A stretch of 64,000 bases of DNA. It comes from a virus. The notes under the pieces are model-generated. The model had not been told where the DNA came from and did not search any database. It worked only from the letters and a program-made list of their open reading frames with translations. How positions within the stretch are numbered: the first letter of the stretch is position 1; the number at the start of each line of letters is the position of its first letter. Both the position numbers and the translations under genes were made by a program. Positions 1 through 64,000 of this stretch are shown in pieces. The stretch lies in the IMG/VR virus record IMGVR_UViG_3300036828_000667, positions 32,001 through 96,000 of that record, one strand, 5' to 3'.

Positions 1-212
1 CTCCCACCGACCGGGCTTAGGATGAATAGTCAAAGGGACATGAGTTCGCCAGCAAATGACGATATGAGTATTATTCGTAGTGAAACATTTAGGACACTTG
101 AAAAGAATGCCATCACTATCGACTACCAACGTACTTGAAATACAACGCCAAGCCTCCTCGGATTCCAACTTTATAAATTCCGGCTCTAAATCAGTTAGTT
201 TCACAGCTTAAC

Positions 213-1670
213 CTAGTGATACCGCCAACTAGCGCCGTCACACAAAACAGATGATATCGTCGATCCAGTCGTACCTACCGCTGCATTATATGTAGGTGAT
301 GCAACTCCATTAGAAATCTTGACAGCTTGTCCAATAAGAGCCGCCGAAGGTGTTGGCAAAGATGCTATCGTATATAGATACTCTGGATAATTTCCATATA
401 TTAAATGATTTGTACCACTATTAACGATATTATTACCAAGGTTCGAAAACGTATTACCAGTGATCAAGACCTTAGTTGAACCCGACTGTAGAAATATACC
501 TGTCCCCGCTGGCGTAGAATCTGAATTATAGAATACATTTCCTGATATCACACTTGACCATGTAACTGCTTCCTGCACAGCTACTCCATTATTGGTACTG
601 CCATTATGAAGTATAACGAAAACATTGTTGATGATTGAGAACCCCCCTATTCCTACCTCCAGAGCAATTCCAACTGAATTGGCAGGGTCCATATAAAACG
701 TACTTCCGTTAATAGTTACTTGCGACATAGATGATTCTAAACGAACACCACCTCCATTACTACCACCAGCATTAAATTGACAGCCGACAACAGCTAGCTC
801 GGCTTGGTTTACTAACCCGGGTGGCGCACGAATACCGTAAGTAACGCCTGTAAAATTACAGGAAGTAAACGCAAGTCCTTGGGTATAATTTCCGTATACT
901 ACTCCAGTACCTAGTAAGTTAAAGGTTGATCCAATAAAGTTATGAGCAACTGGAAACGTTGATGAAGTACCTTGTACGATAACACCCGTGCCGAGAGTCT
1001 GCCATAAACTAGGCGGCCCTGGTCCGTGGAAAATATCCCCTATCCAATTGATATTATTCAATCCATTAATGATTACACCTGTAGTCCAATAGTTAGGACC
1101 AATCGAGTAGCCACCATTACCACGTACAGCAATTCCAGATATCTCACTTACCGGACCATAGCCAGGAGTCGAAGTAGCCTGTCCCTGATTCACCTGGATA
1201 GCGTATCCTCCAGATGCTCCAGCAGTACCAGTGGTAATCGAGAAATCCTTGAAGTGAATACTATTCTGTTGGCTTTGCAGATTGATATTAAATCCAATCC
1301 CAACAGTTGGGAATGTCAACTCAGTTGCTTCGGCTCCATCACCAACAATCACCAAGCTATCTGTAGATGAAGTAGTAGACCAAGTATTCGGTGTTGTTGA
1401 GAACAGATACTTTCCAGCTGGAAAGTAGATACACTTACCTGTAGTAGAAGCAGGAAATCCAGCTATGGCAGCATTATATGCTGGAGTATTGTCCGTTAAG
1501 TTATCTCCTTTACCTCCATAAGCAGTAATATCTACACGTTTTTGATCAAGCAAGATAGCCGAAGAGTTCACTATATCATGCAGAATACCTCTAACAGCAA
1601 CAGCGGTGTTAGCTTGACCAGAAGGAAGATTAGTGTCAATCTCAGAATTAAGCGCTGATTGTGACTTCAC
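213..1670 (-). CDS. Tailspike / pectate-lyase-like parallel beta-helix protein (putative depolymerase)
   Basis: N-terminal 'VDITAYGGKGDNLTDNTPAYNAAI...IYFPAGKY' Pectate_lyase_3-type motif; repeated 'I.GN.F' beta-helix rungs; C-terminal 'VLCDGASW' tail-fibre-like motif. Confidence 0.75.
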   Translation of the reverse strand: MKSQSALNSEIDTNLPSGQANTAVAVRGILHDIVNSSAILLDQKRVDITAYGGKGDNLTDNTPAYNAAIAGFPASTTGKCIYFPAGKYLFSTTPNTWSTTSSTDSLVIVGDGAEATELTFPTVGIGFNINLQSQQNSIHFKDFSITTGTAGASGGYAIQVNQGQATSTPGYGPVSEISGIAVRGNGGYSIGPNYWTTGVIINGLNNINWIGDIFHGPGPPSLWQTLGTGVIVQGTSSTFPVAHNFIGSTFNLLGTGVVYGNYTQGLAFTSCNFTGVTYGIRAPPGLVNQAELAVVGCQFNAGGSNGGGVRLESSMSQVTINGSTFYMDPANSVGIALEVGIGGFSIINNVFVILHNGSTNNGVAVQEAVTWSSVISGNVFYNSDSTPAGTGIFLQSGSTKVLITGNTFSNLGNNIVNSGTNHLIYGNYPEYLYTIASLPTPSAALIGQAVKISNGVASPTYNAAVGTTGSTISSVLCDGASWRYH

Positions 1671-1714
1671 TGCATAAGCTCATTAGACCTGTACCTGTGA
1701 CTTCGATAGGAGTT

Positions 1715-2278
1715 TCAAGGTGCGGCTTCATATACGCCAGAAGCCACAAATTCATATGGAGGAATAATATTAAACATAAGACCAATAGCAGACGGACTCG
1801 TCAAACCAGGAACAATCGCTATCGCAGTAGCATTAGCTCTAGCTATTCCAAACAACGCATTCCATTGAGAGTCGTCAGCACTGCCTGTAGCATGATAAAC
1901 TGCACTCGTAGAAAACATGAAGTTAGTCTTAACAGGCAAATCTACATACGCGTTGCTAACCCAGTTAGCACTTCGAGGTCCACTAACCTGGACTACAAAT
2001 TCAAAGCATATTGTAGTACCTAGCTTTCTATATCTGCCAATAGCCGTATAGATTATACCAGTAGCTAATGTACCTGTACCAGCAGAATTCCTATATCCAA
2101 ACATCGTAGGAGTATACGATTGCCAAGGAGCAAAGTTACCATCAATTGTAAGATCACCGTGTATGTGTACATTCTTTCGAACTAGTAAGTTTCGATTTAC
2201 ATTGAGATCCAGGAAAGGATGTGTCTGCTCGCTAGCCCCTGGTTGGGTCCATGAGGGTCGCCAACCCTTAGTTGACAT
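1715..2278 (-). CDS. Putative tail fibre/virion protein
   Basis: 'WQSYTPT...GRYRKLGTTICFEF...DLPV' pattern typical of phage tail-fibre C-terminal domains; adjacent to tailspike. Confidence 0.5.
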   Translation of the reverse strand: MSTKGWRPSWTQPGASEQTHPFLDLNVNRNLLVRKNVHIHGDLTIDGNFAPWQSYTPTMFGYRNSAGTGTLATGIIYTAIGRYRKLGTTICFEFVVQVSGPRSANWVSNAYVDLPVKTNFMFSTSAVYHATGSADDSQWNALFGIARANATAIAIVPGLTSPSAIGLMFNIIPPYEFVASGVYEAAP

Positions 2279-2435
2279 AACCGCTCACCACACCTAACCC
2301 CAAGGGGAGGCTCTGGACGGGCTTTCCCGTGGCCCTGTGGGGGGTAGCTGGGGAGCCGGAAATCTGCACTGGCGGGCTTCTAAGCAGAGCCTGGACCCAC
2401 TTGCCATCCAATAGATCCATGGGGTAAGAACAATA

Positions 2436-2515
2436 TGCATACCGCCCCTCTCCAGGCCGCTGCACGGCATACCGAACCGCCCCTGCCCTGACCAAAGCAC
2501 ACCGCACCATACTTT
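2436..2515 (+). ncRNA. Pentamer-code unit (NCC/NGC-NN)n, stand-alone
   Basis: TGCAT ACCGC CCCTC TCCAG GCCGC TGCAC GGCAT ACCGA ACCGC CCCTG CCCTG ACCAA AGCAC ACCGC ACCAT ACTTT; upstream TTGCCA(2401)-N18-TAAGAA(2425). Confidence 0.75.
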
Positions 2516-2537
2516 CTCCCTTTTTCATCACCCAACT

Positions 2538-2906
2538 TTATTCCTTTTTATTGAGACAAGCCTTGTCATCAGGGTATCGGCCACAGAAAGCTTTTGCTTG
2601 TTCCATGATCCAATCACGTCCCTGGTCTTGTGACATATCTTTCCAGCTTTTAGTAACTGTCACGGTCTTAGTTCTGTATTGAATAGTAGGTTTAGGAGTA
2701 GGCTTAGGTTCACGGTATTCACGCTCACGATGATGAACTATCGGTCTGGTAGTATGGTGTCTTGGTTCAGATGTTGGCTGTCGTTCCCGATACTCAGGTT
2801 GCTGAAACGACTGCCAGCAGCCCCACATCCACTGTGGACAGTTCTGGGCGTGAACTGGGCTGACCCCAAACAGGATGAAGACAATAGCTCCGATGACTAC
2901 TTTCAT
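2538..2906 (-). CDS. Hypothetical secreted protein
   Basis: N-terminal signal peptide (MKVVIGAIVFILFGVSPVHA). Confidence 0.55.
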   Translation of the reverse strand: MKVVIGAIVFILFGVSPVHAQNCPQWMWGCWQSFQQPEYRERQPTSEPRHHTTRPIVHHREREYREPKPTPKPTIQYRTKTVTVTKSWKDMSQDQGRDWIMEQAKAFCGRYPDDKACLNKKE

Positions 2907-3014
2907 TTACTCACCAATCTGTCTTCAACCAAAGAAAAAGTAGATAAGCAAAAGAGCCAACACCACAAAAAACAATATAGGAAAAAAAATCGGATTATAG
3001 TTCATCTTATAATC

Positions 3015-3308
3015 CTAGCTCCCTATGATCTTCCACGCGGTTCCGTTATAATAAACTAAAACATGGTTTGACCCACCACCAACCACAACAGTCGAAACAG
3101 TAGTAACTGTCGCATCGGTCACAGGCATGACCATGCCCTCACTTGGTCCTACAGGTAAACCTGACACTAACCCAGCTACAGGAAAATCACATGTATTCAT
3201 ATTATGAAGAGTAGCTTTAAGCCCAGTAACATTAGTACTGGCGTAAATGTTTGGCGTAACGTTAGCTTCGATTTGTCCATCGATATCAGACTTTAGAAAA
3301 GCAGCCAT
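3015..3308 (-). CDS. Small tail-fibre-related protein
   Basis: C-terminal 'VLVYYNGTAWKIIG'; N-terminus resembles N-terminus of the 213-1670 tailspike. Confidence 0.55.
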   Translation of the reverse strand: MAAFLKSDIDGQIEANVTPNIYASTNVTGLKATLHNMNTCDFPVAGLVSGLPVGPSEGMVMPVTDATVTTVSTVVVGGGSNHVLVYYNGTAWKIIGS

Positions 3309-3509
3309 CTAGGTCTCCTTTTGTTGAGTCACGATCTTGGTGATTTCTCTAACAATCGAATGGTATGGACTACCATCATATTCTTCATTGAACTGATTAC
3401 TCAGTCCAACTGCCTCTTCTTTCGAATACGGTCCCTGACAGTTCATCACAGGTTTACTATCAGTATCATGATCAATAATGAGAATAACAAAAGCTGTTTC
3501 CAGTTTCAT
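3309..3509 (-). CDS. Hypothetical protein
   Basis: Tightly packed ORF in a minus-strand operon. Confidence 0.45.
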   Translation of the reverse strand: MKLETAFVILIIDHDTDSKPVMNCQGPYSKEEAVGLSNQFNEEYDGSPYHSIVREITKIVTQQKET

Positions 3510-3512
3510 GAT

Positions 3513-3953
3513 TTAGAAGTCCGCCCCCTGACACTCAATATCTATTTCTTTACCAGTACTTACAGCAGCAATCATACATCTGACCTGGAGAAGATCAGTT
3601 GGATTGAGAAACACAAAAGCCTGGCCAGTTTCGTCTAGTGGCAATGCTGATATGGAATTGAGTAGACTTACCGAAGGTACTGTGCCAATATATCCAGCAT
3701 TGGCTGGGACAGTCACAGTCCCAAGAGGTGTGAAGCCTACTGAGGAGGAGCCTTGATCTGTGATCCCAATCTGAATATCGTGTGCAGACGTATCGTTGTT
3801 GGACGCAATCACAGCATATACTTTGGTAGGGGCTGTACTTCCATTGGTAATTCCACCTAGAGCAACAGTAACTAGATTAAGAGCACTGGTGGGAAGTATC
3901 TTCCCTTTCTGACTCCAAGGAGTCTGTAACGCTGTTGGGACCATATTAACCAT
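3513..3953 (-). CDS. Putative virion structural protein
   Basis: Beta-rich, small-residue composition; GGAG RBS; context among tail genes. Confidence 0.5.
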   Translation of the reverse strand: MVNMVPTALQTPWSQKGKILPTSALNLVTVALGGITNGSTAPTKVYAVIASNNDTSAHDIQIGITDQGSSSVGFTPLGTVTVPANAGYIGTVPSVSLLNSISALPLDETGQAFVFLNPTDLLQVRCMIAAVSTGKEIDIECQGADF

Positions 3954-3997
3954 TAAAGTATCTCCATCTGTTTCAATTTACAGTTGGACTTTTTCAA

Positions 3998-4285
3998 TCA
4001 TGCGAGCCAAATCTCACTCCTATTGTCTAAGGTAATAAGCCCGCTATTAGAGATTGCTTCAATACGATGATATCCAAAAGAATACTTATCGTTTATTGGA
4101 TAACTGGGACAATCAATCTGATTAGAAGTAATCGTAATCCAGTCTCCGGCGTTGAAACCAGACGGAAGAACTGGTACCTTGTCTAGAACTATCTTCTTTA
4201 CAGGCATCAGGGAGCTTGCCCTGACAATAGCAGGAGCTACGAAGAGAGATCCCAATCCAATAAGAAGAGAACGACGAGCAATCAT
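3998..4285 (-). CDS. Small protein with twin-arginine (Tat)-like signal
   Basis: MIARRSLLIGLGSLFVAPAIVRASSLMPV. Confidence 0.55.
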   Translation of the reverse strand: MIARRSLLIGLGSLFVAPAIVRASSLMPVKKIVLDKVPVLPSGFNAGDWITITSNQIDCPSYPINDKYSFGYHRIEAISNSGLITLDNRSEIWLA

Positions 4286-4327
4286 GGCCTTTCCTTACAA
4301 CATTAGAAGAACCTTACCGGCATAACG

Positions 4328-4900
4328 TCATGCGCCTAAGACTTTACGCATTCGTTTTTTAAACTCAGGTTGTTTCAATCTAGCCTGATAATGCGTTATT
4401 GCATTTGGATTTTCAAAAGTATGAACACGATGAAGATTTTCAGGGTCATAAATAATATGAGAGAAGGAGCCTACATCCTCTTCCTGATTTTTATAACGTA
4501 CCGAAGATATCCCTTTATTCTTAAGCAACCTTCCAACAATAGAGTCATGATCATGAGGATGATTTTTAAGACTAGCCTGAAGATTCTCATGTTCATTCTT
4601 GGTAATCGTACCCATAGAGTGTAATTTTTTGACAATATGAGGAGCAGGAGATTCATCTCCCCAGGTGTCTTCAACGTCAATAGACTTACCTGACGGTTTA
4701 TATTTGTAAGCACGAATCTCAGTATCATGCCTACTCCCAACACCTTGGATTATATTTTTTGCTGCATCAATCGATCCAAAATGTGATCCAGGATTGGGAG
4801 CACCAAACTTCTTATATGTCCCGTGATAAAGGAGGGTGTCCCAAGAAGATTCGGCTAGTCTAGCATCTACTAAACTACGAATGATGTCTATCGTTCCCAT
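4328..4900 (-). CDS. ADP-ribosyltransferase-like protein
   Basis: 'LYHGT', 'HFGSIDAA' and 'GISSVRYKNQEE...SHIIYDPEN' motifs resemble phage ART (ART-PolyVal-like) domains. Confidence 0.5.
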   Translation of the reverse strand: MGTIDIIRSLVDARLAESSWDTLLYHGTYKKFGAPNPGSHFGSIDAAKNIIQGVGSRHDTEIRAYKYKPSGKSIDVEDTWGDESPAPHIVKKLHSMGTITKNEHENLQASLKNHPHDHDSIVGRLLKNKGISSVRYKNQEEDVGSFSHIIYDPENLHRVHTFENPNAITHYQARLKQPEFKKRMRKVLGA

Positions 4901-6055
4901 TTACCGCTCCTGTCAACTTAGGACCGATGGAGATCTTGGTAACTCTATGTTATGTTACCTTCCCCAGTTTCTTACTGTAATACAGAACGATATGACAGCC
5001 AATGCAATGGCTAGACAGATTTTGTATACAGTCCAATCCAGATTGGTGTCGCGGACTACATCCAACATACTAGAAAAGCAGAATGCGAGAGCGAGGATCA
5101 TACCTATGACTGCTACACGCTCTCTATACAGAATGACACTATCCTGCCTTGTCATATACGAGTCTGACTGTTCCATGGCCAATCAACCTATGATAATTGA
5201 TCAAACCCTCTCTTACTAACTCTAACTTATCGAAGGATAGTATCTGTTCGGCAATCACCAGTTTCTTCCCAAAGTCAACGTATATAACATCCGAGGTAGA
5301 TACGAATGGTTTTTGATCACACACTTTCGTCGTCCAGAAATTTGAGCTTTGGTAATGTTGGTTTCTTCTTATTCCTTCTCCCAGATGAGAGCCCTTCATT
5401 CGCACGAAGAATTTTAAGAACATAAAGATCTTTTTTTGATATGAATCCATAGTCAGGGTAGATCCCATGTCTTTCTCGAAATGCATTAATCCTATTCATT
5501 CCGTCCTGAGATACATACTTATTGCGATGACGCCTGTGAATACTAAGCGTTGACTCTGTTGGCTTTAAAAAAGGAACTGAGCACTTCCTAGGACCAATCT
5601 GGTCCAGACCAGCTTTAAGGTTCTTAGACATGGGGATCACACACTTTCATTGAAATCCTTCTGCGGTCCTCTCTGTCTTTTCGGCTGACCATATTGCCGT
5701 ATAGCAATATCACTAACTGTAGCTATATTGGTGTTGTGTATCCTAGCAATATTCCTAAGAAGTTCCTTGTTAGAATACCTTTTGACTATATCGTGTTTTT
5801 CACTATCAGTGAATTTACGCACTCGTCTGAACTTCTTGACGTAAGGCATGCTAGCTCTCGTCTGGTAGTTTAAGCTTGTCCCTTCTGGCCATCACTTTGA
5901 TTGTTTTAGCGATAAGAGGTACATCCTCAGGCGAACAGTTCAGTTTCTCTAATGCTCTTCTGAAATAATGATCGAAGTGACTGTGGTGAATACCAGTTAG
6001 CCTACATATTCTCGCTTTGTAAGCTTTGTTGAGATTAAGGGACATTGTTACAGCC

Positions 6056-6571
6056 TTATTGAGACCGGTAGCCCAGCTGATCAAGTCTACTCGATATGTT
6101 ACTGTAGACAAGATTGTCGATACCCGTAATATAGTCCAGCGTTTTGTTATGACAGTTGAAAGCGAACACACGCCATGTAACCTTATTAGTTAAGGCTAAT
6201 AGATCGGTCCCGAAGACCTCGACAAAGGATAGGAACAGACTAGCGTTATCAGACTTAGCACTATAGTATTGGCTTAAGACAAACTCATCAAACTCCTCCG
6301 AAAAAGCGGAGAACACCTTCAGAGCAAAACTAGAAATATCAGGAGTGTTATCAGGAACACGGATATCGACTGGGATATCTAGCTTATAGATAAGAGGTGC
6401 AGCCTTATCAAGACCATCTATCTCAGCTTCTTTGAGAGAGATACCACGAGAAACTGGGGAAAGGAATAACCTGCAATCAGCCTTGTCAAGGATCAAAGAG
6501 AGTTCATCGATCTCGGTGTAATCTGTAATTACAGTACCATCAGAAAACTGTACGACTTTATTACAACTCAT
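6056..6571 (-). CDS. Hypothetical protein
   Basis: 171-aa ORF overlapping neighbours in an operon. Confidence 0.5.
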   Translation of the reverse strand: MSCNKVVQFSDGTVITDYTEIDELSLILDKADCRLFLSPVSRGISLKEAEIDGLDKAAPLIYKLDIPVDIRVPDNTPDISSFALKVFSAFSEEFDEFVLSQYYSAKSDNASLFLSFVEVFGTDLLALTNKVTWRVFAFNCHNKTLDYITGIDNLVYSNISSRLDQLGYRSQ

Positions 6572-7077
6572 TCCGATCTAGTCTCAGTACAAGCATAAGG
6601 TCCAGCTATACGATTAGCTGCCTCAACATAAGCTTGATGCGCTTCGTCTGGCGTATTAAATGTACCAAGACAAATGTATTTATTATCACGCTTGATTCTA
6701 GCCTGCCATCTATTACCGTTAGCCACTACACCTTTCAGTCCACTGGTAGTATTCTTACGCACACTGTTATAACGATTTTGCGAAGTAGTTGCTGGACGTA
6801 GGTTTGTCCAAATATTATTTGCCTTATTCCTATCTTTGTGATCAATTTCATCTTCTGGCCATTCTCCTTTCATCCACAACCAGATGATACGATGTACCTT
6901 ATAATCCTGTCCTTGATATCTAACTACCACATATCCGAACTTATGAATACGACCTGCCTTAGATCCTATAGGAGTGTTCTTCCTAGGCCTTATTGTCCAG
7001 ATCAGATCACCGGTCAATGGATTGTAATGAAAAATCTCTCTGACAGTATCTGCTGTCAGATCATTTACATATTCCAT
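6568..7077 (-). CDS. HNH homing endonuclease with AP2 domain
   Basis: 'VHRIIW...IDHKDRNKANN..NLR' HNH motif plus 'SGLKGV...WQARI...LGTFNTPDEAHQAY' AP2 motif. Confidence 0.9.
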   Translation of the reverse strand: MEYVNDLTADTVREIFHYNPLTGDLIWTIRPRKNTPIGSKAGRIHKFGYVVVRYQGQDYKVHRIIWLWMKGEWPEDEIDHKDRNKANNIWTNLRPATTSQNRYNSVRKNTTSGLKGVVANGNRWQARIKRDNKYICLGTFNTPDEAHQAYVEAANRIAGPYACTETRSE

Positions 7078-7098
7078 ATTCTGTTTTTCCTCTGATGG

Positions 7099-7269
7099 TC
7101 AATCACGGATGAAACGCTGGATGACAAGTTGATTATTTGACAAGGATGCTTTATACCTACCGTCATCGCCAATCTTTTCACAGATTTGACGAGCCTCAGA
7201 ATCAGTAACACTGTCCTCCTTGATCCCAAGTTGAACTTTAGTCACGTGATCCGCTGACACTAGCACCAT
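7099..7269 (-). CDS. 56-aa hypothetical protein, paralog of the C-terminus of 7402-7920
   Basis: Read manually: MVLVSADHVTKVQLGIKEDSVTDSEARQICEKIGDDGRYKASLSNNQLVIQRFIRD. Confidence 0.55.
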   Translation of the reverse strand: MVLVSADHVTKVQLGIKEDSVTDSEARQICEKIGDDGRYKASLSNNQLVIQRFIRD

Positions 7270-7314
7270 GACCTAACATCCCTCTTGACTTTCAGACTGA
7301 CCTATGCTCACATC

Positions 7315-7386
7315 ACCACTTCACCCCGAACCGACCCGAACCATGCCACCCCGATCTGCACCCGTCCGCTCCATACCACACTTTTT
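7315..7386 (+). ncRNA. Pentamer-code unit, stand-alone
   Basis: ACCAC TTCAC CCCGA ACCGA CCCGA ACCAT GCCAC CCCGA TCTGC ACCCG TCCGC TCCAT ACCAC ACTTTTT; upstream TTGACT at 7285 (weak -10). Confidence 0.75.
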
Positions 7387-7401
7387 ATATCACACATATA
7401 T

Positions 7402-7920
7402 TCATTCGGCGGACCACTGGATGATAAGCTTGTCGTTAGATAGACCAGCCTTGAAACTGCGATTATTGGCGATTTGTTCGACTATCTGTCTGGCACGAAC
7501 AATGGTCACTTCTTTTTCCATGATTCCTAAAGCTTCACGAATAGACTTACCTACCCGCACCTTAATCATACCACTACTCCTTGTCGTGCCATCCGAATTC
7601 AACCTACGTCTCCACTCAAGATTACTAGGACGGTTATCAAACCTAATATCATTCAGATGTTTAGCCATATACCCAGGTTTTTTAACCTGTCCAGTGAACG
7701 CAGATAATATAAACCAATGAGAAAGGTAACGACGATAGTGTTTTATAACTACCAAATAACCATCAGGGGTAAGAGTTTGTATTCTAAGTTCTGTCTTCTC
7801 TACGACTCTATGGCCAACGATACCACCCGGTAACACTCTAATACGACCATGATCAGAAGCTTGGTGATAAGGCCAATCTGGAATGTCTTTCCAGATCTCA
7901 CCCTTGTGTCCCCGAATCAT
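7402..7920 (-). CDS. NUMOD4/HNH endonuclease (degenerate) fused to a small phage domain
   Basis: 'EIWKDIPDWPYHQASDHGRIR' NUMOD4; 'KHLNDIRFDNRPSNLEW' HNH. Confidence 0.7.
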   Translation of the reverse strand: MIRGHKGEIWKDIPDWPYHQASDHGRIRVLPGGIVGHRVVEKTELRIQTLTPDGYLVVIKHYRRYLSHWFILSAFTGQVKKPGYMAKHLNDIRFDNRPSNLEWRRRLNSDGTTRSSGMIKVRVGKSIREALGIMEKEVTIVRARQIVEQIANNRSFKAGLSNDKLIIQWSAE

Positions 7921-8137
7921 CTTTCATACTCATGGGGGGGGGTTCCGTATCACACCATTCGGAGTGAGCATGTAATAGATCACTCTCGGCTCGTGTGAAG
8001 AATATCGTCCCACCAAGGTCACGACCTAACAATTTCTCTGCTTCGTCCCGTGGAATGTAACCTATCGGCTTTTTGTCGTCATCGGTCGCAAAGACAGAGT
8101 TCTTCCAACTCTTTTCAATAACTAGCCATTCTCTCAT
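7898..8137 (-). CDS. Hypothetical protein
   Basis: ORF with GGGG-type RBS, operon packing. Confidence 0.45.
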   Translation of the reverse strand: MREWLVIEKSWKNSVFATDDDKKPIGYIPRDEAEKLLGRDLGGTIFFTRAESDLLHAHSEWCDTEPPPMSMKDDSGTQG

Positions 8138-8180
8138 CGGTCACCCCTTGACTTCCAAACCAACCCATGCTTACGTGACC

Positions 8181-8229
8181 GTCTATCCCATCCGAACCAG
8201 TCCAATCCTATCCTATGCACACCGCACAG
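8181..8229 (+). ncRNA. Pentamer-code unit, stand-alone
   Basis: GTCTA TCCCA TCCGA ACCAG TCCAA TCCTA TCCTA TGCAC ACCGC ACAG; TTGACT(8148)-N18-TACGTG(8172); hairpin follows. Confidence 0.75.
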
Positions 8230-8264
8230 AATGACCTAAGAGAAATCTTAGGTCATTCGCTTTT
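8229..8264 (+). terminator. Hairpin with GAAA tetraloop after pentamer unit
   Basis: GAATGACCTAAGA-GAAA-TCTTAGGTCATTC (perfect 13-bp stem) followed by GCTTTT. Confidence 0.75.
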
Positions 8265-8476
8265 CAATCAGTGTCATAACCATCTGCGCTATAGTAGTTA
8301 TTTTCGTGGTACGGACACTCTTCTCTCATGAGAGCTAAGCAACGGCGAATAGATGCACTGCTTGTCCCATAGGACTCAACCACGTGGTCGCACCTTGAAC
8401 AAGTAACCTTGACACTGGGAACTTCCCCGTGATCACCTTCCAATTCGATTTCATCTATGGTACATTTTACCTTCAT
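8264..8476 (-). CDS. Hypothetical Cys-containing protein
   Basis: CSRC and RRCL..MREECP motifs. Confidence 0.5.
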   Translation of the reverse strand: MKVKCTIDEIELEGDHGEVPSVKVTCSRCDHVVESYGTSSASIRRCLALMREECPYHENNYYSADGYDTD

Positions 8477-8728
8477 GGCGCATCGTCAGGCCAGTATTTG
8501 AACTGGTTCCTAGATTGCCAATTATATATAGGTTGCCAGATCCCAATCTTCGCTAGTAGCTTCAAATACAATGGAGCGGCAGCATGACAAGCAACTAGCA
8601 TCTGATCGTAATGATCGTTGTGAGCCTTGATCCGGTCAAGAAAGGGAGTCTCTCCCTTCGTATGTTCACCGATTGATCCCATATCCCCCTCCACTTGACT
8701 CACAAAGATTATTTGGCTACTATCCAAA

Positions 8729-8781
8729 CGCGAGCCAAACCGGTCCACTCCACGCCCCTCCTTCGCTTACCGATCCACACA
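8729..8781 (+). ncRNA. Pentamer-code unit, stand-alone
   Basis: CGCGA GCCAA ACCGG TCCAC TCCAC GCCCC TCCTT CGCTT ACCGA TCCAC ACA; promoter TTGACT(8695)-N17-TACTAT(8718). Confidence 0.75.
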
Positions 8782-8811
8782 GAATGGCCTGAGAGAAATC
8801 TTGGGCCATTC
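8782..8811 (+). terminator. Hairpin with GAAA tetraloop, homolog of the 8229 hairpin
   Basis: GAATGGCCTGAGA-GAAA-TCTTGGGCCATTC; 13 bp including two G.U pairs on the + strand. Confidence 0.7.
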
Positions 8812-8920
8812 GCTATTCCATTGCCTTCACGGTAAAGATTTCGTCAACCTGACCACCACACGTGCAAGGCCAGTATCTCATAATTTAGCATTTGCGTTCA
8901 CCACAAACCTTCGTCATTGT

Positions 8921-9196
8921 CTAATTCACGTTTCTGTCCACCACAATCGGGACGTTATCCAGGTCACGAGTAAGTCTAATCGTATCGTAAAAATCTCGTT
9001 CCTCGTCATCCGTAAGTGTATTACCAAACTCTCCATGTGCCAAACCAAGCTCGAATGAGTCAAGTAGTTCTGTCTTACCAAACTTCTCTACTATGTGTGC
9101 AACAACACGGTCTTTCATAGCATCGCTACCTGAGGAAAGTCGGATGAACTTTTCCCAGGTTTCGAAAGATACCATATGGCCGTACAGGTGCATCAC
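8921..9196 (-). CDS. Hypothetical protein
   Basis: 91-aa ORF in a minus-strand cluster. Confidence 0.4.
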   Translation of the reverse strand: MMHLYGHMVSFETWEKFIRLSSGSDAMKDRVVAHIVEKFGKTELLDSFELGLAHGEFGNTLTDDEERDFYDTIRLTRDLDNVPIVVDRNVN

Positions 9197-9271
9197 TCAC
9201 TGTAGCACACAGCACAACCATGTCCAGAGACTTGACACCTAGCTATGGAATGCTTGAACTACGCACCGTCG

Positions 9272-10384
9272 TCATGGCGTCGAATAGGTCCAGGTGTTGA
9301 TCAGCAACGGCGAAATCCCAGAGATGCCGGTCGCCGCTACAATACCGACCCAAGCCATGGAACCGCCAACGGCCGTTGGAATATCGATACCGGTCCAGGT
9401 ATGCGTGTAACAAGTCTCTCCGGGACAGACACCGTCGGCCGTTACATCATACATGCTGAGCGTCAGCTTGCTACCATCGTAAACGGTCGTCGCCGAGTAG
9501 ACATGCCCAGTCGTGGTGTTTTGCTTATTGCTTGGCGAATTAAGGGCCACTGGACTTGTAGAAAGCTTGTCGACACCGACATAATGATAGTTGGTGCCAC
9601 CCTCACCAGGAATACACGGCGACTGTCCCGGTGCGACATTGCCGGGCGGTTGGGTGTCGGTGCGATAAATCTGCACCGACGAATAAACGAAATCCCAGGA
9701 ACTTGCGACCAGTGGGCTGTAACTATCAAGCTCAAGAGCAAATACACGATCCGGCGGCTCCGGCTGGCTCCAGCCCTGGAAAAATCCAGCCTCGCAACCT
9801 GCACCACCCGAAAAGTGCTTGCCGTTGAAACCCGCAGGATTGTTGGTCGAATTTTGCACGACGAACGCCACATTCTGGCCGTTCGGCACAAAAGTAAACG
9901 TAGATTTGAAGGCTCTCGCGTCTACCTGCGTTTGATAGATCAGACTGGCCCCAATATGCGATAGATTGGCAGGGATCAAATTAACCTGATTGCCCGACAA
10001 TCCCATGCCGTTGGAACCGCTTGCCCAGAATTTCTGCTCGCCACCGGCACTGGGAAATTGCACCCCGCACGAGCCGGACGAAGAGAAGCCAGCCGAGCAG
10101 TCGAATGCAACGACACCCGTGGGTGGCTCGATTGGTTCGATCGGCGGCCGTTCCGGTCGGACACACGGTACTGCTGCAACGTCTACCATGCACAACTGGA
10201 GCTTCTTACCGCCGACTGCAGCATCGGAAGGACACGGCACGGCCGTACCGCCGGTAATGCAAATATTGATGGTCTGGGCATGTGCTGGCCACAACCAAAG
10301 CATTCCGCATATCGCTAACAAGACAACAAAGATGAAAAAGCTCAAAAGACGTTTTTCTTTCTGCAGATTCATGGCAATCCCCAT
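9272..10384 (-). CDS. L-type (legume/ConA-like) lectin-domain exported protein
   Basis: N-terminal TM/signal; 'FKSTFTF...AFVVQN', 'VFALELDSY', 'YDGSKLTL', 'DIPTAVGGSMAWVG..AATG' L-lectin motifs; visibly GC-richer than its flanks. Confidence 0.7.
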   Translation of the reverse strand: MGIAMNLQKEKRLLSFFIFVVLLAICGMLWLWPAHAQTINICITGGTAVPCPSDAAVGGKKLQLCMVDVAAVPCVRPERPPIEPIEPPTGVVAFDCSAGFSSSGSCGVQFPSAGGEQKFWASGSNGMGLSGNQVNLIPANLSHIGASLIYQTQVDARAFKSTFTFVPNGQNVAFVVQNSTNNPAGFNGKHFSGGAGCEAGFFQGWSQPEPPDRVFALELDSYSPLVASSWDFVYSSVQIYRTDTQPPGNVAPGQSPCIPGEGGTNYHYVGVDKLSTSPVALNSPSNKQNTTTGHVYSATTVYDGSKLTLSMYDVTADGVCPGETCYTHTWTGIDIPTAVGGSMAWVGIVAATGISGISPLLINTWTYSTP

Positions 10385-10396
10385 TCGATTCCTTCA

Positions 10397-10430
10397 ACCA
10401 GTGCACAGCGCAGCATACCGCACTTTTTAT
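10397..10430 (+). ncRNA. Partial pentamer-code unit (3' end only)
   Basis: ACCAG TGCAC AGCGC AGCAT ACCGC ACTTT TTAT; same downstream 'CTTTTTATATCAC' as the 7315 unit. Confidence 0.55.
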
Positions 10431-10461
10431 ATCACCTAGAGAACACTACTATCATTCAGAA

Positions 10462-10659
10462 CTATCCAACAACCCACGCCGTACCATTGAAAAACACAGG
10501 CACAACCACGGCACCTCCACCAGTAAGAACCGCACCAAATGCTGGTGTTGTGGCATCCGTCACGAAGGCTCGATCACCGGGTTGGAGATTGGTAGTCGGT
10601 ATAGCCTGCAACGCCGCAACCGTATACCGCTTTTCACCGCCAAGGATGTTGGTCGCCAT
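10462..10659 (-). CDS. Small tail-fibre C-terminal-like module
   Basis: 'YTVAAL...RAFVTDATTP.FGA..TGGGAVVVPVFFNGTAWVVG', similar to the C-termini of 213-1670 and 3015-3308. Confidence 0.6.
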   Translation of the reverse strand: MATNILGGEKRYTVAALQAIPTTNLQPGDRAFVTDATTPAFGAVLTGGGAVVVPVFFNGTAWVVG

Positions 10660-10711
10660 GGAGAACTCCTTTCATTTGACCTTTGAAGACTACTGTTTAA
10701 CTCTTTTTCTT

Positions 10712-11245
10712 TTATTCAAACCTAGCAAAGGAACCAGCTATACGATCAGCAGCTTCAGCATATGCCTTAGCCGCATCCTCAGGCTTATCGAAACAACCCA
10801 AGTGAATTGTTTTACCTGCGTGTCCAATACAAGCTCTCCATTTATCCTTATGACGCCAGACACCCTTAAAACCACTTGTGTTATTCTTCTGCTTTGAACG
10901 ATTATACTTATTCTGTATATCGGTTGCTGAACGGAGATTGTCCCATATATTATTAGCCCTATTTAAATCCTTATGATCAATCTCATCTTCTGGCCAGCTT
11001 CCTGTCATCCAAAGCCATATAATACGATGCACACGATAACTCTGTCCACAAATCTCAACTTGTATATACCCATCGCTGCAAAGACCACCTGCCTTGTCTC
11101 CAGCCATAGCATTACTTGATCGTCCAACTTTCCATGTAAGACAACCAGTCATTGGATCATAGTCAAATAATTGTCTGACTAACTCAAATGTCATACTTTC
11201 TTCAGGCATCTCCACGTCGTTAATAATACAGGAAAGCTCAGTCAT
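10712..11245 (-). CDS. HNH-AP2 homing endonuclease
   Basis: 'VHRIIW...IDHKDLNRANN..NLR' plus AP2 'SGFKGV...LGCFDKPEDAAKAY'; start taken at the internal Met 11245 (uncertain). Confidence 0.88.
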   Translation of the reverse strand: MTELSCIINDVEMPEESMTFELVRQLFDYDPMTGCLTWKVGRSSNAMAGDKAGGLCSDGYIQVEICGQSYRVHRIIWLWMTGSWPEDEIDHKDLNRANNIWDNLRSATDIQNKYNRSKQKNNTSGFKGVWRHKDKWRACIGHAGKTIHLGCFDKPEDAAKAYAEAADRIAGSFARFE

Positions 11246-13203
11246 GGTTCCAAACTTCCTAGTTTTACTATATAGTCTTATAACCCATGTTTTTAGATAG
11301 GTAAGCGTAGCTGACCTGTCATCAAAGCTGACCTGGACCCCGGCAGACCCCATCTGGCACCCTCCCGGAGCCCTCAGACTGGACAAAGACTATAAAATAA
11401 AGTTACTTTACAACAGACAGCAAGATAGAAATCTCAACCAGAGTTTCTGATTGAGATCCCTCACATCAACTTTCTCACAGTCTCTGCAAGTTTCTCTCGT
11501 GGTACCGAAGCCAACTGCCGGAATATATCATCGACAGGAACCTTCTTCGCCATGGCAATCTCGTTGGAAATTTCGCTGATATGGGCCAAATATTCATAAT
11601 GCGACATCGTAGTAGTCTCCCTTAGTGTAAGGCCATGCATGGTCGATAGGAAACCCAGGAAGGTCTCCCTTGTTGCCAACTTCATGGTCCGTACGAGGTA
11701 GCTCACCCACGGTCTCCATTCACGACCTTTTACAAAAAAGGTCTTTGCAGTGGTCAATCGATCAATCGAGCCACTGGCTATTCTCTTTGCTGTCCCACGT
11801 CGTTCTTTTCTTTGTCTGTCTGTCACTCTACTTATCGATTGGCAAGACGCCAAACCTGAGTCTTGTAGGCAAACCGGTCAACACTCATGACCCTTCAAAG
11901 GCGTGAACCTTCTCTTTAGGTCCCACCTTCAGGTCCTCCCTAGGTCCGGCCTAGATCCCTCCTTACAACACATTGCACATCTCCGACAACCATGAAAACA
12001 ACAAAAAGTTTCAATTTTCCTCGACAGCCTCTCGGATGGCAAACTGTAGAGCTTCGATCGTAGGAATGATCTCCATTAGCTCCTCCAGGTTTGTATCAAC
12101 CAAGTCTTCATGCTGTCCGTCTTCAATCAATCTATAAGAAGTAGTCAAGGTACGTCTGAAAGAAGCGAACCTCTTGCATGTCTCAATATGGTTTTCAGCC
12201 AGTTCTATAGTTAGTTGTTTCATGTAGTAGGTTTTCCTGTTGTGCTAGTTTAACTGAGATAAGGGCGGTAGGTCCCCTCGATCCCTCCCCAGCCCAGCCC
12301 CTCCCGGCATTGTCAAGCCTGTACTGTGTATAACATGTGAAATTTGGCATTTGCAAGGCTTTGGGAACCATGCTACGGTATGTACCTGAAAATCGAGGTC
12401 AGACTTCCTCTGAGAAGCCTGAGTTATTACTATTGCCAAAGACCATAAGTCAAAACTACTACCAATTAACTATAGGAGATTTGCCGGTACAATTGTCCCA
12501 CCAAATCCGAATACAACTCAGAGGTGTAATTGCTTGTAATTGCTATCCTAGCCTGGGAGAGCGGTAGGGAGCCCTGTGGTTAATCCGACTCGCACCCCTA
12601 CCCTTGTCAGGCTGGTCACTGAAATCATCACCAGCGGCCTTCCCTGGAGCTTGACGGAGGGATCGAAATGAAACCGATGTGGTGTAGCTACTGCGGCTCT
12701 AAGAACCATACCTATCGGCTATGCCCATTATAGCATGTCCAAAGACCCATATCAGTACTGCTAACCGTGATCCAGACCATTATGTGAAGGATAAATCCTA
12801 ATGAACCATATGAGAAACTTTAGCACCGTTATCGATAATGGAAAAGTCCTATACATCTGGGGTAGTTCCAGGATAGTAGGATGGCTTCTGACCAACATCA
12901 TCGTAGCAATAATAGCATGGTTTGGAGTAGCTTGGATTACATAAGACAGCTGCGAAGGGGGAGGGGGTTATGGCTTATCAGTCCATCGAAAAGTGCATTC
13001 TAGACTGTTCTGATTTAGTCAAAAGAGGCATCACGATCCACCAGAAGTGGACGTGTCACGAGCCCTAATACAATTCACTACTCAGGACGATGTGAAAAGT
13101 GTAAGAAAGCGAGTCGTATCAAGGAATGCGGCTATATAACAAGTCGAACTCTGGTAGCTGATATATCCTTGGAAAAGATCAGAATTAAAGTTATCAAATA
13201 AAG

Positions 13204-13467
13204 ATGGACCGGGGAATGAAGATGGCGATGGCGAATAAAGAAGATGATGAAGAAATCAGATATGTCATCGAGCCACACAATGTCAGACCTAAACAGAAAG
13301 TCGTTACGGTCTATTGTGGTAACGAACTGATATGTTCGTTCTATATGCACTCATATGAGAATAGACAGTTCTGTGTATTTATGTCAAAGTATCTAGGCGA
13401 GGTTTACACTGATCTAAAGAATCCAATGGCACCAGGGCTTATCATTGAACTTTCCCAAAAGAAATGA
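13204..13467 (+). CDS. Hypothetical protein
   Basis: ORF in plus-strand cluster. Confidence 0.45.
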   Translation: MDRGMKMAMANKEDDEEIRYVIEPHNVRPKQKVVTVYCGNELICSFYMHSYENRQFCVFMSKYLGEVYTDLKNPMAPGLIIELSQKK

Positions 13468-13493
13468 CACTCAGATTCGAAAGGTCAATAGAT

Positions 13494-13633
13494 AAAGTAT
13501 GGTGTGGTATGCTGCGGTGTGGTTCGAGGGGCCGCGGGCTGGTTTGGTTAGGGTTGCAGAACACAGTATGAACTAAAGTATGGTGCGGTATGCTGAGGAT
13601 TGCGATGGTCTGCGCTGGGTCGCTGTGCTAGGC
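13494..13633 (-). ncRNA. Two tandem pentamer-code units (13494-13557, 13575-13633)
   Basis: + strand AAAGTATGGTGTGGT... and AAAGTATGGTGCGGT... (reverse complement ends ACCRC ACCAT ACTTT); minus-strand promoter TTGACT(13668-63)-N17-TATGGC(13645-40). Confidence 0.75.
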
Positions 13634-14367
13634 AGACAAGCCATACCAAACGGTGGATTCGGAGTCAAGGGAGAATGACGATGATAATAGAGCTTCCTGT
13701 CACGATCGTTTGGGACTGGGAAGGCAACCGTTCCCTCGGTAAACATCGCAGGCTACGTCGGACATTCACAGTACGCATGAGCACCCAGGATGATGCTGGA
13801 CCACTAACTTATTGCACCGAATACCCACCTAGAGAGAATTCAAGATGGCAAGTCGACCATGGTGTACTATCGACATTGCTAAGCAATGAAGCTAATAGTG
13901 AAATATGCATGCGTGCGGTAGATGATCCAGAAGGCTATGAACCACAGTATCTAAAGGAGTAGTCAATGGGAACACGTAAGTCACCTAGTCGATTTGATGT
14001 GGATCTGTCAAAGTTGGACGAGGACGAACCTTTTTTTATACTCAGGGGCAATGACGAGTTGGCCGCAGAACTCGTTAGGGATGAATCACGATAAAGTTCT
14101 CGCGGCCTATCAATGTGCCGAAGACATGAGGAGGTGGAACAAGAGAAAGACACCAGACTAAACCTATTAATTTTTGGAGGGGAGAATGATTACTAGGAAA
14201 GAAGTGATTAAAAGACTACAGGATCAATTACAGTGGAGGTCCCACACCGGGAGATTGATGGGGCAAGTAATGGTACCAAGAGAGCATGCTGAGTTTATAA
14301 TAGAAAACTTGATCCATCTGACAGAGCTACATCCCAACGAGAAAACATTCTAAAATGGAGAGAACCA

Positions 14368-14877
14368 ATGCAAGCTACCTTCCACCAGTTCATCGATAAA
14401 ATCAGAGTCGAAACACTCCGAACGTTCAACGAAAATGGAAGTATACACCCAACATGGTTTTTACAAGAAGAGGATGGCCAGATCCTACTTGTGGCCACAC
14501 CATATACAGATGATCTGACAAAAGACATGGTAGACTTCGCCATTAGAGAAGCCATCAGAATTAAGCATATCCAACGCTACGCGTATATTTCAGAAGTTTG
14601 GATGGCATTTCAAAAAGATTTGACTTCACTAGAAGACTACAAGGGACTAAGACCAAGCCAAAGACCTGATCGGAAAGAAGCATTGATGTTTATAGCAGAA
14701 GACATTTCAGGAGACTATATAATGTCGTACTCTGATATCTACAGAGACTCCAAAACTGACCTTGCTATGATTGCTGAGATCAAGATAGACGGAAAAGAGG
14801 TAGACCCAGATACTCTTAAAGGACGTTTTGTAAAAATGTTCAAAGGAAGGAAGAAGCCCTCAGGCTCGCCACACTAG
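14368..14877 (+). CDS. Conserved phage hypothetical protein
   Basis: 'YAYISEVWM...RPSQRPDRKEALMF.AE' motif; GGAG RBS. Confidence 0.6.
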   Translation: MQATFHQFIDKIRVETLRTFNENGSIHPTWFLQEEDGQILLVATPYTDDLTKDMVDFAIREAIRIKHIQRYAYISEVWMAFQKDLTSLEDYKGLRPSQRPDRKEALMFIAEDISGDYIMSYSDIYRDSKTDLAMIAEIKIDGKEVDPDTLKGRFVKMFKGRKKPSGSPH

Positions 14878-15183
14878 CTAGATCAGCGCTAGAAGGTTAC
14901 TGCCGAGAGCTATAGTGAAAAGGCTTCACCTAATCTTCGTCCTCACAGGTTTCAGGAGTACATAGGTAGCACTCTGTCCGTCGGTGGTGAATAAACCAGC
15001 ACCTTCCGCAGTACCACTTACCGTCGTCCCCCTTCATGGGTTGAGGCTTCTCGCAGTCCCGCGGACAGTGGTAGTGATCAGCTTTCATACTCACCGCTCC
15101 GCAGAGTTCGTCTTTGACCATAATTTAGGACAGCTTTCTCCGAAGAGGACCATCCTTCCTTACCCCATATCTCCATTAAGTAC

Positions 15184-15391
15184 AAAAGTATGGTGCGGTG
15201 TGCAGCGGTTAGGCATGGGATGGGCGGGCTGGCGACGGCGAGGCACGGGTTGCATTGGTGTGGGTTGGTAGGATAGAGGACAAAGGACCAGAAGATTAGA
15301 TATCCTCTGATCCTTTGAACAGATGTGCGGTTTGGTATGCTGTGGGCCGGCACGGCTGGGGGTGGCGCGGGAAGGCTTGGCATGGCTTGCA
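15184..15391 (-). ncRNA. Two tandem pentamer-code units (15321-15391, 15184-15273) separated by a hairpin (15281-15317)
   Basis: NN-GGN/GCN periodicity on + strand; promoter TTGACT(15426-21)-N17-TAGTCT(15403-15398) on minus strand; 16-bp stem with two G.U pairs on minus strand. Confidence 0.78.
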
Positions 15392-15433
15392 CCAAAAAGA
15401 CTACTACCAAACTTACCGCTAGTCAACCACTAT

Positions 15434-15847
15434 TTACCTGATACGCTGCACTAAGCAACCTTCCGATTTTGCCTGCCACGTCCCACACCACTGGCCAGCT
15501 TCAACAGGTCGCAAGATCCACTTTCGTGAATATTCCCAGATCGGAACGACCTTTTTTTCCATGACCTTCTGGCCGTTCTCGTCTAAGACGAGTTTGTTCT
15601 TTTCACCCCGCTTAGACCGTGAGATTTCCTGTGTCCCGACTTGCGTGGCAAATTTCATTTTGACCGCGGACACAGCTGAACCCAAAGTTTTCATGGGATC
15701 GGGCATCTTCTCGGTCTTAGCTGCGAAGAAGCTCTGTCCGACGCCCAATTTATCAAGAGGATATTTGGCGACCCCATTACGGTTACCACGTTTCGACTTC
15801 GGCATTTCCACCGCGTCGATGATTTCAAACGTCACTTGCTCTTCCAT
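15434..15847 (-). CDS. Small basic putative DNA-binding protein
   Basis: 'KYPLDKLGVGQSFF' motif common in small phage proteins; Lys-rich. Confidence 0.5.
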   Translation of the reverse strand: MEEQVTFEIIDAVEMPKSKRGNRNGVAKYPLDKLGVGQSFFAAKTEKMPDPMKTLGSAVSAVKMKFATQVGTQEISRSKRGEKNKLVLDENGQKVMEKKVVPIWEYSRKWILRPVEAGQWCGTWQAKSEGCLVQRIR

Positions 15848-16227
15848 TCTGTTCTCCGTCTTTTGTGAGACGGCTCTTGACCGTCCTCTGTCACCATTTT
15901 ATCTCGTCACGATCCCATTGGGACCGATTACACTCTACAAAAATAGGGTGCTCCATAGCCCTTGTCAATAGCCTAGACACTACAGGCCATTGGCTACAAA
16001 GTGCCTTGGCAGGCGTGATCTAGGCCTACTCATATCTTAAAAGCCACTAGACCAGAACATTTTAATTCCACTGGGGAGAGCCGCATTGGCCTTTTTTCCG
16101 ATGGCCCAGGCCAAGGCTCCCATGCTGCACTGCACAAAACGATTTCGAATCAACCTGCCGTCTTGACCCCCGGACCACACGGTCTACACTACCCCAAGTC
16201 GTTCCCTCTCGCAGATCGGTTGAAAAA

Positions 16228-16479
16228 ATGACGAACAACCGGAATGACTTCGTTGACCGTGTCATGCGCATGACTTGTGGTGAAATAGAGGACTATGCCA
16301 GCCAACATAACATGACTCTAGAAAGTTTCTTGGATATGGTTTGCGACTGTATAGTAGACATGATGGACCAAGAGGTTTCAGAGCTAGCTGATAAATACGG
16401 TATTGACTCCACTAAAATGGCAGATAGCATCAAAAATATCATAGAAAAGTACCTAGCTCATAGCAGCACTAAACACTAG
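16228..16479 (+). CDS. Hypothetical protein
   Basis: 83-aa ORF. Confidence 0.4.
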   Translation: MTNNRNDFVDRVMRMTCGEIEDYASQHNMTLESFLDMVCDCIVDMMDQEVSELADKYGIDSTKMADSIKNIIEKYLAHSSTKH

Positions 16480-16622
16480 TCCACCTCGACCGGTTTCACA
16501 TTTCTTAACAATGTCGAGTTCCATACACAAAACAGTTGATTGTAACAAGGGGCAAGTCTAAGATCAGAAAACTGCCTGTACAGTATAAAATCTGAATCAC
16601 CTAAATAAAGAGGGCCACAAAG

Positions 16623-17387
16623 ATGTCGGACCTTGCCCCAAAGCCAGCCGTTTATCCTCAACGAGAACCCATGGAAGACGAAATATCGGGGATTGGACTT
16701 ATCCTCGATGAAGCGATTACTTTCAAGAAGGTCCAGGATGACTTGGTAAGACTTCTGTCATCAGAATGCCCAGACGCAGGCATCTGTGCTATTCTGGACA
16801 TTTCCCAGGAACTTCTCGACAAGTTCAAGGTCAAGGTCAAAAGGAAGATCCGAAAGGTCAACGTCGACTTGGGGCTCTCCGTTAGCTCCGAGAGCAACGA
16901 AAGATCATTCTGGGAATTCGTAAAAGAGACAACTGGGGATATAGACTTACTGGGATGGCCCAGCTACTATAGTTGTATGGGCTGTGTAAGGAAAGAAGCG
17001 AACTCGATAGTCCACTCAGTAGACAAATCATTCCATCGGACCAGGGAAAGCCATGCTGGTGGAAGAGGCATCTTTTTCCAACACCCAGACCTGATCACTC
17101 TGTTAAGACTGAACTTCAGAAGAAAATACCATAGCGATATAGTCAAGTATGTAATAGACAATCAACTGAACGTATTCAAGATAACATGTAAGGAAGTTGA
17201 TAGAACCACCTTATTACCACCAGATCGGGTAAAAGGTGAACCTGTATTGATCAGAAGGATTAGGTTTATTCAGGTACAGGTTTTAGAAAACCTTTTCAGT
17301 GTTATAGTCGAAGCTCGTATGCATGCCAACCAAGTCGAACGGGATAGGCTATTGGAGATCACACCTGAAAACGTGTTTATCCTATAG
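16623..17387 (+). CDS. Hypothetical protein
   Basis: 254-aa ORF. Confidence 0.55.
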   Translation: MSDLAPKPAVYPQREPMEDEISGIGLILDEAITFKKVQDDLVRLLSSECPDAGICAILDISQELLDKFKVKVKRKIRKVNVDLGLSVSSESNERSFWEFVKETTGDIDLLGWPSYYSCMGCVRKEANSIVHSVDKSFHRTRESHAGGRGIFFQHPDLITLLRLNFRRKYHSDIVKYVIDNQLNVFKITCKEVDRTTLLPPDRVKGEPVLIRRIRFIQVQVLENLFSVIVEARMHANQVERDRLLEITPENVFIL

Positions 17388-17433
17388 TTTATGCCGACTG
17401 ATATCCCTAAAGGATTGATGTCGGTTCGGAAGG

Positions 17434-17805
17434 TTGGACTTGCGCCTAGGATGGAGAATACCCAGGAGGATTGGCAAGATCCTTGGTTACCTGGAAGGGT
17501 TCAAATCCCTACATCCCTTGCCCTTAAGAAAGTTCAACCTTCCACCAAAAATAGGGGAAAGACCTTTGAAGAAAGAAAAGAAGGAGAAGGAGAACAAGGC
17601 ATATACTATAGCCGACGAACTATCCAATTGGCTAACTAAAAACAAAGTAGATATAGGTGATGCTATCGATGCCATGGCTAGGTTAATAGGATTGGCTGTA
17701 GGTGTCAGCGTAGACTATGAGGAAATAGAAACCATACTACAGAATATCTACAAGGAAAGTCTCAAAGCGGCGTACTTTTCGTATAAAAAGAATCAAGCTA
17801 ACTAG
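17434..17805 (+). CDS. Hypothetical protein
   Basis: 123-aa ORF followed by a hairpin. Confidence 0.45.
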   Translation: MDLRLGWRIPRRIGKILGYLEGFKSLHPLPLRKFNLPPKIGERPLKKEKKEKENKAYTIADELSNWLTKNKVDIGDAIDAMARLIGLAVGVSVDYEEIETILQNIYKESLKAAYFSYKKNQAN

Positions 17806-17848
17806 ACCAGTATAACAATGGGAGGCTACAATGAAAAAAAGTGTAAGT

Positions 17849-17877
17849 GGGGCTGGTGACTTACCACCAGCCCCTTT
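17849..17877. terminator. Intrinsic terminator-like hairpin (possibly bidirectional)
   Basis: GGGGCTGGTG-ACTTAC-CACCAGCCCC-TTT. Confidence 0.6.
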
Positions 17878-17907
17878 GGACTACGCTGTCTCTTATTCTC
17901 AGGGACT

Positions 17908-17974
17908 AAATTGTGCGGTTTGGCCTGCAGCGGAGCGGATAGGCTAGGTTCGGATAGGCAAGGAAAGGCGTGGT
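17908..17974 (-). ncRNA. Pentamer-code unit, stand-alone
   Basis: + strand TTGTGCGGTTTGGCCTGCAGCGGAGCGGATAGGCTAGGTTCGGATAGGCAAGGAAAGGCGTGGT; promoter TTGACA(18016-11)-N17-TAAGGG on minus strand. Confidence 0.75.
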
Positions 17975-18027
17975 ATGAACAATCACTCCCTTAGCCTAGC
18001 TCACAAAAGCTGTCAAGGTTCTTTTCG

Positions 18028-18552
18028 ATGTACTTACCACCTTGGGTGAAGGTCGACATGATTGCACTGAAAAATAGAAAACGGTTATCACAGTTGGTCA
18101 GGATGCTAAGTTCTGGCCATCAAGGTGAAGCAATGGCAGCCAGAGACGCTGTTCAAAAAATCTGTTCTTTTAACGATCTAGCAGATTTGATCGAGAGTGG
18201 TAGTGATTTTAAAAAAGCAGAATTGCAGTTCGTGTACGACTCAGGACATGAGGATGGATTCAAAAAAGGTTTTGAAAAAGGGCTTCAAGAAGGAAAACTC
18301 GGTAGTAATAGCTCACGTCCTCCTCCCAGTTCTCATAAGAAGGGCGACATTTTCTTCGACATTGGCGATAAACCTGACATAATTAAAGAAAAGATACAAT
18401 TTTGTCAAAAGCATAAAGATAGACTCAGAAAAGATAGGGAAAAAGAATTCATCGCCAATATAGTTAATTGGACCACGGTTTTAAATAGACCTCTAACTCC
18501 AGGTCAAGAGAACTGGCTAAACGATATATACGCCAGACTAGGGGGTAAATAA
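18028..18552 (+). CDS. Hypothetical phage protein
   Basis: 'LVRMLSS.HQGEA.AA' N-terminus and 'EKEFI......LTPGQENWLNDIY' C-terminus. Confidence 0.55.
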   Translation: MYLPPWVKVDMIALKNRKRLSQLVRMLSSGHQGEAMAARDAVQKICSFNDLADLIESGSDFKKAELQFVYDSGHEDGFKKGFEKGLQEGKLGSNSSRPPPSSHKKGDIFFDIGDKPDIIKEKIQFCQKHKDRLRKDREKEFIANIVNWTTVLNRPLTPGQENWLNDIYARLGGK

Positions 18553-18735
18553 TATGAAAACAATTACTACAAATGACGCACTTGATCTCACTCGTAAAAG
18601 AGCCTACGAGCTAATAGAAGAACACACACTTTCAATACCTTACAGTGAGCTTATACCCACAGAACAACTAGTAAGTCGTGTACTCATGGAACTAGTAGCT
18701 AAGTACTTAAAACAGGAACTGGGGAGGACTCCTAA

Positions 18736-19068
18736 ATGAAGCTAGAGAAAGTCATATCAGAAGCCGTCGAGAACATCCTTACCAATAACTTCGAAATTAT
18801 TGATAAGCAAATAGTCAGACTTGTAGAGAACGAAGTGATGAAGGCCCTAGAACAACTTCTTAAGGATAGGATAAGAACTAAGGTAATAGAGATCATCGAA
18901 GAACATAGCCAAAGGATCATTGAGAGGTCCCAAGAAATACTTCTAGTATACGAAGGTGGGGATTCTGATCTCAAAGAGGTAAATAACGTAGCCGAAAAAC
19001 ATCTAGACCAAGTTGAGGCTGATATGAGAAATAAAGTACAAAGAAAAAAGGGAACTACAGAGGAGTGA
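18736..19068 (+). CDS. Hypothetical coiled-coil protein
   Basis: GGAGG RBS; helical composition. Confidence 0.5.
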   Translation: MKLEKVISEAVENILTNNFEIIDKQIVRLVENEVMKALEQLLKDRIRTKVIEIIEEHSQRIIERSQEILLVYEGGDSDLKEVNNVAEKHLDQVEADMRNKVQRKKGTTEE

Positions 19069-19397
19069 CCCATGCCTATGGGACCTGACGACCATCTGGT
19101 TGAAACAATCAAGAACGTCCTCTGGAAAGATGAAGAATTACTGGATAGGGCTATTCATAAGATAATAGAAAAGAGAATACATTTCATACTAGAACAGCAC
19201 ATAAACAATGGTTTGTCATCTAGACATATTTCAGAAGTTCTAGATGAATACATAACTTACCATATCAAAAGAATTCTCAGTTCGACTTTGGAACTGGAGG
19301 GAAAGGAGTAGTGGTTCACGATTTGGTCTTTTTGCCATTATTTAAACAGTAGGGAGGTCTAGATGTTGGCCGGCCCCTTTGGTAGAGTAGAGGCGAT

Positions 19398-19871
19398 ATG
19401 ACTATTTACACTATCTACCATGTTCCTAATATAAAAGTAGGAGCAACCGATAATTTAAAAACTAGAATGGCTAGATACAAGTCTAGATACAAGGAGGTTG
19501 AGATAGAAATACTCTTGAAAATGAGATTCGAACAAGTACCAGAATATGCAAGATGGTATATAGTAGGAACTTATGAATGGATATTTGCTGATATGTATGG
19601 ATACCCTAGAGGTTTTCATTACTATATCAGCAGATATAGTAATAGAGTAAAACAAAGTCCATATAGCACTTTAGAACAAATTAAGTCTAATTACGGGAAA
19701 CAACATGCAAATGATTACTTTAATCAAATTACTGTAACAAACGAAACACTATGGAAATTCCTATCGTTGCTTTTAAATCAACAAAGTTACATAGAGAGAC
19801 TTGTCAAAGAGATATTCCCAAATTCTTCTCCTCAATCCTTTCCTCTGGCACTCTTTCTCTTCACCAGCTAG
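19398..19871 (+). CDS. Possible GIY-YIG-like nuclease
   Basis: 'YTIYH...KVGAT.NLKTRM' resembles the GIY-YIG N-terminus. Confidence 0.35.
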   Translation: MTIYTIYHVPNIKVGATDNLKTRMARYKSRYKEVEIEILLKMRFEQVPEYARWYIVGTYEWIFADMYGYPRGFHYYISRYSNRVKQSPYSTLEQIKSNYGKQHANDYFNQITVTNETLWKFLSLLLNQQSYIERLVKEIFPNSSPQSFPLALFLFTS

Positions 19872-20376
19872 TTAAATCACCAGTTAGTTAAGTCAGTAAA
19901 AGACGAGGGGAGTATGAGGGGAGTTTTTCAATAGTTTGTCAATTCTACTTAGGTATAGGTTTATATCACACTATGTTACAAACTGTAAGAATGGGATATA
20001 CTTTAGACACGACAAAAAGCCCCATTAGACTATGTCTAGGGGTTTATGGTCATTTGGGGGTTGTTTTTAGGATGTAAGGAGGTGCTGTTGTGGATAGCCT
20101 CTTGGTTTTATCAGGCGCCTGATAAAATTCCCTGGATTACCTGCGGTGCACCACCGTAACCCAGTATGGTTAGGAGAATAGCTTCCCCCTGGAATACAGG
20201 GGCCTGCTCGTCTATTAAAGATCCACGGGCCAGACCGTCAGTCGCTGGATTTTTCTCACCGTGGTAGCAGCCATGGCAGTCGCCGTTAGGTCGGCCCCAT
20301 GGCACCGCTGTAACTCGCGGGTAAACGCATCTTCCATATTAGAAAACGAACTGCTAGTCAACATCACTTGGAGATA

Positions 20377-20438
20377 AAATTGTGCGGTATGGGATGCATG
20401 GGGCAGGTCCGGCAGGGTAAGCGTCGGGGTGGGGTGGA
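20377..20438 (-). ncRNA. Pentamer-code unit, stand-alone
   Basis: + strand ATTGTGCGGTATGGGATGCATGGGGCAGGTCCGGCAGGGTAAGCGTCGGGGTGGGGTGGA; promoter TTGACA(20474-69)-N17-TAATGA on minus strand. Confidence 0.75.
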
Positions 20439-20711
20439 CAAAGCTTCATTACTATCATTGCAATCCATTGTCAAGAAGTCTAAAATCAAGCCTCCCGTCC
20501 TCCCCTGGCTGGAGCATAGGATGAAAAAAGGCCCATATCGCAGAAGAACCCTTGTCAGAAAATACAGGTTTCATCCCTATGAGAATTTTGAGTCAGGTAA
20601 GGGATGGAACCTTCCCCATAACAGAAAAAGGGTAAAGAAACATCATGGTCCAGCACTAAATAAACTAGGTCAATTAAGACGTTTTTGGATTACTGTTACA
20701 AGAACATACAG

Positions 20712-21077
20712 ATGAAAGACCTTACCTATCTCGACAAATACAGAATGCCTATCCCTGAGGTCTGCCTTGTAGGAAGTGGTACAGTCGACCTAAAGTTCAA
20801 CGGAGCCTTTGCATTTGCCATAAAAGGTGTTAGTGTTGTGGTAATAGCAGGACGCGGTAAGGGATGGGATCACGTATCAGTCTCTTGTGAAAACAGAACT
20901 CCAACTTGGGAAGAAATGGAAACGGTCAAGAGGATGTTCTTCAAAGACGATGAAGTAGCCATGCAATTGCATGTAGCTGTTGAGGATCACATCAATATGC
21001 ACCCTTATTGTCTTCATTTATGGCGCAGTTACAATAAGCTTAGGCCAATTCCACTTCCACCAAAAGGATTCGTGTAA
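20712..21077 (+). CDS. Conserved phage hypothetical protein
   Basis: 'GWDHVSVS...RTPTWEEM..VK..FF.DDE..MQLH......N.HPYCLHLW' family motif. Confidence 0.7.
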   Translation: MKDLTYLDKYRMPIPEVCLVGSGTVDLKFNGAFAFAIKGVSVVVIAGRGKGWDHVSVSCENRTPTWEEMETVKRMFFKDDEVAMQLHVAVEDHINMHPYCLHLWRSYNKLRPIPLPPKGFV

Positions 21078-21343
21078 TGAAACGAGCAGATTTCGTTAGA
21101 GCCTACGCAAATCGTTCTGGACTATCAGATAAGTGGGCAAACATAGGGTTGATAGATAGACATGATGGCTGGGTATTTGTAGCTCTGCCTTGTGTATGTG
21201 GTGAAGATGGTTGTCAGGGATGGGCCATGCTCTCAGCTGAGCAAGTCTTACACCACTTACAATTCAATGCTCCTGATGGGCTACGTGAAGCCTATATGAA
21301 ATCTGTTGAAGACGAGGAAGCAAAGACATAGGCATGAATTGAT

Positions 21344-21613
21344 ATGAAGTATAGGCATTACAAACTACCGCAAAGAGGATATAGACACGACTGGAATGAA
21401 GCCAGAAGAATTCACGTATTTCTTCTAAGATGTGAAGGATTGTCATATGGAGAAATTGCATTACGTCTTGGTGTAACCAGACAAGCAGCTAGAGAAATGT
21501 ATCGTAGAGCAGCCCATATGTTAATGTGGGCATGGCGACATATACTACAACCTCATACAATGATAGACCCAGAGTGTAGACTAGAGGCAGAGGAACATGA
21601 GAGCGACGAATAA
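21344..21613 (+). CDS. Sigma-70 region-4-like HTH protein
   Basis: 'GLSYGEIALRLGVTRQAAREMYRRA'. Confidence 0.6.
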   Translation: MKYRHYKLPQRGYRHDWNEARRIHVFLLRCEGLSYGEIALRLGVTRQAAREMYRRAAHMLMWAWRHILQPHTMIDPECRLEAEEHESDE

Positions 21614-22206
21614 CCGTGACTTCCACCCAGTACCGATTTTAGGTGGAGATCACTGTCCGAAGTGTGGTAACATCATGCAAAGGTACACTCATAACCCAAA
21701 GTGGAAGCCTCTCCCTGGCCGTGGCTTCTACAAACACTGGGATCGGTGCATAGACTGTCGGCGATATTACAATCCAGCTGATGCCTATGTTAAAGGAAGT
21801 AAAGATGAGTGATGATTGTAAAAAGCGTCAACTTGCAATGCTCATGATTGATGAAATAGAAAAATCATTGGCACGTGGCACTAAACATTACAACAAGAGT
21901 GGGAAGTTGCTAAAGACACCTAAGGCTGTCTTAGAATGCTTACTTAAAGACGGAAGTGTTGAACTCAAGTATAGGAAAGAGAAGGATGAATAGTGTAGTC
22001 AAATTACTGATAGAAATAGCTGGGGAGGTTGGAAGTGCTGTTGTGTTTGTAGCTGGTCTAAGAGCCTTAGCACTTTCTGTAGTTACAGAAGTAACCTCAA
22101 CTTCCCCAGAGGAACGTGGTAAGATAAATAATCTGATAATCAAAGCAATGGTGTTTATCGCAATTGCTTTTTCATTTCTCATACATACAAGACTATAGGA
22201 GTCGAA

Positions 22207-22587
22207 ATGAAGCTAGTTGGATGTGTGGTTCTCTTATCGGTAGTCTTCTCCCCAGTTGCCTATTCTGAATTTGTCCCTGGTAATGTGTTTATTGAAAGCT
22301 GTAACAACCCTAGTCCTGAACGTCAGGCAGCTTGTATAGGTTTTACGGCAGGGGTTACCGATAGCTATCTCAGGTCTGGTCAATTTTGCTTACCACCAAA
22401 TGTTACTCCAAAAGAGATTTCAGATTTCACGAAGTACTACATCAACAAAACTGTTTCAATCCGCAATCAATCAGCCCTCATGATGGTGCTGTATGCATTG
22501 AAATCACGGTGGCCGTGTGTTAATAGTGGACCACGGATGGTCTTCCAACTACCTCCCCAGTTCCAGTTTCAATTCCGTGGGTTCTAA
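22207..22587 (+). CDS. Rap1a/Tai-family immunity-like exported protein
   Basis: Signal peptide; 'GN.F...C...CIGFTAGV.D...FCLP..VT...I......L...WPC' cysteine pattern. Confidence 0.7.
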   Translation: MKLVGCVVLLSVVFSPVAYSEFVPGNVFIESCNNPSPERQAACIGFTAGVTDSYLRSGQFCLPPNVTPKEISDFTKYYINKTVSIRNQSALMMVLYALKSRWPCVNSGPRMVFQLPPQFQFQFRGF

Positions 22588-23212
22588 AGGAACAGTACGA
22601 TGATGACAAAAATCTACCTGATCGACCCGGGGGCATCAGACGGTTATCCTGGTCTTGTAAAAGAAATTGTCAGAGAGAACATCGAAGCGTTCGATATTGT
22701 CGAGTACACGAATTTATATGGAAAACATGGGTATTACGTGTTTGACGGCATGGTAAAAGATGATATCGTTTACAGACGGGTGATTCGCGTCGCTAGAATT
22801 GCAGAAAAGAAGGAACAAAAGAATGGCCAAGGCGGTCAGACGACCTCCGAAGGGACACCATGATGGCAGTGGAATAAAACTTGCTGTCAAATTTACACCG
22901 AAGCTTTTTAAAAGAATAAACGAACGGGCAACCAAACATAACAAAAACTTTTCAGAAATCGTGAATGAGACTTGTGAATGTGGTCTATTATGCTTGGAAG
23001 AATCGGAGCGGGACGAGCCTAATTATAAGACAGTGGTGAGCCAACATGAAGATCGGGCCTAGGTTCTAAAGCTTCCTGGACAGCCTAGGTCTGACGGTGG
23101 AGGAGTACAGGACTATACCTTAGTGCCCCCAGTACTCCTCCACTACACTATAAGGAATCCCATAGCAAATGACGAAGGGGGTTCCTAAACTGTAACACTA
23201 GGAGTAACTAAC

Positions 23213-23803
23213 ATGATGAAGCAAACCTCGTTGGCAAGGCATATAACCGTAGAGATTCCTAGTGAGAACTCAGCTGATGTTGACTTTCTTCATGAGCTAG
23301 AAGAAGCTCATGACCACGACAATTTGAAAGACGTAGGTGCTGGTGTCGAGAAAGCATTCAAGGACAGAGTTGAAAAAGAGTTCTCAGGACAAGACATTAC
23401 ACCAAAGACACGGGCGTCCATCACAGACTTCTGTATATATTTAATGTCGATTGCAAAATTTTACGGTTATGATCTTTTACTAGGTGGGTTTATTACTACT
23501 GTTCACGAAGACATGTTTTCTGTACGAACTCAACCTACCAAAGGGATTACGGCTCTCATAGAGTCAACGTTCACGTATTTTGACGATGAGGGAAACTATA
23601 AACTCACTGCCAATGGTTTCATGAGAAGGGATTGGGCAACTGCCCCAGACGATCCAGTCAGCCGACGTAATCAGATCCTGAGAGATAACAACGATATTTT
23701 TCCCGGATTGCAATACAGTAATGCCAACACCAATAAGCTCCATATTCATATAGAAATAACAGGACAGTTCCCGCTATTAATCCTCCCAGTTACCTACCAA
23801 TAA
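23213..23803 (+). CDS. Hypothetical protein (C-terminus paralogous to 23838-24098)
   Basis: Shared 'F.YF...G......G.MR.DWAT......RR.QI..DN' motif. Confidence 0.55.
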   Translation: MMKQTSLARHITVEIPSENSADVDFLHELEEAHDHDNLKDVGAGVEKAFKDRVEKEFSGQDITPKTRASITDFCIYLMSIAKFYGYDLLLGGFITTVHEDMFSVRTQPTKGITALIESTFTYFDDEGNYKLTANGFMRRDWATAPDDPVSRRNQILRDNNDIFPGLQYSNANTNKLHIHIEITGQFPLLILPVTYQ

Positions 23804-23837
23804 ATTATAGGGGCTGGGAAGATGGGGGGATTATTGT

Positions 23838-24098
23838 ATGTCCAATGTAATCAACTTACCTATAATGGTAAGAGCGAGATTCTCTTATTTTAATACCAAA
23901 GGTATATTTCAATTATCAGCAGACGGTCATATGAGGCAAGATTGGGCTACTCACTCCAATCTGCCACGGCCTAGACGTACCCAAATCATCCAAGACAATA
24001 AAGGAATGCCAGGAATGCCTGGAAGGGCTTCCGCGTATTTCATACATATTGTCACACAGGATAAGAAACGAACTCTCGTACTTCCGGAGACACCTTGA
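23838..24098 (+). CDS. Hypothetical protein, paralog of the upstream gene
   Basis: Same DWAT motif. Confidence 0.55.
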   Translation: MSNVINLPIMVRARFSYFNTKGIFQLSADGHMRQDWATHSNLPRPRRTQIIQDNKGMPGMPGRASAYFIHIVTQDKKRTLVLPETP

Positions 24099-24158
24099 AC
24101 AGGGAGGAAAATCAGAACTCAACATGAACAACAAGCAGAAAACCGTAATCACCTATAG

Positions 24159-24437
24159 ATGAAATACTCTAAGGATCGGAGACAAACCATGGATCACGCT
24201 GAACTTCTTGCTAACCTCAATACAGCACTAGACAACTTCGTGAACAGTAGTGATGGAACTAAGCAAGAACTGAAAGATGATCTCGAAGACTTTCGAGACG
24301 ATATAGACGGACGTATCATGGCCCTGGAAGAAGAAATCGAGGAGGAGCAAGGCGAAGATACAGATGAAGATGAAGGAGATGACGGTGAGGAAGCGCCGAT
24401 TGTAGAAACGGGAGAAATGGGAGAAGAGCCGAAGTAA
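24159..24437 (+). CDS. Highly acidic small protein
   Basis: D/E-rich C-terminal half; GGAG RBS before the internal Met. Confidence 0.5.
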   Translation: MKYSKDRRQTMDHAELLANLNTALDNFVNSSDGTKQELKDDLEDFRDDIDGRIMALEEEIEEEQGEDTDEDEGDDGEEAPIVETGEMGEEPK

Positions 24438-24445
24438 TAGAGATT

Positions 24446-24483
24446 AAGTCATCCTCTGTTTTTGAAATGACAGAGGATGACTT
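24446..24483. terminator. Perfect 14-bp hairpin at the 3' end of a minus-strand pentamer unit
   Basis: AAGTCATCCTCTGT-N10-ACAGAGGATGACTT. Confidence 0.65.
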
Positions 24484-24545
24484 GTGCGGTTTGGTTAGGA
24501 ATGCAGTGGCTCGGCAGGGTTCGCTTCGGTTTGGTATGGTTCGAA
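24482..24545 (-). ncRNA. Pentamer-code unit, stand-alone
   Basis: + strand TTGTGCGGTTTGGTTAGGAATGCAGTGGCTCGGCAGGGTTCGCTTCGGTTTGGTATGGTTCG; promoter TTGACA(24581-76)-N17-TACGTC on minus strand. Confidence 0.78.
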
Positions 24546-24565
24546 CATGCGGGACGTAGCAGAAC

Positions 24566-25183
24566 TTGACCGTCTTGTCAAATGGGTGCAAAATGTCCAA
24601 GAAGTTCTCAATATCAGTGGACCATAATGCATTAAGGCAATTTCCGTTTCTGGATCGACTCCAGAAACAACAATTCCCCATTTCAACCCTCAATGAAGTT
24701 ATGTACGTTCTTGAAAATAGACCTGAAGGATTCAAAATCGAGTTGGTTTATAGTGTATTGAAAGTGTCGTTAATTAACGTCAATAGAGACACCAATGACG
24801 ACTACTTGGGATTGCCGAAGATTGAAGGTCAGTTGAAAGACCTGTGTGATGTGATCAGAGAGACCACGTCATATGGAACACGTGGGGGAGTCGACCCAAG
24901 GACACAAATATATTATAGTAGGAAGTCGTCTATTCTACAGGGTAGTAACCTTAGTGATGATGCTCTGATAGCTCCTAATTATGTTTCTAATAGAGGTTTG
25001 AGAAAACGCCATCCTCTTGATCTTGTGTCCACAGAAGAGGTCGTTAAAAGAAGGGAACTTGCTAACCGACACTGGCAAGAACAGAAAAAAGAGCAACGAA
25101 GAAAACAACAGTCCAGTATCAACTCAAAAATCCGGAATGCTCAGGACTTTTTGACAAGAAGCAATTTTGACAAGAAGCAATAA
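24566..25183 (+). CDS. Hypothetical protein
   Basis: 205-aa ORF (start probably the internal Met). Confidence 0.5.
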   Translation: MTVLSNGCKMSKKFSISVDHNALRQFPFLDRLQKQQFPISTLNEVMYVLENRPEGFKIELVYSVLKVSLINVNRDTNDDYLGLPKIEGQLKDLCDVIRETTSYGTRGGVDPRTQIYYSRKSSILQGSNLSDDALIAPNYVSNRGLRKRHPLDLVSTEEVVKRRELANRHWQEQKKEQRRKQQSSINSKIRNAQDFLTRSNFDKKQ

Positions 25184-25195
25184 TAATGTTAACCT
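25167..25195 (+). promoter_or_regulatory. Sigma70-type promoter of a pentamer unit
   Basis: TTGACA(25167)-N17-TAACCT(25190); the -35 lies in a 16-bp tandem duplication TTTTGACAAGAAGCAA x2 (25149-25180). Confidence 0.7.
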
Positions 25196-25200
25196 TCTTC

Positions 25201-25265
25201 GGCGAACCGGTCCAATCCGAACCGACCCTATCCCTACCGGACCCTTGCACAGCATACCGCACATC
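25201..25265 (+). ncRNA. Pentamer-code unit, stand-alone
   Basis: GGCGA ACCGG TCCAA TCCGA ACCGA CCCTA TCCCT ACCGG ACCCT TGCAC AGCAT ACCGC ACATC. Confidence 0.8.
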
Positions 25266-25266
25266 T

Positions 25267-25308
25267 ACCCCTCAGGCTGTATTACACAGCCTGAGGGGTT
25301 ATTATTAT
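25267..25308 (+). terminator. Hairpin after pentamer unit
   Basis: ACCCCTCAGGCTGT-ATTAC-ACAGCCTGAGGGGT followed by TATTATTATT. Confidence 0.7.
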
Positions 25309-25321
25309 TAGGAGGTTAGAG

Positions 25322-25918
25322 ATGGTGACCAAAGAAATGGTAGATGAGTTCTGTAAGCATCTGATTGATGAAGGAAAGATCGTAGAAGCTGGGTGGCTAG
25401 GCTTTAAAATCATGGTGCTTGAACCTGTTGATCTCTCGGAGAATCAAGTCGAAGATATGAAAATGGCATTCTTTGGTGGTGCTTATCATCTGTTCACGTC
25501 GATGACAAGGATGTTAGACCCTGGCAAAGAGCCGTCAGACAATGACATAAAGCGTATAGATCAAATCAATACAGAGCTTGAAGCATTCGTAGGAGTGTTT
25601 GAAGAAGAGCTAAGGAAACGTCAACAGAAACCACCTATATCAGAAGATCCAGCACCAACTCTAGGTGATGCGCCTATCGAACAAGAGTATCGTAGTAAAA
25701 TGCAAGCTGTTGCCATGACCTTAGATAAATTCTTCAATGGCGAGCTTGAAGGAAACGACAGACACACCGGATTTGTCCTACTAGTATTCCCCTTTGAAGA
25801 AAGGGAAGGACGGTGTAACTTCATTTCAAATGGTGCTGATCGAGAGGATGTAGTCACACTTTTCAAAGAAATGATCCAAAAATTTTCTGGCCAACCAGAT
25901 ATAGTTGGACATGCTTAA
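25322..25918 (+). CDS. Two-domain hypothetical phage protein
   Basis: AGGAGG RBS; C-terminal half paralogous to 33986-34246. Confidence 0.6.
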   Translation: MVTKEMVDEFCKHLIDEGKIVEAGWLGFKIMVLEPVDLSENQVEDMKMAFFGGAYHLFTSMTRMLDPGKEPSDNDIKRIDQINTELEAFVGVFEEELRKRQQKPPISEDPAPTLGDAPIEQEYRSKMQAVAMTLDKFFNGELEGNDRHTGFVLLVFPFEEREGRCNFISNGADREDVVTLFKEMIQKFSGQPDIVGHA

Positions 25919-25929
25919 GGAGGTTAACA

Positions 25930-26568
25930 ATGACCAAAAAGGGACCGCCTAACGTTTTTTGTCTACTATGCAATGAAGGATTTGGAAACAATGTTCATCT
26001 AGGTCGTCACGTACTGCAAATGCATGGAATTAACTTTGCCGATTATGATTGGTACAAAGTACAGAATAACATCGAACCACCTTGCTGTGCCAATTGTCAA
26101 GGTCCAGCAAAGATACACTCAGGTCGATATATAAAATTTTGCAGCACTGAGTGTAGTAGCGCCGGCCATATGATTTCTGACGAAGCTAGAGAAAGAGTTG
26201 CGAAGAGTGCGAAGCTAGTAGGTCTAGCAAATCGTACACATGGCGAAAGTAGTAAAGATAATCTGACACCTGAATATAGAGCGTATCACAGTATGCTCTC
26301 ACGATGCTTGAACTCAGCTGACGCACGCTATCCTAATTATGGCGGGAGAGGCATCAAAATCTGTGACCGTTGGCTTGGTGAAAATGGCTTCCGCCATTTT
26401 CTTGAAGATATGGGACGTAGACCGTCTAGCGACTTATCTCTTGATCGCTATCCCAACAATAATGGAAATTATGAGCCAAACAACTGCCGTTGGGCAACAC
26501 GTAGCCAGCAACAGCGTAATAAGAGTCGTGTAAAATCACTAGACAATCCTCCCGATATACTACCATGA
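25930..26568 (+). CDS. HNH-like endonuclease with N-terminal Zn finger
   Basis: C2H2 'CLLC...H...H'; 'YGGRGIKICDRW...F..DMG.RP...SLDR...NGNYEPNNCRWAT'. Confidence 0.8.
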   Translation: MTKKGPPNVFCLLCNEGFGNNVHLGRHVLQMHGINFADYDWYKVQNNIEPPCCANCQGPAKIHSGRYIKFCSTECSSAGHMISDEARERVAKSAKLVGLANRTHGESSKDNLTPEYRAYHSMLSRCLNSADARYPNYGGRGIKICDRWLGENGFRHFLEDMGRRPSSDLSLDRYPNNNGNYEPNNCRWATRSQQQRNKSRVKSLDNPPDILP

Positions 26569-27140
26569 AATCAAAAACAATAAAACTTATCAGGAACCGT
26601 AACGTCCCCTTACCTGGGGACGTATATATTAAGAGGCTTGCTGTGTATCGTGTCGTCATGTACGATGAGACTAACGATACTACACTATTCGCTACCACTA
26701 ACGATATCATTACTATCTATGGTCAAATACCACGGTTGGAGATAAGAAAAAACGACTTTTACCCTTGTCCCTACCAGCTACTAGGTCCTGCCATTCAGGT
26801 ATTCGAACTAGATGAAAAATACAGTGAAAAGAGTCTAGTAAACCTACAAGACTATCGCTTACAGCATGTCAAAACATATGAGAGGATCGGCCTACCTGAA
26901 TTGTTTGAAGACATTGAAGACGCAAGGACTAGAGTTTACACAGTGCCAGACGAGCAAGGAGAACAATTTCCTGGACTGAAAGGAAAGTCGTTCCAGGTAT
27001 TGGTACCTTTCATGTGCATCTCAAAAGGGACATATAAAGAACGTTATCAGACACTTGACTTGCCAGCTGATAAGGGGTATTTCAAAGCAATGAGATATAC
27101 GGCATGGCCAATCTTCTACGTCCCCAGTAGATTTGAATAA
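26565..27140 (+). CDS. Hypothetical protein
   Basis: 191-aa ORF with 4-bp overlap. Confidence 0.5.
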   Translation: MKSKTIKLIRNRNVPLPGDVYIKRLAVYRVVMYDETNDTTLFATTNDIITIYGQIPRLEIRKNDFYPCPYQLLGPAIQVFELDEKYSEKSLVNLQDYRLQHVKTYERIGLPELFEDIEDARTRVYTVPDEQGEQFPGLKGKSFQVLVPFMCISKGTYKERYQTLDLPADKGYFKAMRYTAWPIFYVPSRFE

Positions 27141-27418
27141 TCACTTGCGTCGTACCATCAGAGATGATAGGGAGCCAATCATGACATTCCTGGTGACGTG
27201 ATATGAGGTAATTATATGAGACGGTCAGATGATTTGCTGATACTTTTAATTCGAGAACACCATATACAACTATCACCAAGAACTGTGAAATCACTACTAA
27301 CTAGCATAGGTCTCTTGTCCAACAACAAATATCTAAGTGCAACTCAGGTGAAAAAGTTCAGAAAACCACGGATAAGTTCTAGTTCTAAAAAAGTAGCAGT
27401 AAAAAGAGGGAAAGTAAC

Positions 27419-27661
27419 ATGACGAAGCATGTAATGAATATTCTAGATCAAACTGGCCACACTACTATCGGATGGGATGCAGGCAACGAACAGGAAATAG
27501 CTATTGCTAAAGAAGCTTTCGATAGTGCTATAAAGAAAGGATACCATGCGTTTCACGTTATTGAAGAAAAGGGTGGAGAGACTAGACGTGGAGAACGTAT
27601 GACAAGATTTGATTCTGACGCAGAACGGATGATCCTGATGCCGCAATTACAAGGAGGTTGA
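27419..27661 (+). CDS. Small protein ending in Gly-Gly
   Basis: ...ERMILMPQLQGG-stop. Confidence 0.6.
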   Translation: MTKHVMNILDQTGHTTIGWDAGNEQEIAIAKEAFDSAIKKGYHAFHVIEEKGGETRRGERMTRFDSDAERMILMPQLQGG

Positions 27662-27662
27662 T

Positions 27663-28346
27663 ATGATATTTGCCGCCTATCAACGATCTATAGGCATCTC
27701 CACACCTCTCCCACAGTCTGTAATTTTTACAATGGCCGACTCTATGACAAATACCTGTAGCTCAACCTATCCAACCTATCCAGTCTGGCATAATAACATA
27801 ATAGTTTTTAACGACAGTACTCGTACATATAGTGTATATAACCCCACCACCTGTACCAACAACACGGTTGCAAGCACCTGTTTTCCTATTATACTCCAAT
27901 GGCCAGATTGGCATGATCACATTTCTATGCCAAACATTATCCAAGAAAGGATGGAGGCAGAGAACGCTAGGCTAGAACTCCAAAGACAAGCTATTGCGGA
28001 AGCTAATAGAATTGAAATGGAGAGAGCTAAGGAAAGAAGACTTAGCTCTGAGAAGGCCAAGCAGTTACTTCTAGAACACCTAACGTCTGAACAACGTGAA
28101 ACAGTTGAGAAGAATGGATGGTTTGTTATCGAAGGTGGTCGATCGAAGAAACGTTACCGGATAAGATCCAGTGGTGTTACTGGTAATGTTGAGGAGATGG
28201 ATGGAGAAAGAGTCATAGCCAAATATTGTTGTCACATATCACATAGTTATCCACGCTCGGACCATCATCTCACCCAAAAGCTCATGCTAGAATGGGATGA
28301 AGAAACCTTCTTACGACTAGCTAATAAAACTGCGATAGGCTCATAG
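27663..28346 (+). CDS. Hypothetical protein
   Basis: 'AKQLLLEHLT.EQR......GWF.IEG..S.KRYRI...C.H......D..L.QKL.L..DE..FL..AN'. Confidence 0.6.
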   Translation: MIFAAYQRSIGISTPLPQSVIFTMADSMTNTCSSTYPTYPVWHNNIIVFNDSTRTYSVYNPTTCTNNTVASTCFPIILQWPDWHDHISMPNIIQERMEAENARLELQRQAIAEANRIEMERAKERRLSSEKAKQLLLEHLTSEQRETVEKNGWFVIEGGRSKKRYRIRSSGVTGNVEEMDGERVIAKYCCHISHSYPRSDHHLTQKLMLEWDEETFLRLANKTAIGS

Positions 28347-28902
28347 TCTCTCAAATGACAACCAGCAACCTGTACGGTTATGCTCGGCCTTGGTGGAGAC
28401 AAGCAAGCGTAGCCTTTGATCTTTGACCAGTTCAAGAAACTCCTCGCAGTGTGGTAGTCGCAAAAACTCATTGGTTGCTTCAGTAAGATCGTCTAGGGGA
28501 ACGAATGAATCCTGCCAGTGCGCACCAATGAGCAATGTGATCTGGACTGTCAGTTCGTCTTTTTGGGTAGTCATGTGCTCTCGCCTGTAATAAGGTGTGT
28601 AAAAAGGAATGTAACAATGAAAAAACGAATTATCAAGAAGGCCATGCGAAAAAATATGGTGTGGTGCACCCATGAAGTCTATGCCCCAAACATATTACCG
28701 TGTTCAGATCTTAACTGCCCCTTCAAGGAAGACAAAGCCCGCTTAGCCAAGCCAAAAGAACTCAAGCAATGCAGGTCATTTCAAATAACCAAGCCTACTG
28801 ACGAGTTCGAAAACTCGGTTAGCGTCCTCATAGCAAAGAGAAAAGCAGTACCTGAGATAATACCAGATAAAACCATTAGACGAAAGATAGCAGTCGCCTG
28901 AG

Positions 28903-29328
28903 ATGGTGAAGATACGTAATGTCGACCTGAGTGATCTAGTCGACCAATTCAAGGACTTCACAAAAGTCCTTGGACCCGAGGAGGTCAAAATCCTCTCTGA
29001 TGCTGATCTCCTCCTACATGTTACCATACCTCATGACGAACCTGGGAAGCTAGCCTACTTAAGCAAGAGCGCTCAAATCCAATCTAAGCTCAATAACCTT
29101 CTTTCACGACTATCCTATATTTTTAATATGACCACTATCGATAGAGATAGTTATTGGGGAAACTTGATAGAATCACAAGAAGTCGAAGGCCGAGAAAAAC
29201 GATACATAGCCTTAACACGTGATCCTAAATTCAGAGATTTAGAAGAGACCAAGTCAGCCTTGGAAGTCATACGGGATCACACTAGTAGTTTACTTTGGAT
29301 ACTCAAAACCATAGCCGGGAGGCTGTAA
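28903..29328 (+). CDS. Helical hypothetical protein
   Basis: 141-aa ORF, coiled-coil-like. Confidence 0.5.
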   Translation: MVKIRNVDLSDLVDQFKDFTKVLGPEEVKILSDADLLLHVTIPHDEPGKLAYLSKSAQIQSKLNNLLSRLSYIFNMTTIDRDSYWGNLIESQEVEGREKRYIALTRDPKFRDLEETKSALEVIRDHTSSLLWILKTIAGRL

Positions 29329-29329
29329 A

Positions 29330-29611
29330 TTGGCAAAAGCAACAACGCGAGAACGTCAACCATTGACTAAGCGTGCGTTGCGTATTTATATAATAGTCAA
29401 ACAGTACGGTCCCCCAGTAGGACTTCCTATGTCCGTAGTGGACATACAGAAATATATTCCAGAAATAACCGTTGATTGTATCAGTCCACGTATGCCAGAG
29501 CTTCGTGAAAAAAGATGGCTTCTGCGTATTGGAAAAGCACCGCGTCCAAATCGAACTGGACGTTCGCAAAGCCAGTGGGTTTATAGAGTAATTAACGAGG
29601 ATGAACTTTGA
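29330..29611 (+). CDS. Winged-HTH-like protein
   Basis: 'ISPRMPEL...WL.R.G..R.N.TGRSQ..W'. Confidence 0.45.
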   Translation: MAKATTRERQPLTKRALRIYIIVKQYGPPVGLPMSVVDIQKYIPEITVDCISPRMPELREKRWLLRIGKAPRPNRTGRSQSQWVYRVINEDEL

Positions 29612-29648
29612 GTGGCAACAGATGGACGTGTAGCTCAGCGGTAGCATC

Positions 29649-30176
29649 ATGGCAAAACACAATGAAGAAAATGATCTATGGTTCCTTAGCAAAATCGCAG
29701 ATGGAACCATTTCTGTATCCGAAGACGGAGAGGTCTTCAACAACAAGACAGGTAGATATATAGGCGCTCAACAAGGAGCAGGTTACCTTAAGATTTCTAT
29801 GGCAAAGAGAGTTGATGGAAAACTTGTTATTGTCCATATGCAAATCCATAGGTTAGTATGGCTACATTTCAAAGGACCTATTCCTCAGGGACTAGAAGTC
29901 AATCACAAAGATTTAAACAAATCGAACCCACGATTGTCAAATCTAGATTTACAAACACCCAAAGGGAATGCTGAACATGCCACCTTAAATGGTGTTGACC
30001 GACGCTCAAAAACAGGAGGCCATAAAAACGCTAATGCCAAATTTACACGTGAACAAGTCGAGATGCTACGGAGACAATTCAAATCGAAAGAAACCACAGT
30101 TAAAGAAATAATGATAAACTATAGTGTTTCTAAGCCAGTTGTGTATTGGATGCTGGAAGGAAGGACCTATAAATAG
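29649..30176 (+). CDS. HNH endonuclease
   Basis: 'IHRLVW.HF.GPIP.GLEVNHKDLNKSN..LSNL...T..GN..HA'. Confidence 0.85.
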   Translation: MAKHNEENDLWFLSKIADGTISVSEDGEVFNNKTGRYIGAQQGAGYLKISMAKRVDGKLVIVHMQIHRLVWLHFKGPIPQGLEVNHKDLNKSNPRLSNLDLQTPKGNAEHATLNGVDRRSKTGGHKNANAKFTREQVEMLRRQFKSKETTVKEIMINYSVSKPVVYWMLEGRTYK

Positions 30177-30201
30177 CTACTAACCTGTAGGATTTATAAC
30201 A

Positions 30202-30531
30202 ATGGTAGAATTTGGAGCGTTCATTCGCAAAGAACGAGAGGCCAGAGATATTAGCTTACGAAAGATGGCCAAGAAGATTGGTGTAAGTGCAACCTATCTA
30301 TCACAAGTGGAACTTGATAGGTTCCCACCACCAACTGAGGATAGGGTAAAGGCTATTGCCAAGATCATTGACTGTAATCCTGACTACCTACTGGCCAAAG
30401 CTGGACGGATCTCGACCGACATTTCCGACATCATTAAACGTCGTCCGATCGAGCTTTCGATGCTTATTCGAGCCGCCAAGTACTTGAGTAACGATGACAT
30501 TGCCCAATTGATTAATGCGGCGTCAGCGTAG
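30202..30531 (+). CDS. XRE-family HTH transcriptional regulator
   Basis: 'FGAFIRKERE...SLRKMAKKIGVSATYLSQVE..R..PP'. Confidence 0.85.
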   Translation: MVEFGAFIRKEREARDISLRKMAKKIGVSATYLSQVELDRFPPPTEDRVKAIAKIIDCNPDYLLAKAGRISTDISDIIKRRPIELSMLIRAAKYLSNDDIAQLINAASA

Positions 30532-30811
30532 GAGCCTCACTGGTAAGTCTTTTAGGCCTGGAGGCCCTACCACCTGGCCTGTCCATAATTCGCGTCAGTG
30601 GGCTTCCAACAAAGAGGAGAGGGTAATGCGTTGCGATCGGTGTCAGGGAACAGGCTGGGATCGGGCAGGAGTACACCCTGTACTTGGGCCGCTCTTCGAT
30701 TGCAACCATCCGTGTACTGAATGCGGCGGGTCAGGCATCGCCCACTGTTGCGACGGCATCTGCGAACAGCCTTCAATTGACAAGTCTATAGATGACAAGC
30801 TAACATCTTGA

Positions 30812-30884
30812 CGCCTACCGTACCACTCCGACGCCAACCACACCGAGCCGGTCCATACCTTTCCAAACCAAACCACACTTTTTT
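30812..30884 (+). ncRNA. Pentamer-code unit, stand-alone
   Basis: CGCCT ACCGT ACCAC TCCGA CGCCA ACCAC ACCGA GCCGG TCCAT ACCTT TCCAA ACCAA ACCAC ACTTT TTT; TTGACA(30777)-N18-TAACAT(30801). Confidence 0.8.
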
Positions 30885-31409
30885 ATTACTACTAGATATT
30901 CAGGAAAGGCGAACATGAGAGGTTAGGTTAAACTAACTTCGTTCTTCCTTTAGCTCAGCTACAAACTTCTTAATCAGAGTTGTTAAGGTTGGAGTGTGCT
31001 TAGCTGGAAAGTTACCAGCAAGTACCTTGGCAATAGCATACCGAATTACCTTAAACTCTTCCTCAGTTAGCTCCAACGTTATCACTAGGCACCTCGCCTT
31101 TCTTTATCACGCTAACCTTACTATCATCGATCTTCAGAGTAAACCTCTTATTATCCACAACTTCTCGCCATCTATTTTCCTCAATATAAGCACAGGCTTT
31201 AAGGTAGTCCGTCAAACAAAAAACATGAGTATGTATCTGTGACCAACACGGATGCTCACGGCATAAGTGTTCAATCTTGGCGGCTAACTCCCTGAGTGGT
31301 GATTGCATACCCAACCTCCCTTTTGTGTGACCATAAAGTTACACTTAAATTGAATCTGATTCTGGGAATTGACCTGCCAAGGCTGATAGGCGAAAACTCA
31401 TATTGCAAG

Positions 31410-31479
31410 GTCGAACCGCTGCCTTGCTTGCCAAACCGGGCCAAGCCGGCGCGGACCAAACCTCCGCACACCGCACAAT
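31410..31479 (+). ncRNA. Pentamer-code unit in the leader of the Cas7-like gene
   Basis: GTCGA ACCGC TGCCT TGCTT GCCAA ACCGG GCCAA GCCGG CGCGG ACCAA ACCTC CGCAC ACCGC ACAAT; followed by a 13-bp hairpin at 31477-31514. Confidence 0.8.
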
Positions 31480-31533
31480 GGGAGTAGTCAAATGGCTTGC
31501 AGACTACTCCCATTAACACAGGAGTAAAACAAC

Positions 31534-32175
31534 ATGCTAATTTCAGTCACGATCTCCGGAATCCGACCTTTAATCCTCGACGCGTTTTCCGAGGAAGCGT
31601 TGCTTAAGGGGAAGGGAGGAAAGAGTACAGCCCAGCCCAAGGAACTGAGTCCCTTGGATCAAGCCAAGCGTAGGTTATACTATAATGGAGATGGTACCGA
31701 CGTTCCTATATTCCCAGCAGACAACCTACTCAGCTGTATCATCGCTGCCGGGCGGTTTATCAAGGTCGGGAAAAGGCAACTAACTACTCGCGACAGTACG
31801 ACAGTAACTTCATTCCTACAGATATCAGAACTATATCTTCCCATTAGGTCGATAGATGGATGGCGAGTCGACTCCAGGAGCATCGTCAACCCGTCTACAA
31901 AAGGTCGTCACATATGCTACCGTCCCATCTTTGACGACTGGGAGTTAGATTTCACGCTCGACATCGATACGAATGAAGCGAGCGACAGCTTGGTTAGACA
32001 GTTGATTGATAGAGCAGGTAGGTTTATCGGGATCGGGGTCATGCGGCCCGAAAGGAAGCGGCAGTATGGGCAATACGTGGTGCGCTGCTGGGATTGCCGT
32101 TCAGAACATGAAGAGCTTGACAACATACCAAAACTTGCTAAGAAAACTAAGACTAGATCGAAAGAACTAGTCTAA
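31534..32175 (+). CDS. Cas7/RAMP-like putative RNA-guided effector protein
   Basis: Beta1 'ISVTISGIRPLIL'; 'PIFPADNLLSCIIAAG' (RAMP P.IP...LK motif); 'RPIFDDWELDFTL'; C-terminal Gly-rich loop 'GIGVMRPERKRQYGQY'; GGAG RBS; flanked by pentamer units. Confidence 0.7.
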   Translation: MLISVTISGIRPLILDAFSEEALLKGKGGKSTAQPKELSPLDQAKRRLYYNGDGTDVPIFPADNLLSCIIAAGRFIKVGKRQLTTRDSTTVTSFLQISELYLPIRSIDGWRVDSRSIVNPSTKGRHICYRPIFDDWELDFTLDIDTNEASDSLVRQLIDRAGRFIGIGVMRPERKRQYGQYVVRCWDCRSEHEELDNIPKLAKKTKTRSKELV

Positions 32176-32186
32176 CACTGGTTCAT

Positions 32187-33422
32187 CGCGGACCGTACCG
32201 GAGCGTGCCATGCCCGTCCCCGCCGAGCCCGACCAAACCAGACCCAACCTACGCGGACCCAGCCTATCCTTAGCGTAGCACACCGCACAGTTAAGGCCAA
32301 AACCAGAAGGAAGGAGATACGGAAATGAAACCACGCATCTCCTTCCTTCAAACCCAAGTTTCGAACAATCCATGCCACTGCAAACCGCGCCAGCCCTATG
32401 CCTACCACTGTGAACCGCTCCACACCATTCTTTTATCAATTATCAAGTCAACACTCCGAACCAGACCCCGCCTTACCCAACAGCACCCCACCAAACCGGA
32501 CCGACCCACTCCAATGTGCACCTCAGCAGACCGAAGCACACCATACTTTATCAATTGCCTTCCCGACCCGAGCTATGCCCAACCGACCCGACCCACTCCG
32601 GGCCGCACCCCTCCCTCCCATCCCGCAGCACACCATACTTTATTTCATTACGACTCTCCGGCCCTACGCCAACCACACCAGCCCGGAGCGTGCCATACCG
32701 CACCATACTTTTATCATTTCAATGCGCACCGTCCCTCACCGTGCCATCTCTCACCCGACCATACCATCCCTCCCCACCTCGGCCCGGACCCCGCCGATGC
32801 AAACCACACCATACTTTATCAATTTTCAGAACCATCCCGACCGTACCAGTGCGCGCCATTCCAATGCAGCCCTCGCCTCCGCATGTCAGGCCGCCCCGAC
32901 CCATGCCGCACCAAACCACACTTTCTTTATCAACTAAGGAGAACCAGCATGACCACACATCGTCCCACATTCGAAGACTGGCAGCTAGACTTCACTTTGG
33001 ATTATAATGAAACTGAAATAGATGAAGGTACTATACGTAAGCTAATCGAAGTAGTAGCTGGAACGCACATAGGACTTGGCTCTATGCGCCCAGAACGACA
33101 TGGACCCTATGGACAGTTTAAGATCAAGGAATGGACTCCACATTCTTAGTCTTATCCATCTCTGCTTACCGTAGCCCTCATCACCGCACCCGTGAGCACC
33201 GACCCATGCCTGAGCCTACCTCAGCATACCCAACCGCAGCAACCCGGTGCGAACCAAACCACACTATTTTTTATACAATTTCAACTTACCGTCCCGGCCC
33301 GAGCCAGTCCATCGTGCGCCGACCCGTCGCTCCCCATACCGCACTATACTTTATTCATTACCAACCATGCCATACCATGCCATTCCGGAACGCTGCCCTC
33401 CGGTCCACACCACACTTTCTTT
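32187..33422 (+). repeat. Array of 10 pentamer-code units (candidate guide-RNA array)
   Basis: Units at about 32187-32289, 32369-32434, 32455-32549, 32557-32641, 32657-32712, 32723-32817, 32830-32928, 33163-33272, 33283-33352 and 33364-33422; each (NCC/NGC-NN)n, most ending in an ACCAT-ACTTT-like tail plus an AT-rich linker. Confidence 0.88.
32949..33149 (+). CDS. 66-aa mini-paralog of the C-terminal third of the Cas7-like protein
   Basis: AAGGAG RBS; MTTHRPTFEDWQLDFTLDYNETEIDEGTIRKLIEVVAGTHIGLGSMRPERHGPYGQFKIKEW aligns with RPIFDDWELDFTLDIDTNEASDSLVRQLIDRAGRFIGIGVMRPERKRQYGQYVVRCW. Confidence 0.75.
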   Translation: MTTHRPTFEDWQLDFTLDYNETEIDEGTIRKLIEVVAGTHIGLGSMRPERHGPYGQFKIKEWTPHS

Positions 33423-33436
33423 AGGAGTTTAACCAG

Positions 33437-33682
33437 ATGGCAAAGGTAACTGGTATTGACGGTAAAAGCTTTATCAAAGGTCAACGTTTTGGTAAGCTAG
33501 TTGCGGTACGTCCACTAGGCTGGAGTAGTGACCGCAGCTGGTGTTGGCTATGTAAGTGTGATTGCGGCAATGAGACTATCTTAAGTGCTAACAGACTTCG
33601 AAGTGGTGAAGTTCAAGCTTGTGGATACGCTGTAACTATAAAATCAGACACAAATGAGGAACACTGTAACGGACAGATATAA
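33437..33682 (+). CDS. Truncated HNH-associated N-terminal domain
   Basis: 'GQRFGKLVAV...WLCKCDCGNE.......LRSG..QACG' with no nuclease domain. Confidence 0.55.
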   Translation: MAKVTGIDGKSFIKGQRFGKLVAVRPLGWSSDRSWCWLCKCDCGNETILSANRLRSGEVQACGYAVTIKSDTNEEHCNGQI

Positions 33683-33996
33683 TGACAAAGCCTACCATTA
33701 CTGTCAAACAGAATCCCAATGAAGGTGACGTAGCTGACTTCGTAGTTTGTCACCGTGTTTCTGTGCTACCTATCCCGTACGTGTCAGCTGAGATCCAACA
33801 TTGCTCCAGATGTAACGAAAGGATATGGGTTGCAAACACCTCTCCATCTAAGCCTCCTAAACTATGCTGGGAATGTTCAATTCCTCTAATTGCCAAAGAC
33901 GACGATACAAGAATAATGATTACCGAACGGCAACGGGCAGAGGTTCAGAAGTATATGCAACTAGTCCAGAAACTCCAGGAGAAAAATGAAAAGTGA
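33682..33996 (+). CDS. Hypothetical Zn-finger protein
   Basis: CSRC...CWEC. Confidence 0.5.
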   Translation: MTKPTITVKQNPNEGDVADFVVCHRVSVLPIPYVSAEIQHCSRCNERIWVANTSPSKPPKLCWECSIPLIAKDDDTRIMITERQRAEVQKYMQLVQKLQEKNEK

Positions 33997-34246
33997 ACGT
34001 CATAAGATGCTCGAAATAGCCATGAGGTATCTCGACAGACTATTCAACGGTAATGATAAAACAATAGAAAAAAGCACTGGAATTGTATTACTTACGTTCT
34101 CCTTTACTGACGAAGATGGTAATCATTGCGGTGATGACAATGGGACTATCATCACCAATGGCATAGAAAGGGAACACATTGTAGGCATTATGGAAGCAAT
34201 GCTAGAAAGACTGAAGGCAGACGATATACTTTTCAGACGACATTAA
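33986..34246 (+). CDS. Hypothetical protein
   Basis: Paralog of the C-terminal half of 25322-25918. Confidence 0.55.
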   Translation: MKSERHKMLEIAMRYLDRLFNGNDKTIEKSTGIVLLTFSFTDEDGNHCGDDNGTIITNGIEREHIVGIMEAMLERLKADDILFRRH

Positions 34247-34252
34247 AGACCT

Positions 34253-34771
34253 TTAAGTAGCATCATAGGCAAACTCACCAGCCAAACGTTTGGAAGCTTC
34301 CTCATACGCCTGAACCGCCTCTTCTACTGTGTTAAAGGTACCGATCTGAACGTCTTTATACATATGTTTTATTCTAGCCTCCCATTTTCCTGTGCTTTTC
34401 TTGTACCTTACTCCCTTAAAACCACTTGTATTATTTTTGAACATAGGACGATTGTAGCAATTCTGCTGTGTCGTCGCTGGACGAAGATTAGTCCATATAT
34501 TGTTACCTGGATTTAGATCCTTATGATCTATCTCATAATTAGGCCATTCTCCTGTCACATATAACCATATAATACGATGTACTTGATACATTCTGCCATT
34601 AACTTTTACCTGTATACGTCCTCCTTTCTTAATAGAACCCGCCGTACTTCCAATAACAATCCTCCAGTTTAACGCCTCCTTCCATGTAAGTATACCAGTT
34701 TCAGGATCATAGTTAAAAATCTGCCTAACAAACTCAGCTGTTAGACTATTGTTATAGATACGAGTCCCCAT
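34253..34771 (-). CDS. HNH-AP2 homing endonuclease
   Basis: 'VHRIIW...IDHKDLNPGNN..NLR' plus AP2 motif. Confidence 0.9.
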   Translation of the reverse strand: MGTRIYNNSLTAEFVRQIFNYDPETGILTWKEALNWRIVIGSTAGSIKKGGRIQVKVNGRMYQVHRIIWLYVTGEWPNYEIDHKDLNPGNNIWTNLRPATTQQNCYNRPMFKNNTSGFKGVRYKKSTGKWEARIKHMYKDVQIGTFNTVEEAVQAYEEASKRLAGEFAYDAT

Positions 34772-34773
34772 TT

Positions 34774-34977
34774 TTACGCTCCTGTAGTGGCAGCCTTTAC
34801 TGCCCAATGAACAGCCTCTTCATAAGCGGTTTGTGCTAAGGACGCTAACCTAGCATCTTTCGATTTCAGAGTTTCACATAGGTCGATCAACTCAGCAGAC
34901 TTTTGCTTGATCTCATCAACTATAGTATCTGCACTTGGATTAAATGCAGTCCGAACTCGTTGTTCACCGATTGTCAT
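34774..34977 (-). CDS. Acb2/Tad1-like helical-hairpin protein (putative anti-defence nucleotide sponge)
   Basis: 'RLASLAQTAYEEAVHWAVKAAT' C-terminal helix pattern; AGGAG RBS. Confidence 0.5.
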   Translation of the reverse strand: MTIGEQRVRTAFNPSADTIVDEIKQKSAELIDLCETLKSKDARLASLAQTAYEEAVHWAVKAATTGA

Positions 34978-35024
34978 AGTACTCTCCTCTTGACAAGTTC
35001 ACCTTGTTACACCTACGATGATTA

Positions 35025-35083
35025 CTCGAACCGACCCCGTCCAGGCCACTCCTCCGCCCACCGACGCAAACCGCACAATTTTA
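35025..35083 (+). ncRNA. Pentamer-code unit, stand-alone
   Basis: CTCGA ACCGA CCCCG TCCAG GCCAC TCCTC CGCCC ACCGA CGCAA ACCGC ACAAT TTT; TTGACA(34990)-N18-TACGAT(35014). Confidence 0.8.
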
Positions 35084-35372
35084 TATCCTACCATTTTCCA
35101 CTACTTAGTTGGCTAGCAATAAGTCAAGCGTATAATTCTAAGACCCTACAAGACATACAAATGGGAACGTCCTAAAACCCGCAACAGAAAGTCCCGATCA
35201 TGCTAAGCATGGGCGACAAGGTAATAAAGGACACTGGCGACTATACTTTTTCGGGTGTCGTCATCGCAGTATTCCTAAAACGCAATGGTACTGCTGTAAG
35301 GTATGTAGTAGAGAACGAAGAAGGTATCTGCCACATATTCAACGACCGCCAAATTAGAAAGGTTTAATTTAT

Positions 35373-35615
35373 GTGAAGAAGTGTGACTATGCACATCAAG
35401 AAAGGTACAGAAGAGTGACAAAGGCAGAACTGACTTGTAGCGTATGCGGCAAACGTTATGAAACTCTAGGAGACTATGGGGACGACGTTGACTGCCAAAT
35501 GATCTGTTTTCGCTGCTTCGAACAAGCTGATGCCATCTCTGCTCAGCAGAATCGCTGGCCTGATGGTCGAGACTTTCGTTACTTACGAGATATGAAAAAG
35601 CATCATCAAAAGTAG
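35373..35615 (+). CDS. Hypothetical Zn-ribbon protein
   Basis: CSVC...CFRC. Confidence 0.45.
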   Translation: MKKCDYAHQERYRRVTKAELTCSVCGKRYETLGDYGDDVDCQMICFRCFEQADAISAQQNRWPDGRDFRYLRDMKKHHQK

Positions 35616-35650
35616 ACCACACAATTACCATAATCAGATTATACAAACTA

Positions 35651-35750
35651 ACCATACCGAGCCGAGCCGTTGCCGCACCATACTTTATCAATTTGATTCC
35701 CACCACACCTCCCCGGACCTATCCAGCCCCCTGCAAACCGCACCATACTT
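35651..35750 (+). ncRNA. Two short tandem pentamer-code units (35651-35686, 35697-35750)
   Basis: Both end CCGC ACCAT ACTT; same TATCAATT linker as in the main array. Confidence 0.7.
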
Positions 35751-35766
35751 ACTTGTAATATAAATA

Positions 35767-36075
35767 TCAGTGAGTGTAGCTAGACTGACCATGCCCATCA
35801 GCATCCAATTCTTCACTAATTTCGTTGATCTCAATAGACAGCATTTTACCAAACTCACTAAAAGCTTCCGGCCTATCCTCAGTCGAGGTAGCTCCAACAA
35901 TTGCTCTAGCAACTACTTCACAAAGCACAGAACTAAGTTCCTCATAGTCAATTTGATCTCCTGGACTACCGTCCGGGTTTCCATTACGGCGATAAAAATC
36001 CGTAATGACTTCATTGAAAAAACAGCTAAGACATTCGCGTTCCCTACCGTCATCCGCTTTGATCTTATGTGCCAT
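35767..36075 (-). CDS. Hypothetical protein
   Basis: AGGAGG RBS. Confidence 0.55.
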   Translation of the reverse strand: MAHKIKADDGRERECLSCFFNEVITDFYRRNGNPDGSPGDQIDYEELSSVLCEVVARAIVGATSTEDRPEAFSEFGKMLSIEINEISEELDADGHGQSSYTH

Positions 36076-36159
36076 ATTTAAACCTCCTACCTTTCACAGA
36101 ACCGCTATACTTTATCCATAATCCACACTTAGTGATTTAGAAGTCAGCCAAGAGTTCTC

Positions 36160-36295
36160 TGCGTACCGACTCTTTCCGGACCGGACTGTACCACACTATA
36201 CCATACCTCACCTACCCATACCTCGCCTAACCACGCCTTTGCGACCCGGAGCGTGCCTCGCCTACCCAATGCGACCCTGACCACAGCACACAATT
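36160..36295 (+). ncRNA. Long pentamer-code unit (about 27 pentamers)
   Basis: TGCGT ACCGA CTCTT TCCGG ACCGG ACTGT ACCAC ACTAT ACCAT ACCTC ... ACCAC AGCAC ACAAT. Confidence 0.75.
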
Positions 36296-36312
36296 ATAGG
36301 ACTAAAAGACAT

Positions 36313-36351
36313 GAGGTGGTGACTTGTATGGTTTGGGCAAGTCACCACTTC
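36313..36351. terminator. Hairpin between the convergent unit and the terminase gene
   Basis: GAGGTGGTGACTTG...CAAGTCACCACTTC. Confidence 0.6.
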
Positions 36352-36352
36352 C

Positions 36353-38278
36353 CTACGCAATTCTTTGAAACCTATCACCAAGAGACTGCAACGTATCCCT
36401 TATAGAGCCGTAAGCTTCATATACGTTGCTGGGCGTGTCGTAAAGCGACTGTACCGCATTATAAGTCGCAGCGCATAGGCTGTCCGCCATGTCGCAATGA
36501 CTACCTTCTAATTGCGCCTTCACGACCTTATTATTTTCGAACCAGATGGATTCCAGTTCCTTCTTCAAGTCACGCATCATTCCAGTTTTGAGGCAATCAG
36601 TCGCGACAATGTTACTAAGAACATCATATGGTGTACGTGTCTTTTCCACGCTCAACACCTCCACAGTCTCAGCATACCCTATCGATGTAAGCTTCTGTAT
36701 CAATTGTTCACTCTGATATTGGTCAGCTGTGAAAGTCTTGAACCCTAGACCATAGTAATCTCTCAAGTCTATAATGAACTCCTTGACTGCTTCCAAATTG
36801 ATACGGTTTGGACTTGTGATCCTTAGAACCAAATCAGCGACGTATATCACCTTGCCTGTCCGGCTAAGCTCCTTGTGGACTACGGATAGCCCAGCTGAAC
36901 TCACAGCAGCACCGTCCCAAGCTCCGTATCTAGTAGCCGCTGGATATCTTTTCCATCTGTATCCTTCAGGCGTAGCTATAAACAAGTCTCTCGGTAGCTG
37001 CTCTCGTAGCGGGGCTGGGATAGGCTGATTGGCATTACCAAGAGGTGCCGAAACATAAAGAATCGGGCAGAGGTTTGGATCTTCGACTTTGCTGAGGTCA
37101 TCGAAAGGCACCTCCTGACCCATGCTCGCTTGACCAGCTAGATTCATCAGGGATTGCTCTGTCCTTCTTTCAAAGTCACGTTGATATCGCTTAGGGACTT
37201 TCACTAGTGTACAAGACGGTGGAAGATCAAACTTGTCATTCTCAGCTAGTACACTTTCTCTAGGTTCAAGTACCCTTGATGGGTGTCTTTGAGTACCACG
37301 CATACACCAGAAGTGACCATCATGTTTAAGCGCATCAGGATACTTGGTATCCCATATGGAGTACTGACTGACTTTACCAGCTGGATCATTTCGAAGCTGG
37401 GCGATGTGAGTAGCCATAACCCCCTTCTCATGAGCAATAGAAGACAATAGAGTCATTAGCGTATAGCGGACTCCCAAGAACCTGGACCTTATGCGTTCAA
37501 AGATGTTGTCATATAGTGTAAATGCCTTGTCTACGAGACCCTTGCTACCAATTCGAAATTCTGCCTCGTCGAGCATACCTCCAAACACATCTTCACCCAG
37601 AACATGTCGATCCTGTGATCCAGCGTAAATCTTTACGTTATTAGGAAACTCAAATCCTTCTCCATTGAATACCCATGGTGTAAGTTTCTCTAATTCAGGA
37701 TCGTTCTCAAATTCAAGGAAGTCCCTTAAATGATTCACCTTCCTGTAGTCCTTACAGGCTGAGAGCAATATCCCAACACGTTCAATCAGAGTGCTCTGGG
37801 CCTTCTCCTTAGTAACAGTAAACAGCTGTAGGATCATCGGCTTTGATGGGCCGGTACCCATACTCAGCTGAGGATTCCTGAAAGAGTTTATCCTGTAAAC
37901 ATTATACAATTGTGCTATTAAACCAGCAGTGCTCTTACCAGTGCCAATAGCACCAGTTACTCCCCATCTACAGATAATAGATTTAGGAGCAAATATCTCA
38001 ATCAAATCCTTCTTCCAGTTAGGAAACAAGATTAGTGCATCATCCCCTATATAATCAGGAGTTAGAAACTCTTCTATAGTAGGTATTGGTCTCTTGAAAC
38101 ACATAGTAGTCAAGTCAGGGACTTCTTTAAAATGACCTAGCATTGTCAACGCTAGGCCAAGACGTTTCTTCTCAGGTGGAATCTCCCTAAGTCGAGGGTT
38201 TCTGGCGTCCATATCCAACATAAACTGAGCAAACTCGCTAGACTCAGCAATTCTGTCAAGCTCCACAGGATCTATCAT
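36353..38278 (-). CDS. terL: Terminase large subunit
   Basis: Walker A 'TGAIGTGKS', Walker B 'GMLDEAEF', 'TADQYQS' and C-terminal nuclease 'CDMADSLCAA'. Confidence 0.85.
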   Translation of the reverse strand: MIDPVELDRIAESSEFAQFMLDMDARNPRLREIPPEKKRLGLALTMLGHFKEVPDLTTMCFKRPIPTIEEFLTPDYIGDDALILFPNWKKDLIEIFAPKSIICRWGVTGAIGTGKSTAGLIAQLYNVYRINSFRNPQLSMGTGPSKPMILQLFTVTKEKAQSTLIERVGILLSACKDYRKVNHLRDFLEFENDPELEKLTPWVFNGEGFEFPNNVKIYAGSQDRHVLGEDVFGGMLDEAEFRIGSKGLVDKAFTLYDNIFERIRSRFLGVRYTLMTLLSSIAHEKGVMATHIAQLRNDPAGKVSQYSIWDTKYPDALKHDGHFWCMRGTQRHPSRVLEPRESVLAENDKFDLPPSCTLVKVPKRYQRDFERRTEQSLMNLAGQASMGQEVPFDDLSKVEDPNLCPILYVSAPLGNANQPIPAPLREQLPRDLFIATPEGYRWKRYPAATRYGAWDGAAVSSAGLSVVHKELSRTGKVIYVADLVLRITSPNRINLEAVKEFIIDLRDYYGLGFKTFTADQYQSEQLIQKLTSIGYAETVEVLSVEKTRTPYDVLSNIVATDCLKTGMMRDLKKELESIWFENNKVVKAQLEGSHCDMADSLCAATYNAVQSLYDTPSNVYEAYGSIRDTLQSLGDRFQRIA

Positions 38279-38784
38279 TTATCAGACTCATCTTCGTTTG
38301 GCTTCAAATCAATAGTTTTCCTCTCCTTAAAATAAGCTGCAATATGCTCTAGAGACTCCAAGAGTTCACCTGCATCCTTCACAGGATTTCCTCCAGGACT
38401 AATACCACCTTGTCCCATTATGCTACCCAAGTTCTGTTGCACAGTGAATAGTGGTCCGCTCTTCGCCCCAGATCCACCTGCAATCAATTCCAAGTCTCTA
38501 GCACCCGCCCCAGAAAGGTTTTCAACCAATCTCATCAACATATTATCAGACATGTTCTCTAGTCTACCTATCAGAATGTCCAAAGCTTTGAGTCTGGTAT
38601 CCTCTGCCTTGACCGCTGAATGATACCTCGTCATAAGAAACTGATCTCTAATAGCTTTGATGAAAACACCCCTATCTCTACTCTTATCATATAGCTCTAG
38701 CTCTCGCTTTAGGTCTAATGCGACCTCTAAAGGATGCCTAGATACCGCTCTAAAAGGTCTCTTAGCTTTCCTGGTTTGTGTCAT
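38275..38784 (-). CDS. Hypothetical protein, possible terminase small subunit
   Basis: Helical 169-aa ORF overlapping the terL start. Confidence 0.4.
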   Translation of the reverse strand: MTQTRKAKRPFRAVSRHPLEVALDLKRELELYDKSRDRGVFIKAIRDQFLMTRYHSAVKAEDTRLKALDILIGRLENMSDNMLMRLVENLSGAGARDLELIAGGSGAKSGPLFTVQQNLGSIMGQGGISPGGNPVKDAGELLESLEHIAAYFKERKTIDLKPNEDESDK

Positions 38785-39188
38785 CGGACTTCTTCTTGTT
38801 TCTCTCGTGCGTTCTCATGCTGCTTAAGGCTTAGAACAAAATCACGTTCCCCTGGAGACAACTTAGATAGCCAATTCTCCATCCTAATCTTAAGCGATCG
38901 GATGTAGTTGCCGTCCACGTTGTATTTCAACGCTACCCAATCCCAACTCTTTCCTTCAACAGCGACGTGGTAACAAACCAAGGCTACCATAAGGTCCTTG
39001 TTGAATTCCTCAGCAGTTGGAATACGTATCGTTTCTCCACCAAAAGCCTTGATGAAATTAAATATCTGTTTAGGAGATAGAAGGTATAGTATCTCTGGGA
39101 CAAGACTGGTCTGACTGGCGCACAGTATCGATAGCGCCATGTAAACTAAGCTCGATCCAGGATCAATTTGATCATAGTCTCTAGCCAT
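38781..39188 (-). CDS. Mor-like transcription regulator
   Basis: 'FIKAFGGETIRIPT' followed by an HTH-like segment. Confidence 0.5.
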   Translation of the reverse strand: MARDYDQIDPGSSLVYMALSILCASQTSLVPEILYLLSPKQIFNFIKAFGGETIRIPTAEEFNKDLMVALVCYHVAVEGKSWDWVALKYNVDGNYIRSLKIRMENWLSKLSPGERDFVLSLKQHENAREKQEEVR

Positions 39189-39841
39189 TACAGGTACTCA
39201 GCCACATCAGCTGTATAGAACTTCTCGCTCTCCACCAGCGACAACATTATTCGTAGTGCTACACGATCTCGAAAGCCCAAGCTGTTAAACAAGGCACTTC
39301 TGTCTTCCAAGAACAGTGACACGATCATTGGCCATAATAGGTAATTGGCCTTATACTTAAACCTAGGAGAAGCACTTATCTTAGAATATATCTTACCAAC
39401 AAAAAATGCGTATCTATCATTCCTCTTCAAAGTATCGTAGGGCGTCGTAAATTCCACAAATAAGGCATCTTCATCGTATTCATCCAGAGACACAACATTC
39501 TTACGAAACTCGTAAAAATCTGATATTACTTTACCCACCCTACTTTTAAGTACAAATCTATAATAAGGATAGAAATTATCATAACCATAGATAAAGTGTG
39601 CAGGCTGTCTTTGAATACTTAGCAACACATCTTCGGCTATTTGATTCACAGCCTCATATAATAGATAATCATCTACATTGCTGTACTCTTTGTAAACTGT
39701 CCTCATACCAATATCAATCAATATATGAAATATCTCACTCAAGTCCTTTTGCTGATTATTATCAGCATAACTAACTATTCTCTCATAAATCATCTTTCCC
39801 AAGTCATAATATCCAACTGTGGTCAAGCGTCCTGTGGTCAA
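39188..39841 (-). CDS. Hypothetical protein (possibly sigma-factor-like)
   Basis: 217-aa helical ORF in a terminase-linked operon. Confidence 0.45.
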   Translation of the reverse strand: MTTGRLTTVGYYDLGKMIYERIVSYADNNQQKDLSEIFHILIDIGMRTVYKEYSNVDDYLLYEAVNQIAEDVLLSIQRQPAHFIYGYDNFYPYYRFVLKSRVGKVISDFYEFRKNVVSLDEYDEDALFVEFTTPYDTLKRNDRYAFFVGKIYSKISASPRFKYKANYLLWPMIVSLFLEDRSALFNSLGFRDRVALRIMLSLVESEKFYTADVAEYL

Positions 39842-40104
39842 GCGTCAGTCTCCCGGAGGAGCTTGTCAACAAGATGCTTTCTATCCAACATTTTCTTAAT
39901 CTGAGTATTCGGACTCTCTATGATAAGGTGACCCTCGCCATTCATCTTTATCTTTCCGATAAGAGTTTGAGATTCCCCCTTGATGCCGAGGTCACGTAGC
40001 ACCATAGCCAATTGGATATCAACAATCCGCGTTGTAATAGATACGGACGTAGAACTAATCCTAGCAAGCTCCGCTACGTATTGACCTTCCTCATCCGAGT
40101 TGAT
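39838..40104 (-). CDS. 88-aa hypothetical protein with probable ATC start
   Basis: AGGAGG-5nt-ATC; open for 88 codons; stop overlaps the next start (TTGA). Confidence 0.5.
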   Translation of the reverse strand: MNSDEEGQYVAELARISSTSVSITTRIVDIQLAMVLRDLGIKGESQTLIGKIKMNGEGHLIIESPNTQIKKMLDRKHLVDKLLRETDA

Positions 40105-40389
40105 AGTAACCTCCTCATGCTATTTTCACATCATTCTTTTGGCCCTATACCCACACCAACTGTCTGATCTCCAAGTTTTTGCATTACCCGCCAATGAAAC
40201 TCGTTGACAATTTCCGCATCGGTGAAATCAGATAAACCAGGAACTGGATGCGAAGTATTATTGGGGATACATTCATTACAACAATAAGGACCAAGATTGT
40301 TACTATATATAACATGGCAGTATTTTTGACCATTAGCGTCTTGGCGTTCAAGTGACCGACCACAGCTGATACAGTAACTATTCATATTA

Positions 40390-41064
40390 TCATCTTTCTT
40401 TTTTGTACAACCCATCCAAAAGAGCTTCCCGCTCTTCCTGTGTCATACGATAATTCTCACGCAAATGCCAAGCCTTGGCATAACGACTGAGTACACTACG
40501 TTTCATACTAGGGGATGAATACTTTGCCAAAATCTCAGTAACAGGGTCAACGTCCTCAACTTGATAATCTTCTAGCGGTGCTTCGCTTGTCATAACACGT
40601 GGTTTTTTAACAGAAACTCCTTTTTCCAGGACTTCCGTAAGGATTTTAACAAATGGATCATCTTCATTATCACATTCATACCAGCGTAACAACTCGATCG
40701 GTGTAGATGGAGGACAGACGACCCAACCACAGGCGTGACGGTTCCTCGAATCAAGATGGGGACGACCACTCAATCCAAGGGCAGTCCAAACGTGTTGTGG
40801 AATGTCACGACCCCTTGCACGACAAGGCGTAACAGAAAGACCTTCTTTATTACAACGCTTCTCGTCAATACAACAAAAACGCTGCATTTTATTTCTAGTA
40901 TTCCCCCCTGTAGCTTTAGGAATATGACGACACCACCCAAATGCCATGTCTTCTGAGACATAGGTAGATCCACCATTTTCCATCAGCTTACGAATATGTA
41001 GCGATAAAGACGCAGTAATCTTCTTGTCAGTTATACTCGCCATATCTTCTTCTGTAATAGCCAT
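40390..41064 (-). CDS. Hypothetical protein
   Basis: 224-aa ORF in operon. Confidence 0.55.
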   Translation of the reverse strand: MAITEEDMASITDKKITASLSLHIRKLMENGGSTYVSEDMAFGWCRHIPKATGGNTRNKMQRFCCIDEKRCNKEGLSVTPCRARGRDIPQHVWTALGLSGRPHLDSRNRHACGWVVCPPSTPIELLRWYECDNEDDPFVKILTEVLEKGVSVKKPRVMTSEAPLEDYQVEDVDPVTEILAKYSSPSMKRSVLSRYAKAWHLRENYRMTQEEREALLDGLYKKER

Positions 41065-41606
41065 TAGGCTTCTGTCTTCTTATCCTTCCAATTTTTACCA
41101 ATACGAATACTACGAATCGTATGTGATGAAACACCAAATTCTTCACCTAACCTCGTATCAAATCCATGATACCATTTTCTAGACCTGATATCATCGACCT
41201 GAGACTGGGTAAGTATGGCTTGACTATGACGCTCACCACGACCATCAGTTCGGTGCCTAGTTTTATCTTCATAGTTTTCTTTTGGAGTGCCCCATTTAAT
41301 ATTTTCAGGCCAACGATTATCAGAACGATTTCCATTAAGATGTCGACATTCCTGCCCGGAAGGCCGTGGCCCAACAAACGCGTTAAGAACCAGACGATGA
41401 ACTTTCACTACTGTTTCCCTTTTTCTAACCGTCATATATCCTTTTCGATCAGTTGTTTGTTTTAAAAGTTCTATTTGTAAAGCAATTCTCCTTCCCTTTC
41501 GTTTAGCTCCGGGCAAGGCTCTAACACGACCACGATTTGATATTTGATGAAAAGGCCAATTCTCTACATCCACATCTTTCCAGACTTCACCATCATCACT
41601 GTTCAT
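41064..41606 (-). CDS. NUMOD4-HNH endonuclease
   Basis: 'EVWKDV...HQISNRGRVR'; 'VHRLVLNAFVGPRP...CRHLNGNRSDNR..N.KWGT..EN'. Confidence 0.9.
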   Translation of the reverse strand: MNSDDGEVWKDVDVENWPFHQISNRGRVRALPGAKRKGRRIALQIELLKQTTDRKGYMTVRKRETVVKVHRLVLNAFVGPRPSGQECRHLNGNRSDNRWPENIKWGTPKENYEDKTRHRTDGRGERHSQAILTQSQVDDIRSRKWYHGFDTRLGEEFGVSSHTIRSIRIGKNWKDKKTEA

Positions 41607-41611
41607 TTGTT

Positions 41612-42958
41612 TTACCCTCCTAGTTTATCTGCTGCTTTATCACGAAAACTAATTCCCTCTAGCCTAAAATCACCTACCTCCTTATGAGCGTTGTGATGCT
41701 GTTTCAATATAACTTCATACTCATTAGGAGATATCTCAGATATCCTTGAATGAGAATCGTCAAATCTTACTTTGGTAGTTACAGCAGACTCTCCCCTTCT
41801 TACCAAAGGAAGATGCATCGTCCCTATACTTTTCAACTTCTCATTACGACCACCTGTAATCATAATGTCTACTACGTGTTGTTTTCTGCTAGACTCTGCT
41901 GCAGAATCAAATTCCAGAACTTCCTTATCCCAGAAACCAATTTTAGGCTGGCACCCAATCATTACTACTGGACCTTCCTGTTGGCCAAATCCTTTAAATG
42001 TAGAATACATAACACCTCCACTCTCATACATCCCAGCGTCTTGTGGAGGCCTAACGTTTGAGTCATAGTCTATTACCAACATGTCGAATGGAAATTTCTT
42101 TCTATAGTTTCTGGCATAGGAAACGATCTCATTACAGTCCAAGGCAAAAGCTGGGAAGGCAGCCACCCGCCAGTTCTCCAGCCATGACTCACACCTCTTT
42201 TTGTAATGCTCAGGAGCATTGACCACATTGGAAATAAGATCCCCAGTCACACAACTCATAAATTTACAGAGACCATCGAACTCAGTGAAGTCCCCAAAGA
42301 ACATATGGACTACTTTAAACCCCTGATCAGCAGCAGCTGCTGCTTCTTGAACCATGTAAGTCGACTTACCCCCCTTTGGTTTCATTACAACCATGACCAA
42401 ATCACCATTCTTATAACCCTTATATAACAATGACGAATTAATCAACCCTAGTGAACTCTTTATAACCCTCCCTCCAGCCGGAAGATCCTTCGCTTTAAGA
42501 TGCTCTATTATTCCTTCCTGTAAAGGATTTACAAACGGATCGGTTAGTATGGTGAATGACGACGCTTTAGAAAAGTACCCTTCTGCTGATCCAAGATCAC
42601 CCTTGACGTATAGGTCGACACCTCTCAGAAATATTCTGTTCTTGATGAAATTTCCTATAAGACGAGTTACATGCTCAACGTCCTCGCTCTTGATAACCTT
42701 GTGACTATTAAATAGGTCCTCGACAATTTCCCAGTCATGACTATACATGTCTTTATAAGTATGCTTCATATGTAATTGGAGAACACTGAGATCGATATTA
42801 TTGTCTCTAAAGGGATTACTAATCAGAGCCGAAACTAGCTGAGAATGGATAGTCCTTTGAAACATCCACGGTTCTAAAAATGAATGGCATAATTGTCTAA
42901 TTTGGAGGTCAAACAACATCTTGAGGACCATAGGTTCTATTTCAGTATCGTTAGCCAT
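41612..42958 (-). CDS. DnaB-like replicative helicase
   Basis: Walker A 'KPKGGKST', Walker B 'MLVIDYD', 'AAESSRKQHVVD'. Confidence 0.85.
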   Translation of the reverse strand: MANDTEIEPMVLKMLFDLQIRQLCHSFLEPWMFQRTIHSQLVSALISNPFRDNNIDLSVLQLHMKHTYKDMYSHDWEIVEDLFNSHKVIKSEDVEHVTRLIGNFIKNRIFLRGVDLYVKGDLGSAEGYFSKASSFTILTDPFVNPLQEGIIEHLKAKDLPAGGRVIKSSLGLINSSLLYKGYKNGDLVMVVMKPKGGKSTYMVQEAAAAADQGFKVVHMFFGDFTEFDGLCKFMSCVTGDLISNVVNAPEHYKKRCESWLENWRVAAFPAFALDCNEIVSYARNYRKKFPFDMLVIDYDSNVRPPQDAGMYESGGVMYSTFKGFGQQEGPVVMIGCQPKIGFWDKEVLEFDSAAESSRKQHVVDIMITGGRNEKLKSIGTMHLPLVRRGESAVTTKVRFDDSHSRISEISPNEYEVILKQHHNAHKEVGDFRLEGISFRDKAADKLGG

Positions 42959-43451
42959 TTGACCCCCTGAGCTTATAGAACTTTATGTATACCGCGATGT
43001 AATGCGGAGGACTTTGTATCTCTCTCGGTAGGATACATTTGCTTTGAGAGTTAAACACTCCAAAAGCATCGTCGATATCTAGTCCTGGAAATATACCATC
43101 TTCAATAACCTTCCATAAGTTCGTTAGGTCAAGCAATCTTAGCTTAGTCCCATCGCCAATGATCCAATCATGTTTGCTAGAACAAAAGGCAGTATGACAA
43201 GCGTAGCAATATGTATCTTTAGGAGCTTTTATTTTGAGATCTTCTATCTGATCTTTAATATGGCTTTGAAGAAGAGTAACTCTCTCGTCCTTCCGAATCC
43301 AAACTCTACCATTCATACTTTGGGCTTTGTACATATTATTAGAACTAAAATAATAAGGGATGGATATACAAAAACAGTATGTAGAAATTTGCTTTAGGTC
43401 AGTTGCATTAAGAATGCAGTTTTGCGGAACAGATCCTCCTTCTATAGCCAT
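42951..43451 (-). CDS. RusA-like Holliday junction resolvase
   Basis: 'SSNNMY' and 'DLTNLWKVIEDGIF...IDD' catalytic pattern. Confidence 0.65.
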   Translation of the reverse strand: MAIEGGSVPQNCILNATDLKQISTYCFCISIPYYFSSNNMYKAQSMNGRVWIRKDERVTLLQSHIKDQIEDLKIKAPKDTYCYACHTAFCSSKHDWIIGDGTKLRLLDLTNLWKVIEDGIFPGLDIDDAFGVFNSQSKCILPREIQSPPHYIAVYIKFYKLRGSNG

Positions 43452-43678
43452 GTCTCGACGATAACAGGATCATCATCAGGAGACCTGGGTATCATATTAA
43501 GTCCAGAAGGAAGCAACCTATGTAGTTCTTCTATAGTATCAGCTACAAACATCTCATTAGTAGGAGTTAACTTACCATCACCAACTAGCCATAACCTAGC
43601 GACAAACTGGTCAGGTTGATCCTTAGGATGATCATAGATCGTCCAAATTCGAAGTAAGTCTTCGTCATTCTTTGCCAT
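43442..43678 (-). CDS. Conserved small phage protein
   Basis: 'WTIYDHPKD.PD.FVAR.W...PRSPDDDPVIVETWL'. Confidence 0.6.
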   Translation of the reverse strand: MAKNDEDLLRIWTIYDHPKDQPDQFVARLWLVGDGKLTPTNEMFVADTIEELHRLLPSGLNMIPRSPDDDPVIVETWL

Positions 43679-44033
43679 GGTCTGGACCTAGCAAGCTTAT
43701 GATATCTTCTTCCGTAGGAGCTACGTTTACTATCGGGACAGATTTAATAGGTCTTTTCGGATCAGGCAATAGACTACTTTGAACTCTAGCATTCACGGCT
43801 TCCTGAATAGTTATACCACCAGAAAACGCCGGATACATGATGGCTATCAGGTTCAAATCATCAGCAGTTTCTACAAACAGATTGCTATTACATAAGCTCT
43901 CCGGATGATGACCCAGCCCAGAGACCATAAGCGTATCCGCGTAGATATAATATCGTTCTAGAATCCTTGCCATAACAGCTGCTTGACTAGAAGAAATCTT
44001 CATATATTAGTCTCTCCGTACGACAGCTCTGTT

Positions 44034-47000
44034 TCATGTATAAGGCTCTCTTTGTACGTTACTGAAGTCAAGTCTCATTTTTCCAGTCACCAACTTACGT
44101 GACTGGCCAAGCGATAAGGCAAAGGCTCCACGAGCTATGAATAGCTCTCCCATTGATCGCACACTCTCTACCTCTTCGTCAACAGTAATATAAGTCTTGA
44201 CACCGTATGCGGATAGCCTACTATCCAAGGCTTCTACTGCGGTCTGCTTACTTTCATGAAACTCAGAAGATATAATAGGTCCATCAACTACAGCGTTCTT
44301 TAACTCTACCATCTGGTCTCCAGACACACCAATCTCATACTCTGCTTTAATCGGTATGTTGAATTCTTCAACTACTTTGTCTATAACGTATCTGGGGAGA
44401 GCAGAGATGATTTTTGGCAAGTCAGCGATCTGTACGTCCAAATCAGCCGCGTCATGAGTAAAGCAATCAATCCTTGCAGACATGTCTTGGTCTAGAGTAT
44501 ACTCACTCATATAGTAGATACCTAGCCCAGCAAGAACAGAAGAAGCATTTTGGATCGGGTAATTCTGGGCATTCCTAAAAGACTCTGATATAAACATGCG
44601 AAGCTTCTTATCTACCTCTCTATTAGAACTAAGTTTGACCTTTCTGGAGAACACGTTTTCCAACAGCTGATCTTTACTCCACTGGCTTAGAGATAGAGCT
44701 TCATGCGGTAGTCCTACGTCGTAAATAGGGTCTCCTAAGGGAGTCAAGATGTAGCCGTTTTCTAGTAAGAAGCTGTGCTGTGCTTTTATCCATATCTCTA
44801 TGTTAGGAAACGTGCTGAAAAGCTGGGTGAATATATACTTAGCCAATTGGATATTACCATTTAAAAATTTAATTGCAAAACTTGGTGGACTATCTCCATA
44901 TAGAACAGCAAACACAGCGCTCTTGGCATAACGACGCTCTTGCTTTGTAATCTGCTTTTCTGGTTTACCCCAAATCTTGCTGGCAATGAACAGATGAATG
45001 TCTGCACCTTCACGGAACTTCTGAAGCAAGGCTTCGTCCTTGGCTATAGTCGCCAGAACACGGATTTCACTCTGACTCAAGTCCCAATGGAGTCTAACAC
45101 CGTCAATAAATCTAGATACCATAAGGTCAATAAGTTCTCCTGCGGGCACGGTATGGTCCCCACTGCGGAACCTTTTTGTTACCGCAGTACACACTCCGAA
45201 GGAAGTCTCTTTGATCCAAATTTTGTCTGTTGGCGTCTTCTCTGTCCAACCTGGATGTCTCAGAGCCCGAACGTTTCTCTTATCTACTAGCGTTGCATTA
45301 CCTCTCCCAACGTCTCCCCAAATGTAAGTCGAATAAACCTTCATTACCTTCTTGTATAATCGGAACAGAAATACGATACGAAACTCATCTACCCAAGTTG
45401 ATTTGTCGTCTACATTAACACCACCAATATGCCAAAAAGCATTGTAAATATCCTCAATAACTTCTGAGGCCATACCCGGCAATGTCCACCCGTAAAATTC
45501 GATAAACACTTTTATTTCTGGAGGAGTAATCTTTATGTTATTATCATCTTTCCAAAGTTCAGATGAATTTGCAGGATGGTTTTGAACCTTGTTTCCAATA
45601 CACTCAGATGCCTCTACTAGAGTATCAACCACCTTGAACCGTTCTGCTGAGTCAGATTCCGCTAGCACTTGTTCAAGTGTAGGACCTAGTACAGGGTATT
45701 CCTTAAAACATTCATCCTTGCTATTCTGATACTCCTTGAATACAGTAAAAAGCATCATAAGGAATTTCAGTCTAGGCGTTACGATAAGCTTTGAAAACCT
45801 ATCCCTCGTATCCTTGTGATTGGACCTTGGATTGAAAAACTTCGTCAGATTGTCTAGCTCAGTAGTTGTCTGGATTTCAAGAACGTCCTGAGTATTATCA
45901 ATTACGGGGACAAAGGTCTGATCGGTACTAAGAGACGACGGCAATATCTTTTGAAATCTAGGGATCATTAGTATCGATCTAAGGGAGTCTATCGCTGTAT
46001 CAAGATATACCTTATCAAGCTTTGTAGCTAACTCGTCATTCCAGGCAATTCCAGAGGCCTCCAACTCGAACCCGAGCTTGCCTAGATTATTATAGATTTC
46101 AGATACCCGGACTAGACCAAGTTTCTGGACTTCCTCTCCCAGATGGTCTTTCAACCGATCCGTAAATTCTATATCCCTAATAGCATACGGAGCTATGATC
46201 TCAACAGGTACATCAGTGAACTTGTCCTCAAAATCCTTGTCAGTAGACCGCTGTATGATCAGAGTGAAAAACCGTTTGCAAAATTCAGTATATCTTTCTC
46301 TATTGTAATACTTCTTAGCTAATCTATTGATTTGGACGAAGTCAGTTCGAAGGTTTACGATCCTATCAGTAGGCTTTTTAACTGCATCAAACCATGCAAT
46401 CAGAGTATCAATAGAGTTACATTTACTGTCTTGAATAAAAATAACCTCTTCCCTAATCCTGCCCTTGTAGGTTGGCTTTACGTACTTGATGATCTTCTGG
46501 AGAAGGCTGTTCCACTCATCGACTTCAGCATCCCATGTCTGTATACCTAGTCGAGTGCTAGCGATCTCTTTCAAACCGCCGCTACGACCTAGACACCTGT
46601 TCATCATCATTACATCAAGAACGTCTCTAATATATACTCCGAAATAACTTAGGCTAGCGGCACATTCATATTGGAGATTGAATACTATCAGTTTCTTTGA
46701 TAGAAGCCATACTCCAATCTTGGCTTTCAGTTTATCAGGAATGACGAATTCTCCAGGTGTTCGCCAAAAATTATAGAGCATAACGTAAACACAGGTCTTA
46801 GTCGTCCTGCCCTTAAGAGCAAGGCCACCGACAAAGTAATTATAGTGATACGTATTGAGGCCTGATGCTTCATAGTCCAATACCACTTCAGTATCGTTTT
46901 TGAAAATTTCTTCAACTCTAGACCATTCTAGTACGTCAATCACCTCATACTTAAGTATATTGGATACAGTTTCTTTCTTAAAGCCACTCCAAGCTCTTTT

Positions 47001-47567
47001 AAGGTCGCCAATCAACGTCTCGAAGGACTCAGAAGTCCCTCGGGTCAGAATGCCCCAACCACTGACTCTCAGCACGAAGCTTGGATGGTAGGTGACAAAG
47101 ACTGGAATGTCAAGATAGCTATAGGTGTGGACTCTAGCCGCCCCTACAGACGTGTCTATATCAAAAGCCGACATAGCAGATTTTCCAGTCAATAAAATCA
47201 CTTTAGGCCTTGTCTTCTCTATATCCTTCCGTAGAAATACAGAGTACTTTTGAATCTCATGATGCTCTGGTGTCCTATCTTTAATTCTGGACCCTTCTCT
47301 AACTATAGGACGATATGGAATTACGTTGAAGTATCGTATCTTAGTAGGATCAATATCACCAGTCTTTGCAGCTTCAACAATCGCCCGGTCCAGTGTTTGT
47401 CCCGCAGGACCTACGAACGGCGTACCCTGTTCAACTTCTTCTTTACCAGGACCTTCTCCTGCTATATATAAATGTACATCAGTATAACAACCTTTTGGCC
47501 CTACAAACAGTGGATCAAGTCCAGGACCTGGGTTTACTAAGCTGTCAGTCAATTCTAAACTAGACAT
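44034..47567 (-). CDS. Family A DNA polymerase with N-terminal family-4 uracil-DNA glycosylase domain
   Basis: UDG 'GEGPGKEE...PFVGPAG', 'TYHPS'; 3'-5' exo 'LDYEASG','FNLQYE','YAIRD'; polymerase motifs 'DLSQSEIRVLA','RRYAKSAVFAVLYG','NYPIQ','HD'. Confidence 0.9.
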   Translation of the reverse strand: MSSLELTDSLVNPGPGLDPLFVGPKGCYTDVHLYIAGEGPGKEEVEQGTPFVGPAGQTLDRAIVEAAKTGDIDPTKIRYFNVIPYRPIVREGSRIKDRTPEHHEIQKYSVFLRKDIEKTRPKVILLTGKSAMSAFDIDTSVGAARVHTYSYLDIPVFVTYHPSFVLRVSGWGILTRGTSESFETLIGDLKRAWSGFKKETVSNILKYEVIDVLEWSRVEEIFKNDTEVVLDYEASGLNTYHYNYFVGGLALKGRTTKTCVYVMLYNFWRTPGEFVIPDKLKAKIGVWLLSKKLIVFNLQYECAASLSYFGVYIRDVLDVMMMNRCLGRSGGLKEIASTRLGIQTWDAEVDEWNSLLQKIIKYVKPTYKGRIREEVIFIQDSKCNSIDTLIAWFDAVKKPTDRIVNLRTDFVQINRLAKKYYNRERYTEFCKRFFTLIIQRSTDKDFEDKFTDVPVEIIAPYAIRDIEFTDRLKDHLGEEVQKLGLVRVSEIYNNLGKLGFELEASGIAWNDELATKLDKVYLDTAIDSLRSILMIPRFQKILPSSLSTDQTFVPVIDNTQDVLEIQTTTELDNLTKFFNPRSNHKDTRDRFSKLIVTPRLKFLMMLFTVFKEYQNSKDECFKEYPVLGPTLEQVLAESDSAERFKVVDTLVEASECIGNKVQNHPANSSELWKDDNNIKITPPEIKVFIEFYGWTLPGMASEVIEDIYNAFWHIGGVNVDDKSTWVDEFRIVFLFRLYKKVMKVYSTYIWGDVGRGNATLVDKRNVRALRHPGWTEKTPTDKIWIKETSFGVCTAVTKRFRSGDHTVPAGELIDLMVSRFIDGVRLHWDLSQSEIRVLATIAKDEALLQKFREGADIHLFIASKIWGKPEKQITKQERRYAKSAVFAVLYGDSPPSFAIKFLNGNIQLAKYIFTQLFSTFPNIEIWIKAQHSFLLENGYILTPLGDPIYDVGLPHEALSLSQWSKDQLLENVFSRKVKLSSNREVDKKLRMFISESFRNAQNYPIQNASSVLAGLGIYYMSEYTLDQDMSARIDCFTHDAADLDVQIADLPKIISALPRYVIDKVVEEFNIPIKAEYEIGVSGDQMVELKNAVVDGPIISSEFHESKQTAVEALDSRLSAYGVKTYITVDEEVESVRSMGELFIARGAFALSLGQSRKLVTGKMRLDFSNVQREPYT

Positions 47568-48402
47568 GGATAGAATAACCCTTATCTATCTTGTTAGAGT
47601 GCTTTCTATTAATAATCATACTATTGATCCAAATTTTATATTCCTCTAGAGTACTTCGATTATAAATCCTAATATGTCCTCTTCTCAAATGCCGTCTTGG
47701 TGAATTGTGTGATCCTCCTAAAGAAACTCTATTCAAAGAATGCTCAGTTGGAACACTTAAGGTAAGAATTTTATACTCATATACAAGACATTTTCCTTCT
47801 AAAAGTCTTCTCTTATTTAACTTTTCTGGAGGAAGTATTGTTTCAAGATAAACATTTGAACAAGAAAGAGCTTCTATAAGCTCTAAGACTGCACGTACCC
47901 CACTCTCATGTATCTCACGCATAACTTTCTGATCACATCTTTTATATATTTCTTCAAATAGGACTTTTGTTCCAAAGGGAAATCCTCGCTCTGTCATCTT
48001 AGAATCCAAGTCTAAAGTAGATTGAAAACAATTGGGCCACCAGTATGAATTTCCAGTTCTTGGATCTTTTGTCCAACCAGTTTTCGAATCTTTAAGTTTA
48101 TGAAATGATGTTATTACAATAAGATCTTTCGTGGCATTTTCATTAGCAAGAATAATTGAACCTGAAAATTCTATCGAGATAGTTGGAAACGGAAGTCGTA
48201 TCTTATTTGGAATTCCTCTAAACTCGTCATCGAATAATACTCCATTATCAGGAATCGCAAATTTAATCGTGTTAGAATCCTCGACGACTTCCCATATCTT
48301 TATTATCCTACTTACAAGCTCTTGTGAGTAAGGATTATGATTTCTACCCTTTATTGACTTAAAATACTCTGCTGCATTCGTTATCAAATGTCTAGGTTCC
48401 AT
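47560..48402 (-). CDS. Conserved phage hypothetical protein
   Basis: C-terminal 'SPRRHLRRGHIR......IWI' motif. Confidence 0.6.
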   Translation of the reverse strand: MEPRHLITNAAEYFKSIKGRNHNPYSQELVSRIIKIWEVVEDSNTIKFAIPDNGVLFDDEFRGIPNKIRLPFPTISIEFSGSIILANENATKDLIVITSFHKLKDSKTGWTKDPRTGNSYWWPNCFQSTLDLDSKMTERGFPFGTKVLFEEIYKRCDQKVMREIHESGVRAVLELIEALSCSNVYLETILPPEKLNKRRLLEGKCLVYEYKILTLSVPTEHSLNRVSLGGSHNSPRRHLRRGHIRIYNRSTLEEYKIWINSMIINRKHSNKIDKGYSIHV

Positions 48403-48473
48403 AAGGTTTTCCCCTATATATCACGCAAACCATGTCAATGGCTTTCCATAAGACTACTCCCCAAAGACATGAA

Positions 48474-48499
48474 AGGGCGGTAGTTTTACCTACCGCCCT
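48474..48499 (-). terminator. Intrinsic terminator
   Basis: AGGGCGGTAG-TTTTAC-CTACCGCCCT with TTT following on the minus strand. Confidence 0.55.
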
Positions 48500-48525
48500 A
48501 ACACCAGCCCTTACCTCTAACCTAC

Positions 48526-49143
48526 TTACTTAGTAGACGGCACTGGGTGGGGTATGGTCGGAACGCCTACTACTACCCAACCTGTACTCGGGCTCCAGCC
48601 CACCTTCCATTCGACCAACGGCTCCCGACCACCGTCGCCAACCGGCGGAATGTAGATCGGTGGAGTCGCGTACCCTGGCCATGGCGCATCTCCACCCCAA
48701 GTACCAAGCGGTGGCACAGGGGGTAACACAATCGGGTGTGTTGGAACTCCAGGTTCAATCGCATCCGGCGGGATCACGATCGGATGGGCTGGATGCGGTG
48801 GAGGCAGGACGATGGGATGTGTCGGAACTCCAGGCCCAATTGCTTCCGGAGGGATCACAATCGGGTGTGCAGGATAGACCGGGATGTAGATGGGATGGGT
48901 CGGCACTCCCGGTGCAATTGCATCAGGTGGGATCACAATAGGGTGTTCAGGATGTGGTTGAGGACCGGGGAGACCGATATCAACATAGTTTGGAGGTCGA
49001 CCACCCCAAGTACCTAAAGGTGGAACAGGACCTCCTGGCGCAATCGGGTGCGAAGGAAACGGACCGCCTGGCATAGGACCTCCACCAACTCCTACGTCGG
49101 TATAGTGCATATACCCTACGAAAGTAACAGGAATTGCAGCCAT
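48526..49143 (-). CDS. Proline-rich repeat protein
   Basis: Repeats of P(T/A/E)HPI(V/Y)(I/L)PP and PPLGTWGG; AGGAG RBS before Met 49143. Confidence 0.65.
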   Translation of the reverse strand: MAAIPVTFVGYMHYTDVGVGGGPMPGGPFPSHPIAPGGPVPPLGTWGGRPPNYVDIGLPGPQPHPEHPIVIPPDAIAPGVPTHPIYIPVYPAHPIVIPPEAIGPGVPTHPIVLPPPHPAHPIVIPPDAIEPGVPTHPIVLPPVPPLGTWGGDAPWPGYATPPIYIPPVGDGGREPLVEWKVGWSPSTGWVVVGVPTIPHPVPSTK

Positions 49144-49208
49144 ATCTTTACTCCTCTGTTTTACCAAAACACGGTCTTTAAACTATCCTATCGGACCGCA
49201 CGATAGTA

Positions 49209-50771
49209 CTAAACTCCAACCGTGACCAGTGACCGTTGAACCAAAGTTTGAACAACACGTAATAGATCATCAGCTTCAGACTTAATTTCCACCTCATATC
49301 TAACTATTGGTCCCCAGTGATTACAGCGATTACGTAGACCGGTCGCGGACATGAAGACCGTAAAAGCTGGACAGAATTTCGACAACCACTGGTATTGAGT
49401 ACCTTGATCGCCTTTGCCATAATTTTGTAGATCAGCTGACGATGGGTTTAAACCCTCCGTAAAGATAGGCTGGAAACCCTGCGGTTTATCCCAGAAATAA
49501 TCGAATAACCTCTCAATGTCAACATCAGAACTCGACAAATTCCAGGAACTCTGCATGAGCCCGGCTTCTGCCGTTTCCGGACTGGTATTTGTAGCTGACT
49601 GGTCACGGCCACACCAATGGTTACCACTGGTTTCTCGCATACCAAGACCAATCATCAACGTAAATAGATGACGTAAAGTATCAACCCCATCGTTACTATT
49701 ATCCATACCAAGCGAATAAAACTTGTCTCCATAATAAGTCATAACGTCGTCGTCATTACTACCATTCTCAGCTTCAGCCATAGTCATAGCTGCACTATTG
49801 CCGTCATTCAGAGCTACGACTGCCCAAGCGAACGACAATGCCATACCAGCAATATATCCCGGAGGAGCAACACCACGGTCATCCCAGCTGTATTCAACAA
49901 TCTCTGATCTATCGACAATGTTTAAAATCTGTGCCTGTAAATCAGGTCCAATTGGAGTAACAGTTCCTGCCATTTTCTGTTCTAGTTCGATTAGCTTGGT
50001 CCAGGTGTTTTTTCCCACTACACCATCAACACCAAGATCCACTGCGGCTTGGAAGCCCTTCACAGCTGCGTCGGTCCGGCCTCCAAAATCCCCATCAACA
50101 GGAATGCCTAGGTCCCTCTGGACGCGTTCAACGGAACGACCACTATCGCCTTGGCTCAGTACAACATCAGGCACTGTAGGGCCTTCTGGCGGCCTCCCCG
50201 GGGCTATTGGGGGTCGGTCTGTCGGAGGCTCAACCGGCTTGGGCGGTTGCTCGACCTCCTGACCACTGATCGCCCCGGCAATAGCTGTACATATCTGAGA
50301 GAAGTATTGCCTATATAGTTCAGCATCCTTACTACTATCTACAAAACAGGTTTCTATTAGTATAGAAGGTTTACTAGTATTGTTCAGGAAGAATAGATCA
50401 GTTCGTTTCTTTGGACCACGGTCAATGAAATGACCAGCAGAAGCAATAGCAGCTGATACTTCATCAGCCAAGGTTTGCTGAGTTATATACAGACACTCAA
50501 CACCCATTGGATTTGACGTATGGTTATAGGCATTAAAATGGACAGAAACATCCAAATCCCTACTTTGGCTATTATGATAGTTTACTATTCTATTTAGGTT
50601 CTCGTTTTGTGAAGTACTCACATCGTCATGGAAAGTCTTTATACCAACACCGATATTCCGAAGCACAGTAGCTACTTGCTCGACTACTTTTCGAGCTTCA
50701 TTCACTTCATCAAGGATATCTGACGCTCCCCTGATATGTTTCCCATGTCCTGAAGACAGAACGATATCCAT
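49209..50771 (-). CDS. Endolysin: N-acetylmuramoyl-L-alanine amidase (Amidase_3) + peptidoglycan-binding + C-terminal domain
   Basis: 'SSGHG','SVHFNA','ILIETCFVDS' Zn-amidase motifs; 'DGDFG..TDAAVK.FQ...L.VDGVVG..TW' PG_binding_1. Confidence 0.88.
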   Translation of the reverse strand: MDIVLSSGHGKHIRGASDILDEVNEARKVVEQVATVLRNIGVGIKTFHDDVSTSQNENLNRIVNYHNSQSRDLDVSVHFNAYNHTSNPMGVECLYITQQTLADEVSAAIASAGHFIDRGPKKRTDLFFLNNTSKPSILIETCFVDSSKDAELYRQYFSQICTAIAGAISGQEVEQPPKPVEPPTDRPPIAPGRPPEGPTVPDVVLSQGDSGRSVERVQRDLGIPVDGDFGGRTDAAVKGFQAAVDLGVDGVVGKNTWTKLIELEQKMAGTVTPIGPDLQAQILNIVDRSEIVEYSWDDRGVAPPGYIAGMALSFAWAVVALNDGNSAAMTMAEAENGSNDDDVMTYYGDKFYSLGMDNSNDGVDTLRHLFTLMIGLGMRETSGNHWCGRDQSATNTSPETAEAGLMQSSWNLSSSDVDIERLFDYFWDKPQGFQPIFTEGLNPSSADLQNYGKGDQGTQYQWLSKFCPAFTVFMSATGLRNRCNHWGPIVRYEVEIKSEADDLLRVVQTLVQRSLVTVGV

Positions 50772-51069
50772 CGCTCGCTCCTATTCGAAGCAGGCCAAGC
50801 TCTGAATACTGTTACAGCTTTTAGTATTTAGTCTTAACTATTCCGTTATCATCACAGAATTTAGCTCCCTTGGGAGTAAGCAAATAAATATCGGCACCTA
50901 CAGTGTTGGACAACATAGCAGTATCTAACCACACAATATACCCAGCGTCTTTAAGCCCATTCATAGCACTTTGAATACTAGATGGTCTATTATATTTAGA
51001 ATAGAAGATTTTGTTTTTCGTATTCCTGAGAGACAGTATCTTTCTCCACTCAGGCTTCATGCTACTAAT

Positions 51070-52110
51070 TTATGCTACTAATTTTCTGATATATTCTTTA
51101 ACATCGTTCCTAATGTTGCTTTCTATTATGTTACTGACAAATGTTTTAGCAACTCTCATATCCATCTTATGTAACTGTTCTTCTAGCAAATCTTGGTTGA
51201 TATCGAAAATAAAAGCTGTAGCTATCTCAGATCGGATGTCTTCAACAATTGAAAACTTATTATCTATAGGATATCTCAAATCCATTAGCTTAAAGTTTCT
51301 AAGAAGTATATCATGCCCATTTTTCAAAGCTTCATATCCTGAGGTTCTGGCTCCAGTAGGTCTCTCGAGCTTTGTCAGAGAATCGTATAAAGTATAATGT
51401 TTGTTATGCTGCAAGTCAATTAACTGGGAGGCGTATTTCTCAGCTGTCTCCCATCCACAAAACCCGGGAATGTTGTCAGATGTATCACCAGCAATAGCCC
51501 TGATCGTAAGCCAGTGGGCTCTCCAACAATCCTTATTTAGATTATTATCTCTGATAAGACTTTCGACAGTATACATTGTATCAGTCCTACTATCATATAA
51601 GTCAATATTTTTCGTAACCAGCTGAACTAAATCCATATCTGAAGAATAGATGGTAACCCTTTCATTCGGGAGCTTACTACATATATAAGCTATGATATCA
51701 TCAGCTTCACAATTTGGGACTTGAATCGACAGACATCCCGACAAAGGAAGAATTTGAGAATGCAACATTCTTGTTGTCATAACAAGCTTAGCTATATAAT
51801 CATCTCTAGCCTCATCTCCCTCTTTAGCTAACAGATTATCTGCTGATTTAAGACTGTCAGACACATTTCCAATTGGTATCTTATGAGGCTTATATTCTTT
51901 ATATAATTCACGTCTAAATATAGGAATACCTAAATCCCAGCCACCTATAACTTGATCTTTAAGCTGATGCTTTAGTACGATCTTTGATAATGAACTTAAA
52001 GCGCCATGAACGCCACCCGTAAATCTTCCTTTACTGTCTTTTAATTCAGACTGAGGCGTATGTAAAGAAGCGTGAATAATAGAATGCATATCAGCCACGA
52101 TAAGTCCCAC
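51070..52110 (-). CDS. 5'-3' exonuclease (FEN/T4 RNase H-like)
   Basis: 'FRRELYKEYK','EADDIIA','SSDMDLVQL','GDTSDNIPG'. Confidence 0.9.
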   Translation of the reverse strand: MGLIVADMHSIIHASLHTPQSELKDSKGRFTGGVHGALSSLSKIVLKHQLKDQVIGGWDLGIPIFRRELYKEYKPHKIPIGNVSDSLKSADNLLAKEGDEARDDYIAKLVMTTRMLHSQILPLSGCLSIQVPNCEADDIIAYICSKLPNERVTIYSSDMDLVQLVTKNIDLYDSRTDTMYTVESLIRDNNLNKDCWRAHWLTIRAIAGDTSDNIPGFCGWETAEKYASQLIDLQHNKHYTLYDSLTKLERPTGARTSGYEALKNGHDILLRNFKLMDLRYPIDNKFSIVEDIRSEIATAFIFDINQDLLEEQLHKMDMRVAKTFVSNIIESNIRNDVKEYIRKLVA

Positions 52111-52382
52111 TATCTGATACCCACGTCATACATTTTTTCAATTTTGTAAGGATTTTTTCTGCTTATAACCATACTATTGACCCATATTTTATACTCGCTA
52201 GGAGTTCCTCTGTTATATATTCTAACATGCCCACCATCATCAAAAATAGCCCCGTCAAGAGGTAACTGGAACTTTACTGTAGATACATCAACTACCATAC
52301 TCCAGATACGCCTAAAAGACTCTACAGGTACTGACTGAAATGATGCTGAAGCTCTCTGTATTAGATTAAGTGCTTGTGTCAT
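52110..52382 (-). CDS. Internally deleted paralog of 47560-48402
   Basis: 'KFQLPLDGAIFDD' joined directly to 'GHVRIYNR...EYKIWVNSM'. Confidence 0.6.
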   Translation of the reverse strand: MTQALNLIQRASASFQSVPVESFRRIWSMVVDVSTVKFQLPLDGAIFDDGGHVRIYNRGTPSEYKIWVNSMVISRKNPYKIEKMYDVGIR

Positions 52383-52387
52383 CTTAT

Positions 52388-52936
52388 TTACGCTGCCACT
52401 CTCTTCTCGAAGTCGGCATCCTTCTCCATCTCCCTCCTAAGATCGTTAATCTCAACAAAGCTATCAGCTGCTCTTCTCAGAGCATCTGAAACCATTTTTT
52501 GATTCAGCAAGGTCGAACATATTGTAACAACCTTGCCAGCGTCGTCGAGATGTTTAACCAGTGGAACAAACTGGCTATTTCCTGTAAATAGGATGAAATG
52601 GTCAACTGCTGGAATCAGCTTCATCGCCTGAATAGTAAAGTCAACCTGTATCCCTCGGTTACGCTCGTCAGTATCTGTAACTTTGCAGATGAACCCATTG
52701 TAGTCCAACCAATCAATCAACCTGATAATCGAGTTTTCCTCTTGGTCCTTATCAAGAGATACAAAATAGTAGATTTTCTTCAAGATAAGCATTCTCCTAA
52801 AATAATCGAGCATCTTCTTGTAATCAGGACTCCAATTAAGAGACTTAAATCCGTAATGCGAATTGATCCCATCAATCAAAACAGCTGCTGAAAGATCTTC
52901 GAATCCACCAAATGGCCTATTTTGTTCCATAGACAT
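52388..52936 (-). CDS. NYN-domain (LabA/DUF88, PIN-like) protein
   Basis: 'IDGIN','LIDWLDYNGF','VD','LFTGNSQFVPLV','SDALRRAADSFVEI'. Confidence 0.8.
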   Translation of the reverse strand: MSMEQNRPFGGFEDLSAAVLIDGINSHYGFKSLNWSPDYKKMLDYFRRMLILKKIYYFVSLDKDQEENSIIRLIDWLDYNGFICKVTDTDERNRGIQVDFTIQAMKLIPAVDHFILFTGNSQFVPLVKHLDDAGKVVTICSTLLNQKMVSDALRRAADSFVEINDLRREMEKDADFEKRVAA

Positions 52937-52954
52937 TTTTTACTCTCCAATTTT

Positions 52955-54397
52955 TTACAACGCGTTCTCATCAAGCATAATCGGTGCCTCAGTAAGCTCG
53001 ATATCACCCTCGACAACATCATCAGGGTCAAGCTCATGAGGATTATCTTCTGTATCCAAAGCTGCCTCTTCTACATCCTCTGGTTTCTCCTTTCCAGCCT
53101 CCTTCGGTTGGTCATCTGGGATGATAGGTCTAGAAACGTTTCTCTCATAAATTTTGTCTCGCTCCTCCAAGTCCTTCTTAGAAAGACTACCAAGCGTCAA
53201 ACCAAGTTTCTCATACACTATATTCAGTGTGTAGTAGTTCTTTCTGAAATGTCTAGCTATGGCATCGAGAAACAATTCACGTAGCTTAGGATTTTTTGAA
53301 ATGTAGTTATCCCCAGTAACCGCTTCCTTCTCCCACCTATAAGACTTATCCTTATTATTAAGAAGTCGCCACCAACCACCGCTGGAGTATAAGATACCTA
53401 GGTCAGCGGCAACCATCGCAGCTTCATCATCAGGGACGATCTTGCCTCCCATCTGATCGTTGATGTAGATTGGAATATTGTCCAGAGTCGGCCCGAATTT
53501 TGACTTCCTGACACTGACCTTACTAGAAGATCCAATATACATCTTCAAGCTTTCATCATAAACCTTCTTGTTCTTACTAAACCAGAAATAGTAGTGGTTC
53601 GCATGTTTAAGCGCGTTCCCACCTGAAGAGACTTCAGTCACGTTATAGGACCCTAGACCAGTAGTCCTTATTTGATTCAATAGGAATATGGTAACAGGCT
53701 TATTGAATAAGGAACTCATTACTATTGCAAGATTTATTTCGTTAATTCTAGCTCGTAGTCCCAGGCCTCCTGCGTCGCGTGGGTCATTTCCCTTCATCGC
53801 CTCTTCAACTTCTTTGGCAGGTTTAGAAGTCGCTATAGTGTCCCATATGACAAGAACTGGCGTAGGTCTACTAGGCTTTAGCAACCCCCTAAAAGCAAGA
53901 AGCGTAGCTAGGCTTTTCTGTGCTAGTAAGACTACCTCCTTAGAACTTACGGTATCATCAAGCAAGCTCAGATCAGGCTCTAGCTCAACTGTCTTCATCA
54001 ACTTGATAGCGTCTTTCAGATTCCAGTCTTTTACAAAGTCCTCCACTGTAATCTTAGCTAGAGCTTGCCTATCTTGATCACCCAGGATACGATATATCTC
54101 ACCGTAGCCACTTTCAAGTGTTCGAGCATTCTTGATAATGGTACGAGTCATGTCAAGTTTGAAGGTGTACTCTAGTCGGATCAAGTCTACTGATAGTTCC
54201 GGGTCCAAGATAACGACAACACCATCTTTGTTATCTTCCAAAAAGTTTGCAGCAGTATCGTAGGCATATGCTGACTTTCCACTACCGGGTGGACCTGCTA
54301 ATTCTGTTATAGTAGATTGATCAATCCCACCGGCTCCTATGATGTTAATAGTATCTACCGGAGTTCTTATAGTATTGTGTGACCAAATATGCTTCAT
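52955..54397 (-). CDS. RecA/UvsX-like recombinase
   Basis: 'GGGI...ITELAGPPGSGKS', 'LDPE', 'IWDTIA', 'LNQIR', 'SGGNALKH'; acidic tail. Confidence 0.88.
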   Translation of the reverse strand: MKHIWSHNTIRTPVDTINIIGAGGIDQSTITELAGPPGSGKSAYAYDTAANFLEDNKDGVVVILDPELSVDLIRLEYTFKLDMTRTIIKNARTLESGYGEIYRILGDQDRQALAKITVEDFVKDWNLKDAIKLMKTVELEPDLSLLDDTVSSKEVVLLAQKSLATLLAFRGLLKPSRPTPVLVIWDTIATSKPAKEVEEAMKGNDPRDAGGLGLRARINEINLAIVMSSLFNKPVTIFLLNQIRTTGLGSYNVTEVSSGGNALKHANHYYFWFSKNKKVYDESLKMYIGSSSKVSVRKSKFGPTLDNIPIYINDQMGGKIVPDDEAAMVAADLGILYSSGGWWRLLNNKDKSYRWEKEAVTGDNYISKNPKLRELFLDAIARHFRKNYYTLNIVYEKLGLTLGSLSKKDLEERDKIYERNVSRPIIPDDQPKEAGKEKPEDVEEAALDTEDNPHELDPDDVVEGDIELTEAPIMLDENAL

Positions 54398-54948
54398 TTA
54401 TCACCTCTCCATATATGACCACGACGGATAGCAGAAATTGTTGAAAAGTGAACTCCAAATTCTTCAGCCAATTTATTGTTGATCCCACGAGGCCCTTGAC
54501 GTGATCTTATCTCACCCACCTGAGCCTGTGTAAGTTTTGACCAAGAATGTTGTTCTCCTCTAATAGCTGTCCCATGACTAATTTTATCTTCATATTGCTC
54601 CCCATAAGTTCCCCATTCAAGATTCTCTGGCCAACGATTATCAGACTTATTACCGTTAAGATGACGACACTCGTCTTTTCCTAAAGGACATGGACCAACA
54701 AACGCATTTAATACCAGTTGATGAATATAAAATTTGCGTGTACGCCCATTTTCTTCCATAAAGACACAAAGATACCCAGTAGACGGATCAGGCTTTGGAT
54801 TTTTTATTCCTTTCCTAAATCCACGGCCGATCTGTCCAGGTAACACTCTAATCCTTCCCATGTTTGATACTTGATGGAAAGGCCACTCAGGTTGATGATA
54901 AGGTATAAGTTCAATATCTTTCCAAACCTCACCTTCCAAGTCTTCCAT
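54394..54948 (-). CDS. NUMOD4-HNH endonuclease
   Basis: 'EVWKDI...HQVSNMGRIR'; 'CRHLNGNKSDNR..NLEWGT'. Confidence 0.9.
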   Translation of the reverse strand: MEDLEGEVWKDIELIPYHQPEWPFHQVSNMGRIRVLPGQIGRGFRKGIKNPKPDPSTGYLCVFMEENGRTRKFYIHQLVLNAFVGPCPLGKDECRHLNGNKSDNRWPENLEWGTYGEQYEDKISHGTAIRGEQHSWSKLTQAQVGEIRSRQGPRGINNKLAEEFGVHFSTISAIRRGHIWRGDK

Positions 54949-54984
54949 AATAGTGACCTCCCATACTTTTATCTTATGGTCTTA

Positions 54985-56079
54985 TCAAGCAGCCTTCTTC
55001 GCTTTTTCTGTGGCTATAGTGCACAATTCTTCATAGTCACATGCAAGACAGAAAGGATTTGCTTTAGTAGGTTTATTTGCGAACCTTACGTTGGGGTACA
55101 CTTCAGACATTTTGGCGTTAATCTTACACTGATTGGCTAGTCTGCATTCGATTTCATCTGGATTAGCGGCTGTTGTCATCACAGCGGTTGACGATGATGC
55201 CTGAACCGATGCAGACTGCTGAGGCACAGCTGTAACAGAGGCTGAAGAGGCATTGGATGTTGTAGGAGCCTCAGCTGCTTTATCGCTGAACTTATGCGCT
55301 TCTGAAGACTTATCTTTAGCTTTTCCTCCAGAAGCACGAAAATTCGTGATCTCTTCATAGACAGCATTCTTCAGCTTGAAAAAATCTTCGTCAGAAATTT
55401 TGTCATCTTCATTGATATAGATACTATCCAGTCCGGTGTATGGAATCACCTCACCATCTTCGTTTTTAAACTCTAAGTCTGGTAAATCTAATGCCGTCAT
55501 TCCTGCTATGCCACAACTCACGTTAGCCTTGCCACTTCCTCTAGCAATGGAAATTTTGATCCCAGGAGCCGCATTGTTAGGATCAAGCATTTTTCGCTTA
55601 TCGTCCAGGTGCAATCCCGCGATAAAATCCTGGATAGCAAACATCTGACGACGGTCAAGAATTGCACCGTAATAATGCTTAGCCTTCGTAAATTCCTCGT
55701 CAGAAGATTCATAGAAATACGCCATCATATACCCATGTTCACGAGACTTGTATTGCCAAACTGGCTTTCCCCAAATCTTCTCCAACCCAGCGTCTGCAGC
55801 TTCAGTAAGTAAGTTGTCTACTCTATCATCTTTCCAAAACCGGAGCTTCTTACCTTCCACAGGAATTCGGCTATGTATCCAAGCACGTCTGATCAAACGT
55901 ACAAAACCCTTGGAATCACGATCTGGGAGAATGCGAAAAACGTAGGTGCCGTCTCCTAGAAAACAGACAGGAACTCCAGCTTGAAACCCGCCACGTTCTT
56001 TATATTCTTTACGGTACGCTTCTGCATCTTCATTTATTTTATTGATATCTTCATTTCCTAAGTTGAAGTTAAACTTCAT
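54985..56079 (-). CDS. Putative single-stranded DNA-binding protein (gp32-like)
   Basis: 'GTYVFRILP' motif; position between RecA and primase genes. Confidence 0.5.
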   Translation of the reverse strand: MKFNFNLGNEDINKINEDAEAYRKEYKERGGFQAGVPVCFLGDGTYVFRILPDRDSKGFVRLIRRAWIHSRIPVEGKKLRFWKDDRVDNLLTEAADAGLEKIWGKPVWQYKSREHGYMMAYFYESSDEEFTKAKHYYGAILDRRQMFAIQDFIAGLHLDDKRKMLDPNNAAPGIKISIARGSGKANVSCGIAGMTALDLPDLEFKNEDGEVIPYTGLDSIYINEDDKISDEDFFKLKNAVYEEITNFRASGGKAKDKSSEAHKFSDKAAEAPTTSNASSASVTAVPQQSASVQASSSTAVMTTAANPDEIECRLANQCKINAKMSEVYPNVRFANKPTKANPFCLACDYEELCTIATEKAKKAA

Positions 56080-56110
56080 GATTGTTCTCTCCTCTTTCAG
56101 ACTGTTAAGG

Positions 56111-56518
56111 TCAAAAGGGTTGGTTTCCTTGTGCTGTAGTTGGTGCTCTAGTTACGACCTTCACTCCAGAGTTAGCCTGCATCTCTCCATAGAGGTGTAC
56201 CGACTCAACAATAAGCTCCAGGATAGTGTCTGGGAGAAATGACTCATTACTCTTATCTCCTGATGTCGCCTTAGCCCTAAGAGTTAGGTACCTCACCAGC
56301 TTGGCAATACATTCTCCGGCAATATGACTCTCACCACCAGGGACATCGGCCTTATCATACCCTGTAACTGCGAATACAAGATCAATGATCTCAGATGTAG
56401 AATCACGTGGCTTAGATTGAGCAAGCTCTAAAGTTTGTTTAATAACATCAACTTCAATAGCAGTCTTTGCCGTACTCATAGATTGAATAAACCCTTTCAC
56501 GGACTTATCTTCAGGCAT
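56111..56518 (-). CDS. Hypothetical protein
   Basis: Operon packing. Confidence 0.5.
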   Translation of the reverse strand: MPEDKSVKGFIQSMSTAKTAIEVDVIKQTLELAQSKPRDSTSEIIDLVFAVTGYDKADVPGGESHIAGECIAKLVRYLTLRAKATSGDKSNESFLPDTILELIVESVHLYGEMQANSGVKVVTRAPTTAQGNQPF

Positions 56519-56524
56519 GGACTT

Positions 56525-57472
56525 TCACTTTCGCCTAACGCCATAAGCGTTACGCCTTAGAATGTTAGTCATCAGAGGTTGAAACTGGTAAATCTCTTTC
56601 TCGAATATCTCTTTAAATCTCTTCCTAGAAACTGAGTTTGGATCTTGTTTCCAAGGAAGCCTTAGTAGAAATACGTCTTGACGATCAAGAGACTTGTAAA
56701 CCGATCTAGCTATCTTGATACCATTTTCAAATGCGCCACCGTCAGGGGCTATGTATATCTTATCAATATGTTTAAATGAAACCATCTCTTTTAACTGGGA
56801 GAGTTGAAATGGGCTTATTGTCTTGCCTAAGAGAACTAAGGGGCAAATACTTCCATCCAAGTGTTGGTAAGCTGACAATCCAGAAATTGTACCTTCAACG
56901 AGTATAACCTGATCAGTGTTAACATAATTAAGCCATAAAAGAGGTTTTACTTGGTCATGAATATTGGTATGACGTATAGTACTATTAACGTTTCTGATAG
57001 ATAGAAAGTCAGTAACTCTTGATAATCCGTCTGTCCAAATCTTGTTACAAAATATAACTCCTAACCTAGGAGTTCTCGTAGCCAGTATATTGAACCTATC
57101 AAGGACCTCAGGGAATATCCTTCGGTCATTGACCATATAGTCTAGGCATTCTTGGTTATCTCTAATAGGAGAAGTCCAGTCGCCTAGCGAGAGTCTTTGG
57201 TAGGGGTAACGCTGTTCGTCCGGTACGGTTTCAAGCTGTTGGCGTATTAGTTCTGGCGTACGCAGAGCATCAGATATAATCACAGTTTCGCATCGAAAAC
57301 AATGCCCAATTTGCTTCACTGTGTTGTAATAAAAATGCCCGGTGGTATCAGCAGTTTTAGTGAGTTCTACACAGTACGGGCAAATCCACACTTCTTCATA
57401 ACCAGACTTTCTGACAAGGGTCCTTAAATCAAGGAATTCTCCAAAATGTAAAATCCCACTCTTTTTAAGCAA
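56525..57472 (-). CDS. DNA primase (Zn finger + TOPRIM)
   Basis: 'CPYC...H.Y......HCFRC'; 'ILVEG', 'APDG', 'DPN'. Confidence 0.8.
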   Translation of the reverse strand: MLKKSGILHFGEFLDLRTLVRKSGYEEVWICPYCVELTKTADTTGHFYYNTVKQIGHCFRCETVIISDALRTPELIRQQLETVPDEQRYPYQRLSLGDWTSPIRDNQECLDYMVNDRRIFPEVLDRFNILATRTPRLGVIFCNKIWTDGLSRVTDFLSIRNVNSTIRHTNIHDQVKPLLWLNYVNTDQVILVEGTISGLSAYQHLDGSICPLVLLGKTISPFQLSQLKEMVSFKHIDKIYIAPDGGAFENGIKIARSVYKSLDRQDVFLLRLPWKQDPNSVSRKRFKEIFEKEIYQFQPLMTNILRRNAYGVRRK

Positions 57473-57778
57473 TCATTCTTCCTCCTTACCATTACGACTA
57501 TGTCTTATGAGATTTAGAAAAGAGGTAGTCGGTCTGAATATAACAGTTGGCTGGACAGTCTCTTCCATACATCTTTGATTTATATCATAATATCGTTTCT
57601 TCTGCATGATACCCCGCATCTGACCAAACCCACGAATATACACAGTTTCATCGCAAATCTTATCCTGGAGAATTCCAAGAAAAGAATTGACTACAGTTTT
57701 CACGCTGTCCTTAGTGAACCCAGTCTCCAGCACGATAGCATTTATGATATCATGCTTGGCATCCTTTTTCGCGCCCAT
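57473..57778 (-). CDS. HU/IHF-like DNA-binding protein
   Basis: 'K.DII.AI...TG.TK..V..VV..F......V.IRGFG......P...FRP'. Confidence 0.8.
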   Translation of the reverse strand: MGAKKDAKHDIINAIVLETGFTKDSVKTVVNSFLGILQDKICDETVYIRGFGQMRGIMQKKRYYDINQRCMEETVQPTVIFRPTTSFLNLIRHSRNGKEEE

Positions 57779-57798
57779 TGTACGCTATGCCACCTCTC

Positions 57799-58173
57799 TC
57801 ACGTCCTATTCTTACTATCAGAAAATGATGCAGCTGTCACCAATCCTGCTCTTGCAGCCAGATAGTTCTTAACGAACGTCTCGTCCGGAGAACACATGAA
57901 GGCTATAGCTGACAAGGGCACTTGGATTTCTTTATGAACTATAGGATTAGCATCATGAAAGACTATAAAGTTAAACCTTTTTACATCCTTTTGATCACGA
58001 CTCACAAGGATAGGGTCCTTCACAATAGCAATAGCATCTATTATTTGAACAATCTCTCCAATAAACTCAATATTTCTTCCATTTATTGAAATAAACTTTA
58101 CACCTGTTATGGGATGTACTGGTGGTACTATATCAGCTGGTCCACTAGTCAAAAAGTCTTTGGTATTATTCAT
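57799..58173 (-). CDS. Hypothetical protein
   Basis: Operon packing. Confidence 0.5.
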   Translation of the reverse strand: MNNTKDFLTSGPADIVPPVHPITGVKFISINGRNIEFIGEIVQIIDAIAIVKDPILVSRDQKDVKRFNFIVFHDANPIVHKEIQVPLSAIAFMCSPDETFVKNYLAARAGLVTAASFSDSKNRT

Positions 58174-58841
58174 TTGAGAACTCCACGGTATGAATCAAGA
58201 TGCTTCCATTTTTTGCCACTCTTAATATGACTAATCAAAGATCGTGCAACACCATAATCACGCGCGATCTCATGCTGAGTGCGCTGGTCATTGATAATCG
58301 CAATAGCTTGAACCTCAGTTAGCTTTGCATTACCATGGGTTTCACCCTTACTACGATCTTCAATCTTGTTCTGGCGATCAAGATACTCCCAGCTTTTACC
58401 GCTCTTAATCAAGCTGATAGTTACCGGATTAACATTGTAGTCAAACGCAATCTCTCTATAAACACGATTGTCGTTAATGATCGCAATAACCTGAGCTTCA
58501 GTCAACTTCGCTTTACCGTGGTTCTCACCCTTACTCTGACGACCTTTAGTGTTTCTATCATCCATGTTAATTTGATGATCACCTTCGAACAAATGATCTG
58601 GGTTGACACAATGCGGGACATCACAGCTATGCAAAATCTGTTGATCATCAGTAAGTGGACCTCGAAAAAGTTTCCAGGACAGTCGATGAGCACTATGTTT
58701 CCCACCTAAGATCGCCCAATTAACCCACCCATAACCACCCACCAGTGTCCCAGTCCATAGCCAACATCCACGATTTGGTTCTAATACATAGTGAGCTTCA
58801 AAGCACTCTAATAAATTTTCGTCTGTTATTTCTCTACTCAT
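58170..58841 (-). CDS. HNH endonuclease with duplicated C-terminal HTH
   Basis: 'GCWLWTG...YG...AHRLSW...LHSCD.P.CVNPDHL..G'; two 'KGE.HG.AKLTE.Q' repeats. Confidence 0.9.
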   Translation of the reverse strand: MSREITDENLLECFEAHYVLEPNRGCWLWTGTLVGGYGWVNWAILGGKHSAHRLSWKLFRGPLTDDQQILHSCDVPHCVNPDHLFEGDHQINMDDRNTKGRQSKGENHGKAKLTEAQVIAIINDNRVYREIAFDYNVNPVTISLIKSGKSWEYLDRQNKIEDRSKGETHGNAKLTEVQAIAIINDQRTQHEIARDYGVARSLISHIKSGKKWKHLDSYRGVLK

Positions 58842-59079
58842 TTTGCTACTCCTCCGGAATAATTGATACCTTCACCTTATGACCCTCAATTAAATCTGGC
58901 TTATCTCTGCCTAAATATATGGACTCTCTGCTGCCCTGAAGAGTAATGTACCAACCTATTGAAACTTTATCACATTCGTGAGTTTTTTGACCATCACGAA
59001 CTTCTAATCTCCAGTTTATATTTTCAAAATGTTCATTTACACTAGTAATCTTCGTCTTGAAAGAGTACATTGTAGTCAT

Positions 59080-59494
59080 CTAGATCACCGCCATCTTGTT
59101 CCAAGGTCGGAACTTCAGCAACTGTTCTGGATCAAGCTTCGTCCAGTCGCCATCAAAGAGAATAGCCCTATCATCAATCGTAAGAAATGCTGCTGGTTTT
59201 TCGTGAGCAAATGCAATAGGCGAAGCGTCTTCGTTTGCTAAAACGTGGTCACGGCCGAACTCCTCCGTCGCATGACGAGTGAACCACTCCCGCATCGCCC
59301 GGAGGCCTGAAGGCTCTTTGCTCCGGCTGCTGTAGATCACCACCTGGAACGTCTTAGTCGCCTCGTAGAGCCACTGTAAGGCCCCTGGCACCGGTCCGTC
59401 AACGATCGTCCAGGCGTTCACCCACGGGCTGGTGTATAGGTGGATAACACCGTCAAAAATCCACGCAAAGGATCGGTTTCGATCTTATAGTCAT
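59080..59494 (-). pseudogene. HAD-superfamily phosphatase-like gene, frameshifted in its DxD motif (pseudogene, programmed +1 shift or sequence error)
   Basis: AGGAGG RBS, MTIRSKPILCVDF then TGA; the +1 frame continues DGVIHLYTSPWVNAW...IYSSR...KP.A..TIDDRA. Confidence 0.7.
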
Positions 59495-59679
59495 TGCGTA
59501 CCTCCTTTCATTTGTTGTTTTGGTTAAACCACTCCAGGTCACGCCTTAGAGTGGCTTGAGAGTGTTTACTGCCATTAAACTTGACAAAAACATAGTCCTT
59601 GTTAACAGAGGTAATAACACCTTTTTCAGCCATACCATCAAAAGACTTGTAAATCACTATACGACCAACATCGGATGAT

Positions 59680-62469
59680 TTAGCCTTGATCATACCAGTC
59701 CCCTACCCAGTTCTTGGTATACACCGAACTATCCGATCCTTCTAAAGTTACATTTATCTCATGATTAAATTTACTGATCAACGACTCATCATGCGTGACC
59801 ACAATCTTTTTTGGAACGTTAGCTTTGTTAATTAGCTCGAAGCAATACTCAGAGTAGCTAGGATCAAGGAACGATAGTACTTCATCAAAAATCACTACAC
59901 CAAGAACACCATGATCCATACCATACATTTGTGTGAATAGATTATTTAAACTTACCATCATAATAATATCGACAACTCTAGCTTGACCTGTCGAAAGCTG
60001 ATCATAATCTGCCTTCTCCCGCCCCATGAACATAGCTGACACACTCAGGTCATCCTCGATTATAACTCTAAAACTTTCCCCGTCAGTTAGCAGGTCAACT
60101 TGATTTTGTAATAATCTCTGTCCCTGTTTTGCTAGCTCCGAAATCAGAAGTCCGTTACGTTTGAGCAGAGTCTTCTGAGTCCAGTTCATAGCTTCTTGTA
60201 AATTGCTTTTAGTCTCCAGACTCAATTCAGTAGTTTGAATTTCTGTATTAAACTCAGAGATACTACTGGCTTCCGCTTGGATCAAAGCTTCATAGTTAGT
60301 ACGCGCTTCCTTAACTTCAGCTAGACCAGAATTGATCAACGCCAAGCGATCCTCTAAAATAAGAATCCTTTCTAACTTGGTTTTTAGACTAGCTATATCT
60401 TCATTGTTGGACAAGTACTCTATATCTTTTTCGGTAAGCCTGATCGTCAATGTCCTTTCCAATCCAGTATTAGGTAACTGTGCTTTAAGAGATTCAATCT
60501 CTACAGTTAATTTATCTACTACATCTTCATTAAGCAGTTGCTGGTGACAAGTAGGACACTTGCCATCAAGAGACATTCGTAAACTAGCTTTCTTCGTTTC
60601 TATCTCTCTTGATATACGACTGACCATATTACGTACATCTTTGATACCAGCTTCTAGAGCAAACTTCTCACTTGCAAGAACATTAGACCTGTAATTGCAT
60701 CTATCAAGGCTTTCTCTAATACCCTTACTAGGTACAGTCAATTTTAGTTGAGCTTCAATTTCATTCCTCTCACGTTCCAGACTCGTAGTGTCAACAGTGC
60801 TCTGGGCATCTCGTTTGGTGAGGTATTCACTTAATTTGTTCTTGCTAATGTCTCTGATATCTTTTAGAGTCTTGATCTTCGATTCAATTTGAACGATAGT
60901 AGAACTATTGTCTTTTATCAAGTCTCCTAGCTTATCTCTAGCAGTGTCAACAGCACTCATACCAACAATAGTAGAGAGAAGAGTGTAACGATCAGACTTC
61001 GTGATAGATCCAAACAAGCTTGGACTCTTAGCTGGGAAATAGGAGAGTAGTTTAATCTCCCATTCCGAGATACCAAGGAGTTCGTATATAGTCTCTTGAG
61101 TAATAGAAGTCTTACTACCTGTATAAGGTAGCCATTTGTCGATGAATGTAAAGATTTGCAGCTGAGGACCGGAGTCCGTCCTGCCCCGGCCGATCCGATA
61201 CATGACCCCCTCAACCTCTATCACGACAGCGACGAAGGTACCCGTGTCGCCATACCAATTTCTCACTTCATTGGCGGCAACTCCCTTTGTCGTAGAACCA
61301 GTTAGGCACCAAAAAATCGCTTCAACAACAGAACTCTTGCCCGATCCGTTCTTCCCAGTCAGAACCAAGCTATCAGGGAATTCTTTCAAGTTCAAGGCGA
61401 AATCTTCTATTGACAAGAAGTTATGAGCCTCTAGGCTATGGAGCTTAGACCTTGGGACCTTCCTGTCTGAACTGGGGAGGGATTCCATGAGCTTGTAAAA
61501 GATGTTTGAAACAAGCTCTTGATTGTCTATTTTAGACCGTTTGATAATTGATAGTCCAAGTTCAGTAATTGAACTTGTATCTTTCTTGAATTCAAGGGCC
61601 TTTCCTTTAGACTGTCCAACACTCTTGGGTGCTCTATACCTATAGTGGACCAGCCTAGAAGATATTCGTTCTGGATCATCAGTAAACATAAATTTATGAT
61701 AGTGGTTTGGATGAATGTCTTGAATTGAAGTGAACTCACACTCTGGTGTATCAGAATATTTGAAGACCTTACATTGCCAAAAACCTGTTGCAGGACTGTC
61801 TCTGTAGTCGAACTGAATTGGAGAGCCTGGGATTAGTATGGTCCTTCCCCACTGGCCGGTGAAAACCTGCCCGTTATGAATATCACCAATAATAGAGAGC
61901 TTGAATTTTGAGAATAAGTCCTCTTGGCTAAACCCAGAACGAAACTGATGCCCTTCAGCATTCGTACAACCTTGGACCATCCCATGACCAATAAAGACAT
62001 CACCCTGTAGATCAGATGGGATCTTGTGTTCAGAATTCCACGGGACTCCACATATCCTAAAGTCTTCACAGTTGACGATCGTAAAACTAGTAGCGTCATG
62101 CATATACACTACATTTTGCTTGAGTCCAAATCTACGTAACACACTGTGAAAATGAGCCAAGTTCTCAGTTTTTGTGTCGATATCGTGTTGTCCATGGGTA
62201 ACGAGCAAAGGTCGGTCATGAGATAGTGTTTCAATTACAGATTCTAGTATATCTAATACCATAGGCTTCATGACAGCGTTATCTACAATGTCTCCTGCAA
62301 TAACTGAAAAGTCAGCATCGATACTATTAGCAAATGCACGAAAGTCTTTGGCTAGAGCTTCAAATTGCAGCAAACGGCTAGGTCTACCTGTGTCGTCTAT
62401 CTCAGAGAACTGAGTATGGTTTGAGATATGCCAGTCCGAACTCGCAGCTATTATTATATGGTCTTTCAT
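59680..62469 (-). CDS. SbcD(Mre11)-SbcC(Rad50) fusion nuclease/ATPase
   Basis: Phosphoesterase 'SDWH','AGD','GQHD','GH','GDIH'; Walker A 'GKNGSGKS'; Zn hook 'CPTC'; signature 'LSTGQ'; 'IFDE'; 'VTH'; GGAGG RBS before Met 62469. Confidence 0.88.
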   Translation of the reverse strand: MKDHIIIAASSDWHISNHTQFSEIDDTGRPSRLLQFEALAKDFRAFANSIDADFSVIAGDIVDNAVMKPMVLDILESVIETLSHDRPLLVTHGQHDIDTKTENLAHFHSVLRRFGLKQNVVYMHDATSFTIVNCEDFRICGVPWNSEHKIPSDLQGDVFIGHGMVQGCTNAEGHQFRSGFSQEDLFSKFKLSIIGDIHNGQVFTGQWGRTILIPGSPIQFDYRDSPATGFWQCKVFKYSDTPECEFTSIQDIHPNHYHKFMFTDDPERISSRLVHYRYRAPKSVGQSKGKALEFKKDTSSITELGLSIIKRSKIDNQELVSNIFYKLMESLPSSDRKVPRSKLHSLEAHNFLSIEDFALNLKEFPDSLVLTGKNGSGKSSVVEAIFWCLTGSTTKGVAANEVRNWYGDTGTFVAVVIEVEGVMYRIGRGRTDSGPQLQIFTFIDKWLPYTGSKTSITQETIYELLGISEWEIKLLSYFPAKSPSLFGSITKSDRYTLLSTIVGMSAVDTARDKLGDLIKDNSSTIVQIESKIKTLKDIRDISKNKLSEYLTKRDAQSTVDTTSLERERNEIEAQLKLTVPSKGIRESLDRCNYRSNVLASEKFALEAGIKDVRNMVSRISREIETKKASLRMSLDGKCPTCHQQLLNEDVVDKLTVEIESLKAQLPNTGLERTLTIRLTEKDIEYLSNNEDIASLKTKLERILILEDRLALINSGLAEVKEARTNYEALIQAEASSISEFNTEIQTTELSLETKSNLQEAMNWTQKTLLKRNGLLISELAKQGQRLLQNQVDLLTDGESFRVIIEDDLSVSAMFMGREKADYDQLSTGQARVVDIIMMVSLNNLFTQMYGMDHGVLGVVIFDEVLSFLDPSYSEYCFELINKANVPKKIVVTHDESLISKFNHEINVTLEGSDSSVYTKNWVGDWYDQG

Positions 62470-62806
62470 CTTACCTCCAGAGGGATAAGCTATGCCAAGG
62501 AAGTTCGCAATCTGGGAGCTAAGCCTAGTGGACAACACCAAGCCGAACGAACCGCAAAACGACGATATTTGCCAATGTCGTTATTGCGGCCGTCTGCATA
62601 AGCCGCTCGGCTCTCCGCCCTGGAGAACAGAGGACGCGGAAAAGCTCGCTGGCTTTATTGCTGACCAGCTGACTTACCAAGGAAACGAGATCGACAACTT
62701 GGGAGACTGCGAAAGTGTTGTGTTTGTCAGTACCGTACCAACGATCAATCTGAATCTACTAGCAGAGAATATAATAAAGTGGATACACCAAGAGAAACCC
62801 TAGTGG

Positions 62807-63061
62807 TCAATCACGTTTTTTCTTAACATTAGCTATGGCTTTTTGAGCTATGAGAATGTCCTTATGTCCAGCCACCTCTATAACTTCTTTGTCGGTCAAT
62901 GGCCTTAGCTTCAATTTCGAGTCATACGCCGCTAAATTTCCACACCAAGCACAAACACTAACGTCACCTTCAGATGGGAGATCATCAGGACTTTCTACAC
63001 CAGTAGCCGCATCTAAAGATATTCCGCAAGAAAGACATTTAGATTCAGGTAGCTTTCTCAC
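62807..63061 (-). CDS. Zn-ribbon hypothetical protein
   Basis: CLSC...CAWC; AGGAGG RBS. Confidence 0.55.
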   Translation of the reverse strand: MRKLPESKCLSCGISLDAATGVESPDDLPSEGDVSVCAWCGNLAAYDSKLKLRPLTDKEVIEVAGHKDILIAQKAIANVKKKRD

Positions 63062-63613
63062 TACCTCCTCCTATTTATAAAGCTCGTCCCGGCCATTCTG
63101 GATATGCTCAGCACGTCCTTCTTTAGGATCAACGACAATGTATGCCCACAATGACTTGATCTCAGGCATGGTACCATGTGGTTGATTAAAAAATCCAGTA
63201 TCAGCTGTCATAGTCTTTTCCACCATCTATTTGTAACAGATTTATCCACACCATCTAAACTCCAATGCGTTGTCTCTGCCCTAAATCTAATTACATAACT
63301 ATCACGTGAATATAAACGTAAACGATCCACCTTCACAATTTTCTCATGTCTAGCCGCTGAAATTCTCACGCCAGCAATAATAACTTCCCGACCTGGGCAC
63401 AGTTCACAATAAGCAACCATAACTAATTCCTTACCATCTATTATTACTTCAAGCGGAAATAGTCCTGAAGTAACTACGGCATCGTCATCGTCAAGTAATT
63501 CAACTAACAAATTGGCGGCCATGCCGCAACCCACCTCTAATTGTAAGAAGTGTATTGAGTTATGGTTCTCATTGCGTCTTCTCCTCACTCGGGATATCTT
63601 TAACTCTAACCCA

Positions 63614-64000
63614 TCACACGCTCTTCCGTCTCTTGCCACAACGGATGCGCTGAATTGTTGAATCCCGTACTCCATATTCTATTGCTAAGTGGGTATTGAC
63701 CCCATGATATTGAGGTCTGGCTCTAATGTCAACAATGTCGGCTTCCGTGAGCTTAGACATACCATTACGTTCTCCGTGATTGCTTGTCCCGTGACTAACA
63801 CGATCTCCCTGATTTTCCTTGTCTGTTCCCCATTTAATATTTTCAGGCCAGCGGTTATCAGAAGGATTTCCATTAAGATGACGACATTCAAGTCCAGGAG
63901 GACATGGACCAGAAAATGCTTCCAAGACAAGACGATGAACATAAAACATTTGGTCACCACGACTAACCATCATATAGTCGTCTTTTGATACCAGCGTCTT
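63614..64000 (-). CDS. HNH endonuclease (5' end probably outside the window)
   Basis: 'VHRLVLEAF.GPCP...CRHLNGNPSDNR..N.KWGT'. Confidence 0.85.
   Translation of the reverse strand, partial: KTLVSKDDYMMVSRGDQMFYVHRLVLEAFSGPCPPGLECRHLNGNPSDNRWPENIKWGTDKENQGDRVSHGTSNHGERNGMSKLTEADIVDIRARPQYHGVNTHLAIEYGVRDSTIQRIRCGKRRKSV

What the first reader, a model, noticed from the sequence alone, without database searches (positions are those of the whole stretch)
2401..36295. About 19 further pentamer units are dispersed over 34 kb as promoter-unit-(hairpin) mini-genes
The same unit type occurs at 2436, 7315, 8181, 8729, 10397 (partial), 13494 and 13575 (-), 15184 and 15321 (-), 17908 (-), 20377 (-), 24482 (-), 25201, 30812, 31410, 35025, 35651, 35697 and 36160. 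Most singletons and pairs have a sigma70-like promoter ending shortly before the first pentamer. Examples: TTGACT-N17-TACTAT (8695), TTGACT-N17-TATGGC (13668 -), TTGACT-N17-TAGTCT (15426 -), TTGACA-N17-TAAGGG (18016 -), TTGACA-N17-TAATGA (20474 -), TTGACA-N17-TACGTC (24581 -), TTGACA-N17-TAACCT (25167), TTGACA-N18-TAACAT (30777), TTGACA-N18-TACGAT (34990). This suggests a genome-wide, host-RNAP-driven (probably early) repertoire of small guide RNAs supplied in trans to one effector. No clear unit was seen in the replication block beyond 36.3 kb.
Basis: partly seen in the sequence, partly recalled or inferred. Interest (0 to 1): 0.9.

Follow-up and report, generated by a model that had tools for sequence, protein, structure and literature searches.

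The report
Scattered VIPR guide-RNA genes in a phage
The scattered five-base-repeat units are real: they are stand-alone guide-RNA genes of a VIPR system (a CRISPR-like phage system first described in 2026), and several sit next to the phage's own synonymously recoded copy of the gene they spell.

Summary
Observation confirmed. All 19 listed units exist, and two more lie outside the window. Each is 8-26 tandem pentamers N-N-N-[C>G]-C ending in ACC(G/A)CAC.

TTGAC[A/T] lies 32-44 nt upstream of 14 of 17 cluster-leading units, mostly followed after 17-18 nt by TA, often with an upstream TG.

The single effector is the 213-aa ORF at 31534-32175. Its family profile hits the solved SUSP1 Vipr protein (E 1.3e-14) and its model has a Csm3/Cas7 fold. 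The system is therefore VIPR (bioRxiv 10.64898/2026.04.26.720920). This scan has noted VIPR in hundreds of other genomes.

Three things go beyond the four papers I read:
- About 20 promoter-driven solo guides sit in a phage that keeps its own vipr.
- The repeat is NNN-CC on the vipr-sense strand, not GGY-NN.
- Seven units have their best genome-wide match under the published rule within 500 nt, in a neighbouring gene. First and second codon bases agree 73% and 84%. Third bases agree 27%, less than codon usage predicts (z -3.1).

My reading: trans-acting guides aimed at rival alleles, each linked to an immune resident allele. This is inferred. I found no RNA data and no external target.

The parts
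2401..2515 (+). Solo vrRNA gene: weak -35-like TTGCCA (2401), 15 pentamers 2434-2508, tail ACCGCACC-ATACTTT
   Evidence: no own-genome match
7285..7386 (+). Solo vrRNA gene: TTGACT (7285), about 13 pentamers to 7377, tail ACCACAC-TTTTT
8148..8265 (+). Solo vrRNA gene: TTGACT (8148), 8 pentamers 8184-8223, tail, hairpin 8229-8258 plus T-run. Spells YHE(S/N)NYY of the adjacent gene 8264-8476(-)
   Evidence: NN 14/16, local p<0.005
8695..8818 (+). Solo vrRNA gene: TTGACT-N17-TACTAT, 10 pentamers 8727-8776, tail, hairpin 8782-8811 (homologous to the one at 8229, pairing kept). Partial match to codons 7-16 of the divergent gene ending at 8473
   Evidence: The match is seen only at amino-acid level (NN local p 0.18)
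10385..10430 (+). Degenerate or partial unit: about 5 pentamers plus ACCGCAC-TTTTT, no promoter
13487..13668 (-). Two-unit cassette: TTGACT-N17-TATGGC, then units 13636-13582 and 13560-13501, each with tail ...CACC-ATACTTT
15181..15426 (-). Two-unit cassette: TTGACT-N17-TAGTCT, unit 15393-15329, hairpin, unit 15271-15192. The first unit matches 10 codons (KMKFATQVGT) of the adjacent gene 15434-15847(-) at 20/20 first and second bases and 2/10 third bases
   Evidence: NN 22/26, above all shuffles
17820..18016 (-). Solo vrRNA gene: TTGACA-N17-TAAGGG, 12 pentamers 17976-17917, tail, then a GC-rich hairpin plus T7 run further downstream
20374..20474 (-). Solo vrRNA gene: TTGACA-N17-TAATGA, 11 pentamers 20440-20386, tail ACCGCACA-ATTTT
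24447..24581 (-). Solo vrRNA gene: TTGACA-N17-TACGTC, 11 pentamers 24542-24488, tail, hairpin
25151..25310 (+). Solo vrRNA gene: tandem TTGACA (25151, 25167), TG-extended TAACCT, 12 pentamers 25199-25258, tail, 14-bp hairpin 25267-25299
30777..30885 (+). Solo vrRNA gene: TTGACA-N18-TAACAT, 13 pentamers 30810-30874, tail ACCACAC-TTTTTT
31369..31512 (+). Leader vrRNA of the vipr operon: TTGACC, 12 pentamers 31413-31472, tail, hairpin without T-run, then the vipr ribosome-binding site. Spells vipr residues EALLKGKGGKST (31594-31629) 12/12 with Leu and Ser codon blocks switched
   Evidence: NN 20/24, above shuffles
31534..32175 (+). vipr: 213-aa RAMP effector of the phrog_4652 family
32185..33424 (+). 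Main vrRNA array, 10-11 units (context, a separate finding). It is interrupted by a 66-aa vipr C-terminal fragment at 32949-33149. The first unit, 32185-32284, spells the vipr G-loop (32026-32085), 17/20 residues
34990..35082 (+). Solo vrRNA gene: TTGACA-N18-TACGAT, 9 pentamers 35028-35072, tail ACCGCACA-ATTTT
35645..35752 (+). Two short units (about 6 and 9 pentamers), each ending GCACC-ATACTT. No TTGAC upstream
36158..36300 (+). Long unit, 26 pentamers, with no TTGAC and an atypical tail. Its 3' half matches 36417-36455 (23/26 NN), the antisense strand of the C-terminal codons of ORF 36353-38278(-), with the skipped base again on the wobble position

Best explanation
The dispersed units are stand-alone ('solo') vrRNA genes of a VIPR system. 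Each cluster is transcribed by the host RNA polymerase from its own TTGACA / (TG)TA-type promoter. The product would be a C-rich RNA of about 60-140 nt, made of N-N-N-[C>G]-C repeats and capped by the 3' motif ACC(G/A)CAC. By homology with the SUSP1 system, one copy of the single Vipr protein (31534-32175) binds each repeat, hides the fixed bases and presents the variable ones. The filament then binds double-stranded DNA whose codons match, with the gap falling on the wobble position, and blocks transcription. At least seven guides spell a conserved peptide of a gene lying within 500 nt. The resident copy differs at nearly all third codon bases, and in Leu, Arg and Ser codon blocks. I therefore infer that the real targets are alleles of those genes in co-infecting relatives, and that each guide is linked to an immune resident allele (weapon plus antidote). 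Shown here: the units, the promoter motif association, Vipr homology and fold, the conserved operon layout, and the codon-phased near-self matches. Inferred: transcription, loading onto Vipr, DNA silencing, the rival-allele targets and the immunity.
For: Vipr identity: a family profile of 38 sequences hits PDB 36pp_D 'SUSP1 Vipr protein' at E 1.3e-14 with the YRPIF.DW and G.G..RP motifs aligned. The AF2 model has pLDDT 85 and its top Foldseek hits are Csm3/Cas7. Layout: one unit upstream and an array downstream of vipr on the same strand, as in SUSP1. The same holds in 2 IMG/VR and 26 metagenome relatives; a unit ends 14-42 nt before the vipr ATG in 17 loci. Repeat grammar grades from NNNGC in the 41-44%-identity relatives L084, L086 and L088 to NNNCC here. 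Promoters: 14 of 17 leading units. Code: own-genome search by the published 1-nt-skip rule gives NN matches of 0.79-0.88 that exceed (four units) or equal (two units) every shuffle, with seven best hits under 500 nt away. Position identities are 85/116, 97/116 and 31/116. Recoding: identical codons 13 of 68 against 24.9 expected, z -3.1. Published mechanism and precedent for solo guides, vipr-targeting guides at the start and end of vipr, and lower self-match: 10.64898/2026.04.26.720920.720927 and 10.64898/2026.10.15.759431.
Against: No external target was found for any unit, so 'rival allele' is inference. Among 28 vipr alleles with DNA in hand, the resident is still the best match of the vipr-directed guide (0.85 against 0.80). 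Under the published rule, which ignores the third base, guide 15393 is a perfect 10-repeat match to the phage's own gene. That would be self-silencing unless the third base is read, and this is untested. No vap accessory gene was recognised. The -10 hexamers are weak, and the generic scan calls only 3 of the promoters.
Confidence: 0.6

Rival explanations
1. Autoregulation. The guides are meant to bind the phage's own neighbouring genes (NN match 0.8-1.0) and shut them off once Vipr accumulates. This would be a programmable temporal switch rather than a weapon.
For: The best matches genome-wide are the adjacent resident genes. Guide 15393 matches its neighbour 20/20 at the positions the published rule reads. 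Two guides flank and match vipr itself, which would give negative feedback.
Against: It does not explain why third bases keep the codon's purine/pyrimidine class (34 of 36 in two-fold boxes) yet avoid identity with the resident (z -3.1). It does not explain the 15-20% NN mismatches, which fall on switched Leu/Arg/Ser blocks and conservative substitutions. Target sites sit mid-gene or at 3' ends in several cases. The published systems show no self hits at 80% or above.
Confidence: 0.2
2. The functional RNA is the opposite, G-rich strand (GG-NNN, the published 'NNNGG' type). The TTGACA motifs are then not the guides' promoters.
For: All published repeat variants are written with G (GGY, NNNGG, YNNNG, NNNNG). 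A consensus-like promoter on the minus strand at 33707-33679 points into the array.
Against: TTGAC occurs once per cluster at the C-strand 5' end, not once per unit. The unit lies between promoter and vipr ribosome-binding site in 17 relatives, so the vipr-sense strand must be transcribed. The per-unit conserved motif would then be a 5' head rather than the 3' tail seen in SUSP1. Terminator-like hairpins with T-runs are on the C strand. Relatives with NNNGC on the vipr strand bridge to the published YNNNG type.
Confidence: 0.1
3. Anti-VIPR decoys. The solo RNAs mainly soak up or redirect the Vipr protein of a competing phage, as satellite solo vrRNAs do, rather than arming the phage's own Vipr.
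For: Precedent in F5 satellites and VIPR-null phages (10.64898/2026.10.15.759431).
Against: This phage has an intact, conserved vipr. The solo units share the exact tail motif of its own array. Their variable bases look like in-frame codons (stops 9 against 17.6 expected), not repeat-element decoys.
Confidence: 0.08

Closest known systems
Type II VIPR of Escherichia phage SUSP1 (Vipr + vap1 + YNNGG vrRNAs; bioRxiv 10.64898/2026.04.26.720920 and .720927; PDB 36pp)
   Same: Homologous RAMP effector. Pentamer-repeat RNA with a conserved 3' end. One guide upstream and an array downstream of vipr on the vipr strand. A TTGACA-type promoter before the leader guide. Matches phased so that the gap falls on the wobble base.
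   Different: Only profile-level protein similarity. The fixed bases are [C>G]C preceded by a free base, instead of GGY. The SUSP1 residues reported to contact the guanines, D177 and W178, are V and M here, while R138 and R179 are kept (paper 2). The tail is about 10-20 nt with no evident pseudoknot. No vap gene was recognised. Tracts have 8-26 repeats against 9-16. About 20 guides lie outside the locus.
Solo/orphan vrRNAs of F5 satellites and VIPR-null SUSP1-like phages (bioRxiv 10.64898/2026.10.15.759431)
   Same: vrRNA genes that stand away from vipr and act in trans. Some target the first codons and the end of vipr. Self-match is lower than match to rivals.
   Different: The published ones are 1-2 per genome, at the deleted VIPR locus or in satellites that lack vipr. 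Here about 20 are scattered over 50 kb of a vipr-positive phage. Most leading units have their own promoter, and at least seven lie next to the resident homologue of what they spell.
Non-canonical VIPR arrays (GAC/NN, CAC/NN, WGT/NN, TGH/NN) in the Evo-PIN survey (bioRxiv 10.64898/2026.10.21.760802)
   Same: They show that the fixed trinucleotide can differ from GGY while a Vipr-like fold stays adjacent.
   Different: An N-[C/G]-C / NN motif is not among the examples named in the text I could read (figures are not held). Those are arrays next to vipr, not dispersed mini-genes.
Free-standing homing endonucleases and marker exclusion in T-even phages (analogy from general knowledge, not tested)
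   Same: A weapon gene sits beside the gene whose rival allele it attacks, and the resident allele is immune through silent polymorphisms.
   Different: Here the weapon would be an RNA guide for a DNA-binding filament. No nuclease link is shown.

Membership tests
VIPR system | Vipr protein: minimal single-RRM RAMP homologous to characterised Vipr | tested here: met
   Profile A1 against the PDB gives 36pp_D SUSP1 Vipr, E 1.3e-14, as the only hit at E <= 0.001 (the next is E 0.5). The AF2 model's top Foldseek hits are Csm3/Cas7, E about 2e-6. Pfam and PADLOC give no hit.
VIPR system | vrRNA made of tandem pentanucleotide repeats with fixed and variable positions | tested here: met
   379 in-phase pentamers. 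Position 5 is C (the scan required it) and position 4 is C 81% or G 19% (the scan required C or G). Positions 1-3 are variable. The motif is not GGY. Relatives grade to NNNGC, which is the published YNNNG.
VIPR system | Invariant 3' tail after the repeat tract | tested here: met
   28 tracts end in [A/C/T]CC(G/A)CAC, followed by C-ATACTTT or by A plus a hairpin or ATTT. A SUSP1-type pseudoknot was not seen. No structure test was run.
VIPR system | vrRNAs flank vipr in one transcription unit | tested here: met
   Window and most of the 28 related loci that have flanking sequence.
VIPR system | vap accessory gene next to vipr | tested here: inconclusive
   Neighbouring ORFs have no homologue in the relatives' loci. 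The 81-aa ORF at 33437-33682 hits only part of an 'HNH endonuclease' PHROG.
VIPR system | Noncontiguous code: two bases read, one target base skipped, skip on the wobble position | tested here: met
   Identity by triplet position against adjacent genes is 73%, 84% and 27%. The antisense match of unit 36158 is also wobble-aligned. Whether the third base is truly ignored in this clade is open.
VIPR system | vrRNAs expressed and bound by Vipr; DNA binding and silencing | not testable with these tools
   No RNA holder was listed for this DNA.
Solo vrRNA | vrRNA gene with the family tail but no adjacent vipr or vap | tested here: met
   18 listed units (15 loci) in the window and 2 outside lie 2.8-47 kb from vipr.
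CRISPR array or mini-array | Identical direct repeats of 25-40 nt separating unique spacers; cas genes | tested here: not met
   No such repeats were seen. The periodicity is 5 nt. No Rfam family reaches its gathering score.

The most novel reading that the evidence does not exclude
In this VIPR clade all three variable bases of each NNN-CC repeat are read. The base that SUSP1 Vipr sequesters as G1 has been freed. Guides can then tell apart alleles that encode the same peptide. Each solo guide is physically linked to a synonymously recoded, immune resident allele. The phage would thus carry eight or more RNA-guided weapon-antidote modules that exclude, or drive into, the homologous genes of co-infecting relatives.
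Probability: 0.3. Interest if true: 0.8.

Novelty: new variant of a known kind. Interest (0 to 1): 0.55.

Why it matters
VIPR was described only in 2026, and its natural biology is known mainly from one E. coli phage and its satellite. This soil phage suggests a different deployment. One effector is served by about 30 guides, two thirds of them scattered as independent promoter-driven genes, and several sit beside a recoded copy of their own target.

If the linkage is functional, it would be an RNA-guided form of marker exclusion between related phages. It would also bear on how mosaic phage genomes are policed.

The codon-aware third base raises a cheaply testable question. Some Vipr clades may read three bases per repeat instead of two. 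That would change the targeting rule used both to predict natural targets and to reprogram the system.

Tried and rejected
**External targets: none found.**
- Exact NNx patterns from five guides gave no hit in viral contigs or genome contigs. A further pattern gave two chance hits in unrelated genes.
- An all-against-all guide search over 28 related loci gave no hit above shuffles except unit A on distant vipr alleles, at 0.80.
- Relatives of target gene 15434-15847 in IMG/VR are at most 45% identical and uninformative.
- Close protein homologues of that gene exist (P0096 93% down to P0099 80%).

**Expression:** no RNA holder is listed. Only two soil-metagenome DNA runs hold the stretch, and they may be its source.

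**Near relatives:** there is no phage record near this genome. The best DNA-polymerase match is 30% identical.

**Readings considered early and dropped:**
- a Rho or TRAP-like protein sponge;
- quintuplet translation;
- G-quadruplex or i-motif DNA;
- boxA-like antitermination sites;
- pentapeptide-repeat genes. This last explains other period-5 hits (L031, L032, L042, L059) but not these units.

**Other negatives:**
- No Rfam family reaches its gathering score, and there are no tRNAs.
- Stop-codon depletion was not reproduced in the relatives' arrays (22 against 26.4 expected, p 0.14).
- Leu/Arg/Ser block switching (6 of 8 against 3.8 expected) is a trend only.


Full report
**What is there**

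The window is bases 32001-96000 of a 113,838-bp phage genome with 43% G+C. The genome comes from soil metagenomes and has no near relative among deposited phages.

It finds nothing beyond 36.3 kb of the window. Two more units lie outside the window, at genome 16673 and 20549.

Each unit is 8-26 tandem pentamers. Over 379 in-phase pentamers, position 4 is C in 81% and G in 19%, and positions 1-3 vary. The scan itself required C at position 5 and C or G at position 4. 28 tracts end in [A/C/T]CC(G/A)CAC. This motif is followed either by C-ATACTTT or by A plus a hairpin or ATTT. The site at 10397 is a short degenerate remnant.

**Promoters and strand**

TTGAC occurs about once per 710 nt on each strand. 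It nevertheless lies 32-44 nt upstream of the first pentamer in 14 of 17 cluster-leading units, and it is absent before second units of pairs and before interior array units. Aligned on TTGAC, most sequences show TA after 17-18 nt, and by my reading of the alignment about 9 of 14 also have an upstream TG, as in an extended -10.

The generic promoter scan accepts only three of these sites because the -10 hexamers are weak. The promoter reading therefore rests on the positional statistics.

Independent support for the transcribed strand comes from relatives. In 2 IMG/VR and 26 metagenome loci that encode the same protein family, units lie on the coding strand of that gene. In 17 of them a unit ends 14-42 nt before the gene's start codon, so the unit must be part of its mRNA leader.

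**What it is**

The 213-aa ORF at 31534-32175 belongs to a family with 95 clusters in the metagenome protein set. A profile of 38 members hits one solved structure, 'SUSP1 Vipr protein' (36pp_D), at E 1.3e-14. The AlphaFold model (pLDDT 85) is a RAMP whose best structural matches are Csm3/Cas7.

VIPR systems were described in 2026. Vipr protomers polymerise on a guide RNA (vrRNA) made of 9-16 GGY-NN repeats plus a 3' tail. They hide GGY and present NN. The complex binds double-stranded DNA while skipping every third target base, usually the wobble base, and silences transcription of rival phages and satellites (10.64898/2026.04.26.720920 and .720927).

I read the SUSP1 locus directly. It has a TTGACA promoter, a leader vrRNA, vipr, and a downstream array, all on one strand. 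The layout here is the same. Solo vrRNAs that work in trans are also published (10.64898/2026.10.15.759431). This scan has already noted VIPR in hundreds of other genomes.

**How this one differs**

*1. The repeat.* On the vipr-sense strand the repeat is NNN-[C>G]-C, not GGY-NN. Relatives at 41-44% protein identity (L084, L086, L088) have NNN-G-C, the published 'YNNNG' form. Relatives at 51-64% have C in 50-77% of cases at that position. The invariant C would correspond to the Y of GGY.

Consistent with this, the SUSP1 residues reported to hold the pyrimidine and G2 (R179, R138) are conserved. Those reported to contact the guanines (D177, W178) are V and M here (paper text). Other non-GGY motifs have been reported (10.64898/2026.10.21.760802). 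Non-GGY scaffolds have also been noted by this scan.

*2. The number and spread of solo guides.* About 20 guide genes lie outside the locus, spread over roughly 50 kb of a phage that still has vipr. Most leading units have their own promoter.

*3. Guides that spell their neighbours.* A lead from earlier notes of this scan, which I re-tested, is that many guides spell their neighbouring gene.
- Read as codons, the three variable bases of unit 32185 give 17 of 20 residues of the Vipr glycine-rich loop.
- Unit 31413 gives 12 of 12 residues near the Vipr N-terminus.
- Units at genome 16673, genome 20549, 8184 and 15393 each give a peptide of the adjacent gene.

The same alignments come out of a search that uses only the two bases read under the published rule, so they do not depend on the third base. 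NN matches of 0.79-0.88 exceed (four units) or equal (two units) every shuffle. Seven of 29 units have their genome-wide best hit less than 500 nt away.

Unit 36158 matches the antisense strand of the last codons of ORF 36353-38278, again with the gap on the wobble base. Both orientations therefore occur, as published. The matched genes have no known function.

**The third base**

Against the resident genes, identity is 73% at triplet position 1, 84% at position 2 and 27% at position 3. The third base is nonetheless not free.
- In-phase stop triplets are half as frequent as expected if third bases are shuffled: 9 against 17.6, p 0.0005. The signal comes from the dispersed units: 8 against 15.9, p 0.003.
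- Where the first two bases agree, the third keeps the purine/pyrimidine class of the resident codon in 34 of 36 two-fold boxes, but in only 13 of 29 four-fold boxes.
- Among 68 codon pairs that encode the same residue, only 13 are identical, against 24.9 expected from the two codon usages (z -3.1).
- Guide 15393 matches its neighbour at 20 of 20 first and second bases over ten codons, but at 2 of 10 third bases.

This is the pattern expected if a guide copies, base for base, an allele that encodes the same peptide as the resident gene while the resident avoids it. It is not what a two-base code alone predicts. The stop depletion was not reproduced in the relatives' arrays, so the point remains open.

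**Mechanism proposed**

Host polymerase transcribes each cassette. The RNAs load onto the one Vipr. The filaments bind and silence matching DNA.

I infer that the intended targets are alleles in co-infecting relatives, and that linkage of a guide to a recoded resident allele keeps weapon and antidote together during recombination. The published observation that vipr-directed guides hit the start and the end of vipr, and match self less well than rivals, fits units 31413 and 32185.

The main rival reading is autoregulation of the phage's own genes. It explains the adjacency but not the third-base pattern. A G-strand reading is unlikely given the operon evidence.

**Limits**

No RNA data exist for this phage. 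No external target was found by any search. No vap gene was recognised.

**Verdict**

The system is a known one, VIPR. This is a new variant in three respects: the repeat motif, the deployment of dispersed promoter-driven solo guides in a vipr-positive phage, and the linkage to recoded near-self targets. It also raises a testable possibility that the third base is read.

Noticed in passing
window 32949-33149 (+): A 66-aa ORF that is the C-terminal third of a second, diverged vipr (phrog_4652, E 1.9e-9) sits inside the guide array. It looks like a remnant of a second locus or of recombination between arrays.
   Followed up: partly
window 34253-34807 (-) and 33437-33682 (+): An HNH_3 + AP2 ORF, typical of free-standing homing endonucleases, lies 0.8 kb from the array. 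The 81-aa ORF right after the array hits only an N-terminal part of an 'HNH endonuclease' PHROG. Either could be an accessory (vap-like) partner, but no relative shares them.
   Followed up: partly
window 25322-25918 (+) and 33986-34246 (+): The same domain of unknown function (phrog_35296) occurs twice, once just downstream of solo guide 25199 and once downstream of the array.
   Followed up: no
window about 7933-7941: A run of nine G lies at the junction of two minus-strand ORFs (7402-7920 and 7898-8137). It could be a slippage or frameshift site, or a homopolymer assembly error.
   Followed up: no
window 2281-2400: A GC-rich 120-nt stretch sits in a 43% G+C genome, directly upstream of guide 2434. 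It shows no fold signal on either strand (z 0.1 and 0.4) and has no Rfam hit.
   Followed up: partly
window 33707-33679 (-): A consensus-like promoter (TTGACA-N17-CATTAT with TG) on the minus strand points back into the array. If active, it would give antisense G-rich RNA.
   Followed up: no
L075:4580-4700 and L076:3960-4080: In two related metagenome loci a pentamer tract with the family tail lies inside or at the end of a zinc-finger ORF (CPWCG motif) downstream of the array.
   Followed up: no
window 12259-12332 (+): A C-rich tract with weak 5-nt phasing (score 6 of 10) has no tail motif and no promoter. It is probably not a unit.
   Followed up: no

What the first reader, a model, noticed from the sequence alone, without database searches (positions are those of the whole stretch)
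8148..8811. Covarying GAAA-tetraloop hairpins fix the RNA strand as the CC-rich strand
Units 8181 and 8729 are followed by homologous 13-bp stems: GAATGACCTAAGA-GAAA-TCTTAGGTCATTC and GAATGGCCTGAGA-GAAA-TCTTGGGCCATTC. They differ by one compensatory A-U to G-C change and two changes that give U.G and G.U wobbles. These pair only on the + strand (they would be A.C mismatches on the minus strand). Together with promoter orientation, this indicates the RNA reads (N)CC-NN, not GGY-NN. If the related system I recall uses GGY/NN guides, this would be a complementary-motif variant, or these RNAs could be antisense partners.
Basis: seen in the sequence. Interest (0 to 1): 0.75.

Follow-up and report, generated by a model that had tools for sequence, protein, structure and literature searches.

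The report
C-type VIPR guide-RNA genes with terminator hairpins
The two hairpins close two small guide-RNA genes of a phage VIPR system (a CRISPR-related, RNA-guided gene silencer described in 2026), and they help show that this phage makes its guides from the C-rich strand, with N-C-C in place of the published G-G-Y scaffold.

Summary
Two homologous 13-bp GAAA-loop hairpins lie at 8229-8258 and 8782-8811. They differ by one compensatory pair and two changes that give G.U pairs on the + strand only.

They end two stand-alone guide-RNA (vrRNA) genes of a VIPR system. Its Vipr protein gene lies at 31534-32175, in a 114-kb soil phage.

The hairpins alone are weak strand evidence (P about 0.11 under a transitions-only null). 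Stronger evidence agrees:
- An exact TTGAC[AT] box lies upstream of 14 of 20 units on the C-rich strand.
- Nearly all close relatives' loci carry C-type units on the vipr strand, often running straight into the vipr ribosome-binding site.
- The G-loop residues that hold the guanines in SUSP1 Vipr (D177, W178) are V-M here.

In a common register the scaffold runs G-G-Y, then N-G-C, then N-C-C. The last C is therefore the canonical pyrimidine, not a complement of GG. The "antisense partner" reading is not supported.

Each guide spells a segment of the neighbouring gene. The third variable base behaves like a synonymous codon base, which hints that it is read.

No RNA data exist. This scan has met C-rich VIPR arrays before in other genomes. 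Verdict: a new variant of a known kind.

The parts
8148..8177 (+). Promoter of vrRNA gene A: -35 box TTGACT at 8148-8153, a 17-18 nt spacer, and a weak -10 box (TTACGT at 8171-8176 or TACGTG at 8172-8177).
   Evidence: Sequence. An exact TTGAC[AT] lies at the same distance upstream of 14 of 20 units on the C-rich strand. The weak -10 box fails the strict scan.
8179..8228 (+). Guide part of vrRNA A. Pentamers are CCGtc TATcc CATcc GAAcc AGTcc AATcc TATcc TATgc, followed by the handle ACAcc GCAca. The triplets spell (P)YHESNYY(TA).
   Evidence: The best match in the genome is the adjacent own gene.
8229..8268 (+). 13-bp stem with GAAA loop (8229-8258), then GCTTTTCAAT. This is the terminator-like 3' hairpin of vrRNA A. 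Its T-run overlaps the stop codon of the convergent ORF 8264-8476(-).
   Evidence: The terminator scan picks it up on the + strand only.
8288..8311 (-). Own-genome site that resembles guide A: YHENNYYS, near the C-terminus of ORF 8264-8476(-).
   Evidence: 6 of 8 residues and 14 of 16 NN bases match, and 5 of 8 third bases differ.
8695..8723 (+). Promoter of vrRNA gene B: TTGACT-17-TACTAT.
8727..8781 (+). Guide part of vrRNA B: ten pentamers spelling NEKGTTPFLD, then the degenerate handle ACACA (CCACAC in place of CCGCAC).
8782..8822 (+). 13-bp stem with GAAA loop (8782-8811) holding two G.U pairs, then GCTATTCCATT, a weak U-tract. This is the 3' hairpin of vrRNA B.
8635..8664 (-). Own-genome site that resembles guide B: HTKGETPFLD, in ORF 8473-8685(-).
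   Evidence: 7 of 10 residues and 13 of 20 NN bases match.
31534..32175 (+). vipr gene, 213 aa, a Cas7-like RAMP protein. Its G-loop reads GIGVMRP.
   Evidence: A profile of the clade hits PDB 36pp 'SUSP1 Vipr protein' at E = 1e-14. The AlphaFold2 model has mean pLDDT 84.6. The top Foldseek hits are Csm3/Cas7.
31410..31516 (+). vrRNA unit plus 13-bp hairpin directly upstream of the vipr RBS. It spells EALLKGKGGKST, which is Vipr residues 21-32.
32185..33425 (+). Array of about ten C-type vrRNA units directly behind vipr. It is interrupted by a C-terminal remnant of a second vipr gene (about 32955-33149).

Best explanation
Positions 8148-8268 and 8695-8822 are two paralogous stand-alone vrRNA genes of a VIPR system, transcribed from the + (C-rich) strand.

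Each gene has four parts:
- a sigma-70-type promoter;
- 8-10 pentamers of the form N1N2-N3-[C>G]-C;
- a short conserved handle (CCGCAC or CCACAC);
- a 13-bp GAAA-loop hairpin.

I infer that the hairpin ends and stabilises an RNA of about 80-90 nt and keeps transcription from running antisense into the convergent gene.

By analogy with published VIPR, one Vipr protomer (gene at 31534-32175) binds each pentamer. It hides the N3-C-C scaffold and presents N1N2 for pairing with double-stranded DNA. This silences genes whose codons match.

The two guides match segments of the adjacent genes, ORF 8264-8476(-) and ORF 8473-8685(-). The most likely targets are rival relatives' alleles of those genes. 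The phage's own copies differ at third codon positions and at a few first or second positions.

Shown by computation: the anatomy, the strand signals, family membership of the protein, and the scaffold series.

Inferred, not shown: transcription itself, termination at the hairpin, Vipr loading, and the identity of the targets.
For: Strand:
- An exact TTGAC[AT] lies 30-45 nt upstream of the first pentamer on the C-rich strand in 14 of 20 units. The expectation is 0.066 per unit. On the G-rich side it is 2 of 20.
- Nearly all close-relative (V-M clade, 50% identity or more) loci carry C-type units on the vipr strand next to vipr; L010 shows none.
- The handle ACCGCAC occurs 32 times on the vipr strand and 5 times on the other. 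In L007, L016, L021, L022 and L023 it is followed directly (about 10-50 nt) by the RBS and ATG of vipr. The C-rich strand must therefore be part of the vipr transcript.
- Cultured-phage relatives (E. coli phage ESCO50, Mycobacterium phage Quico, Gordonia phage Pipp) have G-type arrays on the vipr strand.
- Among strong hairpins that follow a handle, G.U pairs number 5 and A.C pairs 0. L009 has a textbook terminator after its unit.
- Copy 2 of the hairpin folds 5.5 kcal/mol better on the + strand.

Protein correlate:
- SUSP1-type G-loops read GVGDWRP. D177 and W178 contact G1 and G2 (10.64898/2026.04.26.720927).
- This clade reads GIGVMRP.
- Across 55 further loci, no Vipr with a D-aromatic G-loop has CC on its own strand, and no V-M Vipr has GG there.

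Scaffold series on the vipr strand, same register:
- G-G-Y;
- (G>N)-G-C;
- N-(C 0.7-0.8, G 0.2-0.3)-C.

Code:
- Nine unit/own-gene pairs match at codon position 1 in 85 of 116, position 2 in 97 of 116 and position 3 in 31 of 116.
- Nine of about 30 units have their best genome-wide hit within about 500 nt.
Against: - No RNA data exist for this phage, so transcription, RNA ends and Vipr binding are all unobserved.
- The -10 box of unit A is weak. The U-tract of copy 2 is poor and fails the terminator scan.
- Hairpin copy 1 folds equally well on both strands.
- The G-rich strand is co-oriented with the flanking genes. It is probably present in cells as part of their mRNA.
- The link between the G-loop change and the scaffold change rests on a single clade, which is one evolutionary event.
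- No foreign allele that matches either guide was found.
- No conserved vap gene lies next to vipr.
Confidence: 0.85

Rival explanations
1. The functional guide is the G-rich (-) strand. On this reading it is a canonical-looking GG-N-NN vrRNA, co-transcribed with or processed from the minus-strand operon. The hairpin and handle would then be a 5' element.
For: The reverse complement reads (GGNNN)n, which resembles the published 'NNNGG' class (10.64898/2026.04.26.720920, Methods). The G-rich strand is co-oriented with the flanking minus-strand genes. Hairpin copy 1 folds on both strands.
Against: - There is no promoter enrichment on that side: 2 of 20 against 14 of 20.
- Arrays of all relatives are co-oriented with vipr and run into its RBS.
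- The conserved element would sit at the 5' end, unlike the 3' tail of known vrRNAs.
- Copy 2 would carry two A.C mismatches.
- Vipr here lacks the D-W residues that contact guanine.
- On the vipr strand the register series is continuous with canonical arrays.
Confidence: 0.05
2. The C-rich strand is the vrRNA, but the guides regulate the phage's own neighbouring genes, as timed self-repression, rather than silencing rival alleles.
For: The guides sit next to the genes they match. Five own-gene matches reach 80% NN or more. They include 21 of 22 for unit 15329, 32 of 36 for unit 32185 and 18 of 20 for unit 31413. The published work found no self-hits at that level. Guide A matches its own gene at 14 of 16 NN bases.
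Against: - The remaining NN mismatches fall largely on Leu, Ser and Arg six-fold codon swaps.
- Third bases keep the codon class in 42 of 46 cases but are identical in only 14 of 46. Overall identity is 21 of 75 against 31.7 expected, P = 0.004. This looks like avoidance, not matching.
- Guide B matches its own gene at only 13 of 20 NN bases.
Confidence: 0.15
3. The hairpin is not mainly a terminator. It is a structured 3' tail needed for Vipr loading or for capping the filament, like the pseudoknot tail of SUSP1 vrRNAs.
For: Six solo units have an unrelated strong stem starting 0-7 nt after the handle. This conserves position and structure without conserving sequence. The U-tract of copy 2 is poor.
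Against: Most units, including all array units, have no hairpin. They end in CCGCACCATACTTTAT instead. The hairpins are therefore dispensable for Vipr binding. Hairpins occur where a solo unit needs its own transcript end. L009 and unit 25199 have classic terminators.
Confidence: 0.2

Closest known systems
Type II VIPR of Escherichia phage SUSP1 and the P. fulva prophage (bioRxiv 10.64898/2026.04.26.720920; structures 10.64898/2026.04.26.720927; PDB 36pp)
   Same: Both have a lone Cas7-like Vipr protein. Both have guide RNAs of about 100 nt made of 5-nt repeats plus a 3' element. Both have one unit upstream of vipr and an array downstream on the same strand. In both, the variable dinucleotide lines up with codon positions 1-2 and the gap with the wobble base.
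   Different: The scaffold is N-[C>G]-C rather than G-G-Y. The G-loop residues D177 and W178 are V and M. The tail is a short handle with or without a simple hairpin, not a pseudoknot. About 20 solo units are scattered over the genome. No vap gene was recognised.
VIPR classes with YNNNG / NNNGG / NNNNG repeats (Methods of the same preprint) and non-canonical motifs such as GAC/NN and CAC/NN (bioRxiv 10.64898/2026.10.21.760802)
   Same: They relax the first scaffold base. The nearest out-group here (Vipr 37-44% identical, G-loop GDFRP or GDYRP) has N-G-C arrays, which is the YNNNG class.
   Different: In this clade the remaining G is replaced by C. An N-C-C scaffold is not named in the text of either paper that I could read. 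The figures were not available to me.
Solo vrRNAs of SUSP1-family phages and satellites (bioRxiv 10.64898/2026.10.15.759431)
   Same: These are stand-alone guide genes outside the array. Some are aimed at relatives' vipr genes, and their self-match is lower than their match to rivals.
   Different: Here the solo units coexist with an intact vipr gene. Each has its own promoter. Each sits beside the own-genome allele of the gene it matches.
Cas7/Csm3 backbone subunits of class 1 CRISPR effectors
   Same: They share the RAMP fold (Foldseek E about 1e-6) and the logic of one protomer per periodic RNA segment.
   Different: There is no CRISPR array, no other cas genes and no 6-nt period.
Rho-independent terminators
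   Same: There is a stable stem-loop at the 3' end of a short transcription unit. Copy 1 is followed by a T-run and is called by the scan on the + strand.
   Different: The stems are AT-rich (5-7 G-C pairs out of 13). Copy 2 lacks a good U-tract.

Membership tests
VIPR system | A Vipr protein: a minimal RAMP with RRM core, G-loop and thumb, homologous to SUSP1 Vipr. | tested here: met
   A profile of 38 clade members hits PDB 36pp 'SUSP1 Vipr protein' at E = 1e-14 over residues 16-184. BLASTP against the ESCO50 and Quico Vipr proteins gives E = 3e-10 and 4e-10. The AlphaFold2 model has pLDDT 84.6, and its top Foldseek hits are Csm3/Cas7.
VIPR system | Guide RNAs built of tandem 5-nt repeats, with fixed scaffold bases alternating with variable bases, followed by a conserved 3' element. 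| tested here: met
   There are 29 units and 397 pentamers. Position 4 is C in 0.79 and G in 0.19; position 5 is C in 0.97. The 3' handle CCGCAC is conserved.
VIPR system | The scaffold motif is GGY. | tested here: not met
   The scaffold is N-[C>G]-C. Only the pyrimidine at the third scaffold position is kept.
VIPR system | Guanine-contacting G-loop residues (D177 and W178 of SUSP1 Vipr). | tested here: not met
   These residues are V169 and M170 in this protein and are nearly invariant in its clade. R171, the equivalent of R179, is kept.
VIPR system | vrRNA units adjacent to vipr and on its strand. | tested here: met
   In the window, unit 31410 lies upstream and the array 32185-33425 lies downstream, both on the + strand. 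Nearly all close relatives' loci show the same.
VIPR system | The variable dinucleotide pairs with the target and one target base is skipped, at the codon wobble position. | tested here: inconclusive
   Own-gene matches run at 73%, 84% and 27% for positions 1, 2 and 3, which fits NN reading. But the third base keeps the target's purine/pyrimidine class in 42 of 46 cases. No external target was found.
VIPR system | An accessory vap gene next to vipr. | tested here: not met
   Apart from vipr itself, no gene is shared next to vipr across 13 loci of the clade. ORF 33437-33682 has an HNH-like match (phrog_374) but is not conserved in that position.
VIPR system | vrRNAs are expressed, are bound by Vipr, and silence matching DNA. 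| not testable with these tools
   No RNA sequencing run is listed for this phage.
Rho-independent terminator | A stable stem-loop followed directly by a U-rich tract on the transcribed strand. | tested here: inconclusive
   Copy 1 passes the scan on the + strand only. Copy 2 has the stem (-21.1 kcal/mol), but GCTATTCCATT fails the T-run criterion.

The most novel reading that the evidence does not exclude
In this C-type clade the first scaffold position (G1 in SUSP1) has become a third reading base. The guide would then read whole codon triplets, with 3 of every 5 nt read and no skipped target base, or would at least distinguish purine from pyrimidine at the wobble position.

That would let a phage tell its own allele from a rival's by synonymous recoding. 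It would also explain why each solo guide gene sits beside a recoded, immune copy of its target, as a linked 'guide plus immune allele' cassette.

Support:
- The third base keeps the own gene's R/Y class in 42 of 46 split-box codons (P = 5e-9), yet is identical in only 14 of 46.
- Identity is 21 of 75 against 31.7 expected from codon usage, P = 0.004.
- Stop triplets are depleted in this genome's guides, 6 against about 13-15 expected, P = 0.002.
- Unit 15329 matches its own gene at 21 of 22 NN bases, which would be self-targeting under the published rule.

Against:
- Stop depletion was not clearly replicated in relatives' guides (18 against 23.5, P = 0.06).
- No external target was found.
Probability: 0.3. 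Interest if true: 0.85.

Novelty: new variant of a known kind. Interest (0 to 1): 0.6.

Why it matters
VIPR was described only in 2026, and every characterised system uses G-based scaffolds. This clade shows that the scaffold letters can change together with two G-loop residues of the protein (D-W to V-M). That gives a natural pair of orthogonal Vipr/vrRNA chemistries. It also gives a direct test of how the scaffold is recognised.

The strand question matters in practice. Reading these arrays on the wrong strand would reverse every predicted guide and target.

The genome-wide scatter of about 20 guide genes, each with its own promoter and each next to a recoded own allele, suggests a form of allele-level warfare between closely related phages. 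If the third base is read, the recognition code itself differs from the published one.

Tried and rejected
- Megablast of 7000-10000 against GenBank phages found no match.
- Rfam at gathering thresholds over the whole window found no family.
- Sequencing runs: no RNA holder is listed. Two soil-metagenome DNA runs hold the stretch.
- Laying their contigs on 1-20000 showed no listed variant in either hairpin. The main X2 contig is identical over 7970-9008. So there was no extra covariation data.
- A scan of viral contigs with the degenerate hairpin pattern found no match.
- Relatives of ORF 8473-8685: none found.
- Relatives of ORF 8264-8476: five loci at 56-61% identity. None carries the YHESNYY allele or a neighbouring unit.
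- The Vipr profile against 185,579 species genomes found no relative.
Large contigs of close relatives could therefore not be fetched to replicate the third-base statistics.
- Cross-targeting among 97 guides from the genome plus the 28 loci held then (L001-L002, L007-L032) gave significant hits only in this phage's own genome.
- Self-locus hits in 55 more loci were few and of the G-type.
- The strict sigma-70 scan found full promoters at only 4 of 20 units, because the -10 boxes are weak. The -35 box alone carries the signal.
- The idea that CC is the complement of GG, or a mirror-image scaffold, was rejected once the register was fixed by target matches and by the relative L050.
- Quintuplet decoding, translation of the units, a TRAP-like protein-binding RNA, and a reverse-transcriptase template were considered early. 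All were dropped once VIPR explained the grammar.

Full report
**Observation.** GAATGACCTAAGA-GAAA-TCTTAGGTCATTC lies at 8229-8258 and GAATGGCCTGAGA-GAAA-TCTTGGGCCATTC at 8782-8811. They sit inside a 47-nt direct repeat that is 85% identical and occurs only twice in the window.

Four stem positions differ. One pair changes on both sides, from A-T to G-C. Two one-sided A-to-G changes give T.G and G.T on the + strand, and these would be A.C mismatches on the - strand. Copy 1 folds about equally on both strands (-20.2 and -19.3 kcal/mol). Copy 2 favours the + strand (-21.1 against -15.6).

With only two paralogous copies this is modest evidence. Four random transitions keep all 13 pairs on a given strand with P = 0.11. 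With any kind of substitution, P = 0.004.

**What the units are.** The hairpins follow tracts with a strict 5-nt period, NNN followed by CC or GC. The 113,838-bp phage genome holds about 30 such units on both strands. Notes from this scan and a literature search pointed to VIPR systems. I read the preprints.

Published vrRNAs have the form 5'-(Y-NN-GG)n plus a 3' tail. Vipr, a minimal Cas7-like RAMP protein, binds one repeat per protomer. It hides GGY and presents NN, which pairs with double-stranded DNA while skipping every third base, usually the codon wobble base.

The ORF at 31534-32175 belongs to that protein family:
- A profile of its clade hits PDB 36pp 'SUSP1 Vipr protein' at E = 1e-14.
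- The AlphaFold2 model (pLDDT 84.6) resembles Csm3/Cas7.
- One unit lies just upstream of it, and an array of about ten lies directly downstream on the same strand.

**Which strand is the RNA.** No RNA sequencing run is listed for this soil-metagenome phage. The question therefore rests on comparative evidence. Five lines agree.

1. Promoters. An exact TTGAC[AT] lies 30-45 nt upstream of the first pentamer on the C-rich strand in 14 of 20 solo or leading units. The chance expectation is 0.066 per unit. The six units without it are mostly second members of tandem pairs. The G-rich side has 2 of 20. The -10 boxes are weak but usually start with TA at a 17-18 nt spacing.

2. Co-orientation with vipr. 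I fetched 28 loci holding Vipr relatives of 40-66% identity. Nearly all of the close ones carry C-type units on the vipr strand next to the gene. In several (L007, L016, L021, L022, L023) the handle ACCGCAC is followed directly (about 10-50 nt) by the Shine-Dalgarno sequence and start codon of vipr. That leaves little or no room for a promoter in between, so the C-rich strand is part of the vipr transcript.

3. Canonical relatives. In cultured phages with Vipr homologues (E. coli phage ESCO50, Mycobacterium phage Quico, Gordonia phage Pipp) the G-type arrays are also on the vipr strand. Co-orientation is thus the rule, and only the letters differ.

4. The protein has changed with the letters. 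SUSP1-type G-loops read GVGDWRP. D177 binds G1 and W178 stacks on G2. This clade reads GIGVMRP, with V and M nearly invariant. Across 55 further viral loci, no Vipr with a D-aromatic G-loop has CC on its strand, and no V-M Vipr has GG there. This is a single clade, so it counts as one event, but it is mechanistically coherent.

5. Other tail hairpins. Among convincing stems of 10 bp or more that follow a handle, G.U pairs number 5 and A.C pairs 0. Several are followed by T-rich tails, and L009 has a textbook terminator.

**Register: not a complement of GGY.** Matches between nine units and nearby own genes fix the reading positions. Variable bases 1 and 2 match codon positions 1 and 2 (85 and 97 of 116). 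Base 3 matches position 3 in only 31 of 116.

A G-type relative (L050) shows the same register as NN-G-G-C. Read on the vipr strand in that register, the scaffold runs as follows:
- G-G-Y with D/E-W G-loops;
- (G>N)-G-C with D-F or D-Y G-loops (the published YNNNG class);
- N-(C 0.7-0.8, G 0.2-0.3)-C in the V-M clade.

The last C is therefore the canonical pyrimidine. G2 has switched to C, and G1 has become free.

**The two units.**
- Unit A has TTGACT at 8148-8153 and a weak -10 box. Its pentamers run from 8179/8184 to 8223, followed by the handle to 8228, the hairpin, and GCTTTTCAAT. That T-run overlaps the stop codon of the convergent ORF 8264-8476(-).
- Unit B has TTGACT-17-TACTAT at 8695-8723, pentamers at 8727-8776, a degenerate handle, the hairpin, and GCTATTCCATT.

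The predicted RNAs are about 80-90 nt long. The terminator scan calls copy 1 on the + strand only. On the - strand no T-run follows either stem.

Most array units have no hairpin and end in CCGCACCATACTTTAT. I therefore read the hairpins as terminator and stabiliser modules for solo genes that point against their neighbours, rather than as a Vipr-binding element.

**Targets.**
- Guide A spells (P)YHESNYY(TA). The adjacent own gene has PYHENNYYSA.
- Guide B spells NEKGTTPFLD. The adjacent own gene has HTKGETPFLD.

Nine of about 30 units have their best genome-wide match within about 500 nt, far beyond chance. No foreign allele matching the guides was found. By analogy with the solo vrRNAs that target relatives' genes, rival alleles are the likely targets. 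Self-regulation remains possible.

**An unexplained regularity.** The third variable base is not free.
- It keeps the own gene's purine/pyrimidine class in 42 of 46 split-box codons, yet is identical in only 14.
- Its identity is below the codon-usage expectation, 21 against 31.7, P = 0.004.
- Stop triplets are depleted in this genome's guides (6 against 13-15, P = 0.002). In relatives' guides the depletion is not clear (P = 0.06).
- Several guides match own genes at 80-95% of NN positions. Under the published rule that would be self-targeting.

A code that also reads the third base would explain all of this. It is not shown.

**Context.**
- The nearest cultured phages by terminase are Pseudomonas phage QdP_Psa3 (37.5%) and Xanthomonas phage phiXF1 (34%). 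Both have genomes of about 114 kb.
- No conserved vap gene was found.
- Other follow-ups in this scan have reported C-rich VIPR arrays in other genomes.

**Verdict.** The strand call is right, with high confidence but without RNA data. The system is a C-scaffold variant of VIPR, which is a new variant of a known kind.

Noticed in passing
window 32955-33149 (+): A C-terminal remnant of a second vipr gene sits inside the array. It reads ...FEDWQLDFTLD...IGLGSMRPERHGPYGQFKIK. Its G-loop is of the S-M type, like locus L041. This suggests an old tandem vipr-array duplication or a capture from another lineage.
   Followed up: partly
window 15329-15393 (-) versus 15626-15664 (-): This guide matches its own neighbouring gene (phrog_7597) at 21 of 22 read positions, while 9 of 11 third bases differ. 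Under the published NN-skip rule this would be a near-perfect self-target.
   Followed up: partly
window 8637-8919: In soil metagenome run X2, one contig from a related strain joins 8637 to 8919. It skips or replaces the 281 nt that hold the promoter, guide B and its hairpin. The cassette may therefore vary between strains.
   Followed up: no
L005:3584-3799 (Gordonia phage Pipp, MN234179.1): A G-type pentamer array directly behind the Vipr homologue gp42 lies under the annotated CDS gp43 (3581-3850). That CDS is probably a mis-called vrRNA array.
   Followed up: no
window 7402-7920 (-) and 33437-33682 (+): A NUMOD4/HNH homing-endonuclease gene lies next to the solo guide units at 7298-8811. 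An HNH-like fragment (phrog_374) lies just behind the vipr array. Mobile nucleases and guide cassettes share these regions.
   Followed up: no
window 17917-17976 (-) versus ORF 17434-17805 (+): This unit matches its neighbour in antisense orientation. Its third base still falls on the gene's wobble position. Either DNA strand can thus be matched, as reported for canonical VIPR.
   Followed up: partly
window 31483-31533: A 13-bp hairpin lies between the upstream vrRNA unit and the vipr RBS, only 17 nt before the ATG. Expression of vipr may depend on read-through or processing at this structure. No clear promoter was seen upstream of the unit.
   Followed up: no

What the first reader, a model, noticed from the sequence alone, without database searches (positions are those of the whole stretch)
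31369..33422. Phage Cas7/RAMP-like gene coupled to a non-CRISPR array of 5-nt-periodic RNA units: candidate RNA-guided system
Seen: a 213-aa ORF with a RAMP-like layout (beta1 'ISGIRPLIL', 'PIFPADNL', C-terminal Gly-rich loop 'GIGVMRPER..YGQY'). It has one non-coding unit upstream and 10 downstream, each made of near-constant NCC/NGC triplets alternating with variable dinucleotides. There are no identical direct repeats with unique spacers, and no cas1/2/3/5/6 in the window. Known: Cas7-type RAMPs oligomerise along guide RNA with a fixed nucleotide period. Inference: one subunit binds each pentamer through the constant triplet, and the variable NN positions together specify a gapped nucleic-acid target, for example in competing phages or host genes. 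With no nuclease nearby, the output may be repression. From memory, a recently reported phage system (VIPR: Cas7-related protein plus GGY/NN RNAs) matches the reverse complement of this pattern. I cannot verify that here, so novelty must be checked against it.
Basis: partly seen in the sequence, partly recalled or inferred. Interest (0 to 1): 0.97.

Follow-up and report, generated by a model that had tools for sequence, protein, structure and literature searches.

The report
Phage VIPR system with C-C guides
This phage carries a VIPR system, a CRISPR-like RNA-guided DNA binder first described in 2026, in an unusual form: its guide RNAs use x-C-C instead of G-G-Y as the fixed letters, and 29 guide genes are scattered over the genome, several beside the genes they resemble.

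Summary
A 213-aa RAMP gene (31534-32175) has one pentamer-repeat unit upstream and ten downstream, far beyond chance.

It is not a new class. The protein is a homologue of SUSP1 Vipr (PDB 36pp, profile E 1.6e-14) and folds like Csm3/Cas7. The locus has the VIPR layout (bioRxiv 10.64898/2026.04.26.720920). This scan has already noted VIPR in at least 367 genomes, including other odd-motif variants.

Three things go beyond the printed text I could read.

1. The repeat is not an antisense GGY/NN. It lies on the vipr strand and lines up with G1-G2-Y3 as n-C-C. G1 has become variable, G2 is C, and Y3 stays C. The G-contacting residues of SUSP1 Vipr are replaced (H17 to D, D177 to V, W178 to M). In 152 loci this split is clean: 17 V-M/V-L loci are CC-only and 70 D-[FYW] loci are GG-only.
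2. The 113.8-kb record holds 29 guide units. Eighteen are solo or paired mini-genes, most with their own promoter.
3. Eight guides match a gene within 400 nt, including vipr itself, at 63-88% of codon positions 1-2. Their third variable base is synonymous with the resident codon but mostly a different letter.

The most likely function is RNA-guided silencing of near-identical rival phage alleles. No external target was found.

The parts
31370..31405 (+). Promoter-like stretch (TTGACC box) ahead of the upstream unit and vipr
   Evidence: TTGAC lies 44 nt before the first pentamer. The -10 element is weak.
31413..31472 (+). Upstream vrRNA unit of 12 pentamers in the vipr 5' leader. It decodes to EALLKGKGGKST, which equals Vipr residues 21-32.
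   Evidence: Codon positions 1-2 match 20/24, the third base 5/12, local p<=0.005.
31473..31513 (+). 3' handle GCACA followed by a 10-12 bp hairpin, just before the vipr ribosome-binding site
   Evidence: dG -20.6.
31534..32175 (+). vipr: a 213-aa minimal RAMP with G-loop G-I-G-V-M-R-P and D16
32185..32284 (+). vrRNA unit A of 20 pentamers. It decodes to the Vipr G-loop peptide.
   Evidence: Codon positions 1-2 match 34/40 against 32026-32085, the third base 2/20, z=13.9.
32306..32349 (+). Strong 13-bp hairpin between unit A and the rest of the array. It may be an attenuator or a processing site.
32367..32917 (+). Six vrRNA units (32367-32426, 32453-32542, 32555-32634, 32655-32704, 32721-32810, 32833-32917). 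They are separated by the conserved junction ACACC-ATACTTTATCAATT.
   Evidence: None has a match in the phage's own genome.
32949..33149 (+). Truncated second vipr (66 aa, the C-terminal third, G-loop S-M) with its own AAGGAG ribosome-binding site. It is probably the remnant of a second tandem VIPR locus.
   Evidence: 49% identity to Vipr residues 129-186, E 2e-20. phrog_4652, E 1.9e-9. No short homologue elsewhere.
33161..33411 (+). Three vrRNA units (33161-33260, 33286-33340, 33362-33411) after the truncated copy
2434..2508 (+). Dispersed vrRNA mini-gene
7298..7377 (+). Dispersed vrRNA mini-gene
8184..8223 (+). Dispersed vrRNA mini-gene with a TTGACT promoter and a terminator at 8229-8258. 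It matches the neighbouring gene at 8288-8311.
   Evidence: codon positions 1-2 match 14/16, p<=0.005.
8727..8776 (+). Dispersed vrRNA mini-gene with the promoter TTGACT-17-TACTAT (8695-8723) and a following hairpin
13501..13636 (-). Tandem pair of vrRNA units (13582-13636, then 13501-13560) behind one promoter
15192..15393 (-). Tandem pair of vrRNA units (15329-15393, then 15192-15271). The first matches the adjacent gene at 15626-15664.
   Evidence: (z=7.1).
17917..17976 (-). Dispersed vrRNA mini-gene. It matches the antisense strand of the adjacent ORF 17434-17805, wobble-aligned.
20386..20440 (-). Dispersed vrRNA mini-gene
24488..24542 (-). Dispersed vrRNA mini-gene with a following hairpin
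25199..25258 (+). Dispersed vrRNA mini-gene with a TTGACA promoter and a 14-bp terminator at 25267-25299
30810..30874 (+). Dispersed vrRNA mini-gene with the promoter TTGACA-18-TAACAT at 30777-30806
35028..35072 (+). Dispersed vrRNA mini-gene with the promoter TTGACA-18-TACGAT at 34990-35019
35700..35744 (+). Dispersed vrRNA unit
36158..36287 (+). Long unit of 26 pentamers with an internal phase slip. It matches the antisense strand of the 3' end of the 641-aa P-loop gene (36378-36455), wobble-aligned.
   Evidence: (z=6.2).

Best explanation
This is a VIPR locus: a Vipr RAMP protein plus vrRNA genes, from a small divergent clade that I call V-M after its G-loop.

By homology with SUSP1 VIPR, one Vipr protomer should bind each pentamer of the RNA and sequester the constant bases. 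The variable bases would then be presented in codon register to double-stranded DNA, and binding would silence the target. No nuclease partner is evident.

What differs is the scaffold. On the vipr strand each pentamer is N-N-n-[C>G]-C. Aligned to the canonical G1-G2-Y3-N4-N5, this is n1-C2-C3-N4-N5. The G1 pocket residues are lost (H17 to D, D177 to V) and base 1 has become variable. The residue that stacks on G2 changes (W178 to M) and base 2 becomes C. The residue that contacts Y3 (R179) and the thumb residue R138 are kept, and base 3 stays C.

The RNAs are made from the vipr strand. One lies in the vipr leader. Ten lie behind vipr and are probably cut from a co-transcript. Eighteen lie elsewhere in the genome, as stand-alone promoter-guide-(hairpin) mini-genes and tandem pairs.

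Eight guides are near-copies, in codon register, of a gene lying within 400 nt, including early codons and the G-loop codons of vipr itself. I read these as weapons against closely related co-infecting phages. The resident alleles would be spared by mismatches at codon positions 1-2 (12-37%) and by different wobble bases.

Shown here: homology, fold, periodicity, strand evidence, covariation between residues and motif, and the near-self matches. Inferred: formation of the RNA-protein complex, DNA binding, silencing, and the identity of the targets.
For: Family membership:
- phrog_4652, E 2e-16.
- BLASTP to SUSP1 Vipr, E 7e-10.
- Profile hit to PDB 36pp 'SUSP1 Vipr protein', E 1.6e-14 over residues 15-184.
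- AlphaFold2 model, pLDDT 79, with Csm3/Cas7 as the best folds.
- Same layout as the SUSP1 locus that I read in KT454805: promoter, vrRNA, vipr, then array.

Strand:
- TTGAC lies 32-44 nt upstream of 13 of 29 units in the C-C orientation, and these are nearly all the first units of their clusters. Three units have a TTGAC anywhere in the 60 nt upstream in the other orientation. The background rate is 0.0014 per nt.
- A TA-starting -10 hexamer follows 17-18 nt later.
- Terminators follow units on that strand (8229-8258, 25267-25299, L077).
- In 13 of 15 V-M-clade loci a unit ends 12-31 nt before the vipr start codon, so it must be transcribed with vipr.

Motif homology:
- Among 152 loci, 70 with G-loop D-[FYW] are GG-only on the vipr strand and none is CC-only. 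Seventeen with V-M or V-L are CC-only and none is GG-only.
- Intermediate lineages on the same strand and frame are A-F (R/W/A-G-C), S-Y (A-G-C) and S-M (a-[G/C]-C).
- Residue equivalences come from an alignment to SUSP1 numbering. The contact residues come from the cryo-EM paper.
- Guide positions 1-2 have the base composition of codon positions 1-2, like canonical N4-N5.

Targets:
- Eight of 29 guides have their best genome-wide match within 400 nt (z 3.1-13.9 for seven of them; local p<=0.005 for all eight).
- An allele 86% identical to Vipr (P0101) carries the I-to-V change that guide A spells.
- Guides aimed at early and late vipr codons are in print for the SUSP1 family.
Against: - There are no RNA data, so the strand is inferred.
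- Comparing hairpin stability on the two strands (the G-U test) did not favour either strand.
- One lineage breaks the simple residue-to-base rule. L131 has H, D-M and the motif T-G-C.
- No external target was found for any guide.
- Resident genes match some guides at 79-88% of codon positions 1-2. Under the published 80% criterion that would count as self-targeting, so autoregulation is not excluded.
- No vap accessory gene is conserved beside vipr in this clade.
- The counts of codon-family switches (5 of 10 among same-amino-acid Leu/Ser/Arg codons) and the third-base identity in guide A (2/20) are only suggestive.
Confidence: 0.75

Rival explanations
1. The guides are canonical G-rich vrRNAs (GG-N-NN) transcribed from the strand opposite to vipr. 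The C-C pattern is then simply their complement.
For: - The complement reads G(97%)-G/C-N-N-N, close to GGY/NN and to the 'NNNGG' variant mentioned in the first paper.
- A good sigma-70-like site on the - strand (33707-33679, TTGACA-17-CATTAT) points into the array.
- Some hairpins are more stable on that strand.
Against: - The promoters and terminators of the mini-genes face the other way.
- The upstream unit lies 12-31 nt from the vipr start codon in 13 of 15 loci of the clade.
- On the complement, the Y3 position would be 40% purine, although the canonical pocket excludes purines.
- G1 would stay invariant although both of its contact residues are replaced.
- Intermediate lineages link GGC to nCC on the vipr strand.
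Confidence: 0.1
2. The near-self guides regulate the phage's own genes. Vipr bound to imperfectly matched guides would damp or time the expression of vipr and of the neighbouring genes (autoregulation), rather than attack rival phages.
For: - Eight guides sit within 400 nt of their best match.
- Matches at codon positions 1-2 of 79-88% in five pairs are near or above the 80% cut-off the authors use for calling targets.
- Two guides flank vipr and match vipr.
Against: - A self-regulator has no reason to keep mismatches, yet none of the eight is perfect.
- Mismatches include Leu, Ser and Arg codon-family switches that keep the protein unchanged.
- Guide A spells the residue of a different allele.
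- The published surveys found no self-targets at or above 80%, and the authors state that perturbing NN pairing abolishes silencing.
Confidence: 0.2
3. The period-5 tracts are not guide genes. They would instead be a DNA-level feature, or part of the long Pro/Thr-rich ORFs that run through them (for example 32325-33149).
For: Open frames of 160-274 aa cross the array.
Against: - A 5-nt period cannot be a coding repeat.
- C-rich DNA lacks stop codons by composition alone.
- The units sit in the same positions as the experimentally shown vrRNAs of SUSP1.
- They co-occur with vipr homologues in about 100 loci.
Confidence: 0.02

Closest known systems
Type II VIPR of Escherichia phage SUSP1 (Vipr, vap1, four vrRNAs). 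Sources: bioRxiv 10.64898/2026.04.26.720920 and 10.64898/2026.04.26.720927; PDB 36pp.
   Same: - A homologous minimal RAMP protein.
- One vrRNA between the promoter and vipr, and an array behind the gene, all on the vipr strand.
- Tracts of 8-26 pentamers followed by a conserved 3' end.
- Variable bases in codon register, with the wobble position not specified by NN.
- A phage-borne system with no cas genes.
   Different: - The scaffold is n-C-C instead of G-G-Y.
- H17, D177 and W178 are replaced by D, V and M.
- The third base is variable and carries codon information.
- There is no vap gene and no pseudoknot tail. The 3' handle is ACACC-RCAC.
- There are 29 guides, of which 18 lie away from the locus.
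- Protein identity to SUSP1 Vipr is only about 31%, over the C-terminal 61 residues.
Non-canonical VIPR arrays (GAC/NN, CAC/NN, WGT/NN, TGH/NN) reported in bioRxiv 10.64898/2026.10.21.760802, and the 'NNNGG, YNNNG, NNNNG' variants of the first paper
   Same: Period-5 arrays with a different fixed part, lying next to Vipr-like folds. The idea that the scaffold letters vary between clades is already in print.
   Different: - An n-C-C (NNN/CC) motif is not named in the text I could read. The figures and tables were not available.
- No link between G-loop residues and scaffold letters is made in the passages I read.
Solo and vipr-targeting vrRNAs of SUSP1-family phages and satellites (bioRxiv 10.64898/2026.10.15.759431)
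   Same: - Guides aimed at early and late codons of vipr.
- Wobble-aligned guides.
- Self-match scores lower than the match to rivals.
- Guide genes found away from a vipr gene.
   Different: - Those phages have lost vipr. This phage keeps vipr and still carries vipr-like guides.
- Here the solo guides are spread over about 52 kb, most with their own promoter, and several lie beside the very gene they resemble.
Cas7/Csm3 backbone subunits of class 1 CRISPR effectors
   Same: RRM core, thumb and glycine-rich loop, with oligomerisation along a guide at a fixed period (best fold matches).
   Different: - No CRISPR repeats.
- No Cas1 in the record. Other cas genes were not searched.
- A 5-nt rather than a 6-nt period.
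- A gapped code rather than a contiguous spacer.

Membership tests
VIPR system (Vipr + vrRNA) | The Vipr protein is a minimal RAMP homologous to SUSP1 Vipr | tested here: met
   - BLASTP, E 7e-10.
- Profile hit to PDB 36pp, E 1.6e-14.
- phrog_4652.
- Csm3/Cas7 as the best folds.
VIPR system (Vipr + vrRNA) | Tandem pentanucleotide-repeat tracts of about 9-16 units flank vipr on its own strand | tested here: met
   - One upstream and ten downstream units of 10-20 pentamers each.
- Shuffles give almost none.
- The strand is supported by promoters and by the 5'-leader position of the upstream unit.
VIPR system (Vipr + vrRNA) | Repeat consensus GGY/NN | tested here: not met
   The consensus is N-N-n-[C 79%/G 19%]-C 97%. 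The authors allow 'a related consensus', and other non-canonical motifs are in print.
VIPR system (Vipr + vrRNA) | An invariable 3' tail follows the repeat tract | tested here: inconclusive
   A conserved end, A-C-A-C-C plus R-C-A-C, occurs across this genome and the clade. It is followed either by a non-conserved hairpin or by ATACTTTAT. There is no pseudoknot tail like that of SUSP1, and no covariation test was done.
VIPR system (Vipr + vrRNA) | A vap accessory gene lies next to vipr | tested here: not met
   No ORF family other than vipr is shared beside the gene in 22 loci of the clade plus the window. An SNF2 helicase lies upstream in six locus entries (four of them L005 and the near-identical L081-L083), and I do not count it as a vap.
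VIPR system (Vipr + vrRNA) | The RNA co-purifies with Vipr, and the complex binds dsDNA by the 1-nt skip rule and silences it | not testable with these tools
   This needs small-RNA sequencing, a pull-down, gel-shift assays and reporter assays.
VIPR system (Vipr + vrRNA) | Guides are wobble-aligned to coding targets | tested here: met
   All eight near-self matches put guide positions 1-2 on codon positions 1-2. Six are in sense and two in antisense (with frame arithmetic).
CRISPR-Cas class 1 | A repeat-spacer array plus an adaptation module (Cas1/Cas2) | tested here: not met
   There is no direct-repeat array and no Cas1 in the record. Cas2 and the other cas genes were not searched.

The most novel reading that the evidence does not exclude
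In this clade the former G1 position has been freed from its protein pocket and is read. The code would then be three letters on and two letters (C-C) off, recognising contiguous codons rather than NN-skip-NN.

Wobble recoding would then be what protects the resident alleles. Each dispersed guide, together with its recoded neighbour gene, would form a linked weapon-plus-immunity cassette that spreads among related phages like a selfish drive element.

The guides' third bases are synonymous with the resident codons but mostly different letters. This would also mean that guides are copied from, or kept matched to, real rival alleles. That bears on the open question of how new vrRNAs arise.
Probability: 0.25. 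Interest if true: 0.8.

Novelty: new variant of a known kind. Interest (0 to 1): 0.55.

Why it matters
VIPR is a months-old class, and its specificity rules rest on one clade (SUSP1 and P. fulva).

- **Scaffold rules.** This locus gives a natural series linking G-loop residues to scaffold letters: D-[FYW] with GGY, A-F with RGC, S-Y with AGC, S-M with a[G/C]C, and V-M with nCC. The series can be tested directly by swapping residues. It could guide the engineering of orthogonal Vipr/vrRNA pairs.
- **Deployment.** A phage can spread guides genome-wide as separate small genes. It can also place them beside recoded copies of their own targets.
- **Biology if confirmed.** That layout would point to kin competition between near-identical phages and to linkage between guide and immune allele. 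It would also give a handle on how guides originate.
- **If not confirmed.** The locus remains a well-annotated but ordinary member of a published family.

Tried and rejected
- **Close relatives in GenBank phages.** megablast and tblastn found nothing.
- **Pfam.** It gives nothing for the protein.
- **The look-up of encoding contigs was closed.** The long contigs of homologues (60-108 kb) and the contig of the 86% allele P0101 could therefore not be read. That was the most direct way to test whether rival alleles match the guides.
- **External targets.**
  - Three IMG/VR scans with 11-12-codon NN patterns, from guides 32453, 32721 and unit A, gave zero hits.
  - One scan of the species genomes gave a single hit. 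It proved to be chance, with 22/36 matched over the full guide.
  - An all-against-all comparison of 71 guides with 1.1 Mb of fetched loci found only the self matches, 80% matches of unit A to conserved G-loop codons of clade members, and a few short-guide matches exactly at or just above the 80% cut-off in unrelated loci that I did not pursue.
- **Hairpin G-U asymmetry as a strand test.** The result was mixed, confounded by the C-rich neighbouring units.
- **Generic promoter scan.** It was barely above shuffles (46 against 35), so I used the position-specific TTGAC test instead.
- **Automatic motif calling across loci.** It was too noisy. I replaced it by anchoring on the invariant C.
- **Self-matches in 195 guides of other loci.** Only one was significant. 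The near-self pattern is therefore not general, although the flanks there were short.
- **Dispersed units in the records of L004 and L005.** None were found, but these are fragments, 22-25% complete.
- **Short homologues of the 66-aa fragment.** None.
- **Orientation of solo units relative to flanking genes.** A crude gene map showed no firm bias.
- **First working idea, a true complement of GGY.** I rejected it in favour of the same-frame n-C-C reading.
Full report
**1. Observation**

The region reads as described. An ORF of 213 aa lies at 31534-32175 on the + strand, behind a good ribosome-binding site. C-rich tracts flank it, with a strict 5-nt period. Fourier power of C at period 5 is 5.7 at 32176, against a window median of 0.14. 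Runs of at least eight NNN[C/G]C pentamers number 22 on the + strand and 8 on the - strand of the window. Twenty Markov shuffles gave 0 runs in 19 cases and 1 in one case.

One unit lies upstream (31413-31472) and ten lie downstream (32185 to 33411). A 66-aa ORF at 32949-33149 lies inside the array. It is a truncated second copy of the gene, 49% identical to residues 129-186. There is no CRISPR-type repeat, no Rfam family and no Cas1 in the record.

**2. What it is**

VIPR was described in April 2026 (bioRxiv 10.64898/2026.04.26.720920). It comprises:
- a minimal RAMP protein, Vipr;
- vrRNAs made of 9-16 YNNGG repeats plus a 3' tail;
- one vrRNA upstream of vipr and an array downstream;
- recognition of dsDNA by the NN bases, with one skipped target base per repeat;
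- transcriptional silencing of rival phages and satellites.

I located the SUSP1 locus in KT454805 (28477-29061, - strand) and read its G-rich units on the vipr strand.

The window's protein belongs to this family:
- It matches phrog_4652 (E 2e-16).
- It matches SUSP1 Vipr by BLASTP (E 7e-10).
- A profile of its relatives hits PDB 36pp, 'SUSP1 Vipr protein', at E 1.6e-14.
- The AlphaFold2 model (pLDDT 79, pTM 0.74) has Csm3/Cas7 subunits as its best solved folds.
- The family is large, with 3,993 clusters at 50% identity at E<=0.001. Only 3 of the 73 representatives among the best 150 whose G-loop my pattern could read carry the V-M G-loop; the pattern missed the other 77.

**3. Strand and motif**

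On the vipr strand the pentamers end in C-C, which looks like the complement of GGY/NN. I tested three readings.

*(a) Which strand is transcribed?*
- In the C-C orientation, TTGAC lies 32-44 nt before the first pentamer of 13 units. These are nearly all the cluster-first units. Three units have a TTGAC anywhere in the 60 nt upstream in the other orientation. The background rate is 0.0014 per nt.
- TA-starting hexamers follow 17-18 nt later. The generic scan also picked up 8695, 30777 and 34990.
- Terminators follow units on that strand: 8229-8258, 25267-25299 and a textbook one in L077.
- In 13 of 15 distinct loci of the clade, a unit ends 12-31 nt before the vipr start codon. It is therefore part of the vipr leader.

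*(b) Is this a property of the clade?*
I fetched 71 viral and 80 metagenomic loci that encode relatives.
- Of the loci with a G-loop dipeptide D-[FYW], 70 have GG-only tracts on the vipr strand and none is CC-only.
- Of the loci with V-M or V-L, 17 are CC-only and none is GG-only.

*(c) How does C-C align to GGY?*
I anchored on the invariant C on the vipr strand.

| G-loop dipeptide | Loci | Motif on the vipr strand |
|---|---|---|
| D-F (nearest canonical relatives) | L016, L022, L065 | G-G-C-N-N |
| A-F | L024, L095, L120 | R/W/A-G-C |
| S-Y | L058 | A-G-C |
| S-M | L007 | a-[G/C]-C |
| V-M | window and its clade | n-[C 79%, G 19%]-C 97% |

The first two variable bases of the window's units have the composition of codon positions 1 and 2. 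The same holds for canonical N4-N5.

The simplest alignment is therefore n1-C2-C3-N4-N5, in the same frame and on the same strand as canonical VIPR.

The cryo-EM paper reports these contacts:
- H17 and D177 hydrogen-bond G1.
- R138 and W178 hold G2.
- R179 contacts Y3.

In an alignment to SUSP1 numbering, the V-M clade has D, V and M at positions 17, 177 and 178, and keeps R138 and R179. Loss of the G1 contacts goes with a variable base 1. The change of the stacking residue goes with G2 becoming C. The kept contacts go with C3.

One lineage does not obey a simple rule: L131 has H, D-M and the motif T-G-C. The comparison of hairpin stability between strands was uninformative.

I put the same-strand reading at about 85%.

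**4. Guides across the genome**

The window is bases 32001-96000 of a 113,838-bp IMG/VR record. The record holds 29 units, all between 16.6 and 68.3 kb. Eleven are at the locus. Eighteen are solo or paired units in intergenic gaps. Most of them have their own promoter and several have a hairpin.

The two other records of the clade that could be scanned whole have units only beside vipr. Both are fragments.

**5. What the guides spell**

This followed a lead from earlier notes of this scan, which I then tested. I dropped the two constant bases and compared the remaining triplets with the genome.

- Eight of 29 guides have their best match in the whole genome within 400 nt of themselves. Seven have z = 3.1-13.9 against shuffled guides, and all eight give local p<=0.005.
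- The upstream unit spells Vipr residues 21-32 exactly (positions 1-2 match 20/24).
- Unit A spells the G-loop, 17 of 20 residues (positions 1-2 match 34/40, third base 2/20).
- Six matches are in the sense of the gene and two are antisense. All are wobble-aligned.
- Across the eight pairs, 80 codons share positions 1-2, but only 24 of these share the third base. Yet in split codon boxes the purine/pyrimidine class is kept in 39 of 46 codons.

So the guide's third base is synonymous with the resident codon but usually a different letter. An unconstrained base would have lost that property over the time needed to scramble the resident wobble sites. Either the base is read, or the guides were copied recently from diverged alleles.

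Other points:
- Third bases are A-rich (44%), unlike the phage's own wobble usage, which is T 38%.
- Codon-family switches at Leu, Ser and Arg occur in 5 of 10 same-amino-acid cases. By my own count from the codon table, 5 of 6 in the two vipr guides are switched. This is suggestive only.
- A Vipr allele 86% identical (P0101) carries I-G-V-G, as unit A spells it, where the resident has I-G-I-G. Its DNA could not be fetched.
- Guides in the rest of the array match nothing in the phage or in 1.1 Mb of related loci.
- Four database scans found no target.
- Among 195 guides of other loci, only one had a significant match in its own flanks.

**6. Mechanism**

Most likely, Vipr coats each C-C RNA with one protomer per pentamer, and the complex binds DNA in codon register and silences it.

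The vipr-like guides and the neighbour-like guides fit attack on near-identical rival phages. The resident alleles would escape through mismatches. This parallels the vipr-targeting guides and the lowered self-match scores printed for the SUSP1 family. In those cases, however, the carriers had lost vipr.

Autoregulation remains possible. Four of the eight pairs match at or above the 80% cut-off at codon positions 1-2, and a fifth reaches 79%.

No nuclease partner is conserved. HNH homing-endonuclease genes do lie nearby.

**7. Novelty**

- The class is known.
- Non-canonical scaffolds are in print in general terms (GAC, CAC, WGT and TGH).
- This scan has already noted VIPR in at least 367 genomes, including A-Y-A and A-T types.
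- Not found in the text available to me:
  - the n-C-C motif;
  - the series linking residues to scaffold letters;
  - a vipr-positive phage with 18 guide units away from the locus, several placed beside the genes they resemble;
  - the codon information in the third base.
- Figures and supplementary tables of the papers were not readable. Part of this may therefore already be listed there.

Noticed in passing
window 32949-33149: A 66-aa ORF with its own strong ribosome-binding site is the C-terminal third of a second Vipr, with G-loop S-M rather than V-M. It lies between unit 7 and unit 8 of the array. It looks like the remnant of a second tandem VIPR locus. No other short homologue exists in the protein collection.
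   Followed up: partly
window 29649-30176 (+), 33437-33682 (+), 34253-34807 (-): Three HNH-type homing-endonuclease genes or fragments surround the locus. They hit Pfam HNH_3, a fragment of phrog_374, and HNH_3 plus AP2. Whether any of them cooperates with Vipr is unknown.
   Followed up: partly
loci L024, L095, L120, L058, L007, L131 (arrays beside vipr): Other Vipr lineages with altered G-loop dipeptides (A-F, S-Y, S-M, D-M) have altered scaffold letters on the vipr strand: R/W/A-G-C, A-G-C, a-[G/C]-C and T-G-C. Among the 73 of the 150 nearest family representatives whose G-loop my pattern could read, the dipeptide is very diverse (DF, SF, AY, AF, SY, SM, VM and others).
   Followed up: partly
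locus L090 289-882 and 1838-2527: One metagenomic contig of the clade carries two full vipr copies 1 kb apart, with a unit between them and a G-type tract at the contig end.
   Followed up: no
window 36158-36287 and 36353-38278: The longest unit (26 pentamers with an internal phase slip) faces the 3' end of a 641-aa P-loop gene, possibly the large terminase, though it has no Pfam or PHROG hit. It matches the antisense strand of that gene's last 35 codons.
   Followed up: partly
window 30202-30531: A Cro/CI-type helix-turn-helix gene lies 1 kb upstream of vipr on the same strand. Next come a Cys-rich 98-aa ORF and a solo guide.
   Followed up: no
all 29 units; loci L075-L094: Units end in a conserved handle, A-C-A-C-C then R-C-A-C. 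In arrays this is followed by ATACTTTAT(C)A. In solo genes it is followed by a non-conserved hairpin. It may mark where the filament ends or where the precursor is cut.
   Followed up: partly
loci L005, L086, L087 upstream of vipr: An SNF2-family helicase gene lies just upstream of vipr in several loci of the clade, but not in the window.
   Followed up: partly
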